Positions 1 to 64,000 are shown, numbered from the stretch's first letter. The stretch: 64,000 nt of DNA from Octopus sinensis (GCF_006345805.1 NC_043000.1:35340001-35404000); one strand, 5' to 3'. A program made the numbers and translations. The notes: generated from the sequence alone by a model not told the origin.

Positions 1-9
1 GAGACCAAG
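1..9 (+). CDS. Probable 3' end of an upstream coding exon of the host gene
   Basis: GAGACCAAG|GTAAGC donor at 10-15. A phase-2 join to exon 3272 gives ...RPRNLSMK. Only 9 nt are visible. Confidence 0.4.
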
Positions 10-867
10 GTAAGCATATAGTAACATTTGCGTTTTCCTAGGAAGTGGGGCATATAGCGATAGGAGGGTGTGTGTATATCTGTATGTAATGGGTGTGTAT
101 GTGCATGTGTGTGTAATATATACATACTGACATGTGTATTTCCTATTGGGTCCAGCTAAAATCTTTTGTCATTATGATGCTAAAAATACCACAAATAAAA
201 CACTTTATAGTGTAATGAATCATACAAACACCTTCACTTGCACGCACACACACACACACAATATAACTTAGTTTCCTAGTTCCAGTTTCAGTTGGCAGTT
301 GATATAAATTTTCTCCTCTGGATGCAAAGGTAATGATGCTGATCACCATCATCATTTTATATCCATCTTTTTTTTTTTTATCCTTCTGGCATAAGTTGGA
401 CATTGTTGCTGTACAAAAAAACTCTGGGCCAGAGAAACCATCCAACTTTATTATGCCTCACGTTGTAGATTGGGTCATTTTCATGTCACCACTGACAATT
501 CTTAGGCTGTGATATGTAGAAAACACTAAAAATTGTCTTTTCTAACCAGTATCACTACTTATTTGAACATACCACCTCGCCTTTCCTAGAGAGGTAGCCT
601 TTGATGGAGTTTGCAGAATCCACATGTTGCATGCATTTTCCATTTCTGGCATGTTGTTTACAAATAGACAAACTTCCTATCAATAACAACAAAGTGCTTT
701 TTGAGACAGTAATATGTTGCTGTAGCATGGTCACAGAGTGACATTGATGTTAATGTCAGAGAGTGGCAAGGTTGGACTACTTTTGTATTCTGATGGAAAT
801 GTCTCTTTATCCGAATGCCATAGAACCAGGATTGATTACTTAGTTTTAATGGTTCTTCACAGATAAT

Positions 868-1110
868 GGAAGTGTGTAGCTTAGTGGTTAGGGTTGTTGG
901 ACTCTTGTTTGTAAGAGCATGGTTTCAATTCCTGGACTGGGTGATGTGTTGTGTTCATGAACAGAACACTTAATTTCATGCTGCTCTACTCCACTCAGCT
1001 GGTAGAAATGAGTAACCACTGCAATGGACTGGTGCCCCATCCAGGTGGAGAATATATTCACCACAGAAACTGGGGAACTGGCCCCTACAAGTATATATGA
1101 CTCAGAAAGG
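868..1110 (+). mobile_element. Degenerate tRNA-derived SINE with CORE-like centre
   Basis: A-box-like GTAGCTTAGTGGTTAG and B-box-like GTTTCAATTCC, then GTGTTCATGAACAGAACACTT. Same family as 37050-37275. Confidence 0.6.
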
Positions 1111-1194
1111 ATCTCCATCCTATTACATCTGCTTCCCACTTTCATGTATACCCTTCTATTTAATTGTGCTCATCAGACGTATGTACACATACAT

Positions 1195-1555
1195 GTGATC
1201 ATTGCCAGGGCCACTGATTGGATCCCATGCCAGTGGCATGTAAAAAGCACCATTTGAGCATGATCGCTGCCAGTGTCACCTTACCGGCACATGTGCCGGT
1301 GGCATGTGAAAAACAATATTCGAGTGTGGTTGTTGCCAGAACCACCTGACTGGCCCTCATGCTGGTGGCACGTAAAAGCATCCACTACACTCTTAGAGTA
1401 GTTGGCATTAGGAAGGGCATCCAGCTGTAGAAACTCTGCCAGATCAGATTGGAGCCTGGTGCAGCCTTCTGGCTCACCAGTCCTCAGTCAAACCGTCCAA
1501 CCCATGCTAGGATGGAAATTGGATATCAACGATAATGATGATGATGATGAAGAAG
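1195..1555 (+). mobile_element. SINE family B (GGAAGGGCATCCAG core, RTE-like tail ending in (GAT)n)
   Basis: Internal ~60-70 bp repeats, TTGGCATTAGGAAGGGCATCCAGCTGTAGAAAC, CAACCCATGCTAG tail and (GAT)n. Many copies in the window. Confidence 0.8.
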
Positions 1556-2732
1556 ACTTGCTCTGGAATGTTTTTCTGCTGGTTGAGAATGATTTTCACC
1601 CGCACCTTCCTGCAATAACCAACAGAGAAATGACCTCGTGGTTCTCATATTCTACTTGATCCTACTTCTTTTTGAAAATGATGACTATATCAGGGCTTCC
1701 CAAAAGTCCTGGGGTACACACTCATTAGAAAGATATTGAGGAGAAACAATAGAGATAATACAAAAGTGCACTTGAGAGGCGTAACTTTGTTAATGCACTA
1801 AGTAGCTTCACTTGCAGCAGATGTCTTCACTGTTGCAGATGAAGAAGAGCAGGCCATGTAGCCCACATGCAAGCCTGCCACAGATGATTACTGAACAAAA
1901 ATAGTCAAACATCGACCTACAATGGACAGACAAAGAAGGAAAATCTATAAGTAAACAGCCATCTATTTTCCCCCTTATTGCCAATATTCAAACGGTGTAC
2001 ACTTGTGATTATTTTCCTGAGTTTACATGACTGACTGAGCACTTCCATTGTCAGAGATAAAATGGTAATGTCTTTTGGAACCTAACTCTCTGCCGCTATC
2101 CTTGGATACCCCAGCACATGCACTGAACTGTGTCCATTGGTTTGCTGCTGTCACAGACTTCAGCACTCAATCTTGTCATTAAATTCTATACATAGCCTTC
2201 ACCCTTAACTCTCAATATCTTCATCCAATCAATGGTATCTCAACATCAGAGGGAGGTCAAGTAGTGGTCACAGTTTCATTGATGCGTGTTATGTTAGAAA
2301 TAATCAATTGAAAAAAAATCTGTCTTAGATCTTTAAAATCAATGATTTTTCTGTAAACTGACTTCTTTAAATCTGATGACTGAACTCATTGCACCAGTGA
2401 TTTCTCTCTCTCCACCCTCAACTATCATGTTGAATGATGTAATATTTACGAGGGGATGGTCTTTATCAGTTAATGCAGGATGGTTGTCAGATATACATAA
2501 ACACATAACCATTGTTTGCCAATCCTCTTCCTCATGCTTGCATGGGTCAGACAACTTTTTGAGGCAGATTTTTTGCATCCTAATGCCTTTTATATCTCCA
2601 AGCCTTGTTTCCAGGCAAGGTAATATTTTTCCCCCGTAGCCACACAAGTTTTTCATGGATGATTTTCATGGAATATTGACACTTGAATGACAACGATGCT
2701 TGTTTACATTCATCATATAATATCAAGTTTGT

Positions 2733-2840
2733 TCAGCCTGGGGCTTTGTAGAAGACACTTGCCCGAGTTGCCCCACAGTGGTACTGAACCTGAGACCACA
2801 TAGTTGAGAAACAAGCTTCTTAACCACACAGCCATGCCTG
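2733..2840 (-). mobile_element. SINE family C, 5' fragment
   Basis: Matches the tRNA-like head and CTTGGGCAAGTGTCTTCT segment of the copy at 11722-12125. Confidence 0.65.
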
Positions 2841-3271
2841 CATCTATTTATCTGTATTTTTCCCCACCCCCGAGAGGCTCCTTCACATTATTCACAAACA
2901 CCAGATCATTTATGTCCCTGTGATCATTTATGTCATTTCAAACCAGAAGCTGTTTCACCCATTGACAATCAATCCAGTTTGTCAGTTATGAAAGATTCAC
3001 TGGAAATAATTAACCCATTCCTTCCAACCAACTGAAACAAAATATTGCTGAATTACTGATAAGAATGTAAACAAATCATAACAAACACACACACACATAC
3101 ACACACACACACAGGGTAAAATGTTTAGATGTACAGAAATACATAGATCAGCCATAAGTAAACAACTGCATGAGTATATTAAATACATACATGCTTCACA
3201 ATTGTTTGTGCATAAATATCATCACTATTATAGACATTTTAATTTCATGCTAACGAATCTTATTTCTACAG

Positions 3272-3347
3272 AAACCTATCCATGAAGAGTTCCAATATCA
3301 ACCAGGATCCTTCATTATTTGGTGATAACTTGAATGCCAGTCTTAGG
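3272..3347 (+). CDS. Internal coding exon of host gene (xNLSMKSSNINQDPSLFGDNLNASLR)
   Basis: tatttctacag acceptor and gtaagt donor at 3348. Only one of three frames is open. It ends in phase 0, matching exon 10538. Confidence 0.75.
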
Positions 3348-3859
3348 GTAAGTTCACTTATTTTTTTATCATTGAACAATTAAGGATTTGGTTTATTTGT
3401 GAAATTATTAATTATATTAATTATTGTATTTTTGAAATTTAATAATCTCTTGCATTGTTTTCTTCTAATTAATATTCACAAAATTTGTCAGACTGCTAAA
3501 AGTCTGTTTACATAAAGGATTGATGTAACATTGTGTTTTAGTGTGAAAAACTGAACTACTTGGCCTTGTCCCAGGGTAAACCTGACTGAAATATCTGGCA
3601 CTGCAATGGGAGCAAATCTGAAATACCCTGCCCTACCCTGTAGTAAACATTCAGTGTATTAATTTTGTTGCAAAATGTCACACAGTTCTTCTCATTGCAT
3701 TCTTCTGTCTCAGGTTACTTTCATACAATAATTGGACATCAACAGTACTTATGTGGTTTTGTGTATGTATATATATGTAAATATGCATACACCTCTCCAA
3801 CATTCTAACATGTTGAAAGTAACCACTATTTTCTTTCTCTCTGTCTCTCATATATATAG

Positions 3860-4147
3860 CGATCACGCTCGAAAGACACCATTAGAGTGTGATTGTTACC
3901 AGCATCGCCTTACTGGCACCTGTGCCTGTGGCATGTGTAAAAGATTCGAGTGAGGTCATTGCCAGTACCGCCTGACTGGCACGTAACAGCACCCACTACA
4001 CTCTCGGAGTGGTTGGCGTTAGGAAGGGCCTCCAGCTGTAGAAACTCTGCCAGATCAAGATTGAAGCCTGGTGCAGCCATCTGGTTCACCAGCCCTCAAT
4101 CATACGTCCAACCCATGCTAGCATGGAAAGCGGACATTAAACGATGA

Positions 4148-4150
<3 letters not shown>
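3860..4150 (+). mobile_element. SINE family B
   Basis: GGTTGGCGTTAGGAAGGGCCTCCAGCTGTAGAAAC ... GCATGGAAAGCGGACATTAAACGATGATGA, followed by (TA)n. Confidence 0.8.
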
Positions 4151-4178
<28 letters not shown>

Positions 4179-4183
<5 letters not shown>

Positions 4184-5430
4184 GTTGGACAAAATAGTGG
4201 AAACACCTTAAAATTTCAAACAAATTTATCTTAATATGGAGTAGGACCGCCTTTGGCAGTAATTACAGCATGAATTCTACGAGGTATGGACTCGTATAAA
4301 GTTTGAATTGTTTCCAAATTTTTTGTCCATTCTTCAGCTAAAACAGTCTCCAGTTCTTGTTGTGATGATGGTGGAGGATATCGACTCCTTACTTGTTTTT
4401 CTAAAATGCGCCATAAATGTTCAATAATATTGAGATCTGAGGACTGTGGTGGCCAGATAAGATTTTCAACTTCACTAGAATGTTCCTTGTGCCATTCAGT
4501 AACAAATTTAGCTGTGTGAATTGGTGCATTATCATCCTGAAAGATTGTGCTTCCCTCCAGAAACAGTTCCACAACCATAGGATGAATTTGATCAGATAAA
4601 ATGCTTAAATAGTCTTGACTATTAATTCTGCCATGAAGGGAAACCATCGGCCCAGTATATTTCAAAGAAATAGACCCCTCCCCTACTCCGATCATCACAG
4701 ATCCTTCTCCATCCTCCATGTTTAATAGTTAGAAGAAGGCAGTTTGGGTAAAATGCTTCTTTTGGCTGTTTCCACATGTATACTCGGCTGGTGGTTGGAA
4801 ATAAGGTAAAGGATGACTCATCCGAGAAAATAACATTCTACCATTGTTCTAGGGACCAATTCTGTAGGTTTTTACTCCACTCTAAATGCTTTGCAACGTA
4901 TGTTTTTGAAAGTGGTGGTTTTCTAATTGCAGCCCTCCCATGAAATTTGGCTTTGTGCAGCTCCCAGCAAACAGTTTTTGTGGAAACTGGGTTCTCAAAG
5001 TAGTCATTAAGCTCTGCAGTAATTTTGTTGATCCTTTCTAACAATTCGCATAAGAGTCTGACAGTCCCTATCTGAAAGTTTTGGTTTTCTTCCAGAGTTT
5101 TGTTTTGACGAGGAGGTTTCCTCTCTTTCTCAAAGGTTGTCATTACTTTTGAGACACCCAAACATTTCAGCTGTTTCCTTTATACTAGCACCTGCCATAC
5201 AAGCACTAACAATTTGACCTCTTTGAAAGTCTGATAGATCTATCATTTTAATGAATTTTAGTTACCTTTTTCTGATGATATCTGAAAAGAAACAGCAATT
5301 TTAACAAAACATATTAAGCAGCGCTAATAACAGGTAAAAAAAAAACATAGAAATAAACAAGCTTTTGATGGTTTGATAGATATTTCAAAATTATGATGCT
5401 AAGTGTTTCCATTATTTAGTCCAACCCTTG
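4179..5430 (-). mobile_element. Tc1-family DNA transposon, complete ends, disrupted transposase
   Basis: Imperfect TIRs TAGGGGTTGGACAAAATAGTGGAAACAC and reverse-complement CAAGGGTTGGACTAAATAATGGAAACAC, with TA flanks. ORF 4231..4719 has QDDNAPIH and WPPQSSDLNIIEHLW. ORF 4838..5161 has the HTH-region GRAAIRKPPLS. Confidence 0.92.
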
Positions 5431-5435
5431 TATAT

Positions 5436-5623
5436 ATAATTATTAAAATTATAAATTAGGGTATCTATGAGATACCACCATGCTGAAAATAGCAGCCATG
5501 ATCTGACTCTAAAACCACCTTAATTGTCCATATAATTAAGGTGGTTTTAGAGTTAGATCATGGTTGCTATTTTCAGCATGGTGGTATCTCGTAGATACCC
5601 TAATTTATAATTTTAATAATTAT
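5436..5623. repeat. Near-perfect foldback: 90-bp arms, 8-nt loop
   Basis: 5436-5525 is the reverse complement of 5534-5623 with 3 mismatches. Confidence 0.95.
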
Positions 5624-5877
5624 TACCTTTGAAGGTTAATTTTTCTATGCTGACCACTTGATAAAATCGTTATTTTATTTTTAAATTAACGATCTTATCC
5701 TTATTTATATATATATTGCATCAGTGAATCATATACCCAAAAGAGAAGCACACTCTAAAAGTTAGAGCCGTAATGTATTTATAGAGCGTTATGTGGTTGG
5801 TCTTAGAGTGACCAATGGTTTTGCATCCATAAAGTGTTTAGCCTTATTGGTGACCCATCAGACCCAAAATGGCAGCA

Positions 5878-6596
5878 GACATGCAACCTCTCTTCAAACT
5901 GGAGATAGAAAACTGTTACAGTCAGTTAATTTGTAAGCAAAAAAAAAAAAAATTATATATTGTCTGAACTTTAAACGAGACAGGTCATTAAATGGAGAAT
6001 TCCATACCTGCAGCTGGTATCAGTGCTCAGGTTTGGAGATTCATTAGTTTGGCTGGAACTGCCTCTAAGTGATGTCTGTACAACAATGTGTCCTCTTTTA
6101 GAAACATAATATCCAGAAAGATGTTATGTCACATCCTTGGCCAGCCATGTTTCATGCCTTAAAAATGTAAGAACTTGATACGAAATTAAATTGAAGGCTC
6201 ATAGAGAAACCGGGGTCCTATTTAAGAAGGAGTGGACAATGCAAGCTTTGCATAGCAGAGTGGGCAATGATCCTTAAAGACCTGCTTGACCTGGCAACCC
6301 TTTTAGACTCCTGAAATGAAATCCATAGTCCTTGTCTGCATTTTAAATGCTACTTGCTGCAGGTGTGGGATTCTCCATTCATTGATTAGGGTTATAAAAA
6401 ATAATTGCGGATGGGAACCAACCTAAGGGCAGAGATTCCCCATTCATCAGTTAGGACCATAAATATTTGCTGACTAGATCGATCTGAGGGCAACCGATCC
6501 CATTTAGGACTCAGACAATATATAATATTTTTTTGTTTACAAATTAACTGACTGTAACGGTTTTCTATCTCCAGTTTGAAGAGCAGCTATATGTCC
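5878..6596. repeat. Inverted repeat pair (~85-bp arms, ~540-bp spacer), MITE-like
   Basis: TCTTCAAACTGGAGATAGAAAACTGTTACAGTCAGTTAATTTGTAA (5891-5936) vs its reverse complement at about 6537-6582, extending inward to TTGTCTGA/TCAGACAA. Confidence 0.85.
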
Positions 6597-7032
6597 ACAG
6601 CTTTTGTTAAGTAATTTGTAAGACTAAAAAGAACAGGAAAAAGAAAAATGCCTTGTCGACTAAACGGATGGTGGGAGTATCTGAGAAGACAAGAGTGTTC
6701 TATGCCAGGATTTGGGAGGTTAATTTGTGTGTCTCTATCTTACCCAGGGTGTACTATATGGACTTTCTGCCTACACCTTTCCTACATATTAAGCTGAGAC
6801 ATTTACCCAAAGGGTGTAGAGTCTTGATTTACTTTCATGCTTACTAGAACTTTGCACTTTTCTAAATTAACTTGAGGCCCTTTGAGTCACCTTACTGACA
6901 ATACCTCTGTTCATAGCTTGGGAGAGTCATGCAAGCCATTCATCTTTTAAAAATTAATTGTGGGGAACAAGTTGAATACATTGGTAGATGTTAGTTCTTT
7001 GCAGTGATATATCTATCTGTCTGCCTACCTGC

Positions 7033-7330
7033 TTACTCATAGAGATATCATCCTCATCATTTAATGTCCAGCTTCCATGCTGGCACAGGCAGGGATGGGG
7101 TGACCAGAGATGGCAAGCCAGAAGACTGCACCAAGATCCACTGTCTATTTTGGCATGGTTTTTATGGTTGGATGCCCTTCTTAATACTAACCACTTTACT
7201 GAGTGAACTGATTGACTTTTATGTAGCACCAGCAAGGTCGGTTTTGGCATGGTTTTTACAGGTGGATGCCCTTCCTAATGCCAACCACTTTACAGAATGG
7301 CCTGGGTGCTTTTAACATGGCACCAGCATC
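7033..7330 (-). mobile_element. SINE family B, with internal duplication of the core
   Basis: TCATCATTTAATGTCCAGCTTCCATGCTGGC tail and two GGATGCCCTTC..AA..C.AACCAC cores. Confidence 0.75.
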
Positions 7331-7569
7331 ATTTCATTTTATATTCGTTTTTTCCCCTGCTAGCATTGGTTGGACAGGTCATAATTTTTTGGGTCAGTTC
7401 TTAATTTTAGGTCCAAAGGGTCCCTTTAAAGGGTCTTTCAATGATTTTGCTGTTGCACTGAAGTCCTTACTGAGCATTGAGTGCAGTTTATCACAGCACC
7501 AGCACTGATGAAGTTGCTTTGTCTCCCCCTCTACTCTGACTTCATTTGTCCAGGTCTGTGTGACCTGTA

Positions 7570-7790
7570 GAGGCAGGGTAGAAGAGAGGATGATAGCAAA
7601 AGATGAAGGAGAAGAGAGGATAAGATGGAAATAGAGTGAATAGGGTAATAGTGGGAGGAAGTTGGTGCAGAAATAGGAGAGAGGGGAGTAATGGGGAGAG
7701 AAAATACTAGAAGGATATAGAGATACAGTATTGGCAGCTCCTTGTTTGTAGGTTAGAGAGAAGATGAAGGAGAGAAACAGAAAGAGAGAG
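7570..7790. repeat. GA-rich polypurine low-complexity tract
   Basis: Very few pyrimidines on the + strand. Confidence 0.7.
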
Positions 7791-7866
7791 AGCACCCACT
7801 ACACACTCGGAATGGTTGATGCTAGGAAGGGCATCCAGCTGTAGAAACTTTGCCAGACCAGTTTGA

Positions 7867-8400
7867 CTGAGGACTGGTGAGCCAGAGGCTGCACCAGGCT
7901 CAAACTGGTCTGGCAAAGTTCCTTCAGCTGGATGCCCTTCCTAGCACCAACCATTCTGAGAGTGTAGTGGGTGCTTTTTACATGCCACCGGCACAAGGGC
8001 CAGTCAGGCAGTTCTGGCACCGACCACGCTCACAGGGTGTTTTTACATGCTACCTGCACGGGAGCCAGTCTGGTGGCACTGGCAATGACCATACTTGAAT
8101 GTTGTTTTTCACATACCACCAGCACAGGAGCCAATCTGTGGCACTGGCAATGATCACACTTGGATGTGCTTATAACGTTCCACTGGCATGAGTGCCAATC
8201 AGGCGGTACTGTCATCGGCCATGTCAGCGATTTTGATTTGTTTACACTTGCCTCAATAGGTCTTCGCAAGCAAAGTTCATTGTCCAATGAATGAGGGGTA
8301 TTCATAAATGGGCCGGTTACACCCACTGGCATAGGCCATGGGCTATGGTCTCACTTGGCTTGTCGGGTCATCTCAAGTACATATATATATATATATATAT
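7867..8400 (-). mobile_element. SINE family B, long copy whose tail is replaced by a local foldback (7792-7866)
   Basis: Family core and internal repeats. 7792-7866 is the reverse complement of 7900-7974. Confidence 0.8.
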
Positions 8401-9290
8401 ATATTAACTTTGTGAGATTCAACATCTTGAGATCATTCTTCACCATTTTTCCTTACTCTCCTTCTTCCACAGGTTCCATTCTTTTTGAGTTCTTAACTCT
8501 TCATTTTATGGCTGTCATCTTCCATTTGTGTCGCATTCCCATACCACAACACACTGCATGTAACTCCTTTTCTATTCAATCCATTGATCAGACACATTAA
8601 CATCGCACATCCAATGAACTATGCTCACTTCATTTCTTTCTCATATACATGTGTATGCGTGTGTGTGTGTGTGTGTATACATGTCTGTACACATATATGT
8701 CAGTGGATGAGTATCTAACATTTGAAATCATAATGCAGTGATTACATTTCCCTGCACATATATCTGTACGAATCTTTGATTTTATGTCAAGTTGTGATAA
8801 AAACAACTTTACATTAAGCTGAAGTATTACTCAATGCATTTTTTGTGGAGATGCACTTTTATAGCAAAGGTTTTGATCTGAGATTGTGTGTTAAAGCGAA
8901 ATCAATCCCAGTATGGAAGACTTAAAGTTAACCATTCACAAACACTCAAAGACCATTAATTTTACTTAAACATTGTTTGTAATAAAGTGCCAACATTTTC
9001 ATTGCTCAAAACTTTGAGTTGGTCACTGCAGCACAATCTTTGTCAGTGACCAGGTTACAGTTTTGAGTAACATAAATTTTGACACCATTTTACAAAGAAT
9101 TCTTCCACACTGCTATGCTTTGTATTTAGCAAGAATTGTGTTGAGCCTTTGCTGTGAAAGTTGCAAATAACCACAAGAGTAAAAGATGTGTAGGGAACAG
9201 AGGATGTTCATAACTTGTCCCACGTTTGCTCTGTATATCATGACCAGTAATGCTACAAAGTAAAGTAGTGAGACCACATGAAATCCACTC

Positions 9291-9688
9291 TTTTCTACTC
9301 TAAGGCACAAGGCCCGAAATTTTTGGGGAGGGGGCCAGTTGATTAGATCGACCCCACTACGTAGCTGGTACTTAATTTATCAACTCTGAAAGGATGAACT
9401 ACAAAGTCGACCTCGGCGGAATTTGAACCTAGAATGTAAAGACAGATGAAATACCTATTTCTTTACTACCCACAAGGGGCTAAACACAGAGAGGACAAAC
9501 AAGGACAGACAAACAGATTAAGTCGATTATATCGACTCCAGTGCATAACTGGTACTTAATTTATCGACCCCGAAAGGATGAAAGGCAAAGTCGACCTCGG
9601 CGGAATTTGAACTCAGAACGTATGGCAGACGAAATACTGCTAGGCATTTTACCCGGCATGCTAGCGATTCTGCCAGCTCACCGCCTTA
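9291..9688 (-). mobile_element. SINE family A (tRNA-derived), dimeric
   Basis: Reverse complement reads AGGCGGTGAGCTGGCAGAATCGCTAGC (A box), GAGTTCAAATTCC (B box), core CTTTCATCCTTTCGGGGTCGATAAATTAAGTACC twice, and two different tails. Confidence 0.88.
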
Positions 9689-10537
9689 CCACACTAATCT
9701 ACTGGAAGCAGACTGGGTGATGATCTACTTAGTAGATCTTACCGGTAGCAGTCGCACATATAACTCTACATACAAGGTATATATGTGTGTGTGTGTGTGT
9801 GTGCATGCGCATAATCCATATCTTTCATCTGAAGCTGCACTACATCACTACTCAGAGTTTCTCATTATTTGCACCCCCCGTTGAGAATCTGTTAAATGGA
9901 GGAATTTCTTCATTGGGAAGTTTTGGTCAGGTGAGTTACATGGAACTGGATAGTGGCTGATATAAATTCTTTAGAAATTGTCAGTTTGCCACATGTTCCG
10001 TGTGTCGGTGGGAGAAACCAATGATTATTATTGTGCTAACTAGAAAAGAATCACTGAGTTTGCCAGGTATTTTTAGCCAATAATCTGTACAGGTAATGGT
10101 TAAGAATAGTACATCTGGTCTGCATTTGGAATTTTCTCAAGAATTTTCTTCCTCTATCTGCAAACAGACACTATGTCAAATGTTGTGTTCAATATATCGA
10201 ATTGTTGAGACAAGATACTTCTCTTTCCAGCATAAAAGGCATCACTTTGATTCATTCAAAAATATTTCAGTTTAAAGCCAAAAGAGGCTCGAAAAAACCT
10301 TTTAAGTAAATGCTTGTACTCGTTATTCTATCCATTAATTAGCTGCATGTGTTTCCATTTAAACAATGAATCAAGGAAATACATATAGTGGGAGAAAGTA
10401 TGAAACTGTTGCTGTTAATGATAGAATGTTGGGCAAGTCTCTCCATGAACAAGGTAAACATTACAGGATGAATGAAAAGCTGAGTGAAAGAAATGAACGA
10501 ATATTTTAATATAAACAAATGTGTTTTCTCATTGTAG

Positions 10538-10671
10538 GCTGCACTTGGTGAGAACAACCTCTCTTTAATTGCAAATGGTCAACTCTCTGCTGGAGGGGTA
10601 GATGGTGTGGAAGATTTATCAATGAAATCCCAGGGAAGCCATTTGGGAAATCTTAACACAGAATCTATCAG
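10538..10671 (+). CDS. Internal coding exon of host gene (AALGENNLSLIANGQLSAGGVDGVEDLSMKSQGSHLGNLNTESI-)
   Basis: ttttctcattgtag acceptor and gtaagt donor at 10672. 134 nt, phase 0 in and phase 2 out, matching both neighbours. Confidence 0.8.
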
Positions 10672-10949
10672 GTAAGTCAGCTCAAACAAGGAGAATTTAT
10701 GGTAATTGTTCAAATGTCGAATTAATTCTTCATGTTCGTTTTCTGCACAATTTTATGTAACATTAAGCAACACACATCCATACACACACACATGCATAAA
10801 CACACACTCGCATATACATAAACACCCCCCCCCACACACACACACACTCACACACACACCATCTTAAATTTGCATTTTCCATGATCGCATGGGTTGGATG
10901 GTTTGACAGGATCTGATGGATCCGAGGACCACATTGTTCCCCAGGTCCA

Positions 10950-11150
10950 TCATCATTTAGTGTCTGTTTTCCATGCTGGCATGGGTTGGATGGTTCAACA
11001 GGAGTTGGAAAGCTGCACATGGTTCCAGTTTGATTTGGCATGGTTTCTATGGCTGGATGCCCTTCCAAATGCCAACCACTCCAGGAGTGTAATGGGTGCC
11101 TTTAATGTGTCACCAGCACCAGTCACAACTATGATTTACCTGATGAGTTT
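10950..11150 (-). mobile_element. SINE family B
   Basis: CATCATTTAGTGTCTGTTTTCCATGCTGGCATGGGTTGGA tail and GGATGCCCTTCC core. Confidence 0.75.
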
Positions 11151-11667
11151 TTCCAAGCACAGAAAGTTGCCAAAGGCCACATTTACTTGTCATTGCCTCT
11201 GTGAGACCCAAATTTCGAAGATTGTGGTTCACCACCTTGTCTTGTGTTTTCCTGGGTTTACTTCTTTATCTCATATCTAAACACATTCATATAAATGCAT
11301 GTATCTGTCTGTGTGTGCAGCATGTGTATATATATATATGATTTAAAAATAGGATAAAATCTTTATAAGAATTTATCAAGTAGTTAGCGTGAAAAACCTC
11401 ATAAGAGAAAAAAACCAATTTTTTTTCTTTTAAATTTATTTATTTATATTATATAGAGGGCACTTTTACACATAGATGCCTCATGCTAGAAGGGACTCAA
11501 ATTTAGTAGTTTTAACTTTAAGAGTCCCTCCTAGCATGAGCCATCTATGTGTAATAGTGCCCTCTATATAATATATTTATATATTTACCCATTATTAATT
11601 TTCTCATAAAAAGTTTTAGGTTTTGTTTAATGGGACTTTACAGATTATTATTTTGACAATATTTCAC

Positions 11668-11917
11668 AGGCATTTAAGCACGCCGGGCAAAATGCTTTGC
11701 GGTATTTTGTCTATACTCTTTTCTCTTTTACTTGTTTCAGTCATTTGACTGTGGCCATGCTGGAGCACCGCCTTTAGTCGATCAAATCAACCCCGGGACT
11801 TATTCTTTTTGTAAGCCCAGTACTTATTCAATCGGTCTCTTTTGCCGAACCGCTAAGTGACGGGGACGTAAACACACCAGCATCGGTTGTCAAGCAATGC
11901 TAGGGGAACAAACACAG

Positions 11918-11962
<45 letters not shown>

Positions 11963-12297
11963 TACGACAGGCTTCTTTCAGTTTCCGTCTACCAAATCCA
12001 CTCACAAGGCATTGGTCGGCCCAGGGCTATAGCAGAAGACACTTGCCCAAGATGCCACGCAGTGGGACTGAACCCGCAACCATGTGGTTGGTTAGCAAGC
12101 TACTTACCACACAGCCACTCCTGCGTCTATATAAAAGAAAAGTTAGCTTTACATTCTGAGTTCAAATTCCGCCAAAGTCAACTTTGTCTTTCATCCTTTC
12201 GCGGTTGATAAATTAAGTACCAGTTTCATACTGGGGTCAATCTAATTGACTGGCCCCCTTCCCAAAATTTTGGGCCTTGTGCCTAGAGTAGAAAAAA
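11668..12297 (+). mobile_element. SINE family A interrupted by a family C insertion
   Basis: Head at 11668-11715; remainder (GAGTTCAAATTCC...GTGCCTAGAGTAGAAAA) at about 12150-12297. Confidence 0.75.
11722..12125 (-). mobile_element. SINE family C (tRNA head, CORE-like segment, internal (GT)n/(TA)n)
   Basis: Reverse complement GCAGGAGTGGCTGTGTGGTAAG...GGGTTCAGTCCC...CTTGGGCAAGTGTCTTCT, tail GACTGAAACAAGTAAAAGA. Short GTCTATA repeat on both sides. Confidence 0.85.
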
Positions 12298-12879
12298 TAT
12301 TTTACAGGCATTTAGAATTCAAAATGGCCAAATTGTCTATGACATCTCGAGATGCTTTGGATCAGTTGAGAAATATCTAATTCCTGTTTGTCTTTTACCT
12401 TGCCGGTTCCTGTCAAACCACCCAACCCATATCAGCATGGAAAATGGGTTTTAAATGATGATGTTACACTGTATGTATATATGTTACTATATAAATTTCA
12501 TTTTGGTTTTAACCTTTCAGTTTATTGTATTAAGTTTATCTACAGGTCCAGGCTGTCAGAATGACAGCAACCTGGAAATTGTTTTATCCCTCACATGCCT
12601 GAAAATCCAGACATCTGCAGAGTTTTTTTTTTTATTACAATGAAAGGGAGTGGAGTAAGCAAGTCCTTCTATAAAAGTACATTACAAACATTACCCCTTC
12701 TTTAGACAAAGGGTAGTATATATATATGGAGAGTTAGCCTGCAAGTTTTAGAAGGTTATGTCGGAAACTAAATGCAACATTAAAGTAGAAAAACCAGAAA
12801 AGGCCATCAGAACACAGTTATGTAAGACTTACCCTTTTGGACAAGACCAGCTCTACTGACAGGGACCGCATTGTGTGTA

Positions 12880-13010
12880 GTATTAAATCATAAGACGAGG
12901 AATGTAGTCTACAACATAAAATGCTTAGAAGGTGATTGTGGGAACTAGAATATGGTATACATTTGGGAGACTTCTAGGAGTTCAGCCAAGAGGCTAATAA
13001 TGGTTGTCGA
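12880..13010 (+). pseudogene. Penelope-like GIY-YIG endonuclease remnant
   Basis: My translation KTRNVVYNIKCLEGDCGN*NMVYIWETSRSSAKRL aligns with RTRNVV...YIGETSRSIAERL of the element at about 50.0 kb. Confidence 0.65.
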
Positions 13011-14049
13011 TGCTCTACTAACATACCAAAGATCGATATTGAAATCTTATTTGTATTGAAATCTTATCTAAACATGTGAGAGATTTATTATGACAGATAA
13101 GAGAGTTTGATCTCAGAAATGAGCCAATGCCAATAGAAAATATGCATGGTGAATAATAGAACCCCTAATATCTCTGCCACCACCCATGTAACACATATAG
13201 GTGTTACATGAAGGGCATGTGTGGGTATAGGTAGGTAGGTATATACAGGGTAGTATTAGAATGACAGCAGGATATACAGAAATCCTGAAAAATAAATACA
13301 TGTAATTATGAACAATTCCAGTATACAACATTAACAACACACAGACATGCACATACACACACAAAAATGCATTCACACAATCTATTAAAAAAATATCAAG
13401 CGCTTACATCACACATACACACTCAAAAGTATACATAGATGCTTTCTTATTAAAAAAAAGACAACTCGGTACACTACACACATACATCTGTGTACACACA
13501 CACACACAGAGAGAGAGAGGCAGGCAGGCATAATAAGATTAGTTCTCAGAGTCAAAAAGGTCTTGAAGAGTGAACTCTGAAAGAGAAAATATTCAATCAA
13601 CGCATTAAACAAACAAGTGAATTGTTTGTTGGTATAATAACGAAGTGGTATTGAACCAGTGCGTGTGTTTATTTCTATTGGCATAAATGACCCTCCTGTG
13701 GCACAAGATTTGATTCAACTCATGAATTCATGTCAAAATGTTACAAACTAAATACAAAAACAAAATATATTTGTGTTTTATATAAGTTACATATGTAGCA
13801 TTATACATACATCATTTGTTATATGTTACATTATACATACATGTATGTGTGTGTATGTATGTATATATAATGCAAGACAATCCTAATGTTATTGTAAATG
13901 AATTCATTGTTTGAATCAGAAATATATACTTTGTTTAAAAATGATACATGTGTACTGAGTTGTTGCTGAATGGGTATACAGAAAGAAAATTAATTAACTT
14001 ATGTGCTATCAATTAATCGGTGTTTAATTGCTGTTTCTATTTATTTCAG

Positions 14050-14629
14050 TGAAGAGGAATTGTTGTTGAGCATCAAGCAGGAACCTCCGTGTGAGATTGA
14101 AAGTAATGGCATGAATCATTCCTCATCGTTATTACGCCCCTCAGAACTGGCCATGTTGAGTTCACCAGATCCAGGTTTAATGTCGTCTTCAGAGACAGCC
14201 ACAATGGTTGGAGGGGCATTAAAGAGCTCACTTATGGTTGGCGGAGCGTCTAAAAGCTCAGTAATGTGTAACCATGCTAGCGATCACTCTGATATGTCCC
14301 CATCAATTATGTGTCCAACCTCAAACCCTTCACTTTTGTGTTCAACTGCTGACGGGCCATCAAGTATGTGCTCGGTATCGAGTGAAACTGCTGCGATGAG
14401 TCAGGCCTCTGATCCATGCCCATCACCTACAGACAGCGTAGCAACCACTGAAGCTAAGGATAGTGCCATTGATTTCTCAATGGTTGATGAAGCACCACCA
14501 CCACCACCACCAACATCATCATCACCACCGCCACCATCACCAGTCTCTGCATCTGATAGACTAGAATCTAATGTACGAAATCCTTCATCTTCTGCTAGTC
14601 ATTTGGCTTCACATTCCCCAGATGCATAA
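14050..14629 (+). CDS. Terminal coding exon: Ser/Pro-rich low-complexity C-terminus of a probable transcriptional regulator
   Basis: tttatttcag acceptor; AG+T forms Ser, then EEELLLSIKQEPPCEIES...SPDA* in frame with ORF 14003..14629. IKQEP fits the psiKxE SUMO consensus. No gene family recognised. Confidence 0.8.
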
Positions 14630-14711
14630 CTGGTACTTAGTTCAGATGACAATCATTCATAATTTCTGGAAACAAAGCAAGACTAGTGATAACAACAACG
14701 ATGCCAAAACA

Positions 14712-14747
<36 letters not shown>

Positions 14748-16801
14748 CATGACAATAATAAAAATAGTATCGGTGTAAATTGTTAACAAAGACGATGCTG
14801 GTAACAACTGTTATTGTTGTAATTATAAATATCATTATTATTATTATTACCACTACCACTGCTAATTAGTACTACAACTACTACTGGTGTCATCATTAAG
14901 ACTACAAAAAAAATGTAAAAATTGTTCAATGATGTCACACATCGAAGTAAAAACAAACAAAAAAAAACATTAACAACATAGAATTTTAAAAAAAGAAAAG
15001 CCTTCATTAGAATCATTAATTAGTTGTACCCGTCTGAGAGACTAAAGGGTTAAACTCATTAATTATGGTAAATGCAGTTCCAAATATCTTTTTAAGACTA
15101 ACATTTCTCCCTTTGGAATAAAACAGCAAAAAATAAAAAGGAACAAACCGTCATGATGATGATGATAGCTAAAGGGAGGAAATAAATATTGGGCAAAAAA
15201 GACAAAAAATTATAAACTTTTAAAATGTCATAATGATAATAATAATAATAATAAACCAAAAATGAAAGGACAAAAACATTCAGGAAATAGAAAGAGGGAA
15301 TGAGAAAGACAGAGAATGTGTGTGTCTGTGAGAGAGAATGAATGTGTGTGTGAGAGAGAGAGAGAGAGTGCGAGAGAGATGGTAAATAACCGGAAGGGAG
15401 AAAGATTTTAAATAAAGAATTTATTGTGGATTTGAAGAGATTTCTAAATTGGTTTTCAAAAACAAGAAACAAATGAATCAGTGTTGCCTCCACCTATGTG
15501 TTTTTTTTTTTTTTTAGTTTGTTAATTAATGGTTTTGGTAAAACTGGTTTAATTAAATGTGTGATGAAGGAAAGAAAAGAAAACAATTGATGTAAAGAAA
15601 TCAGGTACATGTTAGGGTTGTGGAAGTGAGAGAGAGAAAAAAATATTTTTAAACAGATTTGTGTGTTTTAGGTGAAGATGTGTGGTTTTCAGGAAAACAA
15701 CTCAAAGGATATTATGTGTGTGTGTGTGTGTTGGACAATCGTCCCGAATTGGTTACCTCACCCTTTCTATAATTACTACTACAACTATTAGTACTATTAC
15801 CATTGTTAGTAGTGGTAGTAGTAGTAGGACTGTTGCTGCTGCACTCACACTCAAACAAGCAAACAAAACAAAACAAAAAAAAATGAGAAGAGTATTATTT
15901 TGTTGTATATAAAATGTTTTCTGTCAGTTCCCAAAGATGGAGCAACATTGAATTTTCATTTTGCAGGTTTTTAAAATGAAAGAAATTAAAACAACCCCAA
16001 ATATGGATAACACAAAGAGCAAAGAGAAAGAAATTTTTTTTTTTTTTTTTTTTTCCTTTAGGAAAAAATTATTTTGGGAAAAAAATAATCATTTTACTTT
16101 TCGTCAATGTTTTCTTCCTCATTTACCATCCAGTAGAATTATCATTCCCCACTTGGTTTATTTCTTCAATTTCCCTGCCATCATCCTTACCATTTCTTCA
16201 TCATTTCATTTCATTTCCCAGTTATTTTGTCTTCTGTGTACTTCAATTTTACACGAAATAACTGACTAGATAAAGTAACTGGTGTCCCTTTTTGATGGTG
16301 GGAGTCATGTCATGCAGTCATTTTGTTGAGAGTGCGGGTAAGACACTTTATTCTATGTGGACAGCAAATGGAAGCACCAGAGTCCAGGTTTCTGAGATGA
16401 CAATGCCGAGAGGGATAAACTTCAACTCCAAGTTGTTAATATTTGTCTTCATAGAAACTCATCTCAATTTGCAAGCTCTCCTTCATTCTCTGTGCCTCAA
16501 TTCACCTATATGTTGGGAGGGAACATGCAATACACTTTTCACTGGGAAATACTATCTGCAAAGGACTAGTGTCTTATCCAGGGGTTTATCGGTTATCTAA
16601 GTCAACATTATTGATATCATTATCAATCATCTTCCAGCTTGTCAGTTCCATCTAATTCTTCATTATTTATCACACATCCCCCTCCTCTTTACCTTAAGTT
16701 ATTTATATTTTATAATCTCTTCTGAAACTATTACAATACCTGATCAAAGACGTCCAGCAGAGTTTCAAGAGATTTTACTAATCAATAGACAAATTCATCC
16801 A

Positions 16802-16834
<33 letters not shown>

Positions 16835-16978
16835 ACAGGTATTTATGTGTAAAAATGTATTCATAAAAATTTTTTCATTTAACAAGTGAAAATGGGTCAA
16901 AATAAAGTAGATTAATTTAATACATACATAATTATGATGTATGCATATCCATTCAAGTGTGTGTCTGGTGTGCATATT

Positions 16979-17027
<49 letters not shown>

Positions 17028-17830
17028 TATATATACACACACACACACAGGTAGTCTGATGCATGGAAATGTGGACATTAAAATGTGTGTGTGTGCGTGC
17101 ATGTATGTATTTGTCTTCTGTCATTTTCTGTTCTGTTTCATTCTTCTCTGTAAGTGTTCACCGTTTGGTGTTTCAGTGTCCCATTTACTGGAGTTCTGTT
17201 ACAGATTTCCAGCCCCATGGTAAAGTAGTTGTGGGCAAGGTGAGAAAAAGCCCCCTGTAGTCAGTTCCAAGTGTTATAAGTAGTTTAAACTACTGTGATG
17301 TTGTTGACTACTGCAGTTGTCTGCATTAGAACTCTGCACTCCAGTAGCAATAAAAATACAGGTGATTTTTTTTTTCTCATGAGAGTTAGAAAATTGGACA
17401 GGTGTAAGATATACAAAAAAATATAAAAAATATGAAAAAAAAAAGGAAAAGGAACAGCATGTGAAGATAATAAAAGTTGTGATGAAAATACAGATAACAA
17501 CAATATTGTACAAATGTGTTTATTTTGTGTTGCCATCCATTGATGTGGTATTGTCTTTATCAAAGAGTGATAATGCTTCAGAACTGAGGTTGTACTATCT
17601 GACATCCTACTGCCCTCTCTCTCTTTCTCAGTAGTTATATAATCTAAAATTTTTGGTTTCTCTTGGAGCAAGTGTCGTAATTGTAAGAACTAATGTGAAG
17701 TTGTGATGGTCATTGTTTAGTATTTGCTTTCAATTTCACTTCCCACTACACCAAACACTTGGGCAGTTTCGATAGGAATGAGAGTATAATAGACAAAACA
17801 TGCACACTTATTTCATCTGCTTTCAAAAAA
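14630..17830 (+). other. Putative long 3' UTR of host gene (end not determinable)
   Basis: Follows the stop codon. AT-rich with (AAT)n, poly-T, (GA)n and several AATAAA (e.g. 15117). No TE-derived sequence recognised until about 18.7 kb. Confidence 0.35.
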
Positions 17831-18779
17831 TAAATATCAGTGAGGACGCCCAATGTTGGAGAAGCAAAAATATATATATAATTAAATAATTACAAAATGG
17901 TGCCCCATGTAATCTGTTTCTATCTAGAAATTAAAATAGGAACCTTCCACCCCCTCCAAAATCCCTAATATACTGAATATAATGAAACTAATTAAAAATT
18001 TATAATACCATCTCACAGCACAGAAAGCCAACAAGGATTTTGGTAAAGAGAAATTTCTGAAATTGCTACTGTATCATCTGCTGAAGAAATTTCTTAAACA
18101 AAAAATTCAAACAATAGAAAAGATTTTGAAGTTATCAATCAGTAAATAATACCTAAAGTGAGGATGGATTTATCTATTTCCATATGAGCAATGCAAATGA
18201 AAAGTCTTGCGAAATATAAGACGATGTCAAATGAAAAAGGAAGAGATGAGATATTGTATTACTTCACAGAGGTTGTGCATTGATTCTATAAAATTTCAGA
18301 AAACATTGCTTTTCAAATATTTTCTTATATTTGAAAAGCAGAAGCTTTCCTGAAATATTATAGGATCATTAAACAACCCCCATAAAGCAATCCAATATCT
18401 TTTCACCGATCGCTTTTTTTTTTCTCTCGGTACATGCTAGAATTGCTCAGTGATTTTGCGGCCCTTCTCCATTACTTGTGTAAGCTGTTTGGAGGCATTT
18501 TCCTATTGGTCTACAATTATTCTGTGGCTTGTGCATATTTTGTTATCTTACTAATTGTTGAAATGTTAAGTTACTTTTAAGATTTCATATGTAAGAATCA
18601 CGTTCAGTGGAAATTTTCGTTCCTTAATATTAGCTTAATTGGAGAGACAGTGTAGACCTCGTCTTTTTAATTGCAAATGATTCTCAAATGAGATTGGCCA
18701 GTGAAGAACCGACTTTCGAAGCCCTTTTGCAGATGACGAACGACAGCAACCTTGTCTTTAGAGATATTGACTCTAACTG

Positions 18780-20910
18780 CCATGATGGGCAGCAAATCAA
18801 TTGATTTCACAGTTTACATGGAGACTATAGCTTTGGTTCTAGAAACGAGGAGGGAACAAGATTCATGGAGTTCTGTGATACAACTGATCTTAGCACACTA
18901 AGTTCGATTCTCACCAGAAAACGAGATCTGCAGACGCTTGTGAATACAAATTCCTCCGGTGAGGAATGTATAACTCAACATAGGTTAGTGGCATCAGACT
19001 TAAGAAACTCAGGGACAAAACATTATGGAAAAAAAGTTATGGAAGTTTAAAAATTAAGTCAATAGTTGGAAATTTAGAAAAATACAAGTTGAAGCACTTG
19101 GTGACACAAAAAGAGATTGACATTCATAAAAGAAAAGAACTGGAAGTTACTACTGAGATCGATGGGCCAAATCTGTGGCCAGTGCAAAGTTCCAGCCAGA
19201 CCAAGGATGAAACGGTGGTAAGGCAGTGAAGAAGAGAGAGCCATAAAAACGAAGAGACCGGTTTGGAAAAATGGATGCAGCAGAAAGAGGCGTGTCACTG
19301 TTCTGGGTTGGAATGATTCAAGAAAGAAAAGGGCATGGAAGTATAACTACAAGAAAAGGCTTTTAAATATGGAGAATGCATGGGAGAAGGAGAGCCATCC
19401 TCATGTGGACCTAAGAGAGGGGCCAGTCGTCCTATTCAACAACTATAATAGATAAGGCAATTAAGGATTAAAAGGCAGGAACAGCTCTTGGTTCATCGAG
19501 AATGCTGAGATGCTTAAAATATCTGGCGGAGTAGGATATGGTCTAGTCATCTGTATATTTAATCAGGTTATTGAGGAAGATGTAATCGGCATTGAGTGGT
19601 GTAGCAGCATTATAGTCAGCTGTTACAAGAGTAAAGGAGATGCCTAAGATAGAATCCAAGAGGTATCAAATTGCTGGACCATGTCATGAAAGTTGCGGAG
19701 AAAGTTAAAAGCGCAATAAATTACAAACAGAATCAGAGAAGACGAGAAACAGTTTGCTTTTGCGCCAAAGAGAACTACTAATGATGCTCTCTTTGTAAGA
19801 AGTAAACTGAAACAATATTCAACCAAAAGTCAGTCGATTTACTTGACATTTGCTGACTTGGAGAAAGCCTTCAATAGGTGACCTTGTCCTGTGATTTGGT
19901 GAGCGAGAAGCTTGTAAAAGCTATACAGGAGTGCTGCTGTCTGTAAGGTTAGCAACAAGTACAGTAACGAATTAGTGTAAGGGAAGTTCTCTAAGGCTCA
20001 GGTCTTTATCCCCCTCCTATTCATCATTGTCCTCTGACTCATAACAGGAATTTGAGACCGGTTACTGTTGGGAACGATTAATATGTTGATGACTTCGTGC
20101 TTTTATCAAATTCTACATTAGAATTAGAAAAGAAATTTTGTGTGGAAGTAAAACCTGGAATCATGAGTGTTAAAGTTAGTTTATCAAAGGCCAAAGTTCT
20201 TGTAAGCAAGAAAACGGACAAACCAGGAAATGGCTCTCTGCTCGCTGTGTAGGAAATGTGCATGCAGAAATTCTGTATGGTGTCTCCAGTACAAGCTACA
20301 GACATAAGAGATGCCGTTGGATAACAGAAGGGTTGATAGAGGAAGAAGGTTTTGTGATAGTTGCAATAAACCCCAAGGACACACGAAAATTCATTTTTCT
20401 CGAATGTCCAGGAGGTTCATTGGAGGTAATAGTCTATGTTGCCTAGGTGATCTAATTAGAAGAAGAGGAAGATGTTCTGAAAGTTTAGCTACAATACGAA
20501 CAGGTTGGAGAAAGTTCTAGAGAGTTATTACATTTAATGGTAACAGGTTTCTGTTAGAGTGAAAAGGCAGATTGTATGGTGCCTGTGTATGAGCAGAAAT
20601 GCTACGTAATGATGAAACATGGGTCCTGAATGCAGAGGACATACGAAAACTAGAAGAGAATGACGGTAATACGCTCCACTGGGTTTGTCATGTCAGTGTG
20701 CATGTACGACAAAGTGCAAATGGGTTGAGAAAAGAATTGGGTTTAAGTGGACTCAAATGGGGCAGAATTTGTGAAAGAGAGAAGAAAGAAGACATAGGAC
20801 GAAGTAATGAAGTGGATCTTATAAAGTGGCGCCTCAAAAGGGACGATGACAACGAATCGAGATGACGGGCAATCCGTCGTATCACAAAAGACCCCTCCGT
20901 CTCGGAGAAA
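18780..20910 (+). mobile_element. Highly degraded RTE-clade LINE
   Basis: Fragments read FGSRNEEGTRFMEFC (endonuclease), FADLEKAFNR and YVDD (RT), WRKF and ETWVLNAEDIRKLE (RTE C-terminal signature). Many stops and frameshifts. Confidence 0.8.
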
Positions 20911-21697
20911 GTCTTAAAGACATTGTTTTTCTGTACATTCACTGGGCCCTGCTAATGCACACATCTGTCTCTATTTCTTATCTTTCTAACACCTATCCCT
21001 CTTCGAACTATGGCACAGCTCAATAGCGTAGATATTTCCATTTGTGCAGCTAGTTACTCCCCTCCCTTCTCCCTTAAATAATAAGAAACAACTCGGCCGA
21101 TATCATCCCAGTATGGTTCAACGTTGCCCGATTTAAGACGGGAAAACTGAATAGCATCTAACTTATTTAAGTTATAACTCGTGTATTTATGTAGTTCTCT
21201 TTCGTTTATAAACAAAACGCGCACTAATATATATATATATATATATAGATAGACAGATAGATATAGACAGATAGATATAGATATATATATATATATATAG
21301 ATAGATATATATATATAGATACATATAGATATAGATATGTATAGGTATAGATATATAGATATGTTTCTTTATTGGCCACACAGGTCTGCACACAGATGGG
21401 ACAAATTACAAGGTAGAGCTTTTCTTTTGGGGGATGAAAAAAAAAAGTGGCGTAGGTTTTCGATCAAAAGGGATCGTAAAAGGGAAAAAAAGAAAGAAAA
21501 GGAAAAAGAAGAAAAAAGGGGAAGAGGAAAAAAAACGATCAATATGGATCGTGTATCACAGTGTCATGATGTACGGTGTAAAGTTTATCCGTGGGAAGAA
21601 AAGCCTACGAAAAAGACCACGGTAACCTCGGTCAATATTGTTATATGTTACCACATTTGTTTGCAAGTGGGTAACCCTCTGCTTTCAATTTCTGGGT

Positions 21698-24600
21698 TCA
21701 TTGGATTATGGTCAAGGTGGCTTCGTCATTCATACGTGCCATTCTTGCTACATTCATCCATCTTTTTTTAAAACATTCGCTAGACAAAACTTGCCTCTCT
21801 ACTCTCACTTTCCTTTTCAAGTGATACTTGAAGAAGTTGATGAGAGATTGACCAGAGAGAAAAGTGTTTGTCTCCAATCCTTTCAGACGCGTCCACCAGA
21901 TATATTCTTTCGCCATAGCCACAAGGATGATGAAAATAGCTCTTCCTCCCCGTTTGAGGGAAGGAGGCGTGACAATATTGACTCAGCTGATAAACCGACT
22001 CGTCCCACACGCGACAGCAGTTGTTCGACATAAGCCCACAGGTTGGAAATTGTTGGAGACTGCACGAGTGCGTGCAGAACGGTTCCGTCGCTCTGACCGC
22101 ATCTCGGGCAGGTCAGCCCCGTGTTTCTTGAGCCGTGTCTGTAGAGCTTAACCCGAACGGTTAGCGCTTCTCGGTAGCACTGCAGGCCAGGGATCTCTGG
22201 AAGTTGTCCATGGGCCTTGGCCCGAAAGTCGTCCCGAACAGGCGGGTCAGGTATTCCTCGTCGACGTCCAGGTTCGCCCCGAGCTCGTCGTCGTACCTCC
22301 CCTCCACTAATCCCCTATAGATTGCTTGGGTTGTGATGGAGTCACTCAAGGTCGATCCGGGACGGCAGAATTGCTTGAGAGCAACGCGACACTCGCGGTG
22401 CCACCGCCCTTCCTCGGCCTCTTTTTTTTATCCACGACTGCAGTTCGGTCATGGAGACGAGCTGCGGGAAAGCGTGCCTCACAAACGGCGACCACACCTG
22501 TTCACCGTCGTCTACGAAGAGCCTGAGATGTCGCAGTCTCAGTGCGTGTCTGCGCATCATCAACCACGGCATGCCCAGTCCTTCTTTTAACGGGTGTTGA
22601 CAGCAAATGGATCGCCTGACCATCGGGACGCATCCTTTCCTCAAGAAGCGAAAGAGAATGCGTTCTAGTTTGGTGATGGTAGGGACGGGACAAGGCACGT
22701 CGGTCAGGCAGTAGTAGATGACGGACGCGATGTACGTGTTCGCCACCTCGGCCCGACCTTTTGGGGACAGTTTCCTCTCGGCCCATTTCCGGGCGAGAGT
22801 GACCACCCTTCTCGTTATCTCGTTCCAGTTCTTCTCCATTTGGAGGTCCGCGAGCAACTCGACCGGACCGTCGGTCCAGCGTCCCACGACGGAGGCGCTG
22901 GTGGACGGCATGGGCTTGCTTCTCCAAGTGCCTAGTCGCAAGCCCACTGACTTTTCCCGGTTGATTTTCGCTCCTGTCACCGCTTCGTAGTATTTCAGTG
23001 TCTCGCCGACCAGCTCGATGTGCTCGTGGCTAGACACTATGATGGTGACGACGTCCGCGTATGCAGACACGCTCGTCCCGCATTCCAGTTCTCGCGGGAT
23101 GCCCCTCAGAGTTGCCAGCTTCCACAATAATGGCTCGAGAGTCAATACGTATAGAAGCGACGAGAGGGGGCATCCCTGACGGACCGAACGTGCGATGTCG
23201 AAAGGTCTCGATAGAAGTCCATTTACACGAATTACCGAACGGATGCCTCTGTACAAAGCGGCTATACAGCCGCGGAAGACGGGACCGAAGCCAGCCGCTC
23301 TGAGGACAGCCTCCAAGTATCGATGGTCTACCCTATCGAAAGCTTTCGATTGATCCAAATTGATCAGCGCCCCATCCATGCCAGGTGCGTTAACTACCCT
23401 GTCTATGATGTAGCGCATCAGGTGGAGGTTGTCATAGATGGTCCGGCCCGGCACGGCGCATGTTTGCGCCTTGTCGATCAGTTTCTCGATGACAAGCGCC
23501 AACCTCTTGGCTAACACCTTGGCCAAAATTTTCAAGTCTGCATTAAGCAGTGATGGGCCTAAAGTTATCTATTATATTTCCCTTGTTTAGATCTTTCTTC
23601 GGCAGTGTTACGGCTCCTCGGCTCACAAAACCAGGAATGCTCCCGTTTTGCTGCCAGTTGCAGTACACCGCTGTCAAGACGTCTCCAAACAAGTCTGGCA
23701 TACAACTGTAAAGCTCGTAGGGTAGACCATCCAAACCCGGCGATTTGTCCCTCGAGCATTCTGCCATCGCGTCCTGCACTTCCACCGCCGTGATGGCACC
23801 TTCGCAGCGCCCTGCCTCTCTTGTTGAGAGTCGTGGTAGGCTGTGTAGGTAGGCACTGAAGTCCACCCTACGTTCTTGCCCGCCACTCGTCCCGAACAGT
23901 CGGGCAAAATGCTGTTGAAAGGCCTCACACATTTTACTTGGCTCGAGGAATTGCGCCCCTGTTCATCTATCAGAGACCGAATGGTGGCTTTGTTGCCCTA
24001 TTGCGCCTCTGCCACCCGGGCCTCTCTCGCGGCTCCCACACCTTCGTTCCTTAGAGCACGCATCCAAGCTCTGACAGCACACCCTTCGTGTTTGGCGTTG
24101 AAGTGTTGGTCGAGGGCCAACCTCGCCGCCAAAACGTCGGATGCGATGCCGCTTCTAATTGCCTCTTCTAGCTTCTTAACTAGCTCACCCTCTACTCTAT
24201 TTCTATCTATGGCTAGTGCTTTGCTGTACCTAATTGCTTCTGCTTTTACTGCTCTCTTGAGGGCAAACCACCATTTGTTTTTGATGATGGCTCCCGTCAA
24301 AGCCCTCTTTACTAGTGTGCTAATCCGGTCTCTGAAAACCTGTCTCGATGGGAAAGACGCGTTTAGTTTCCAGTATCCGGGACCCTGCCTAAGTGTCTTA
24401 CCTAAGTCTAGCGTACATGTCACAAGTTTGTGATCCGTGTAGCTGACTATGTGGAATTGTGGACATTCTATGCTATCTCTATCTACTGCCCTACACAGTG
24501 TCCTATCTAGATACGATCTCGACGACCCGATGCGGTTGGTCCACGTCCACGTTGGCGCATTCGAGTGGTCTAGTCGGAACCTATCAGACACTTGAAAGCG

Positions 24601-25111
24601 TCTGAGCAGGTCTCTGAGGCATTTGCATCCCCGTCTATTCCTATCTCTGCCCACGTAGTCTACATGCGTGTCCAAGGTAGCATTCCAATTCCCCACTAAG
24701 AGTAAAGGACGAGACGTTCCCAAGAATACTTCTAGACGTTGAAAGAAATCCGCCCGAGATGTTAAGGGCGGTGCGTAAACTGATACGAGTCGAAAAGCGC
24801 ACCCATTGCTGCCGTCGACATCCAGAACGACCAGTCTACCCTCCGAGTCTATGAATATTGTCTTTACTTTGAGATCCAGACTCTCGCGAAAAAGTACCGC
24901 GGTGCCACGACCGCCCATTCTTGGCAGACAGGGGGGGAAAACAAATGCTGTGCTGTCCGCCAAACATGGTCTTTAGGGCCCGCGGATTGTGGAGTCTGGT
25001 CTCACTTATGGCTATGATTTCTAACTTGTGTGACTTTATGTCATTTAAGAGGTACCCTTGTTTCCAAGGGGTCCCCAAGCCACGCACATTTACACAACCA
25101 ATCTTGATCAT
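21698..25111 (-). pseudogene. ORF2 (APE endonuclease + reverse transcriptase + C-terminal CCHC), frameshifted
   Basis: MIKIGCVNVRGL, LLVGNWN, SYLDR and YTDH (APE). KSPGLDGLPYELY, NFRPIT, PGRTIYDN, LDQSKAFDRVDH, RQGCPLS and AYAD (RT). CPRCGQSDGTVLH near the C-terminus. Split over ORFs 24836-25111, 23998-24963, 23543-23932, 22342-23535 and smaller pieces. Confidence 0.9.
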
Positions 25112-25155
25112 AATCCTAATGAATTAGAATACAAGTGAAAGGAACAGAGGGTTAC

Positions 25156-27047
25156 TTACTGCTCGAAAGTTTTTGCTTTCTCCTCCCTTGGTTTGTCCTC
25201 GAGGAGATCCCAGTACAGTTTCTTTGTGAGATATTTTTGGCATTTACCAACCGCACTGGGGAAAATGCCTTTGAGTGTGTGGTGCAGACTTTTGGAGATG
25301 TGTAATATTTTGATGTGGTCTGGTGGTGTTGTGTATGGGTGATTGTTTGTTTTTATGTCATCTTCTGTTATGTTTGTTTTTGATTTGATGTATTCCATCA
25401 AATTTGTGTTTTTGGTGTCTATAGCTGTGAGCATGTTTGCTGTATATATTTTTGTGGTGTTGGTGTGGCTGTTGTTTGTGTTGGGTTTTGAAATGTCTTC
25501 GGGAGATGTATTTCCCCCTGTTTTGTTTGTGTTTCTGCTCTTTATTTTCCTTCCTTTTCTAGCTATTTGCCATTCCTCACTGGTTTCGTCTTCCGACGAA
25601 TTTTCTGAGAAATCAGAAGGGGGTAGGGGTATGTTGTAGGCTTCTATGTATGTCTGTGTAAGTAGTTGTGTTGCTGTTTTCGTTGCTGTTGGTTGTTGAG
25701 TGTTTGTGTGTGGTGAGTGCGGTATAAGGGATGGGGAATCAGTTTTTGTATATTTTCTTTGTTTTTCTGTTCCTTTGGTTCTTGCTGTTGTTGGTGGTGT
25801 TGGTAGTTTCTCAGGTGTTGAATAATTTTTAGTTGTTGATGGATTAGCTTGGTGTGTTTCTCTTGTCGTCTTCTGTGTTGATGGTGGTGTGGGTAGTAGA
25901 GCTTTTTTCTCGGAGTGTTGTGGTTGTGGTTGTTGCTCTTGTTGTGCAGTGGTTGGGCACTTCTTTTTCAAGTGTGTTTCGCTTCCACACAAATAGCAAC
26001 GTTGTCGCCTGCCCTCTACCACTACATAGGGTTTGTAGCCTTCTGGCAGTTCTATAGTGGTGGGTATCTTTTCTCTTGTTGTTTCATCCAATTGAAGGAG
26101 GAATTGGATTGATTTTCCCACCCAGTTTTTCTGTCCTAGAACAGCGATTTCAAGAATGTTTGTCTCTGCCATTTCAAAGCAGATGGCAGAGACTAACCAT
26201 TGTATTTCGACTTCAGGTGGTATATTTTTTATTTAGATTTTCGTTACCCTCTGGCCTAAATAGATTGGTATCATTATCAAGTCGTCTGATTGCAGCTCCA
26301 ATGTGGAAAATCGTTTTGCTAAATTTTCGTTGAGGAAACGTACTTGGACTGTGCCAAATTTATTTCTCCAACTGATATACTCCTTTGAGTCCCATGCAGG
26401 ACGAAGGCATTTTTCAATTTTTTCCTGCGGTGCATTTTCTGGTCGTCTTGTTTTCTTGTTGATGACTTTGTAGATTATTGTTTTTTTTGTGTTTTCCACG
26501 ATGTGTTGTGGAATGTGAAGATGCAATTTATCTCCTTCTTTGGTGAAGAGTGCTTTTGTGAGGTTTGTTTCCTGTGTGGTGAATTTTACGATTGTTCGAT
26601 TTTGTTTTGTCGCGTCCGCGAAATTCGTTTTAATTTTAGCAGTGTTAGTAGCAAAGGAGTTAGTTGTAGCAGTTGAAGTCGTGGTAGTGGTGTTGGTGTT
26701 GGCGGTGTTGTCTTCGGTAGGCGGCTTTGTGCTGATTTCGTTGTTGTTGTTGTTGGTAGTGGTGCTGGCATTCATGTTTGCGTCTGTATTCGTTTTTGAA
26801 ATCCCTTTCTCCGTCCTTTTTTCATCGACAAGTGGTGTAGGGAGTGGTGGAAGTCTAAGTTAATGTCGTTGGTCGCGGCGATGGTGAATGGTCTTGTGAC
26901 GTTAGTTTTGTTGTTGTTGTTGGTGGTTGTGGTGGTGACAGCGGTGTTCAAGCTGCGAGGTTTAGCAGCTAGTGGTAGCAATAGTGTTTCGCTACCGTTC
27001 CGCATGACTGGCGGGCTAGCCACGTGGTTTCTAGTTGCCATTTTCAA
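25156..27047 (-). pseudogene. ORF1 (gag-like nucleic-acid-binding protein), frameshifted
   Basis: CYLCGSETHLKKKC (CX2CX4HX4C) in ORF 25156..26172, upstream part in 26233..26775, probable N-terminus in 26772..27047. Stop lies about 44 nt before the ORF2 ATG. Confidence 0.8.
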
Positions 27048-27264
27048 AATGAAAAATGGCTAAAAGGAACCCACGAAAGTTTTGAAGTTTTTGGTAATTT
27101 CGCCCATACAGGGGCGGAATTCTACGTGAATAATTCTCAGGTTTTTAGTGAATGATCTTGCACAACGATTAAAACAAAATATTTGACAACAAGGAGTTTT
27201 AAACATGTAAAAGTGGCCAACTTACGTGGAGCCCATTTGACTAGCGTCCGTGCATGTCGGGGAT

Positions 27265-27306
27265 GATAGATAGATAGATAGATATGTAGGTAGATAGATA
27301 TGTAGG

Positions 27307-27349
<43 letters not shown>

Positions 27350-27529
27350 GTTTCTTTATTGGCCACACAGGGCTGCACACAGATGGGACAAGTTACAAGG
27401 TAGAGCTTTTCTTTTGGGGGATGAAAAACAAAAAACAAAACAAACAAAAAAAGGTGGCGTAGGTTTTCGATCAAAAGGGGAAAAAGAAAAAAAAGGAAAA
27501 GGAACAAAAGAAAAGAAAAGTGAAAAAAG

Positions 27530-27603
<74 letters not shown>
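27265..27603. repeat. (GATA)n microsatellite split by a LINE 3'-end fragment
   Basis: Arrays at 27265-27348 and 27532-27603. Confidence 0.95.
27350..27531 (-). mobile_element. 5'-truncated (~180 bp) copy of the Tx1-like LINE 3' end
   Basis: Near-identical to 21363-21530 (GTTTCTTTATTGGCCACACAGG...GTGGCGTAGGTTTTCGATCAAAAGGG). Confidence 0.92.
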
Positions 27604-27604
<1 letters not shown>

Positions 27605-27884
27605 GGAAAATAGGACAAGGTAGAAAATGCTAAAATAATTTTATCATGAACATTTTAATACCGGTTTCAGTCTTTGCGACTTTTTCAACTTAGAGTAAAA
27701 CATGAAAAACAAATTGTTGAAAAATCAAATGAAATGTTTTTTTAAAAATTATTTCCATAGTTTTCTAATAGAAAAAAGGAAAATGTCCCTCCTATCTCTC
27801 TCCCTTACTTTTGTGAAAGCTCGGTAGGTAGGTGGTAGCAGATCTGAAGAAATATTTAGTATATATATATCATGGTGATGATGA

Positions 27885-28020
27885 TCATCAATTAACGTCC
27901 GTTTTCCATGCTGGCATGAGTTGAACGGTTTGCCTGAAAACTAGTGAGCAGCACCAGACTCCAGTCTGATCTGGCATGGTTTCTACGGGTGGATGCCCTT
28001 CCTAACGCCAACCACCGCGT
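27885..28020 (-). mobile_element. SINE family B, 3' part
   Basis: CATCAATTAACGTCCGTTTTCCATGCTGGCATG tail and GGATGCCCTTCCTAACGCCAACCAC core. Confidence 0.75.
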
Positions 28021-28026
28021 AGCAAC

Positions 28027-28147
28027 TTGTCAGACTCAAATGACGGGAGGCACATAATCTCTCTAAAACTGGAGAGAGAGGAAAACGTCATGATTCTTCC
28101 CCCCAGTTGTAGAGAGATTCTGTGCCCCCGGCCCTTTGAGCCTGACA
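28027..28147. repeat. Imperfect 121-bp palindrome (MITE-like or hairpin)
   Basis: TTGTCAGACTCAAA...GGCACATAATCTCTCTAAAACTGG pairs with CCAGTTGTAGAGAGATTCTGTGCC...TTTGAGCCTGACAA. Confidence 0.8.
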
Positions 28148-28654
28148 AATCGCCTATATAGCTAAACGCTTTATGGGTGCGAAAGCAATGGTCTCTCTCT
28201 GACCGGTCATTACAAGCAGCCTTCTAAATATAAAACTGCTCTCTTCCAGAGTGGGCTTCTTTTTCGGACATAAGAACTATTGACCGATTCTGTGGCATCT
28301 CTTTAATGGCACAAGTCATTTAAACGGTAAATAACGGATCCTGAAAGACAGCCTCTGAGCAATAGTTCGATCTACTTGAAATAGCCGTGAAATATCCTTC
28401 TACTTTATATACGGAGGAGACATAAGCTGATGTGCTTCTAGTAACATTTTATCTGGAAATTAGAACAGCGACGGGGTGTCTTTGACCAGCGTTATATCTT
28501 ATTAAACTGACCTGGAATCAGACTGTTTTACTAATGGTCAATTTACATTTACTCTTGGTGGGTCTTTTGAGTTGAGGGACTTCACGAAGCCAAAATTTGA
28601 ACACAGAAATTTGCGGCACCTCTGCACCAGATATTTTTTATCGTTTTTTTTAAA

Positions 28655-29030
28655 ACTCGTTTCAGTCATTAGACCGCGGCCATCCTGGGGCACCACCTTG
28701 AAGAATTTGCGTTAAATGAATCGTCTCCAATATGCATGTTTTGCAAAGCCTGGTACTTATTCTATCGGTCTCTATTGTGGAATCGTTAAGATACGGGGAC
28801 GTAAACACACCAGCACCGGTTGTCACTAGTGTGTGTGTGTATGGGGGGGGACACATAGACAAAGACACACACGACGGGGCTTCTTTTAGTTTCCGTCTAC
28901 CAGATCCACTCATGGCTTCGTTCAATCCGAGGCTATAGTAAGAGACACTTGACCAAGGTACTAGGCAGTAGAACTGAACCCGGAACTATGTGGCTGGAAG
29001 GCAAGCTTCTTACCACACAGCCATGCCCAT
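28655..29030 (-). mobile_element. SINE family C
   Basis: Colinear with 11722-12125, including the internal (GT)n. Confidence 0.82.
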
Positions 29031-29775
29031 CACTATTTATGGGATTGTTAAAAACGGAGAAGTGTTGGCGTGTCTACCACTATTTAGTTTCATCCACCTG
29101 TGTTCTGAGTTCGGATCCCATTCGGGTAGAATCTATTAACAAACTCATGGCCGTTATTAATTAAGGGGGTGATCGTTATTTTGACATTAATGTTACTTTA
29201 TTTTATCGACAGCAGGATTTGAACTCTTAACGAAAAGAGTCGAAACTAGCACTGCAAGGCATTACTCTAACACCCTTACTATTCTAACATCGCCACCCGT
29301 TACATAAAAATGTTTCGATGCTTCGCTATGAACGTGAGGTTTTAGTGACTGTTTGGCAGTCATTAGTGTAAGGGAGACAACCACTTCTAACTTAAATGTA
29401 TTTTGACTGAAAATATAATTTATCGTGGGAACATAGCGAAAATTTACCTCATAAAAAAACACTCCGTTCTTCACATATGTTAAGATAGTCTTTCAACCAT
29501 ATTTATTTGTCTATCTGTCTGTGTCCGTCTTCTTAACTGCCTACCCATCCATCCACCGATCCATCCATCCACCGACTTATTTACGATACATTACCGTTTC
29601 CGTATTGCATCGTTCTAAACCTTGATACACGACAGACGAGTTGTTATTCCGCCCCAAACAAACCCCTAATGCCGTTCCAGCCGTTTGTAGAGGGGTTTAG
29701 CAATGCATTAACTAATGTGTCCTTCATTGTTTAAGACGGTAGAGTGTGATTTAAAGGAATCATACCGTTATTTCT

Positions 29776-30189
29776 TATTTCTTTATTGCACTCAAGGGGC
29801 TAAACATAGAGGGGACAAACAAGGACAGACAAAGGGATTAAGTCGATTACATCCACTCCAGCGCGCAACTGGTACTTAATTTATCGACCCCGAAAGGATG
29901 AAAGGCAAAGTCGACCTCGGTGGAATTTGAACTCAGAAAGTAGACAGACGAAATACCTATTTCTTTACTACCCACAAGGGGCTAAACACAGAGGGGACAA
30001 ACAAGGACAGACAGACGGATTAAGTCGATTATATCGACCCCAGTGCATAATTGGTACTTAGTTTATCGACCCCGAAAGGATGAAAGGCAAAGTCGACCTC
30101 GGCGGAATTTGAACGCAGAACGTAACGGCAGACGAAATACAACTAAGCATTTCGCCCGGTGTGCTAATGTTTCTGCCAGCTCGCCGCCT
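29776..30189 (-). mobile_element. SINE family A dimer with a 49-bp flanking direct repeat
   Basis: Head AAGGCGGCGAGCTGGCAGAAACATTAGC, two cores, both followed by the GCCCCTTG.G.G.A.TAAAGAAATA tail. 29727-29775 equals 30190-30238 with 1 mismatch. Confidence 0.9.
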
Positions 30190-31315
30190 TTGTTTAAGAC
30201 GGTAGAGTGTGATTTAAAGGAATCGTACCGTTATTTCTACCGGACCGTTTGCCTTATTGAAATGCCTGCGTGGGAGAACACTGATACTTCCAGTATTGCA
30301 TTTCGAAACCCGGTGAATCCACCTGACAGTTGAGAGCAATTTAAAAAGAACGATAATGAACAAAACGCATAAAAATTTATGGAGGAAAGGAAGAAACTGA
30401 AACAAATCGATGAATTAGAATAGTTTGGGAAAAAAAAAACAAGAACAAAAGTTGATATGAGAAGAAATGTATATAGTAGTGGATTGTAGCAGTTACAATG
30501 GCTTTAATGGACTCTATTTAGAAAGATAAAGGTTGTGATAACATTCTTTAAAGAGAGCAAAGGTGGTTTTAACATCACTTAATGGGGGTGGAGTAAATGA
30601 CGAAGACTTGAGATTGAAAAAAAAAGTGGTTTTATATGTTTCTTTTAAGGAAATTCACTTTCGTCCATGGTTTCGTTTTGCATTTCATATGAGACTATTT
30701 AGGAAAGAAAATGTTCGACAGACTGCGAATAAGGAAATTTTTTCCGAGCATTGAAAGACAGAAAAATGAAGAGATCATATAACCTATTTAACTGTCGTGA
30801 ATATGGTCCTTCAAGTTCAATAGCCCGGATAAAAGATGTCAAGGAAGAAGAGTGTAACATAACGGAATAAACGAGGAGAAATATGGAAGAAAATATGTTT
30901 GAATGATAGCGGAAAACATGGAAGATAAATGTTGTGTCATTGGGTTATATACGGTCGAAAGTAATAGATTTTAAATAGATTCATTTTATCTCAATAAAAT
31001 ATAGCAAAGCCAAGTACACGGCGGAAAACAACAGGAAAGCTATAGAACTGACATATTGTTCAGGTTTCAATACTAATATCACACTCTTGGTGGGTTTACT
31101 AGGGACAGTACGGCACTGAGGATTCTCAAAAAGTCTGAAATAATACTAATCGTGATTACCAAAACTACCAGAAAAAATAAATATACAAGGATTTTATTTT
31201 GTATTCCACAAAAATGCAAAACAAAACGAAAGAATTAGGTGTCCTTGTTTAGAGTTAAATATACAACATCTTCAGGTTTGTCTGATGACACACACACAAA
31301 TATATATATATATAT

Positions 31316-32053
31316 ATAGTGTAATAAATAAAAAATATGCATACATACATACATATATGTACGTACCTACATCTACATGTATATATACATGCATATATAA
31401 ATATATATACATGAGTACAGGACACCACTACATTTACGTAGAACTCACCGAGAAACGAAAACGTAAAAACAAACGTGGAAACGGACCTAAAAGAAAAAAA
31501 CAGAGTACAAGACAAACTACACAAGGAAAAATTCCCTTTATCAGCTGTCCCTAGTTCAACTCCAGCGTGTTTCGAAGGTGAGGACAGAATACGACTCGTG
31601 GAACTAATCCCTCCTGCGAAGGAATTAAAGAAAATTACTTCGCAGAGGGGTAAAAACAAGGGAGGTTAAACATGTGACAAAAAAACGATACAAATAAAAT
31701 TACAAAATAAAATACAAAATAAAAATACAGAATAAAATTACAAGTACGAAAAATACAGTACAAGAAATAAGACAAACAAAAAAACAGACAATGAGGGCCT
31801 TAATGCTAGAGTTGAACTAGGGACAGCTGATGAAGGGAATTTTTCCTTGTGTAGTTTGTCTTGTACTCTGTTTTTTTCGTTTAGGTCCGTTTCCACGTTT
31901 GTTTTTACGTTTTTGTTTCTCGTTGAGTTCTACGTCTTTTGTGGTGTCCTTTACTCACGTATATATGTTTTTTTATGCATGTATATATACATGTAGATGT
32001 AGGTACATACATATATATATGTATGTATGCATATTTTTTATTTATTACACTAT
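31316..32053. repeat. Long inverted repeat: ~250-bp arms, ~238-bp spacer
   Basis: 31316-31566 is the reverse complement of 31805-32053 at high identity. Confidence 0.92.
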
Positions 32054-32278
32054 TGTATGACTGAGCGCCCTCGCGTCGATTCGATTCGTTTCGTTTCATC
32101 TCCTCCAAGTAAGTTTTGTTATATATATATATATATATAATTAAAGTCCTGCTCGCTTACGTTCTTGGTGTGTTGAATTATTTCTCGAGAACAATTCTTA
32201 GTGGTGGACTCCCTTTGCGGATCTATATCAAGCGTAAGAGCGTCCACATAGTGAATTCTCTCTTATAGTTGTGTGTGC

Positions 32279-32315
<37 letters not shown>

Positions 32316-32330
32316 TGTATGTATGTATGT

Positions 32331-33249
32331 CATTATTCAGTTTTATTTTAAGATTTCTTGCAAATAGAGAAAGAGTCGGATTCTAGCCTAGATCCAAGAC
32401 TCCTTCATTGGAATTTCAACACCAACGACAGTGTGTGTTTGTGTGTGTGTGTATGTATGTAATGTTTTGCTTTATGCATTCTCGTGCAAATAGTTGCTTA
32501 TCTAGACATGCCCATATATATTTGAATGATAATTTCTGAAAAGTTTTTCAGATTTTTACAGTCTCAGTGATGGATTGGATCTGTTGTCTTCAAATCAGCT
32601 TTCTCCTTTCTGGTTTTGAGAAGCCTACTTTCTCAAGATTGGTCTTTAGGCAGTGTGTTACATATTCCAGTGCTCTAATAATTACAGGTATAAACATGAA
32701 CTTGTAATCTGAATAGAGTAACTGCAGATTTCTCAATAGTTCAGCATAGGTATTCTCCTTTCATTGATCTTTAACTTTATGTTAACATCCGATGGGCAGC
32801 TAATTTCCACAACTGTGCACAATTTCTTTTCTCCAAATGAGGTCTATTGTGCTTACATTTTATTGAGGTCTTCACTGGAACATTCCACCAGTATTCCTTT
32901 TTCTTATGAGTGGCTATGGCTTCTACCATACTGTGGGTTCTTATTTCTTTGTCCTCGGGATAATCCTTCCGGCGGACCTTATTATATAATGTCCTAGCTA
33001 CAACATCATGTCCGATCAGTAGACAATACCATGATGACATTTTCGGACAACTGCTTGTGATGTGGGTGATACCTTTGGTGTTGACGCTACAAAGCCTGCA
33101 TCGGTTGTCATGTTTTACTGCTTTTCCTGCATTTCTGTTCCCTTTGTACATCAAGTATTTGGTTGATATTTCTTGTTCCTGGATCGCAAACGCATACCCT
33201 TCGAAGTGGAAGTTAGTAATCCGGTTGTTGGTACATGATGGTCTGCTTT
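32331..33249 (-). mobile_element. 5'-truncated RLE-type (R4/NeSL-like) non-LTR retrotransposon in (CATA)n
   Basis: ORF 32777..33307 reads AIQEQEISTK...CRLC...HITSSC...HDVVA...WWNVPV...HNRP (CCHC plus start of the RLE domain). (TATG)n at 32316-32330 and 33254-33272. Confidence 0.8.
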
Positions 33250-33312
33250 GATGATGTATGTATGTATGTATGCACGTACACACAAATGTCCGTACAGACA
33301 TGTTCATGTCTA

Positions 33313-34539
33313 CAGGATGTCCCGAAAGAAAGACAACCGAAGTTTCGGGCTTTAATTACTATCAATAAATGTGATATGAAAATTATACATCATTATAAAA
33401 GCTTAGTACGTCGTCTTTTTTGTTTCAGGCTAAATAAATTCAGATTTATAAATTATATAATGGCTATCGACCCTCCACAAAGGGGGCGAAAGTAGTACAG
33501 CTATAACAGAAAAGCTTAAAATCAACCGAACAATAGTCTGGAAAATTGTCGAGAAATTTCAAGAGACTGGTTCCACCGCTGATTGACCTGGACATGGCCA
33601 AAAAGGAAGTGTGCAGACCCCCCAGCTTACCAAAGTACCAGAGAAAAGATACAGCGAAATTCTCATCGTTCCCTCAGAAAACTGGCCCCCAGAGCAAAAA
33701 TAAGCTAATCATCGATGTATCGGGTGCTGAAGGAGAATCTCAGGACCCAGCCCTACAAGCTGATCCGCCATCATGAGCTCATGCAAGTTCATAAAGCCAT
33801 GAGACTGGAGAGAAGTTGTCTTATCTTGAGTCAGATTGCGGAAGGCACGCTACCTAAACCGGTTTTCACTGATGAAAAGTAATTTGATATTGAGCAAACA
33901 GGGAACCACCAGAATGACCGACTTTGGAGTGTGTCTGGCTCCGCCGAGAGTAGACTCGTAAATCAACGTCAAAATCCACTGTCAGTTATGGTTTGGGTGG
34001 CTGTGACAACCACTGGAAGATCTCGGGAGTTAAAATTAACACCCAGCGATACATTAACGGTATTCTGGAAGCCGAACTGCTTCCATAGGCGAATGAACAC
34101 TTTCAAGGTGCACATTGGAACCGCCAATAGAAATCAGCACCACCCCACAGCCCCAAACACTGGCTTCAGCAAAACATTCCATCGTTCATAGGCAAGGATG
34201 TATGGCCCTCAAAAAGCCCCTATCTCAACCTGTTGGATTTTTCTGTTTGGTTCATTTTGGAGATGAGGGTCTCGAGAACTTCACATACTTCGCTCGACGC
34301 TCTGAAATCAAACCTACGCCAGGTATGGGCTTCGATTTCGCAAGAACAGCTGCGTGCCGTGTGTGAAGCATTCGTACCTAGACTTAAGGCTGTGATTCGA
34401 AACAGAGGTGGTCATATCAAATAAATGTGGTAGGATCATAATTGTGTTTCCTTTATCATTGCATTGCCAATCTCGGACCCGAAATACGACGGATACCCAA
34501 AAGTAACCGGAAACGTTATCTGTGGGACACACCCGTTTG
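33313..34539 (+). mobile_element. Degraded IS630-Tc1-mariner element (maT/rosa-like)
   Basis: TA|CAGGATGTCCC left end and degenerate GGGACAC..CCC..TA right end. Fragments FTDEK.FDIEQ, MVWVAV and WPSKSPYLNLLDFSVW...RNRGGHI. Confidence 0.72.
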
Positions 34540-34544
34540 TAGTT

Positions 34545-35322
34545 CTGGCTTCTGGTGCTAGAAGGCACTTGGTGCAACCCTCAGGCATCAGTCTGACGAC
34601 CGGTGTTGTTCAGCAGAGTCATACTGCCTCGCGGTGCGTCTTTGTTTTGCAGTGTTTCTCCCCTGTTTGTCGATTTTCGCGATAGGTGAAACGAAGGAAA
34701 GTTGTTTTCTGCTGAGGGAAAGGGCGGCCGAAACAGTTATCATGCTTCAAGCAGCTTACAAGGAGGCTGCCCTGAGCAAAACACAAGTTTACGAATGGTC
34801 ACTTGTCGCTTGAGGACCAACCTCTTTCACGGCGAACGTCGACCTCCTGAACAAAAAGCATCATGAAAAGTCGTGAACAACGGACAAACTTTTTGATATG
34901 ACTGGTGTGACCTGGAGCTTTTGTCAGCGAATTTTGAGCGAGGAATTGCAAATGAAAAGAGTTGCAGCAAAAATTGTGCCTCGCTTGGTCGTGGAAGATC
35001 AAAAACAGTCACGACTGAATGCATGCCATGAACTGGAAGAACAGTTGGAAGCTGATTCGGACCTTTTTTCGAAAGTCATCACTGGTGACGAAAACTGATG
35101 CTACGGAATTTGCAGATGTGGAAGAGGTAAGAAAAAAACCCCGATAGAGGCGTTAAAAGGCATCACTTTGCAAAACTTCCAGCACTGCTTCGAGCAGAGG
35201 AAAACGCGTTTAAACCGATGCATTGCTTCAAATGGAGAATACTTTGAAGGTGATAAAAGTGTAAACTTATAAAACTAAGTGAATAAAATAATACTGCAAA
35301 AATTTTGGGTAGCTCCTCGTAT
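34545..35322 (+). mobile_element. Internally deleted mariner element
   Basis: AETVIMLQAAYKEAALSKTQVYEW; ILSEELQMKRVAAKIVPRL...SKVITGDE; then directly FADVEEV...RCIASNGEYFEG. Right end CTCCTCG|TA. Confidence 0.8.
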
Positions 35323-35324
35323 AA

Positions 35325-37016
35325 ATATATTTTGCTTGAGTACTTCTCTAATTTGGGGTCTGACAAAGATAACCTCTTTCAACTTCGCCTGTGTGATTTT
35401 GGGAAACTTTTCTACAATATACTCAAACCCTCTGGCATTTCTCTTCCCCAGTGTCTTTACAAACAGTTTCATCAATCCAAGCTTTATATGCAAAGGAAGC
35501 AAAAGGACATTACATGGATCTACAAGACAGTCCTGCTAGACAGTCCTGGCTGGTATGATGTTCTTGTCTGCCAGTTTGATTACGAATAATATCTGTCAGT
35601 TGCTTGACTATCCCATAGACACAAGAAACAACAGTATTTTGTGAAGCCTGACTGCATTCCCGTTAACATTCCAATGACTTTTAAATCTCCACAGGCAATG
35701 GCATGAAATAAAAGTTCAATATTCCACATATGATTCATGAAGACGAACGGAGTGCGCAATAAGAATGGAGGACTTTAAATTACCATTATGGAAAAGTACA
35801 GCTTTTAAACTTCGTTTTGAAGAATTAATAAACAAATGCAACTCTACAGGATCATGATTTTGTGATAAACATTTGAAAAATTAATCGATGTTACTGCAAA
35901 AGCAAATCGGGCCTTCAACAGAAAAACACATTTGTAGAACAAAATTTCTCTGCCGAAAATAAGTTTTATGAATACCGTGTTCTAGCAGATATTCCTCCTT
36001 CAGTCTTGAAGCCAACAGTTCTGCTTTATCTTTTGAGAGGGATAGATCTCTGACAGGGTCATTCAGTTCAGCTTGGGAAAATTTCTGAGGTTTAAAGCTA
36101 TCGTCATCAACCATGTAATCTTCCTCAGCAGCACTATCGTGACAGCCAGCACCATCATCTGGTTGAAATGGAATTGGCAGTCTTCCATTATGAGGTACAA
36201 GCCTCATGGCAGAATCCAAATTGGGATACACAATTTTGTGTTTATTCTTCATAGAAAATCCTGTGACATTTACTTTGCAAAAATACCAGTCATTAAAATG
36301 GTCTCTCGGCTCCCTCTATATCATTTGAATGGCAAAAAGCATGGACTTATTATTATTGAATCAGTTACGTAAGCCATCTGAGCAAGCTGAGCAGATAAAA
36401 TGAGGTGCCCATAAGTTGTCCTGGTCTCCAAGAAGGCAGTCAAAGTATAGCTTATAAATCTTCTTGATATCTGGTGTTATTGTAAATTTTTTTTACTTTT
36501 AAAAAGAAATTGTCCACAGACATAACAAAACACATCAGGACAACTTGTACACTCTCTTGACATTGTTAACATTGTAAAACAAGTAAAGGAAATAGATACA
36601 AACGGTTAATTATGAGCGGACAATTTGAGATGTTAGAAAACATATTTATAAGACAAAACTTGACTGGTTAACTTAAGATGATGAAATATTGCATCTGAAC
36701 TATGCAGCAATGAATAATGTAGTTTATTTTAAAGGTATGTTTCCATAATTAAATGAAATACATGCATACACGTCATTAATTGGCTGGAATTTCTATATAA
36801 TGCATGGATTAAAAGAAACAAAACTTTCTCGTCTTGAAAACTACGTGATGTCAAAAAACTAATTGTATATTTGAAATCAGCATTAAAAACTACACTAAGT
36901 ATACCTTGACATCTGCTTGATGAAAAATACTTGTTGACCAGGTGTAATAAAGGATGGATTCTCCCGTCGAAGATGACGGATGAGAGCATTCAGCTTTTGC
37001 CGAAAATCCTGCACAG
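35325..37016 (-). mobile_element. Chapaev3-like (CMC superfamily) DNA transposon, degraded, 3' part missing
   Basis: MSRECTSCPDVFCYVCGQF from ATG at 36563; ELNDPVRDLSLSKDKAELLASRL; LFINSSKRSLKAVLFHNG; LPLHIKLGLMKLFVK...AKLKEVIFVRPQIR. Family name recalled from motif memory. Confidence 0.7.
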
Positions 37017-37049
37017 AAATGATTTGTTTATTGTGATTAAATGTTCGTG

Positions 37050-37275
37050 TCGCACATTAGCTTACCCCATCCATCAAATCAAACAGGTACACGATGTACT
37101 CCTCCATCAAATCAAACGGGTACATGGTGTAACCACGCGTCAGATATCGAAGTGAACGCAGAGCAATGCGAGATGAAGTGCTTTGCTCAAGGAAATAATG
37201 CACCAGCCGATCTAAGAATTGAAATCACTATCTAGAGATCGTGAGTGTAACACCGTAACCACTAAGCTATGCGCC
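37050..37275 (-). mobile_element. tRNA-derived CORE-like SINE
   Basis: Reverse complement GGCGCATAGCTTAGTGGTTACGG...ATTTCAATTC...CCTTGAGCAAAGCACTT. Confidence 0.7.
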
Positions 37276-37311
<36 letters not shown>

Positions 37312-37566
37312 TGCAAGAAAATTGCCATACTGTTTTTGCTTGGATGTCTTTTCCAGACAATGTTTATAACGGCTGATTGCATGTTGGTGTGAGTGCCACC
37401 AAACGGTGGTTCCAGATATTTGGGAAGTGTCCAACAAATGGCCAACCACATTTGCAACCGTTGCAGCCGTGACTGTCACTCGCACATTGGCTTTGTCAGT
37501 CACAAGCGATGCTGCAGTACCAGTCCAAGGCGTAGATCCATAGTCTTTCGAGACTAATGGATGCCA
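37312..37566 (+). mobile_element. 3' terminal fragment of a BovB/RTE-type LINE, directly after (AAT)n
   Basis: HICNRCSRDCHSHIGFVSHKRCC zinc finger, then CCATAGTCTTTCGAGACTAATGGATGCCA end. (AAT)n at 37276-37311. Confidence 0.78.
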
Positions 37567-39382
37567 ATCACACACACATACACACACTTGTTTTATAGGT
37601 GAAGAAGTGCTGTCAAAGGCATTCCATCTACCCAGTTCGCGCGCTCACACATATAGCTAATACTGTAAGCTAAACAATACTTCATGTAAACTATAAAGTT
37701 ATTTGTTTTATCAGAATAAAAAATACTGGGGACGGTTCTCGAATCTACTGATAACTTTTTGGAATGGAATGTAGACTTGTTTTAAGACAACGAGTGAATG
37801 TTTCCATTAAGTTGACAAAATAACCCGAACTAGCATATTTAAGTGGTCTGACTGTTCCTCTAAACAAGTAACCTCAGAATTTACATATGCATAGTGAGAG
37901 AGAGGGGGAGAGGGAGAAGAACAGAGAGAGAGAGAAAGAGTGAGAGGAAAGAGAGAAACAGACATAGAGAATGGTAGTCTGCGTGCCGTAAAATTTAAAG
38001 ATATACGTGAACTAAAATTTTTTAAAATTGAAATGTTAACTTTATTTACATTGGATATCATTGCGGAACAAGCATAGAAATACTTTCACAAGAAAGAGTT
38101 TTACATACGGCACACCATTATTGTGATTATATGAATGAAAAGTTTAAAATGAATCGTTCTTGTAATAAGACCGACCACTAACAATGTAGCACTGGCTCGT
38201 AGGTATTTCCCGAATCCTAGACCACGTAACAAACTCCCTAAGAAAACAATGTGAATCACTCAAACGCATGAAGTCAGAGGGTTACAAATCGCAACGGCTG
38301 AGGGCAGAGTTCATAGTGGATGGTGAGGGTTTAGTTGGTTACTGAGAGTCGAGGCTCTGAAGAGAACTTTGAGACTAAGGTTTAAGAGAATTTCGCTCTA
38401 CCCATCTATACATATACAGATGCGCATTTTCGTTTCACAAACTAGACAAAGAGTACTCAATACTTCCGCTAGAGTCTATCCAGTTATTTAGATTATGCAA
38501 CGCACTCACATGTCCACATACGCGCAACCATTTATACATTGCATGCATTCTTTAGCTGTCCACCATTAAGAAAGGGTGGGGGGGAGGGGGGTGTAAGGAG
38601 GTGTTGGTGATAAGTGTTCGGTGCCAGCTGTTGCTAGAATTGGTTGGCATCAGTTGAAATGCAATATATCAAGGAAATTGTCCCAACATCCGGCAACACA
38701 ATGAACAACAACCAAAGAACAAATTGCCTCAGCAGATAATTACTAAATCTTTAGTCGATCACTTTGAAACGAGCTTCGATTTTTGCACCACGCTTAGTTT
38801 TCTTCTTTCTTTTTCTTTCTCATTGTGTGTGTGCGCGCGTGCGCAAGGGTAACGAATATGTTTTTTTTCTTAAGTTTTACTCTTTGTCCCTCGCAAACTC
38901 TCTCACACACACACATTCTCATACCTTCATTCATAGTAATAGATTGGCAGGTGTATGTGTGTGTGTGTGTGTGTGTGTCTGTATATATACACACATTTTA
39001 AACAAAGTCCACCTCTTCCTTCTTTCATGCTTCCTCTCCGGTTTGTTTTTATTTACTGTTCACCTTTCCATTTACCACAAACATCGTTCTCTCTTACAGT
39101 CTTCATCTCATTTCCTTCCTCTTCTTCTCCCTCCCTACATCCACCTTACTAATTTATCCCCCCGCCTCCCTCTAATGAAATAACTTGAGTATTTCTGTTT
39201 CAAGACAGAATAGAGAAATCGTTTATCTCTCTCTCTCTCTCTCCTTTTTCCATCTCCATGATCCACATTAATACATTGTCATTATATTGTCACACACACA
39301 TTTTCTTTATCTCGTCATACACCCTCCCTCATTTCTACACACATTCACTGCTTTCCCTCCACGCATCTGTGTGTGTGTGTGT

Positions 39383-39422
<40 letters not shown>

Positions 39423-40330
39423 GCTTGCATGCGCGCTCATCCAACCACCTATCCAACTTTACTTCTCTAATCTCTTCACCGATTTACGTGGATTTAACCA
39501 AATCTACTTCCTTTCCACGCAGTCCAGTTCTAACACCCCATCTACCCCGGTATCTTCATTGCTGCTTTCATACGCTTCTTATTGTCTTTTCTTTGCAACT
39601 CACTTCTATCCCACCCGCCGACCCATCCCCATGTTCAAACCCCCTCTCGTTTTTTCCTTCTTACCTTTCGTTCGTCCATCGAAGCCTAAAAATCACTTTG
39701 CACAGCAACAATTACTTAAACTTTAGCCAGTTCGATCCGATAACCCACCCTCCCCCATAATTGATTTCTGTCTTAATTCAGCTGTCTTTACAGCACCGGC
39801 TGTTTCTTTCCTTATTATATCAACTACGAGACTCCGCCTTCCATTGTATGCGTGTACACATACACACACACACATTTAAACACACCTCCAGCCAACGAGT
39901 CTACATTGTTCATATCAACAATACCCACCACCACCACAACAACAACAGCAACAACTACTGCAACTACTACTACTACTACTACTACTTTCACCATTATTAC
40001 CATCACCACCACCATACCTACTACCTCTGACAGACTCCTATGAGGTCGTTATTCCTGCAAAAAATAGTGCAGATTCGCCCTACAAAAAGTAACTTATCAC
40101 TTTGAAAAAGAACACATTAATATAGTCCATGATGCATTGTGCCTGAAAAAAGTTAAGAAATGATCATGAGTGGAACCCCTTTTATCCTAAATGTATTAAT
40201 CAAGACTAACCTAAGGTTAAACAACAACTAGAGTCCGGCGAAACACCACCGACGTCAACAACATGGCCAGTGGCACATCCAACAACTTCTTTACCGTCAG
40301 CAACTAATTATTACTAACACGACTACGGAA

Positions 40331-40810
40331 AGCCGGACGAGAGAAGGCCGGACGAGAAAAGGCCGGACGAGAAATGGCCGGACGAGAGAAGGCCGGACGA
40401 GAGAAGGCCGGACGAGAGAAGGCCGGACGAGAGAAGGCCGGACGAGAGAAGGCCGGACGAGAAATGGCCGGACGAGAAATGGCCGGACGAGAAATGGCCG
40501 GACGAGAGAAGACCGGACGAGAGAAGGCCGGACGAGAGAAGGCCGGACGAGAGAAGGCCGGACGAGAGAAGGCCGGACGAGAGAAGGCCGGACGAGAGAA
40601 GACCGGACGAGAGAAGACCGGACGAGAGAAGACCGGACGAGAGAAGACCGGACGAGAGAAGACCGGACGAGAGAAGACCGGACGAGAGAAGACCGGACGA
40701 GAGAAGACCGGACGAGAGAAGACCGGACGAGAGAAGACCGGACGAGAGAGGGCCGAACGAGAGTGGGCCGGACAAGAGTGGGCCGGACGAGAGTGGGCCG
40801 CACGAGAGAA
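40331..40810. repeat. Minisatellite: 32 x 15 bp, consensus GGCCGGACGAGAGAA
   Basis: Exact 15-bp period with no indels. Variants GACC-, -AAT and -GTG occur in blocks. Confidence 0.97.
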
Positions 40811-41609
40811 GGAAAACCGATTTTCAAATGACCTAAAAGTCTGAATTTCGTAAGCTTTTTAAACCGAATGCTCAAAAGACCAACTTTTGAAATAGTTTGG
40901 GAGAAAATGATGTGGAAACGGTCTTATGAGACATTTATGGTTCTTACTAGAAGTTTATTATAAAATTTTTAGTTTTATGCTATATCAGAATAGCAAAGAC
41001 GAGTTATGATTAGCATATTTATTTACATAATAATTCTAATTTTGGTACAAGGCCAACCAGATTCTTTGAACATGTGTAGCAAGCTGTAGTTTCTGTTTCT
41101 TTGTTAAATAATTTTTTAAGAATAGATGGGAAAACGTTTGAAGAGCGAAGATCGTAAATTTGTGGAAAAGTATAAAAACTTAGCGTTAGGTTAAGGATTC
41201 ATGTTTAAAGGTTATATAAAATTTTAATTGCATTTCATTAAATTTCCCCATCTTTATCAATTTCATCTTATTTCGTTAAATTCTGTTCATTTCATCATGT
41301 TTCCGTAATACTTTCATTTGGAAATTGCGACTTCCTGTATGCCGGCAATGGAAGTTTCCGATTGACCAAAATTTCAAAAGTCTTGTGACTCTTTCATTAT
41401 TAATTTCTAGAGAAAGTGAATGCAATTTTTGTCACCAGCATACATTGATGGAATTCAGACTGTGGGAAGCGTTTTAAATATATAACCCCTTCCACTCCTA
41501 AAACTGACGGCCTTGTGCCACAATTTGAAAACTCTTCTTCTTAGTATTATTGTTAACAACTGAATATGCTCGCTATATTTTGATTACTTTTATCATTTTG
41601 ATATAGCCT

Positions 41610-42010
41610 AAAGCGGCGAGCTGGCAGAAAGATTAGCATACCGAGCGAAATGCTTTGCAGTATTTCGTCTGTCTTTGCATTCTGAGTTCAAATTCCGCCG
41701 AGGTTGACTTTGCCTTTCATCCTTTCGGGGTCAATAAATTAAGTTGCGTACTGGGGTCGATCTAATCGACTGGCTCCCTCCCCCAAAATTTTACGCCTTG
41801 TGCCTAGAGTAGAAATGAATCGTTAGCATGCCGGAAAAATGCTTAGCAGAATTTCTTCCGACTTTGCGTTCTGATTTTAAATTCCGCCGAAATCGCCTTT
41901 GCCTTTCATCCTTTTGGGGTCGATAAAATAAATATCAGTTGAGCACTGGGGTCGATGTAATCGTGTAGTCACCTACCCCCAAATTTCAGGCCTAGTGCCT
42001 ATTGTAGAAA
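41610..42010 (+). mobile_element. Two tandem SINE family A copies
   Basis: GCGGCGAGCTGGCAGAAAG head, GAGTTCAAATTCC, cores, and GGCCT.GTGCCTA tails. Confidence 0.82.
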
Positions 42011-42325
42011 TAGTTACTTCGATATAGCATAAAAGAAAGTAAATGCTATGTTTTTCGAATAAACTCCGTTTTAAAACTAAATTTTCTTTTTAAGGTTTGT
42101 TTTCATATTTTTCTCTAAAATATTTCAAAATTTGGTATTGTAAGCATTCCACCTTTCAAGATTTCGGTTTTGTGATTTTCAGGATGCACGTAATTCGGCA
42201 TTCTTCTTACTTTCAGCCTTATGACTTCACCACCAAGACCATCACTATTATTTCCAAGATGACTATTCGACCTTGCCTTCTCTTGTTACCAATAAATGTA
42301 TTAAAAAGACTAACAACCCTCTCGC

Positions 42326-42451
42326 TTAACCCTTTGAGCTCTGACCTCCTGAACCTTATTTTACCATATACCTGGCACTCTACCGGTGCTACGGTATAGA
42401 GAAAAATAAGCCGTCCACCGGTAAGCCGGTGTTACAGGCTCAAAGGATAAA
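42326..42451. mobile_element. Possible piggyBac-type MITE
   Basis: TTAA|CCCTTTGAGC ... GGCTCAAAGGATAA (degenerate right end). Confidence 0.5.
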
Positions 42452-43436
42452 ATTAGGTAAGTACAGGCAGTGTTCGCTGCTACAGGGGACAAAAACATCG
42501 TATAATACAAAGTGGCGCCATGCTGAACTCAAACTTTCTCGTTACAAAACCCATGTAGTAGTTTTTACCTCCGGGTCAACCTTGATCAGACATTTTAATG
42601 TTTAATAAGAGTCTAACCATGACCAGCCATGGGTGTTTAGAGCCAGCATATGTCATTGAAGAAAGAGGGCGTTGTTGCAAGAACAATAATAGTCAAAACC
42701 ATATTAAAACATCTCCGCCTTCGACCAACCCCCAGGACATGTATTTTGCTCCCCATTTGCTTCCCTCGTCACACAATAACATTATATCAACGGCAAGAAA
42801 GTTTTGCTTTGAAATATCATTGGAGGAAAGTTTCTACAAAAGGCGGTCCTTATGGAAGAAGCGCAACTTGTTGCTTAAATATCTTCGGTTTAAAAACAGC
42901 TTTAAATAGACAAGATGCTGAATGTGAGAGATATGCAAATCTTGGCAAACAGAATCCAAGTGGAAAATGAAGACAAAAGATTAAAATAAAAGACAAACGA
43001 ATAATTCTAAGACAGGGAAATAATTTTGCTTGTCAACATGGAAGGTTCCAGAAAAAGATAGTCTTTCAGAATTTATTTTTGCCATATGTTGCCACAGCAT
43101 TATCCTGTATTAACAATGGAGATTTACACTTGTCGCTTGTGTGTGTGTGAGTGTGTGTGTAAAGTAGGAGTATATGTTTATAGGCGTGTGTGTGTAACTG
43201 GGTTTGTCGATTTGTACATGTATACGTACACTTGCATAAAACTACAGAAACACACACACGTAAACATTTATGCATACATAGACAGGTTGCTGTAATTTAA
43301 GGCTGTGTACAGTTGCATATTAACTGTATTTCTGTTTGCTCAATATGAATGTATATTGCATTGCAGATGAAGTTCGTAGCATCTGGGTCATTCATTCTAT
43401 GCCTACAGCAGAGAGGAGGTGTAATTATTGAGTTGT

Positions 43437-43450
43437 GCACCAGATGGCGT
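43437..43450 (+). promoter_or_regulatory. CTCF-like motif GCACCAGATGGCGT
   Basis: Close to the CTCF core CCAC/TAG(A/G)TGGC(G/A), in sequence with no recognised repeat. Motif match only. Confidence 0.3.
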
Positions 43451-44077
43451 ATTGGTCTCTCTCTCTGTCCATTGCTACGTTTATTAAGTTGAATGCTAAA
43501 ACAATAAACTAATAGAGAAATAATTTAGCAGATCCAGGAAAGTAAGCTGGTGAGATATAAAAAATATTTACTCGCCATTTAAACTTTTCCCTTTCATTAT
43601 CATCACAAACAGTCGACCACCACCACCACCACCACCACCGTTTCATTATCACTACCACCGGCGCCATCATCATCACCCACATCTTCCTTTCATGGTCACA
43701 TAATTAAATACTACGCAGACCAATGAAGAAGCCTGTATGTGGCCGCGCAAGCTACAACAAATAACAGGCAACTCGCCCTCGGAGCACACCCTGACGTCTT
43801 AAAGATATGAACGATGCATCAAATAATGTAGTCCTAGACGAACTAGCTTTGAAAATAAAATGGGTTGGTCACAGTTTTAATTTTACTCGGTCAGATCAGA
43901 CCCTGGGCAAAACGACTGCAATCTGACCGACCCTGCCCACAGAAGTAACCAGGAACTCTCTTATAATGTCAACCATGGTTGGGAGGCGAAAATGTTTTAC
44001 TTTGCTACAACATGGTTTGTGTGTGCATGTGTGAGCCTGTGTGTGTGTGTGTGAGCGTGTGTGTGGGTGTGTGAGCT

Positions 44078-44109
<32 letters not shown>

Positions 44110-44670
44110 CTCACACAGTTTTATTCTTACCGGATAAATATAAGAATGCTGAGGATTATCATGCTTAAAAAGGATCATTCAGGTAAAACTGCCCTCTTTA
44201 TTCTACAGAACCGTCATTAAACGCGTGGTTAGTTCTTGGGTGGGGGGACGACGCAAAAACTGAGTTAAAACAAACAAAACCAAATGAAAAAGACTTCCAA
44301 CCCTACTTTCTCCTTCATTAAACGGGTTCTGAGCCTGAAGTATTTGGTAGATAAAACAAGCTAACCTAGCAAATTGTGTGACAAAGGGTGAGACATCCTT
44401 ACCTCTGTCCCTTATATATTCGTATCTCAAAGCCAAAGAAACCTTTCTAATTCCAGTGAAAAAACAAAAACAAAAATACAATTGCATCAGTTGTAGCAAA
44501 TGTGCGAAAAAATCTCTTTTTCAGTCGGTGGCTGAGTGCACCATGTTGTATGCAGAGTATAGACAAACGAGTCCGAGGTAGGAAAGTAAGCCAAGATGAA
44601 AGGTTGCGCAGTGAAAAAGGTAGCGCAAGATTGGACAACGTGGAACCAGAGAACAGGAGCGTAGAAGAAG

Positions 44671-45930
44671 AAAATTAGTGCAATAAACGAATACAGAAGA
44701 TTTAGTGCAATGTAGGTGGTTCTGAAGCAATGCAATACAGTCACAACGGAAACTTCAGTGCAGAACAGTCGGTAGAGAAACTTTAGGCAGAGAAATACTG
44801 TAGAGAAATACAGACAGAAAAAATATTTTGCAAAGCAATTGCTGTAGAAAATTTAGTGAAATAAAGTCAGTAAACAAATAATAGTGTATTAGAGTCGGTA
44901 CAGAATTTTAGTATAAGCAGTCAATGCAGATTGTTGAGAAAATTCATTGCAATAGAATTGATAAAGAAACAGTGGTGCAAGAGAGTGAATAGAGAAACTT
45001 TAGGACAAACCATTCAATAGAAAAATTCCAGTGCAATACAATCGGTATAAAAGTCTGTTTGCAGAAGAGTCGGTGGAGAAAATTTTGTGAAATAAAGTTG
45101 AGGGAGGAAATTTTAGCGCAATAAATTGGCAAAGAAACTCTATAGCATCGGAGTCGGTATAAAAACTTTGGAACAAAATATTCAGTAGAGAATCATTAGT
45201 GGAATAGGAACAGTAACGAAACTTAAGTGCGATAACAGTAGGAACTGAAATTTCGTAGATATAGTCATTAGAGAAAATTTTGGACATTTCGCCAGAGAAA
45301 TTTCCGTTCAATACCGCCAGTAGTAAAGTTTAATAAAAGCGGAAATTCTGTACAATAGAGTCAAGATGGAATATAGTATGATTCAGTCAAGACAAAACCG
45401 TTCTTTCATAGAGTCAGCTGAAAGACTTGAGTACAATAAAGTCACTTGAAAAACTGTAGTGCAATACTGACATTAGAGGAATTTCGTAAATGCAGTCGTT
45501 AGATAAAGTTTAGTGCAATACATTCAATAAACTTCAATGCAAAGCAGACGGTAGAAGTTGGTGAAATACAGATGATAGGGATGACTAAGTACAATATAGT
45601 CGGTAGAGAACTGTGGAAAAGAGTCGATACAGAAACTTGTGCAGAGTTCGCAGAGAGAATTTAGTGATACATACAGTCGATACATAAAGTGTAGAGAAAA
45701 TATTGTGCAATGCAATCGCCAATGCAACACATTCAGTAGAAGAAGATTAGAACAAAATCTTTTGGGGCAATAGAGAGAAAGAAAATTTGGGGCAACGAAT
45801 TTGCTTGAGAAATTATATTGCTATTGTTAGAGAAGTTTTGGTGTCACAGACTGAAGAAAATCTTAAGTGAATCACAATCAAGACAGAAAAATTATTGCAA
45901 TTCATTCGGTAGGGCAACTTTAGGGAAATT
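44671..45930. repeat. Old degenerate tandem array, unit about 27-28 bp (AAATTTAGTGCAATAGAGTCGGTAGAG-like)
   Basis: TTTAGTGCAAT and AGTCGGTAGAGAAA variants recur throughout about 1.25 kb. Confidence 0.75.
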
Positions 45931-45999
45931 CAATCGCTAGATCTCCGAGGCCCATAAGCTTGCTTCATAAGATGGTAGAGCTTGTTGCTGTCATTTGCA

Positions 46000-46900
46000 T
46001 CAGCATCAAGTAGAATTACACGAGCAAGACTTTTCCACCAGTTGTCCTGCATCTTCCCGAGTAATTGCTGCTGTAGAGATTTTGTGTTCTTGTAATGAGA
46101 AAGAACTGCACAACTGATAAACCTCTATGCAGTAATAAATTGTGGGCAATGCACTTTGCAGACAGGAGTCTCTGAACCCCAGCATCATTTTCATCAAACC
46201 AGTCCCTATGATCGGTTGTAGCATATCCCAGTGTTTCAGCAGTGCATTGAAAATCCTTGTCTTGAAACTCCTGCCAAGTTGTAATATCTTCCAAGATGGA
46301 TAAATTATCTTGAAGTTCCTTCCTCTCAGCAGGATTGTATATGTTACGGACAGTCAGGTGTCCATGAATCCTAACTGACCCACTTTCCTCTTTCACCATC
46401 TGGAACTTTATTTGCGCCAAGCATTGATCTGTCCAACACTCAGTTCCATGAAAGGACTTGACATTATGAATGAAATAAAAATCACGTCTGCGAATGCTAA
46501 CATAGTTCAGCAAGTGCCAAACCTTAAACCCTGGGTGATCACCTTTCACCTGAAAGTGTGCGCTTGCAATGTAAATATCATATTCATCACGGAGCTCTAA
46601 GAGCATGAAACCACTGCATCAAAAGGCTCAAGGGAAAGTTCTGTACTTGCCAATCTGTTCCAACTCTAGTAGTGAAATCTCTCTGTAGGATGACTTTGTT
46701 GAACTTGAGGATTTTCCGGTGTAAAAGAGGTTATATCATCTTCATCAGAATCTGCCAGAGTAGGATAATAGACACTTATCAGAGTAATAAATCTCCCATC
46801 TTTCAAGTGCAGACGCAGAGTAATAAATCTCCCATCTCTCAAGTGCAAACGGTCATTTTAGGGATAGGAAGGTCCATGTTCTCGAGGATTTCTGATCAAA
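46000..46900 (-). mobile_element. Degraded BovB/RTE-type LINE, endonuclease region
   Basis: LRLHLKDGRFITLISVY.PT; HPGFKVWHLLNYVSIRRRD; GTECWTDQ; DWFDEND. Contains a 36-bp tandem duplication at 46781-46851. Confidence 0.8.
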
Positions 46901-47090
46901 CTGCAAGATCAACGTCAGCTTTTTTGTGATTGCCCTTCAGTTTTCTCTTTTCTCTTAAAAAAAACGGGGGCAGCTACCTCCAACCTCCTGAAGCTGACCA
47001 TCACCTTCGAAAAGAATCTCGGAGTGAGCAGCTATATCTATGTTCTATCAGTTCAGTTTACAAGCAACAAGTGTAGTACGTCCTTCAAGA

Positions 47091-47471
47091 TGGAGGCGCA
47101 ATGGCCCAGTGGTTAGGGCAGCGGACTCGCGGTCGTAGGATCGTGGTTTCGATTCCCAGACCGGGCATTGTGAGTGTTTATTGAACGAAAACACCTAAAG
47201 CTTCACGAGGCTCTTGCAGGGGATAGTGGTGAACCCTGCTGTACTCTTTCACCACAACTTTCTCTCACTCTTTCTTCCTGTTTCTGTTGTACCTGTATTT
47301 CAAAGGGCCAGCCTTGTCACACTTTGTGTCACGCTTAATCTCCTCGAGAACTACGTTAAGGGTACACGTGTCTGTGGAATGCTCAGCCACTTGCACGTTA
47401 ATTCCACGAGCAAGCTGTTCCGTTGACCGTATCAGCTGGGACCCTCATCGTCGTAACCGACAGAGTACTAC
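47091..47471 (+). mobile_element. tRNA-derived SINE family D (Arg-like head), full length with 14-bp TSD
   Basis: GGCGCAATGGCCCAGTGGTTAGG (A box) and GGTTTCGATTCCC (B box). TSD TACGTCCTTCAAGA at 47077-47090 and 47472-47485. Confidence 0.88.
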
Positions 47472-48280
47472 TACGTCCTTCAAGACTGTATTCATTCTTC
47501 TTATCTAACACAAATGGAAATATTCAGATTCCATTCAGATTTTATAAATGCTTTGTTTTCCGTTCACAAGGTGGACATCCATCAGTAGCGCTAAAGTGAA
47601 TTGATAGAAAAAGACAGGCAGCAAATCCCTTTCCTACCCCCTGGTCTTCGGGTGAGCAATTCTTTCCCCAAATGGAGCTGCTCAGACACTCATGCAGCAA
47701 CCGAACTCCATCGCTAAATTAGACGACGAGGAGACGGTTTTTTTTACCTAACATGGATCATTTCCGTGGAGGTCGCTGACTACATGCTTCCAACCCATTA
47801 AGTCTGCATGTTTCGCCACCTTTCCCTATATTGCCTGTGCCGAATTTTAGGTTCAATAAAGCACGTACGACACTCCATAGACAGTCTCCATCCGGTTGAC
47901 ATGATCCAGAGACTGGCCGAAATAAGATATCTCGTATCAATGTTTATATACGCATGCAGGCGTGCATACTCACACATGCTTACATACGTATATATATCTC
48001 TCTTTATATATATAAAACTGAGAATGCGCGCCCGTATGTGTGTATGACTAAAACTCGAGAATTACCCAACCAATTTCATTCAGATTTTACACATGCCTTA
48101 CTTAGGGTCGATGGAGTGTCAGGGCCAAGATATTTTCAACTTCTTGCTTAATGCGAGCGCGGAGTAATCTCTTATCTCTTACACTGTTTCGGTATCACGT
48201 GTCAAAAGTGAAACAATAGCATTTCTATTGTAATATGACATATTGGTTTCACTTTCATATAGTTTCAATTCCAATTATTT

Positions 48281-48349
<69 letters not shown>

Positions 48350-48649
48350 GAATATATTTCGTTTTCACATTTGGTTTTCAAGATTCTTTATGTGAGTTTG
48401 TGTGTTGAAGCATATTTTGTTGTGTCTGGGGAGAGTCATTCTCTTTTAGTGCCGTATTATTTAACGCACTCACCGGTAAAGTTTCCACTCATTTATTTAT
48501 TTTTCCTAAAATTCCTGTTGCGTCTTGCGGAGCGAATACCTCCAGCAATTATAGACTGTCCTACTTCCTCTCACAAGTATTACGACCTCCCATTGAGATG
48601 TCCCCAGATGTCTGTGTGAGCACGGAAGATCTTAGTTAAATCAGTACTT

Positions 48650-50290
48650 GCAACCACTCCAGCGACCTGACAGGTTGTGTAGTGAGTAGTATGGATGTGA
48701 TTTCACTCTACCCATCTACAGACATAGATTTTGCTGGGGAGAAATGCATTGAGATGATCCGTGAGAGTGAAGTAGAGTTCCGTGAAGTCAACACGAGGGA
48801 ACTGGGCCTCCTCCTTAGACTAAGCTATGACAACAACTATTTAGACGACCATGACCTCAATAGATTCTACCCCACCATGTCATAGAGGGAAAGACCACCC
48901 ACCATCACCTCAGCAGTGAAGAGAAGCACCGTAGAGTGTTGAAGTACCCACCCAAGGCCCTGAGAACAACAGTTAGGTGGAAGGAATGATTGCACATGCA
49001 ATAGGGGCTAACGTAAGAACCACTTCGGAGAAGCACATAGTAAAGTTTAACAAGAAATTATACATGCAAGTTCAAGGCGCGGTCATTGGTGACGGTGTAG
49101 CTGGAGATGTGGCCTCCCTCTTCATGACCGAGTGGGACAGAAAACTTAAGCAATCCTTAGCAGAACAGTCCATAACTCTTTTACTTTACAGTAGGTATGT
49201 AGACGACATTAATATCCTAGTTAAGACCAACTCTAGTAACGGTAATGTAGAAACTGATAGGAACACAATGGAGAGCATCCAGCAAGTAGCTAAAGTATCA
49301 AGGTAACTACTGATCACCTCACTAGGCACCCCCAACAATAGACTAACCGTCCTTGATACTGAACTTTGGTTAGAGACTGTGAGCAACAGAGTGCAGCTCC
49401 TCCACTCCTATTACATGAAACCCACAGCTTCGAAATATGTTGTTCACAAGAATTCAGCTTTGTCACATAACAGGAAAATTAACATACTGATAGCAGACTT
49501 AGTTTGGATAATGAACAACTTGTCCCCACCATGCAAACTCTATGGAACGAAGAAACATGTAAAGAACTTTATGCACCGCATGCAATTCTCTGGATATGAT
49601 CAGAAAGATGGGGTTCGAGTATACAGGGGTGCTAGAAAGAAGCTAGATAACATTATATATAATGAAATCAGTGGTATCTGCCCTAGATATAGAAGCAAAT
49701 ACTGTAATAGAATACAAAGAGCTTGTGGCAAAGCTAACAGGGTGAACACGTTGTATAAAACCGACAAATATCAAGGAGTGATGTTTGTAGAGGCCACAGC
49801 CCATGGAGAGATAGCCTGTAGATTTAGGAAAGCTCTGGAGGAGACCAAACTCAACACTAAGATTGTTGAAAAGCCAGGGAACTCCATCAGATCACAACTA
49901 TGTAGGACGCATCCCTTTGAAAATACCATATACACCAATGATAACTTCATGGTATGTAGGATTAACCCTAGCATTAACTGTAGAACTAGAAATGTAGTCA
50001 AATCACAAGATGCATAGAAGGTGCTTGTAAAGACAAGAACATGACATACATAGGGGAGACATCTAGGAGCATTGCAGAAAGACTAAATGAACATTTGAGA
50101 CAATATGACGACAAAATACAGTCCTCCATACTCTATCAACATGCCATGGACAAACATGGAAGCAACCTCGGTCAACTTGATATCCGCATTTTATCCAACA
50201 CCCAAAGGATCCAACGCTCAGACAAATACAGGTGTGCATCCTCATAAATGAAACATTCCCAGCACTAAATAGGAAATATACGTAGTAAGT
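48650..50290 (+). mobile_element. Penelope-like retroelement (RT + GIY-YIG), degraded
   Basis: MDVISLYPS; FNKKLYMQVQGAVIG; YSRYVDD; YMKPTAS...SAL...K; YIGETSRSIAERLNEH. Confidence 0.88.
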
Positions 50291-50376
50291 AATCATACTC
50301 CCAGATCCATAGTTTATATCTATATACAGTTAGAATAGTTAGTGGGCTGTTATGTAGATGCATGTATGTGTGTTTG

Positions 50377-50418
<42 letters not shown>

Positions 50419-50422
<4 letters not shown>

Positions 50423-50950
50423 AGGTCACTTTCGAGTGCTACTGGTAACATGTAACCCAGTACAACCTGTTGCGTGGTCGGATCGTCGGCGACTAAACCA
50501 GCAACCCCACCAAGCTTGCTTGGTGAGAAGGGTGTTTATTGGACACCTTGCGGGATGAAAAACAAAACCCGTCAAAGGGCGGAGGAACTCTTGAGAGTCA
50601 ACGGCCATCAAATAAATGTCTTAAGGCTCATGCGCGGGGACATAGAAATAATCGGACTGAATACCCGATCGCGCGGTTAAATCATTGGGAGTGAAGGACT
50701 CCTAGCCTTTGTTAGGGCATCCTTCTAGGAGATGGTAACTCCGACATAAAACCTGCGGGTCAGTGGTTACCGATGATGTGGACTTGTTCTTCTTTTCGGA
50801 TTATGGCTGCTGTTGCTTAGTGAGTGGGATTGACTCAGTGCACAGCCTTTCTTCACTTTAAAAAAAATCTTCTTGCACAGGCATTGCACGATAACAACAT
50901 TGATTAAGCTTCGCGCAATGGCCATACTCGATAACGAGGAGGCAGCCACC
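50419..50950. mobile_element. Unclassified ~530-bp GC-richer interspersed element within (TA)n
   Basis: Sharp boundaries against (TA)n on both sides; no convincing ORF. GGGCATCCTTCTAGGAGATGGTAACTCC...AAACC resembles RTE 5' UTR motifs (from memory). Confidence 0.5.
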
Positions 50951-50952
50951 AT

Positions 50953-51021
<69 letters not shown>

Positions 51022-51410
51022 TATATGCATATATACACATGTATGTAGGCAAATGGATATGAAAGTAAACAGATAGACATACAGACGGATAAATACATAG
51101 GTAATATGAACAGACAAGCACACATACATAAATACGCAAATGAAGACAAACACGTGACTCTACACACACACACACTTCACACAAGGACATATATGGAGAC
51201 ACACGACCACACATACACAGTACATGGTCACAAAAAATCCATACACACACAGACACACCCAGAAGGGCACACGTAAAAATACACAAACATGAATATGCAG
51301 AATACATACATGCAAACGTACACACATACATATATACATGCGCCCACACACACATACATACATACATTCATGCGCGTATACACACACATGCATGCATACA
51401 CGCGCTCACA

Positions 51411-52409
51411 GACAGTCCGACGAGGATCAGTGAGGCAATGAATGACCAGTTCAAAAGTGTCTTTACCACCCCGTTGGAACACAGACAAGTGAACGAACCG
51501 GTAGACTTCTTTGCCGCCTCGCCTATAACAAGCGAGGCAGTTACGACGAATACATCGACATTAGCGAAGAAGATATACTACTAGCCATAGATGAAGTGGA
51601 CACAAACTCAACTGCTGGTTCTGATGGTTTCCCAGCAATCCTCCTCAAATCGTGTAAGCATGCCCTGGCAAAACCCCTCCGGATTCTCTTTCAGAGCTTT
51701 CTTGCAAATGGCAGACTGCCAAGCAGGCTGAAGGAGGGAATAATATGCCCAATCCATAAAGGGGGAAGCAGAGCAGATGCCAAAAACTATAGGCCTATCT
51801 CTCTGACTTCACGTCATTACCAGGATGGCGACATTCAGAACCAGAGATAAGGAAACCATGATGGTCCTCTGGCGGACATTCGTCCTCAGCCGCCTGGATT
51901 ACTGCTCCCAGCTATGGTCACTCATCAGTGTGAAATTAACAACGGACCTTGAAGCAATCCGCAGAAGACGAGAGAGGTATGCAGTAATATACATCTGAAA
52001 GATCCTGGAAGGAATTGTGCCAAATTTTGGCATTGAAAATTACACCAATGCCAGAACGGGACGACACTGCGTAGTGCCAAAGATCCCAGCAACGCCATCG
52101 CGCTTCAGGACCAGCTACTGCAGCAGCCTGGGTTTCAAGGGCACACAGCTTTTTAATATTCTTCCAAAGAGTCTGAGGAACCTGCACAAAGTAGATGTAG
52201 GCGTTTTTGAATCAAAGCTGGACATCTTCCTATCAAAAGTCCCAGATGAACCAACCTCACGGCAAGAGGTGCAAATGAGGGTAGCTACATCAAACTACAT
52301 TCTTCACCAAGTGCCACATATTAGAGGAGGCTCTCAGTAATAACAGTGTAGCAAAACGGCGGTGCATCAGCATAGCCACAGCTCTGGGCTGAAACTACAG
52401 AAAAAATAC
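51411..52409 (+). mobile_element. CR1/L2-type LINE fragment with the RT core deleted
   Basis: STAGSDGFPAILLK...PIHKGG...NYRPISLTS joined near 51812 directly to RTFVLSRLDYCSQLWS...RRRERYAVIY; 3' end near GAAACTACAGAAAAAA. Confidence 0.82.
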
Positions 52410-53096
52410 ATACATACACCTATATACATACATATACATGCATATATATATATATATAGGCGTACGCATGCATACGTATATATGTCCCCCATACGCGCGC
52501 ATGCAGACGTATGTATGCCGCCCAAATTGGCCTGCATACATATATGTATAACCCTCTATAACCACAACATACATACATACATATGTATACCCCCATACGC
52601 GCGCATACGTAAGTCTACCAACACACATACACGCATGAATACGTATGTGTACACACATATGTACGCATACATACACACGCATAGGTAAGAATACCCTCAT
52701 TCACACGCATGCGTGCATATGTATACACACGTATGCATACATACACATGTATACAACCGAGACATGCATTCATGCGAATGTATACTGTCACACAATTAAA
52801 ACGTGTGTTCATCATAATTTTTCCTGCATTTGCTTTGTGTATCTTAATCAATAATAATGATAATAATAATGATAATAAGTACAGTCGTAATCACACCAAT
52901 AGACTGGGAGTATCCTGGATGGGGATAATCCACGTGGTTCCCTAATCTCAATAGAAGCAGCCACACAGCGAACACACAAGTTGCATATGATGACAGTTCT
53001 TTGTGTCTGAAGATGAGAAGGAGCGTCTAGCATCAGTTGGCCATGAAGACTGTTCTTTGACAGGCTCTGGCGCACTGAGAAAGCAAATATGTAGAC

Positions 53097-53648
53097 CCTG
53101 GCCAGAAGGCGAAATCTTTTTCCCCACAAGAGTTCCGGACCCTAGCAATGACCTCATTTGCATACAGCCAATCAGAGCACACCATGACCGTGTTGTCAAG
53201 TTAAACATACTCTACCAGGTAAACTAAAGACGATGAACGGTGTTGTAAGTCGCCAAGTTATGCCTGATTTTAGAAGGAGACAAGTAATTAGATAGATTTG
53301 CATCTATACCTATTATCGGATTTTGTTAGGGCCCCATACGGTAAAGATGTGGATGGGAAAAATGTGGGTAGAGGGGGATGTGATAGCAACCCTCTCCCCT
53401 TACTGTTTTACAAAGTAAGCAACAACACAAATTACTATGCAGAGGCAGCCATGGTTGGAACAAGAACGAGAAGAATTATCAAAAGAGAAACAAGTAAGGT
53501 CATTGCTCACCCAGATAACTTTATTTTATCATCCATCACTTGTTATGCGCTCATAGATTAGTTTGATGGTTGATCTCTGATTGGCTGTATGCAAATGAGT
53601 TCATTATTGGGGTCCGGAACTCTCGTAGGAAAAAATTTCGCTGCCAGG
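53097..53648. repeat. Inverted repeat pair (~80-bp arms), each carrying ATTTGCAT and CCAAT
   Basis: 53097-53177 vs reverse complement of 53575-53648; shared GAGTTCCGGACCC...CTCATTTGCATACAGCCAATCAGAG. Confidence 0.82.
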
Positions 53649-53654
53649 AGGGGG

Positions 53655-53975
53655 TCGTGATAATGATTTATTCCTTCTTTGGCGTTTCTTATCCACTGCA
53701 GTTGCTGTTGCCTTTTAAAACTTGTTTGTAGCGATTTAATGCAATCTCGCTCCACTTTCCGCTGTGTTGCGATTCACTCCCACTCTGTGGGGGTCAATCG
53801 CTGCTTAGGTGCGTTGGTGTGCCAGCTGGTCTTTCAAACGCTTCCTAGGGCCTCCTTTTTCTTTTTTTTTTCATATCGCGACTGAGATCGCTGTAGAATA
53901 CGGCCTTCTGAATTTGTTCATGCGTGCGACGTGGCCTGCGCATCTGAACAGCAATATGGTTTCAATGCTCAAGAT
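53655..53975 (-). mobile_element. RTE-type LINE C-terminal fragment
   Basis: Reverse complement reads QMAGHVARM...GGPRKRLKDQL, matching the RTE pattern WAGHV.RM...G.P.KR.KD.LK. Confidence 0.7.
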
Positions 53976-54145
53976 GTTGGCTTTCTGGAGTTAATTATAT
54001 CGACCCTAGTGTTTTACTGGTACTTCATACACACATATACATTATGCACATATATACATACAAACATATACCCATACATGCATAGGCACACGCGCATACA
54101 AAAACAAACATATACATACATACATGCACATGTATACACACACAA

Positions 54146-54268
<123 letters not shown>

Positions 54269-54543
54269 CACCATTGGAAAACTACATATATTTCGTGGTC
54301 AGAGTGAGAGGGTTTTAGTGAAAAGAATTATTGAAGAAACACTTCAGTAACTGGGAAGAATTACAAGTCCAGAAGAAGGCAGTCAACACGAGATGACATT
54401 TTGCTTTTTGTTTGAAATAAAAAGATACATTTACAGAACTAAAACCAGTAGCATTTTCTGGGTTGTTTACTTGAAGCATAAACTAGCGAAAAATGTGTAT
54501 TTTCTGATTAAATTACATATAATAATGGTCAAAATATTTTTCT

Positions 54544-57013
54544 TATTTCTTTATTACCCACTAGGGGCGACACAGAAAGGGACACTAAGAAACATGGGGA
54601 CATATAACATTATAATTAACTTTATGAACATGAATGTTAAACGAAAAAATGATTAATGAAAGCGATACCAACGGCCCCGTCCGTCAGCATCACTTACCTG
54701 TCCTTTGTTTTTCATAGTCACTTGAATGTTCCTTGCCAATACGAACAAATTCCATATCCATTCTTACTCCGAAATACTCATCCATATTTTCCACGAATTC
54801 ATCGCTCATTCTTATATCTTTCACCTCCCAATTCTCGCATTCACACATCACCATAAAGTCACCTATGTTCTTCTTTTCAATCACAGCATACCTAGTCTCA
54901 CCAACATCATACCATTTATACTCTTCCATTAGACTTTTAACTTCTTTCTGTTCAGTCATAGTACAAATGTACGGCCTGATATCGATTTCAATCTCTTGTG
55001 TGTGTGTATTCTTTTTTTTTCTTTTGTTTTCTTGTTGGGGGGGAGCGGGTGGGTTCAATGTCTGCATGGATAGGGTGGGACTCAGAGGGCGTGGGTGGTT
55101 TTGGGGTGGATTGGAGTTCCATATTATTTTCTTTTCCGCGTATTCTTCTCTTCCTCTTACTTCCAGCTTCCTTCCATTTCTGTGTATTCTCTTCCTCTGT
55201 TTCCTTCTCCTCTCTCTCTGGTTCGGGATCCATTTCTTTCCCTGGGGGAGGGCAGAAGGCTCTTATGTGACCCCTCAGCCACACTTGTAACAACGTGGAG
55301 CCCTGCCTCCACCCACACTCTCATGATCACTTCTCCCAGTCTGATGCTTTCCGTCAGGTCCACCAGTACCTCGGTCTCTGCCTGTACGTTCAGCTCCACT
55401 GTTACGCCTCTCCAGCCCTCAGACTTACCGAGGCATGGAGAATATCTACTTCGTCCTCGTGGCCGCTGATCACAGCCGCCACAATCCATTCTGCCTCCAC
55501 GTTTGGTGGCACTCCCTCCACCCTTATTCGTGTAATCCTCCTGTTTAAATACGTAGGTAACAGTGTTACCTTTTCCGACTTCACCGCCTTCGCCGCCATC
55601 TTCTCGCTGCAGATTCACTTTTAAAATGCACAACTACGGTCCCATACTTGGATCCTCGAGTCAGAAAATTTATTTCCTCCTCAGTTCTTCGCAGGGCTTC
55701 CTCTATCCATTCCATGGTTACAACTTCTTATTTCTTTATTACCCACTAGGGGCGACACAGAAAGGGACACTAAGAAACATGGGGACATATAACATTATAA
55801 TTAAATTTTATGAACATGAATTGTTAAACGAAAAAATGATTAAATGAAAGTGATACCAACGGCCCCGTCCGTCAGCATCACTTACCTGTCCTTTGTTTTT
55901 CATAGTCACTTGAATGTTCTTTGCCAATACGAATAAATTCCATATCCATTCTTACTCCGAAATACTCATCCATATTTTCCACGAATTCATCGCTCATTCT
56001 TATATCTTTCACCTCCCAATTCTCGCATTCACACATCACCATAAACTCACCCTGTTCTTCTTTTCAACACACATACCTAGTCTCACCAATCATACCATTT
56101 ATACTCTTCCATTAGACTTTTAACTTCTTTCTGTTCAGTCATAGTACAAATGTACGGCCTGATATCGATTTCAATCTCTTGTGTGTGTGTATTCTTTTTT
56201 TTCTTTTGTTTTTTGTTGGGGGGGAGCGGGTGGGTTCAATGTCTGCATGGATAGGGTGGGACTCAGAGGGCGTGGGTGGTTTTGGGGTGGGTGGGATTGG
56301 AGTTCCATTATTTTCTTTTCCGCGTATTCTTCTCTTCCTCTTACTTCCAGCTTCCTTCCATTTCTGTGTATTCTCTTCCTCTGTTTCCTTCTCCTCTCTC
56401 TCTGGTTCGGGATCCATTTCTTTCCCTGGGGGAGGGCAGAAGGCTCTTATGTGACCCCTCAGGCCACACTTGTAACAACGTGGAGCCCTGCCCTCCACCC
56501 ACACTCTCATGATCACTTTCCCAGTCTGATGCTTTCCGTCAGGTCCACCAGTACCCGGTCTCGCCTGTACGTTCAGCTCCACTGTTACGCTCTCCAGCCC
56601 TCAGACTTAACCGAGGCATGGAGAATATCTACTTCGTCCTCGTGGCCGCTGATCACAGCCGCCACAATCCATTCTGCCTCCACGTTTGGTGGCACTCCCT
56701 CCACCCTTATTCGTGTTAATCCTCTGTTTAAATACGTAGGTAACAGTGTTACCTTTTCCGACTTCACCGCCTTCGCCGCCACTTCCTCGCTGCAGATTCA
56801 CTTTTAAAATGCACAACTACGGTCCCATACTTGGATCCTCGAGTCAGAAAATTTATTTCCTCCTCAGTTCTTCGCAGGGCTTCCTCTATCCATTCCATGG
56901 TTACAACTTCTACCCTCTTCCTTTCGTTTGCGAACACCCTGTAAACAATGGTCCTCTTATCATACCATTCTTTTCTCCTGGGTGTCGGTGATAGTTCCAC
57001 CTCACCGCTTTCG
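54544..57013 (-). mobile_element. ORF1-only non-autonomous retroposon, head-to-tail dimer (A 54544-55724; B 55725-57013) inside one 18-bp TSD
   Basis: TSD TGGTCAAAATATTTTTCT at 54526-54543 and 57014-57031. Each unit encodes a gag-like protein (RITRIRVEGVPPNV...CYKCGLRGHIRAFC) followed by only about 150 nt of 3' UTR ending AATAAAGAAATA. No endonuclease or RT motifs. Confidence 0.88.
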
Positions 57014-57239
57014 TGGTCAAAATATTTTTCTAGTGAAGTAAAATTATTGTAAAACATATATTTGAAATAAGTATATTTTCGTGAAAAATTAAAAGAACTT
57101 ACCAGCGTAAAAAACAGATGTTTATCTTCCTCTGATAACAAAGTTTTTGACTGCCAAGCAAATAAACTCCCCTTGCAGGTTATAGACTAATCCGAATTTA
57201 CAGAAAAAGACGCTTCTCCTGTTAATATCTTTAAGAAAG

Positions 57240-57634
57240 AAGGCGAGCTGGCTGAAACGTTAGCACGCCGGGCGGAATGCGTAGCCGTATTTCGTCTGTC
57301 GTTACGTTCTGAGTTCAAATTCCGCTGAGGTCGACTTTGCCTTCCATCCTTTCGGGGTCGATAAATTAAGTACCAGTTACGCACTGGGGTCGATGTAATC
57401 GACTTAATCCGTTTGTTTGTCCTTGTTTGCCCCTTCTGTGTTTAGCTCCTTGAGGGTAATAAAGAAATAGGTATTTCGTCTGCCGCTACGTTCTGAGTTC
57501 AAATTCCACCGAGGTCTACTTCGTCTTTTATCCTTTCGGGGTCGATAAATTAAGTACCAGTTGCGTACTGGGGTTGATCTAATCGACAGGCCCCGCTCCC
57601 CCAAATTTCGAGCCTTGTGCCTAAAGTAGAAAAG
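57240..57634 (+). mobile_element. SINE family A dimer with 16-bp TSD
   Basis: TSD AATATCTTTAAGAAAG at 57224-57239 and 57635-57650. Confidence 0.9.
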
Positions 57635-58009
57635 AATATCTTTAAGAAAGTTTTCAACGTCACATTTTGAAAATTCCGTTGCCAATAATGTATAGAATCT
57701 TTGTACCGTATGAAAAGAAATTGATATATGTTTATTTAAGTTCGTTTTATGTGTCGTACTTTACTCCTGCATTCAAGACTATCGTTATCTCACAAAAAAT
57801 ATTAACTCACATCATACACCTTATACATTATAAACATTTGTATTTACAAAGAATATTTTAAAAATTTGTTGTGTTCTTCAAATATCTATTTCTCCTTTAA
57901 CACAGTTTTCTTCAAATACTGACACTTAACGTTCAATCTTCTCTATAAGTCTTTCATTGGGGATTTATTTTAAAGGAAACACTAATAAAATCGTAATAAC
58001 CTTTCTTAC

Positions 58010-58160
58010 AATAAGCACAAAGCCTCAAATTTGGGCAAGGAGACTAATTGATTATATCGACCCCAGTTTTTCCCTGGTATTCAATTAACCGACCCCGAAA
58101 GGATGAAAGGCAAAGTTACTTCCGCGGAATTTGAACCCAGAACCTAGCGGCAGACCAAAT
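58010..58160 (-). mobile_element. SINE family A, degenerate partial copy
   Basis: CCCCGAAAGGATGAAAGGCAAAG...GGAATTTGAAC. Confidence 0.65.
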
Positions 58161-58355
58161 ACAGCAGTCAAAGTGTGTTTAGATTTAAATAACAATGGAA
58201 TAGTCCGACTTAATATTTTTAAACAAATATATAACTCTGTAACCATATACACAGCTAAATTATGATTCAATCGAGTGGTTCCTGGGTTCGTTTTCTACTG
58301 AAGTAATAATTAAATTGTCGCCAGTTATATATTAGTATTATCAAGTCGTAGGATG

Positions 58356-58430
58356 TCCTCCTCCTCCTCCTCCTCCTCCTCCTCATCATCATCATCGTCG
58401 TCGTCGTCGTCGTCGTTGTTGTTGTTGCTG
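58356..58430. repeat. Compound trinucleotide array (TCC)(TCA)(TCG)(TTG)
   Basis: Sequential blocks visible directly. Confidence 0.9.
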
Positions 58431-59075
58431 CTATTGTCCAACACAAAGGTCTTTCACAGTTGGGTTATGTGTAATTATACCTCAGCTCCGGTCCGCTGCT
58501 CAGAGGCACAATACCTTCCACGGCACATGAGCCGTTCCAAGCACCGCAGTAATTTGTGCACGTCCTAATATATTTGATATGCCTAAGATCTCAGGCATTG
58601 CGTCTAAATTCTTTGAAATCCTTCCGGGTGCACCGATAACAAAATAGATAACCATGTTGACTGTTGTTTGGTGGATTTCCCGTACCTGGATCTCCAAATC
58701 CCGGTATTTGTCTATCTTTATTCTCTCGGGGATTCCAGCATTTTGGTCTTCAGGAACAGCGACATCTATCATGGCCCATTCGTGATGCACCATTTGTGAT
58801 ATCAGAGCAATTATGTTCCACACGCTTGTCTGTAAAGATGCTCATATTTCACATGAGCTTCTCTTATTCACAGCCAAGGCCTGTAGATGTGGTCATACCA
58901 CTTATCTATGCACGGAAGATCGTATTTCTTGCAAAGTTCCCAGTACACCCGAAAAGTGACCTTGTCATGTCGACACCTGTACTCTTGTACTCTGCTAGTT
59001 GTGAGCAGCCACTAATAATACGACTGCTCACTGATAATTCAATATGCTGCCCGCATTTTCTTTTCTGGTGTCTCT
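58431..59075 (-). mobile_element. 3' part of an R4/Dong-like RLE non-LTR retrotransposon
   Basis: RHDKV...YWELCKKYDL...KWYDH; IDVAVPEDQN...KIDKYRDL...VIGAPGRI...AVLGTAHV..KVL*. (TAA)n at the 5' junction (59085-59108). Confidence 0.82.
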
Positions 59076-59107
59076 TCTTCTTTGTTATTATTATTATTAT
59101 CATTATT

Positions 59108-59740
59108 AAGGCAGCGAGCTGGCAGAATCGTTAGCACGCTGGACGAAATACTTAGTGGTATTTAGTCTGCCGCTACGTTCTGAGTTCAAATTCCGCCGAG
59201 GTCGACTTGGCCTTTCATCCTTTCGGAGTCGATAAATTAAGTACCAGTTACGCACTGGGGTCGATGTAATCGACTTAATCCGTGTGTCTGTTCTTGTTTT
59301 TCCTCTCTGTGATTAGCCCCTTGTGGGTAGTAAAGAAATAGGTATTTTGTCTGAGTTCAAATTCCGCCCATGTCGACTTTGCCTTTCATCCCTTTCGGGG
59401 TCGATAAAATAAGAACGAGTTACGCACTGGGGTCGATGTAATCGATTAAGCCCCCTTCCCCAAACAATTTTCAAGGCCCTGTGCCTAGAGTATAAATAAT
59501 AATAATTATTATTATTATTACTATAGCGGTGAGCTGACAGAATCGTTAGCGCACTGGACGAAATGCTTAGCGGTGTTTCGCCCGTCTCTACGTTCTGAGT
59601 TCAAATTCCGCCGAGGTCGACTTTGCCTTTCATCCTTTCGGGGGTCAATAGATTAAGTACCAGTTGAGTACTGGAGCCGCTATTATCGACTTAACCCCTT
59701 CCCACAAATTTGAGGCCTTGTGCTTTCAGTAGAAAGGATT
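59108..59740 (+). mobile_element. Cluster of SINE family A copies in (ATT)n
   Basis: Dimer at 59108-59495 and monomer at about 59523-59740, separated and flanked by (ATT)n. Confidence 0.85.
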
Positions 59741-59749
59741 ATTATTATT

Positions 59750-60040
59750 GAGTGAGAGAGCAGCACAGGCCATCAAATAACGTAGGGGTACAAATATACA
59801 AAGCCCAATCCATCATAACTACCCGTAAACCAGACACATGCATCACGACTATATGCAGGTGACATGGTGAACTCGTATCATGATAATCCGTGCATGACCT
59901 TGCAGGTGGGACCCAGTTAGAATATTTTTTTACGCCGCGTAACCCATCCTGCTCAAAAGATTTCTGAATATGGTTTGTTTAACGAAAAACTCATGGGTCC
60001 AGAGGTGAATTATTCAAACCCCAAAGAATCCCGTCTAGAT
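59750..60040 (-). mobile_element. Additional SINE-like interspersed repeat (family E)
   Basis: Reverse-complement head with GGGGTTTGAATAATTCACC (B-box-like). Recognised from memory only; single copy in the window. Confidence 0.45.
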
Positions 60041-60059
60041 AGAATAATAATTCAAGAAT

Positions 60060-60860
60060 TTTTGTAGAACTTTGTTAGTCTTGCAAATTGCTTTTCGTTT
60101 CATTTCTTTCGGGAAAGTGGCTGGTTCCATCTCGCAGGACGTTGATCAAAAGCAGACCGAATATTATTTTTGCCATGTCTGCTCCATCCCACATTTTATG
60201 GTTTTTCTCCCCATATTCTGTAGTTCTTATGCCCATCTTCGTAAGAGGAAGGAGTAGTGCTGTTATGAGGTACTTTCTGGCAGTTTAGTACAAGCTCTTG
60301 TTGTTGTTGGAAACTCTCGTTGCCTTTTCCATTTGAGATGGGAAGAAGAGTTTTTTTTTTATCTCATGACTGGTAAGGAAGACGGAGCAATTTCATTTGC
60401 CGAACCACGTGTTGTATCTGGTGTTGCTTTCAAACTGATAACTTCCATATTTTGTTGCTGTTCTTTTAGATTTCCTCTGCCGAAAGCTTCTGAGGGTCCT
60501 TCCACAAGTCTACCTTGAACGCTGAGTTTAAAGGTCTTCTCAGTATCTTCTACAAGACGCGATTCTGGATTATTTTGTGATCTTGTTGGCTAGAGGTGAT
60601 TCCGCATGTCCACGTTTCAAATGTAACACCAGTATTCACCAAATGCCGATATTGTGTCACATAGGTATCTAATCTGGATTCGACATTGTTCCCGAGGACC
60701 CCCGTCGCTTGCCTTTGAGTTACTTTCCTAAATACTGCGGAACCAGCTTCTGGATAATTGTGTCGTGTTCTCTTTGGGATTTCGTTTTTGTATTGTGCCC
60801 TTTGCCCTCCCGTTCTAATGAAGGATATTTGAATTAAAATATCTACTACAATTGCCTCCA
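60060..60860 (-). mobile_element. Possible upstream fragment of an R4/Dong-like ORF
   Basis: VFRKVTQRQ...TYVTQYRHLVNTGV and NNNKSLY resemble the R4 pre-RT region. Heavily decayed. Confidence 0.4.
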
Positions 60861-60902
60861 AACTCCTATTCGAATAAAACAACAAAGCTTGCAGTGTTTG
60901 TT

Positions 60903-61110
60903 CTTTTTTCTCCTCTAGGCACAAGGTTCAAAATTTCTGGGGAGGGGGGGCCAGTCGATTAGATTGACCTCAGTACGCAACTGGTACTTAATTTATCGAC
61001 TCCGAAAGGATGAAAGGCAAAATCTACCTCGGCGGAATTTGAACTCAAAACGTAAGGACAGACGAAATACTGCTAAGCATTTCGCTAACGTTTCTGCCAG
61101 CTCGCCGCCT
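60903..61110 (-). mobile_element. SINE family A monomer
   Basis: Reverse complement AAGGCGGCGAGCTGGCAGAAACGTTAGC ... core ... CCTTGTGCCTAGAG tail. Confidence 0.85.
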
Positions 61111-61304
61111 TAAGCTTGAAGTGTTTTCAACAAAACAATTATTAATTTCGTCTCGTTTCTTCTGTGAATGATTGCAGAAGACTGACCCCACCACGCCATT
61201 CCGATGAATAAAACATTTCCTGATACTTCAAGTATATTGAAGTATTTTGCTTGAAAAATCTTTTGTAAAGGACAACCTACAAAATTTTTAATGTATGCCA
61301 CTGC

Positions 61305-61505
61305 GTGACACCTCGGGCCGACCAAAGCCTTGAGAGTGGATTTGGTAGGCGGAAACTGAAAGAAGCCCATCGTATATGTATGTATGCTTGTGTGTGTCTT
61401 TGTGTCTGTGTTTGTCCCCTATCACTACTTGACAAGTGTTGATGTGTTTACGTCCCCGTAACTTAGCGGTTCGGCAAAAGACACCGATAGAATAAGTACT
61501 AGGTT
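61305..61505 (+). mobile_element. SINE family C, partial
   Basis: GCCGACCAAAGCCTTGAGAGTGGATTTGGTAG...CTTAGCGGTTCGGCAAAAG. Confidence 0.75.
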
Positions 61506-61816
61506 TTCAAAGAATAAGTCTATAATATCATCGTTTCTTTCGTTGTTTATAACATCATTATTTTCATCATCGACCATATTAATATTATCTTCAACGTCGT
61601 CCAAAATATTTTCCTTTCTAAAATTTTCTTTAAAAAAAACCAATTTGCTAAGCAGAGTTACATTTGTGATATTTCCCCCACGTTACAACACTCTAGGATT
61701 ACTTAATGAAACCCCTGTACCTAAACCGTAAATCTCTTAATTCGCATTTATAATCGATGGACAATTGTAGATTTTAAGATTCTACATCTTCACCAAACTC
61801 AAATAGACACTCTGTA

Positions 61817-61892
61817 GTATATATATATATATATACGCACATATATATATGTATATATATATATATATATATATAAGATATATATATGTATA

Positions 61893-61925
<33 letters not shown>

Positions 61926-62153
61926 GCATATATATATTATATATATATGCCTATATATGTATGTATATATATGCATATATATGTATATATATATGCATAT
62001 ATATGTATATATATATATATGATATATATGTAATATATATATGCATATATATGTATATATGTATGCATATATATGCATATATATGTATATATATATATAT
62101 ATGTATATATATGTATATATATGTATTATATATATACATATATATATATAATG

Positions 62154-62184
<31 letters not shown>

Positions 62185-62300
62185 ACAATATATATATATG
62201 TATACATATATATATATGTATACATATATATATGTGTATATATATGTATATGTATATTTATATGTATGTATGTATGCATGTGTGCATGAATATGTGTGTC
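61817..62300. repeat. Complex (TA)n/(TATG)n microsatellite field
   Basis: About 480 bp of TA units interrupted by TG, CA and GC dinucleotides. Confidence 0.95.
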
Positions 62301-63334
62301 GTTATGTCGTCTTTACATGCAAGTGGTGTTCTGTATGTATGAATGTATGTGTATGTATATGTGTATGTATGCGGTCTATACATGTGTGTGGTGTGAGTTT
62401 AAAGGACCGTAGTCGGGTGGATTAGTGGTGTGAAAGCCAATAATCTTTATCGATAGGTTAAATATGTAAAGTGGTTTCATATGTTGTCGTCCAACTGAGT
62501 TTCCGGAGAGGTCGGCGCTATGGAGGCCCATCACTCTCGTCTTCGTCGTCGCGAAATCTAATAATCAATGGACAACGGATCAATGAAATTACAACAACGA
62601 CAGCAACAAAATCATTAAACAGTGATGAGATTAAATGCCCCTACCACCACCACCACCACCACCGCCAACTACAACAGCAACAGCAACACAAACTACAACC
62701 GTAATAGCAGCGATAATAACAGCAACATCATTAAATAGTTACAAGACTAAATGCCTAAAATATTACCACCCCCATACACCCAATCCCACCCTCACCATCA
62801 CTGCAACCACCACAAGCACCACTACCACCACCAACAACAACAACAATAACAACAACGGCAACAGTATTGTAAACATGAAATCTGTGGAGTGAGTGATTGT
62901 CCTATAAAATATTTGAGACATACAATATTTAGTTTGGTTCTTTACCGAACTGAGTTCGAATCCGTTGGAGCTGATTTTGCTTTATCTCCCACCTGGGTCG
63001 ATCAAATGAAAATATGTTCTTGACACAGAAAGAGTGGAGGTAAATTCTATGGCCGAAATCTTTCATTGTCGCCCACTGACTTTTTTCAACATTTTTCATT
63101 GTAAGGAATATTCGTAAACACAATGGAACGGTATGAAGGAACAACTAGAAAATTCTATAGCTGAGAAGCAGAGGAGGAGGACAGGGTGAGGAGTGGGAAG
63201 GAAAAGGGGATAAGTTTTTAGGCATTTCAAGACTGATGGGAGTAAACTATTTTCGGGCCAAAGATCTTGTCTGAATTCTTGCTAGGGTCAGATGGGAGTA
63301 TGAAACCGGACTACATATTGGCTCTCAACAGGTA

Positions 63335-63470
63335 ATTATTTCATCGAACCCGAAAGGATGAAGAAGGGAAAGTCGATTTTGGCGCCATTTGAACTCAGAA
63401 CGTAAAGACAAATGAAATGCCACTAAGCGCTTTGTCCGGACTGCAAACGATTCAACCAGCGCGATGCCTT
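63335..63470 (-). mobile_element. SINE family A, old degenerate copy
   Basis: CCCGAAAGGATGAAG...ATTTGAACTCAGAACGTAAAGAC. Confidence 0.65.
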
Positions 63471-64000
63471 AAACCGGACCACATATTAAACTAAGAACTG
63501 TCGATGGAACAAAATGTAGCCCCCCCCCCCCCAACGCCAACATTTACGACGTAGTTTTTTTAAATTTCTGGCTTGAAATAAATTCATTTTCTTTGTGCTA
63601 CCATTTATAAAGAGATAAACCTCACCAATTCCCATTTTCCATCTCTAAAAATGTATTGATCTTGTGGTGTCGAGTCAAAAGTAAAGAACCGCAATAATAA
63701 TAGCAATTTAATTATTAATATATTTAATTATTAATATATTTAATTATTAATATATTTAATACATAAAACATCAGGAAAATGGTTAATATTGTTTTGTTTC
63801 GATAAGGGAAACAAAATCTGGTAATATTTCGGTTTAATGATCTCAGTATCAATGTGTATGCATCATGGTACCTACCGGAATAATGGTACAGCGACCAAAT
63901 ACAAGGGTGCAACAGTAAAACCTCTCATATTTTCACGGCCACAGGAGCGTTGCAAGAGAAGTAAGGCAAGCGGTAATGGTGTCTTCATGCAGATGTTTTT

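Follow-up and report, generated by a model that had tools for sequence, protein, structure and literature searches.

The window, by which we mean the whole 64-kb stretch of octopus DNA that was analysed, contains a decayed L1/Tx1-type LINE with a second, shorter copy, a truncated derivative that keeps only ORF1, and abundant SINEs (Table 1). All of them have in common, in differing versions, a 3′ tail of 35-55 nt built around a tiny conserved hairpin.

On the basis of its APE domain, its RT, which is closest to L1 ORF2p, and the zf-RVT domain of its relatives, the window LINE can be placed in the L1/Tx1 group, from which octopus families are on record (PMC13282606). The best solved-structure match to the RT was human L1 ORF2p (E 5e-20, vs E 2e-12 for R2), and the closest database relative was from Argonauta hians (64%). 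The C-terminus contains at least two frameshifts; in two related LINEs, zf-RVT scored above the Pfam cut-off (P0002, 36.3 bits; P0001, 27.8 bits). The CCHC knuckle is visible in ORF1 of the window LINE and passes Pfam in ORF1 of the LINE L053, and no RRM was detected in ORF1 by Pfam. Both LINE copies lie in the same orientation inside one microsatellite, at a single locus.

The ORF1-only protein matched ORF1 of the window LINE (E 3e-6 and 1e-5) and, over 177 aa, ORF1 of an intact LINE (E 4e-11); Pfam found neither an APE nor an RT domain in the element. An earlier reading made from the sequence alone (the sequence-only reading) had proposed this element as one tier of a retrotransposition system. 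Its ORF1 homology, LINE tail, target-site duplication (TSD) and lack of ORF2 agree with that proposal; however, the 64-kb window contains one locus with two 5′-truncated, frameshifted copies inside one TSD, and not a multi-copy family spread over several sites with ORF1 intact. Copy D begins exactly at the 3′ end of copy U. The same order, a longer copy and then a 5′-truncated one, recurs in unrelated elements. A tandem duplication at the DNA level is an unlikely source of the pair, because the junction falls precisely at the 3′ terminus and the same layout is met elsewhere.

The SINE core occurs in 12 copies in the 64 kb, with TSDs and 5′ truncations. The tRNA origin suggested for it was not borne out: ARAGORN reported 0 genes, and Rfam gave nothing at the gathering score or at E ≤ 1. 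In the head, all that could be recognised by eye were box A-like and box B-like strings (TAGCACGCCGG and GAGTTCAAATTCC). Two tail types, A and B, are found. The A tail, which had been taken as the 3′ end of a SINE family A, is indeed homologous to the other tails, but it is terminal only once, in the A-A dimer (element end ...GCAATAAAGAAATAA at 29775); the other four A tails lie internally, all at the same junction. In the A-B dimers, the true terminus is the B tail, and the TSDs indicate that the dimer moved as a unit. In the pair of B-tail monomers at 41608..42013, the second monomer lacks its 5′ end and abuts the tail of the first, at 41815/41816.

Table 1. Elements, tails and duplications in the 64-kb window
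Feature	Position	Strand	Evidence or remark
L1/Tx1-type LINE, full-length but decayed, 5.9 kb	21363..27261	-	ORFs, Pfam
LINE ORF1, two pieces, CCHC knuckle	26775-25156	-	ORFs
LINE APE domain	25111-23998	-	Pfam Exo_endo_phos, E 1e-9
LINE RT	23932-22342	-	Pfam RVT_1, E 9e-20
LINE zf-RVT-like C-terminus	22341-21698	-	zf-RVT 16.2 bits, below threshold
LINE 3′UTR	21697-21363	-	
LINE 3′ tail module, ...CCTTGTAATTTGTCCCATCTGTGTGCA-GACC-TGTGT-GGCC-AATAAAGAAAC	21363..21417	-	covariance model 64.9 bits
Second LINE copy, 5′-truncated to ~180 bp	27350..27530	-	
Tail module of second LINE copy, stem GCCC..GGCC	27350-27404	-	covariance model 63.6 bits
(GATA/TATA)n microsatellite directly 3′ of full LINE	21230..21362	.	
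Further (GATA/TATA)n blocks	27262-27349 and 27531-27613		
ORF1-only copy U (upstream), 5′-truncated inside ORF1, frameshifted	55725..57013	-	ORF1 homology
Copy U tail module, ends ...GGGTAATAAAGAAATAAGAA	55725-55784	-	
ORF1-only copy D (downstream), 5′-truncated further than U	54542..55724	-	97% identical to U
Copy D tail module	54542-54599	-	covariance model 60.7 bits
TSD of U and D together, AAAAATATTTTGACCA, 16 bp	57014..57029, partner 54526-54541	-	
SINE A-A dimer	29775..30189	-	sole copy with terminal A tail
A-A dimer tails	terminal 29775-29831; internal 29956-30013	-	covariance model 65.7 and 76.7 bits
A-A dimer TSD, 48 bp	30190-30237 and 29727-29774		begins GAAATAA, the last 7 nt of the element
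SINE A-B dimer	57240..57634	+	left monomer with internal A tail 57414-57471
Right monomer of this dimer, 5′-truncated	B tail about 57590-57634	+	
TSD of this dimer, AATATCTTTAAGAAAG	57224-57239 and 57635-57650		
SINE A-B dimer, identical junction	9288..9688	-	internal A tail 9454-9511; B tail about 9289-9340
SINE A-B dimer, identical junction	59107..59496	+	internal A tail 59285-59342; B tail about 59454-59496
B-type SINE monomer after the preceding dimer	59520-59738		
Two head-to-tail B-tail SINE monomers	41608..42013	+	flanked by 8-bp repeat GATATAGC
B-tail SINE monomer	60904..61113	-	
B-tail SINE monomer, 5′-truncated	ends ~12297; B tail 12252-12297	+	

The 3′ tail and its hairpin

All nine tail sites cited in the sequence-only reading (two LINE, two ORF1-only and five SINE-A) were present at their coordinates; the strings quoted there are read on the minus strand, 57414-57471 excepted. 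The quoted strings were also found, except that the copy at 21363 reads GCAGACC, not GCAGCCC, and that the final GAA of the string at 29776 belongs to the 48-bp TSD. AATAAAGAAA occurs six times in the 64-kb window, at cited sites only, vs 0.5 expected by chance. When LINE, ORF1-only element and SINE-A were compared by local alignment over their final ~200 nt, the terminal 40-52 nt were picked every time (z = 4.8-12.8 vs shuffles; 7.3-9.1 over 50-52 nt for SINE-A vs the window LINE). A covariance model built from the tail (R1), with which the window was scanned with filters off, gave exactly nine sites at 60.7-77.3 bits, the next best match scoring 22 bits. Among the 113 AATAAA sites in the window, those outside the tails did not score with R1. 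Weak matches at 38801 and 11426 were found on reading to be unrelated in sequence. The claim that the sense-strand 3′ ends of the three element types align was thus borne out by both methods, and the tail is homologous among them.

The terminal 38 nt of the window LINE are 55-66% identical to those of its relatives (L002 and Argonauta), whereas identity is 26-31% in the remaining 3′UTR and ~75% in coding DNA; the tail is an island of conservation within the LINE 3′UTR. No copy carries a poly(A) tail.

The invariant core of the tail is a 4-bp hairpin with the loop CUUGU (or CUAGU). Three classes of stem are observed, namely the LINE type (GGCC..GGCY), class A (GCCC..GGGU) and class B (RGGC..GCCU), which are separated by two compensatory swaps; single-mutant intermediates occur in the window LINE (GCCC..GGCC) and in an Argonauta SINE (GGCC..GCCU). 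The small stem-loop that had been proposed just before AATAAAGAAA was predicted independently by RNAalifold, with compensatory changes. Among 25 tails, 86.9% of stem cells pair, vs 18-50% when the partner is slid, and the observed pairing or covariation score was reached by 0 of 500 shuffles. The stem covaries across copies, with changes on both sides at two pairs (pair 2, GC in 12 tails and CG in 5; pair 3, CG in 13 and GC in 7), and this support is modest, since only two evolutionary events are counted over many related copies. For most window copies, folding was energetically no more favourable than in shuffles (z = -2.4 to +0.65), and strand specificity is weak because 76 of 99 cells would also pair on the antisense strand, vs 86 on the sense strand.

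On its 5′ side the hairpin has a pyrimidine-rich arm (UCUGUGU) and on its 3′ side a purine-rich one (AAUAAAGAAAU), after which a few terminal nucleotides follow. These arms may extend the stem. The sequences would allow an extended outer helix (UCU.UGU with AUA.AGA), which we treat as unproven because no covariation of the arms was seen in the tail alignments.

Tails and LINEs outside the window

In a 14-kb locus of Argonauta hians, model R1 matched sites on which it had not been trained, at 28-48 bits. These sites are SINE tails ending ...GGCCCTTGTGGCTAAYAGAGAAATCTAT, the LINE at that locus ending ...GGCCCTTGTGGCTAATAAAGAAATCTAT, so that SINE and LINE tails match in Argonauta as well, and several independent Argonauta SINE families end in the module.

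An unrelated partner (RTE or CR1) had been raised as a possible source of the SINEs. The B tail, in fact, has the same hairpin and can be traced to a second L1/Tx1-like LINE lineage. It aligned with the tail of intact LINEs of the L053 group (z = 16.3; also found by blastn) as a 32/33-nt block and, beyond a 26-nt deletion, the terminal AGASTAGAA; R1 did not detect the tails of these LINEs, and the relation comes from direct alignment. Downstream of this hairpin, LINEs of the L053 group have another of 6-8 bp, which covaries in sequence between families and was predicted in all seven variants (z = -1.0 to -2.8). The class B tail derives from this lineage via loss of the second hairpin. The only contigs that yielded class B LINEs had been binned into a bacterial MAG. 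The three tiers of the sequence-only reading (LINE, ORF1-only element and SINE) do share the tail; the system is broader than that, since a second LINE lineage feeds the B tail.

That reading had also placed the driver not in the window LINE but in a sibling of it. Our observations agree: the window LINE is frameshifted, has a mismatched stem and is only 35-45% identical in ORF1 to the ORF1-only element. Given its decay and its position within a (GATA)n microsatellite, it is probably a relative of the driver, not the driver itself, and the stem variant GCCC..GGGU shared by SINE class A and the ORF1-only element points to a sibling LINE outside the window. The predicted LINE ending ...GAAATAAGAA was not found in the data searched, and no intact LINE with a class A tail was obtained from a metagenome scan, from SINE-core scans of contigs or from a protein database search. 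The metagenome pattern (GTCCCN{1,2}TCTGTGTN{12,22}TAAAGAAA) gave 16 matches, all by chance, in unrelated prokaryote-like contigs; the SINE core had 0 matches each in genome contigs and viral contigs. Because the conceptual ORF1-only protein has no homologues in the protein database, the sibling could not be traced through it. A locus around an RT of 47% identity (L004) contained neither the SINE nor the tail motif. Another contig (L021) stops short of the tail.

Recognition, priming and other readings

In our view, with a probability of about 0.65, an octopod L1/Tx1-type LINE lineage uses the shared sequence as its 3′ module for recognition and initiation. The LINE ORF2 protein would bind the module on its own RNA and nick the target, reverse transcription would start at the very 3′ end of the RNA, and the last few RNA nucleotides would base-pair with the target DNA at the nick. 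Any RNA bearing the module could then be copied in trans, including RNAs of SINEs (apparently transcribed by Pol III from a tRNA-like head) and of the ORF2-deleted LINE that keeps ORF1. The sequences themselves demonstrate the homology, the terminal position, the conservation, the covariation, the TSDs and the microhomology; protein recognition, mobilisation in trans and the identity of the driver are what we infer from them.

The TSDs begin with the last nucleotides of the element itself, i.e., GAAATAA in the A-A dimer, AGAAAAAT in the ORF1-only element and CTAT in an Argonauta SINE, and the tail of the window LINE (...TATCTAT) sits inside a (TATC)n repeat. Head-to-tail pairs recur (copies U and D, the SINE dimers, 41608-42013 in the window, and 10800-11321 in the Argonauta locus L001), and tandem LINE arrays of 6.4 kb were observed. 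Together with the two LINE copies in one (GATA)n repeat, these observations would also fit a tail that acts at the DNA or integration level, guiding priming by homology to the target (older tails or microsatellites), and not as a protein-bound RNA hairpin. We regard this as unlikely, because the microhomology is confined to the last 4-7 nt and excludes the hairpin, which lies 10-25 nt upstream, and because the compensatory stem changes argue for a folded strand. Target homology is probably an added step of the recognition module, not a replacement for it.

The tails could also be relics of LINE 3′ ends, acquired at the birth of the SINEs and of the deleted LINE, with no role in recognition and with mobilisation being relaxed or dependent on another partner. 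Such an origin would suit the four internal A tails, which are clearly unused, the thermodynamically marginal hairpin and the lack of an active driver in the window. It seems quite improbable to us, since across genera the tail is the sole conserved part of diverged 3′UTRs, the module ends the independent Argonauta families, the stem was kept through two compensatory swaps and a relaxed mechanism would lack its poly(A) tail.

Two of the five SINE-A tails carry AATAAAG, and so do the window LINE and the ORF1-only element, as might be expected of a 3′-processing signal (AATAAA polyadenylation with downstream elements, as in the rodent 'T+' SINEs). This reading is very improbable, because AATAAA is not the conserved part: it is AGTAAA in three A tails, AATAGA or AACAGA in Argonauta SINEs and missing from the B tail, which reads AGAGTAGAAA; conservation is highest upstream, in the loop CTTGT and the stem; and no poly(A) accompanies it.

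Within the recognition-module explanation, we tentatively suggest a wider scheme, which is possible but doubtful: the CUUGU hairpin may be a common 'handle' of an octopod L1/Tx1-type LINE radiation, the stem variants (GGCC..GGCY, GCCC..GGGU and RGGC..GCCU) may be specificity classes co-evolving with the RTs, and these LINEs, not RTE or CR1, may have driven the very large SINE expansion in octopus. If this is true, tail-to-target priming would explain the frequent head-to-tail pairs, and even the tandem LINE arrays.

Comparison with known systems

A shared 3′ tail is the usual sign that SINEs use the reverse transcriptase of a LINE. To our knowledge, such sharing is seldom documented for L1-type LINEs in animals. 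In the eel, UnaL2 and UnaSINE1 form a stringent pair with a common 3′ stem-loop. The octopus elements resemble this pair in the 3′ homology of SINE and LINE, the small conserved hairpin, the lack of poly(A) and the short end that can anneal to the target. They differ in that the partner is of L1/Tx1 type (ORF1 with CCHC knuckle, APE, RT and zf-RVT), not L2, CR1 or RTE, and in that the stem has only 4 bp. Homology of SINE and LINE 3′ ends is the general common-tail rule of Ohshima and Okada (PMC3472496, PMC3747384), and its rarity in the L1 clade, also asserted in the sequence-only reading, agrees with the literature (PMC3472496). The octopus case appears to be a genuine LINE/SINE common-tail partnership of this known kind, in the rarely documented L1/Tx1 group.

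In one octopus genome, SINEs account for ~11.6% of the sequence; of its 900 recently active SINE families, 893 are unclassified, with no LINE partner discussed (PMC13282606). The shared structured tail names L1/Tx1-type LINEs as the candidate driver for at least two SINE tail classes, and the stem class would be a simple sequence test for matching each SINE family to its LINE.

Non-autonomous LINEs with ORF1 only are known as HAL1 (L1), HeT-A (Jockey) and Ag-Sponge (CR1) (PMC5786205). Like HAL1-type elements, the octopus element keeps an ORF1 homologue and the LINE tail, has lost ORF2 and is flanked by a TSD; unlike them, it is found at one locus, with both copies 5′-truncated and frameshifted.

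In crocodilians, Tx1-Mar LINEs occur with SINEU, and Kibi and Koshi are microsatellite-specific Tx1 elements (Kojima 2015, PMC4494074). These cases are similar in that an animal Tx1-group LINE is inferred to mobilise SINEs; Kibi and Koshi insert into microsatellites, and the window LINE lies, at its single locus, in a (GATA)n repeat. However, the SINEU link consists of a shared target preference and 5′ heads, whereas the octopus link is a shared 3′ tail; the octopus SINE-A, SINE-B and ORF1-only copies lie outside microsatellites, and the window LINE was placed in the L1/Tx1 group by its domains and its RT match.

Stringent cases in the L1 clade are maize LINE1-1_ZM with ZmSINE2/3 and Chlamydomonas L1-1_CR with its SINE (Ohshima 2012, PMC3472496). 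As in octopus, conservation in their last 45-50 nt far exceeds that of the remaining element, and this stretch is shared with the SINE and forms a hairpin with compensatory changes. Those hosts are plants and a green alga, and octopus differs further in having two LINE sub-lineages and several classes of SINE tail. With it, the very small set of stringent LINE/SINE pairs in the L1 clade, so far known from maize and green algae (PMC3472496), would gain an animal member, which bears on the question of whether the ancestor of the clade already had stringent recognition.

A 3' tail common to LINE, ORF1-only and SINE copies

The window is eukaryotic DNA (G+C 39.7%), in whose 64 kb neither tRNA genes nor Rfam matches were detected. 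The sequence-only reading had proposed a three-tier system of autonomous LINE, ORF1-only passenger and tRNA-derived SINE with one 3' terminal motif, and all the tail strings that it quoted were found in the window where it had placed them. The string AATAAAGAAA occurs six times, compared with 0.5 expected, and all six occurrences fall among nine sites, the tails of two LINE, two ORF1-only and five SINE-A copies (SINE-A and SINE-B being the SINEs with the A and B tail, respectively). In local alignments of the 3'-terminal 200 nt of the elements, the terminal 40-52 nt were always chosen (z = 4.8-12.8). A covariance model was trained on 13 tails, and the window was scanned with filters off; the nine sites scored 60.7-77.3 bits, and the best of the other matches, at 22 bits, was unrelated sequence when read. 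About 107 other AATAAA sites in the window gave no model score. Poly(A) is absent from the copies. We conclude that the LINE/SINE common-tail system is real, coherent and wider than was first seen, and we infer its function. The tail common to the LINE, the ORF1-only element and the SINE thus stands, and the tiers are borne out only in part.

The small stem-loop proposed for the tail was recovered by RNAalifold as a single predicted structure with four pairs and a five-base loop, and all the tails examined have this CUUGU hairpin in common. The three stem classes (see the table) are separated by two double-sided swaps: pair 2 changes from G:C to C:G, and pair 3 from C:G to G:C. At the outer pair, G:C, G:U and A:U all occur. 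Single-mutant intermediates are seen in the window LINE (GCCC..GGCC) and in one Argonauta SINE (GGCC..GCCT). Among 25 tails, 86.9% of the cells pair, compared with 18-50% when the partner was slid, and none of 500 shuffles reached the observed pairing or covariation score, the covariation counts resting on two events only. The stem is short, the folding energy is unremarkable for most window copies, and 76 of 99 cells would also pair on the antisense strand. Covariation of the flanking arms UCUGUGU and AAUAAAGA was never seen, though they could pair.

Positions of the elements and other features (window coordinates unless a locus is named; minus strand, -)
Feature	Locus or source	Position	Remarks
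Window LINE	window	21363-27261 (-)	decayed
Second LINE copy	window	27350-27530	180-bp 3' fragment, same orientation as the window LINE
(GATA)n blocks around the LINE copies	window	21230-21362, 27262-27349, 27531-27613	
Longer copy followed by 5'-truncated copy	window	54542-57013; 41608-42013; 9288-9688; 29775-30189; 57240-57634; 59107-59496	
Longer copy followed by 5'-truncated copy	L001, 14-kb Argonauta hians locus	10800-11321; 8014-8649	
ORF of ~125 aa between CCHC knuckle and tail	ORF1-only element	54690-55067 (-), 55890-56150 (-)	no Pfam match, no similarity to the LINE
TSD of the SINE A-A dimer	window	30190-30237 and 29727-29774	unusually long, 48 bp, one mismatch
Stem GGCC-CTTGT-GGCY	Argonauta LINEs and SINEs; L002		
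Stem GCCC-CTWGT-GGGT	SINE-A and ORF1-only element		
Stem RGGC-CTTGT-GCCT	SINE-B		
Intact 6.4-kb LINE arrays	L023-L076, CAXXMW01 contigs ('MAG: uncultured Arenicella sp.')		contigs of 13-94 kb
Second 3' hairpin, 6-8 bp, directly 5' of AAATAAAG	L034, L036, L038, L046, L053, L073	~6390-6470	
Second 3' hairpin, as above	L064	~8400-8480	
Minisatellite	window	40328-40812	15-bp unit GAAGGCCGGACGAGA x 32, 95% matches; ORFs across it on both strands
ORF with DDE_3 transposase domain	window	4234-4719 (-)	E 1.5e-12; remnant of a Tc1/mariner-type DNA transposon
Inverted repeat	window	31316-31566 / 31805-32053	251 bp, 93% identical, arms ~240 bp apart; possibly a foldback or MITE-like element
Long (TA)n-rich tracts	window	54146-54264, 61818-62275	mutual matches in both orientations

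The elements of the window

The window LINE (5.9 kb) encodes, in this order, ORF1 with a CCHC knuckle, APE, RT and a zf-RVT-like C-terminus, and is disrupted by frameshifts. The solved structure that best matches its RT is human L1 ORF2p (E 5e-20; about 2e-12 for R2). The best relatives of this RT are from cephalopods, namely Argonauta hians (64%), contigs (71-76%) and cuttlefish, and many of them have the zf-RVT domain; accordingly, the window comes from a genome of octopod type. Both LINE copies lie in one (GATA)n microsatellite, with repeat blocks on both sides of each, and the tail ...TATCTAT of the window LINE matches the surrounding repeat, (TATC)n. This placement, seen at a single locus, suggests that insertion of this LINE may be directed to microsatellites.

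The reading frame of the ORF1-only element is, as judged by alignment, a genuine ORF1 homologue: it is 35% identical to ORF1 of the window LINE over 54 aa (45% across the knuckle) and aligns colinearly with ORF1 of an intact LINE over 177 aa (E 4e-11). The element has neither an APE nor an RT domain, and its protein has no relatives in the database. The two copies are arranged head to tail and are 97% identical, and both contain frameshifts; the upstream copy starts within ORF1, and the downstream copy, shorter at its 5' end, begins exactly at the last base of the upstream copy. A single pair of 16-bp target-site duplications (TSD), AAAAATATTTTGACCA, encloses both. The element is a retrotransposed LINE without ORF2, known from this one two-copy pair. 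As the ORF1s are too distant, the window LINE is not its parent; if the common tail is read as a sign of partnership, the candidate partner of SINE-A and the ORF1-only element would be a LINE ending in GCCC-CTWGT-GGGT-AATAAAGAAATAAG.

The SINE core is present in 12 copies in the window, and the 3' end of the basic monomer is the B tail (...CCCCTCCCCAAAAATTTCGGGCCTTGTGCCTAGAGTAGAAA). Of the five A tails, four are internal; at these, an identical junction leads from ...AAAGAAATAGG into a 5'-truncated second monomer beginning TATTTCGTC. Three of these four dimers have the B tail at their end, and for at least one of the three, mobilisation as a unit is indicated by its TSD AATATCTTTAAGAAAG. Only one SINE copy (29775-30189) has a terminal A tail, and the 48-bp duplication around it starts with GAAATAA, the final 7 nt of the element itself. 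The tRNA origin suggested for the SINE head was confirmed neither by ARAGORN nor by Rfam; the box A-like and box B-like strings there were seen by eye only.

Tails in Argonauta and in mis-binned contigs

In relatives of the window LINE, the 3'UTR is 26-31% identical, compared with 55-66% in its terminal ~38 nt. The tail model gave matches of 28-48 bits at sites outside the training set in the 14-kb Argonauta locus; these sites are the 3' ends of two or more SINE families and read ...TTCTGTGTTYGGCCCTTGTGGCTAAYAGAGAAATCTAT. The Argonauta LINE end, ...GGCCCTTGTGGCTAATAAAGAAATCTAT, matches these SINE ends; thus, the LINE/SINE partnership is found again in another genus of octopods.

The B tail gives significant alignments with three other tails, namely that of the Argonauta SINE (z = 7.3), that of the Argonauta LINE (z = 5.3) and that of L002, another relative of the window LINE (z = 4.4). 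A further counterpart came from 'bacterial' contigs: 54 of the 56 loci with relatives of the LINE protein in such genomes belong to one Arenicella-labelled MAG, in which 6.4-kb LINE units are arranged head to tail, 99.2% identical and with both ORFs open. The unit is L1/Tx1-like, with a CCHC-bearing ORF1 followed by APE, RT and zf-RVT, and the arrays are eukaryotic DNA mis-binned into, and contaminating, the MAG. Its 3' end reads ...CCCCTCCCCAAAAACTTCA-AGGC-CTTGT-GCCT-T-[second hairpin]-AAATAAAG-CAGACTAGAAGGTAAA. The SINE-B tail aligns with this end at z = 16.3, through a block matching at 32 of 33 nt that includes the hairpin, a 26-nt gap (the second hairpin is lost) and AGASTAGAA; blastn also gave this match. 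To judge from these alignments, the B tail is part of the same tail system as the A tail.

Between families, the sequence of the second hairpin changes (CTGTGTA/TACACAG, CTATGTA/TACATAG, CTATGT/ACATAG and CCTGTA/TACAGG) and its complementarity is kept, which at the sequence level reads as clear covariation. In each of the seven variants, folding predicts the two hairpins; structured 3' ends are thus characteristic of this LINE group.

Identity to ORF2 of the window LINE reaches 60% in a separate protein, P0057, whose annotation reads 'zinc-binding domain-containing protein [Herbaspirillum sp.] MAG'; this is probably further animal DNA placed in a bacterial bin.

Probable mechanism and known systems

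In the mechanism that we consider most likely, the ORF2 protein would recognise the hairpin module, a few bases at the RNA 3' end would anneal to the nicked target, and reverse transcription would then start at the RNA end; SINE RNAs bearing the module and RNAs of the ORF2-deleted LINE would be copied in trans. The first bases of the TSDs repeat the last bases of the elements (GAAATAA, AGAAAAAT, CTAT, and ...TATCTAT in (TATC)n). Such annealing would favour older tails and matching microsatellites as targets. A preference for older tails would fit a recurring layout, in which a longer copy is followed, after zero to a few bases, by a 5'-truncated copy that starts from the 3' terminus of the first and belongs to the same element or to a related one; template jumping could also yield this layout.

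Shared LINE/SINE tails, like stringent recognition, are well established. Active L1-Tx1 families have been reported from octopus genomes, together with many unclassified SINEs to which no partner is assigned (PMC13282606, PMC8967140, PMC9115989). Repbase and Dfam apart, our search gave no paper that connects the SINE tails of octopods with L1/Tx1 LINEs. Known ORF1-only LINE derivatives include HAL1, HeT-A and Ag-Sponge (PMC5786205). SINEU has been tied to Tx1 elements through target preference, and the window LINE resembles the microsatellite-targeting Tx1 elements in its placement inside a microsatellite (PMC4494074). Tail sharing is rare in the L1 clade, with three SINEs among 58 pairs in one survey, all from maize or Chlamydomonas; those pairs likewise have a conserved hairpin end of ~45-50 nt (PMC3472496).
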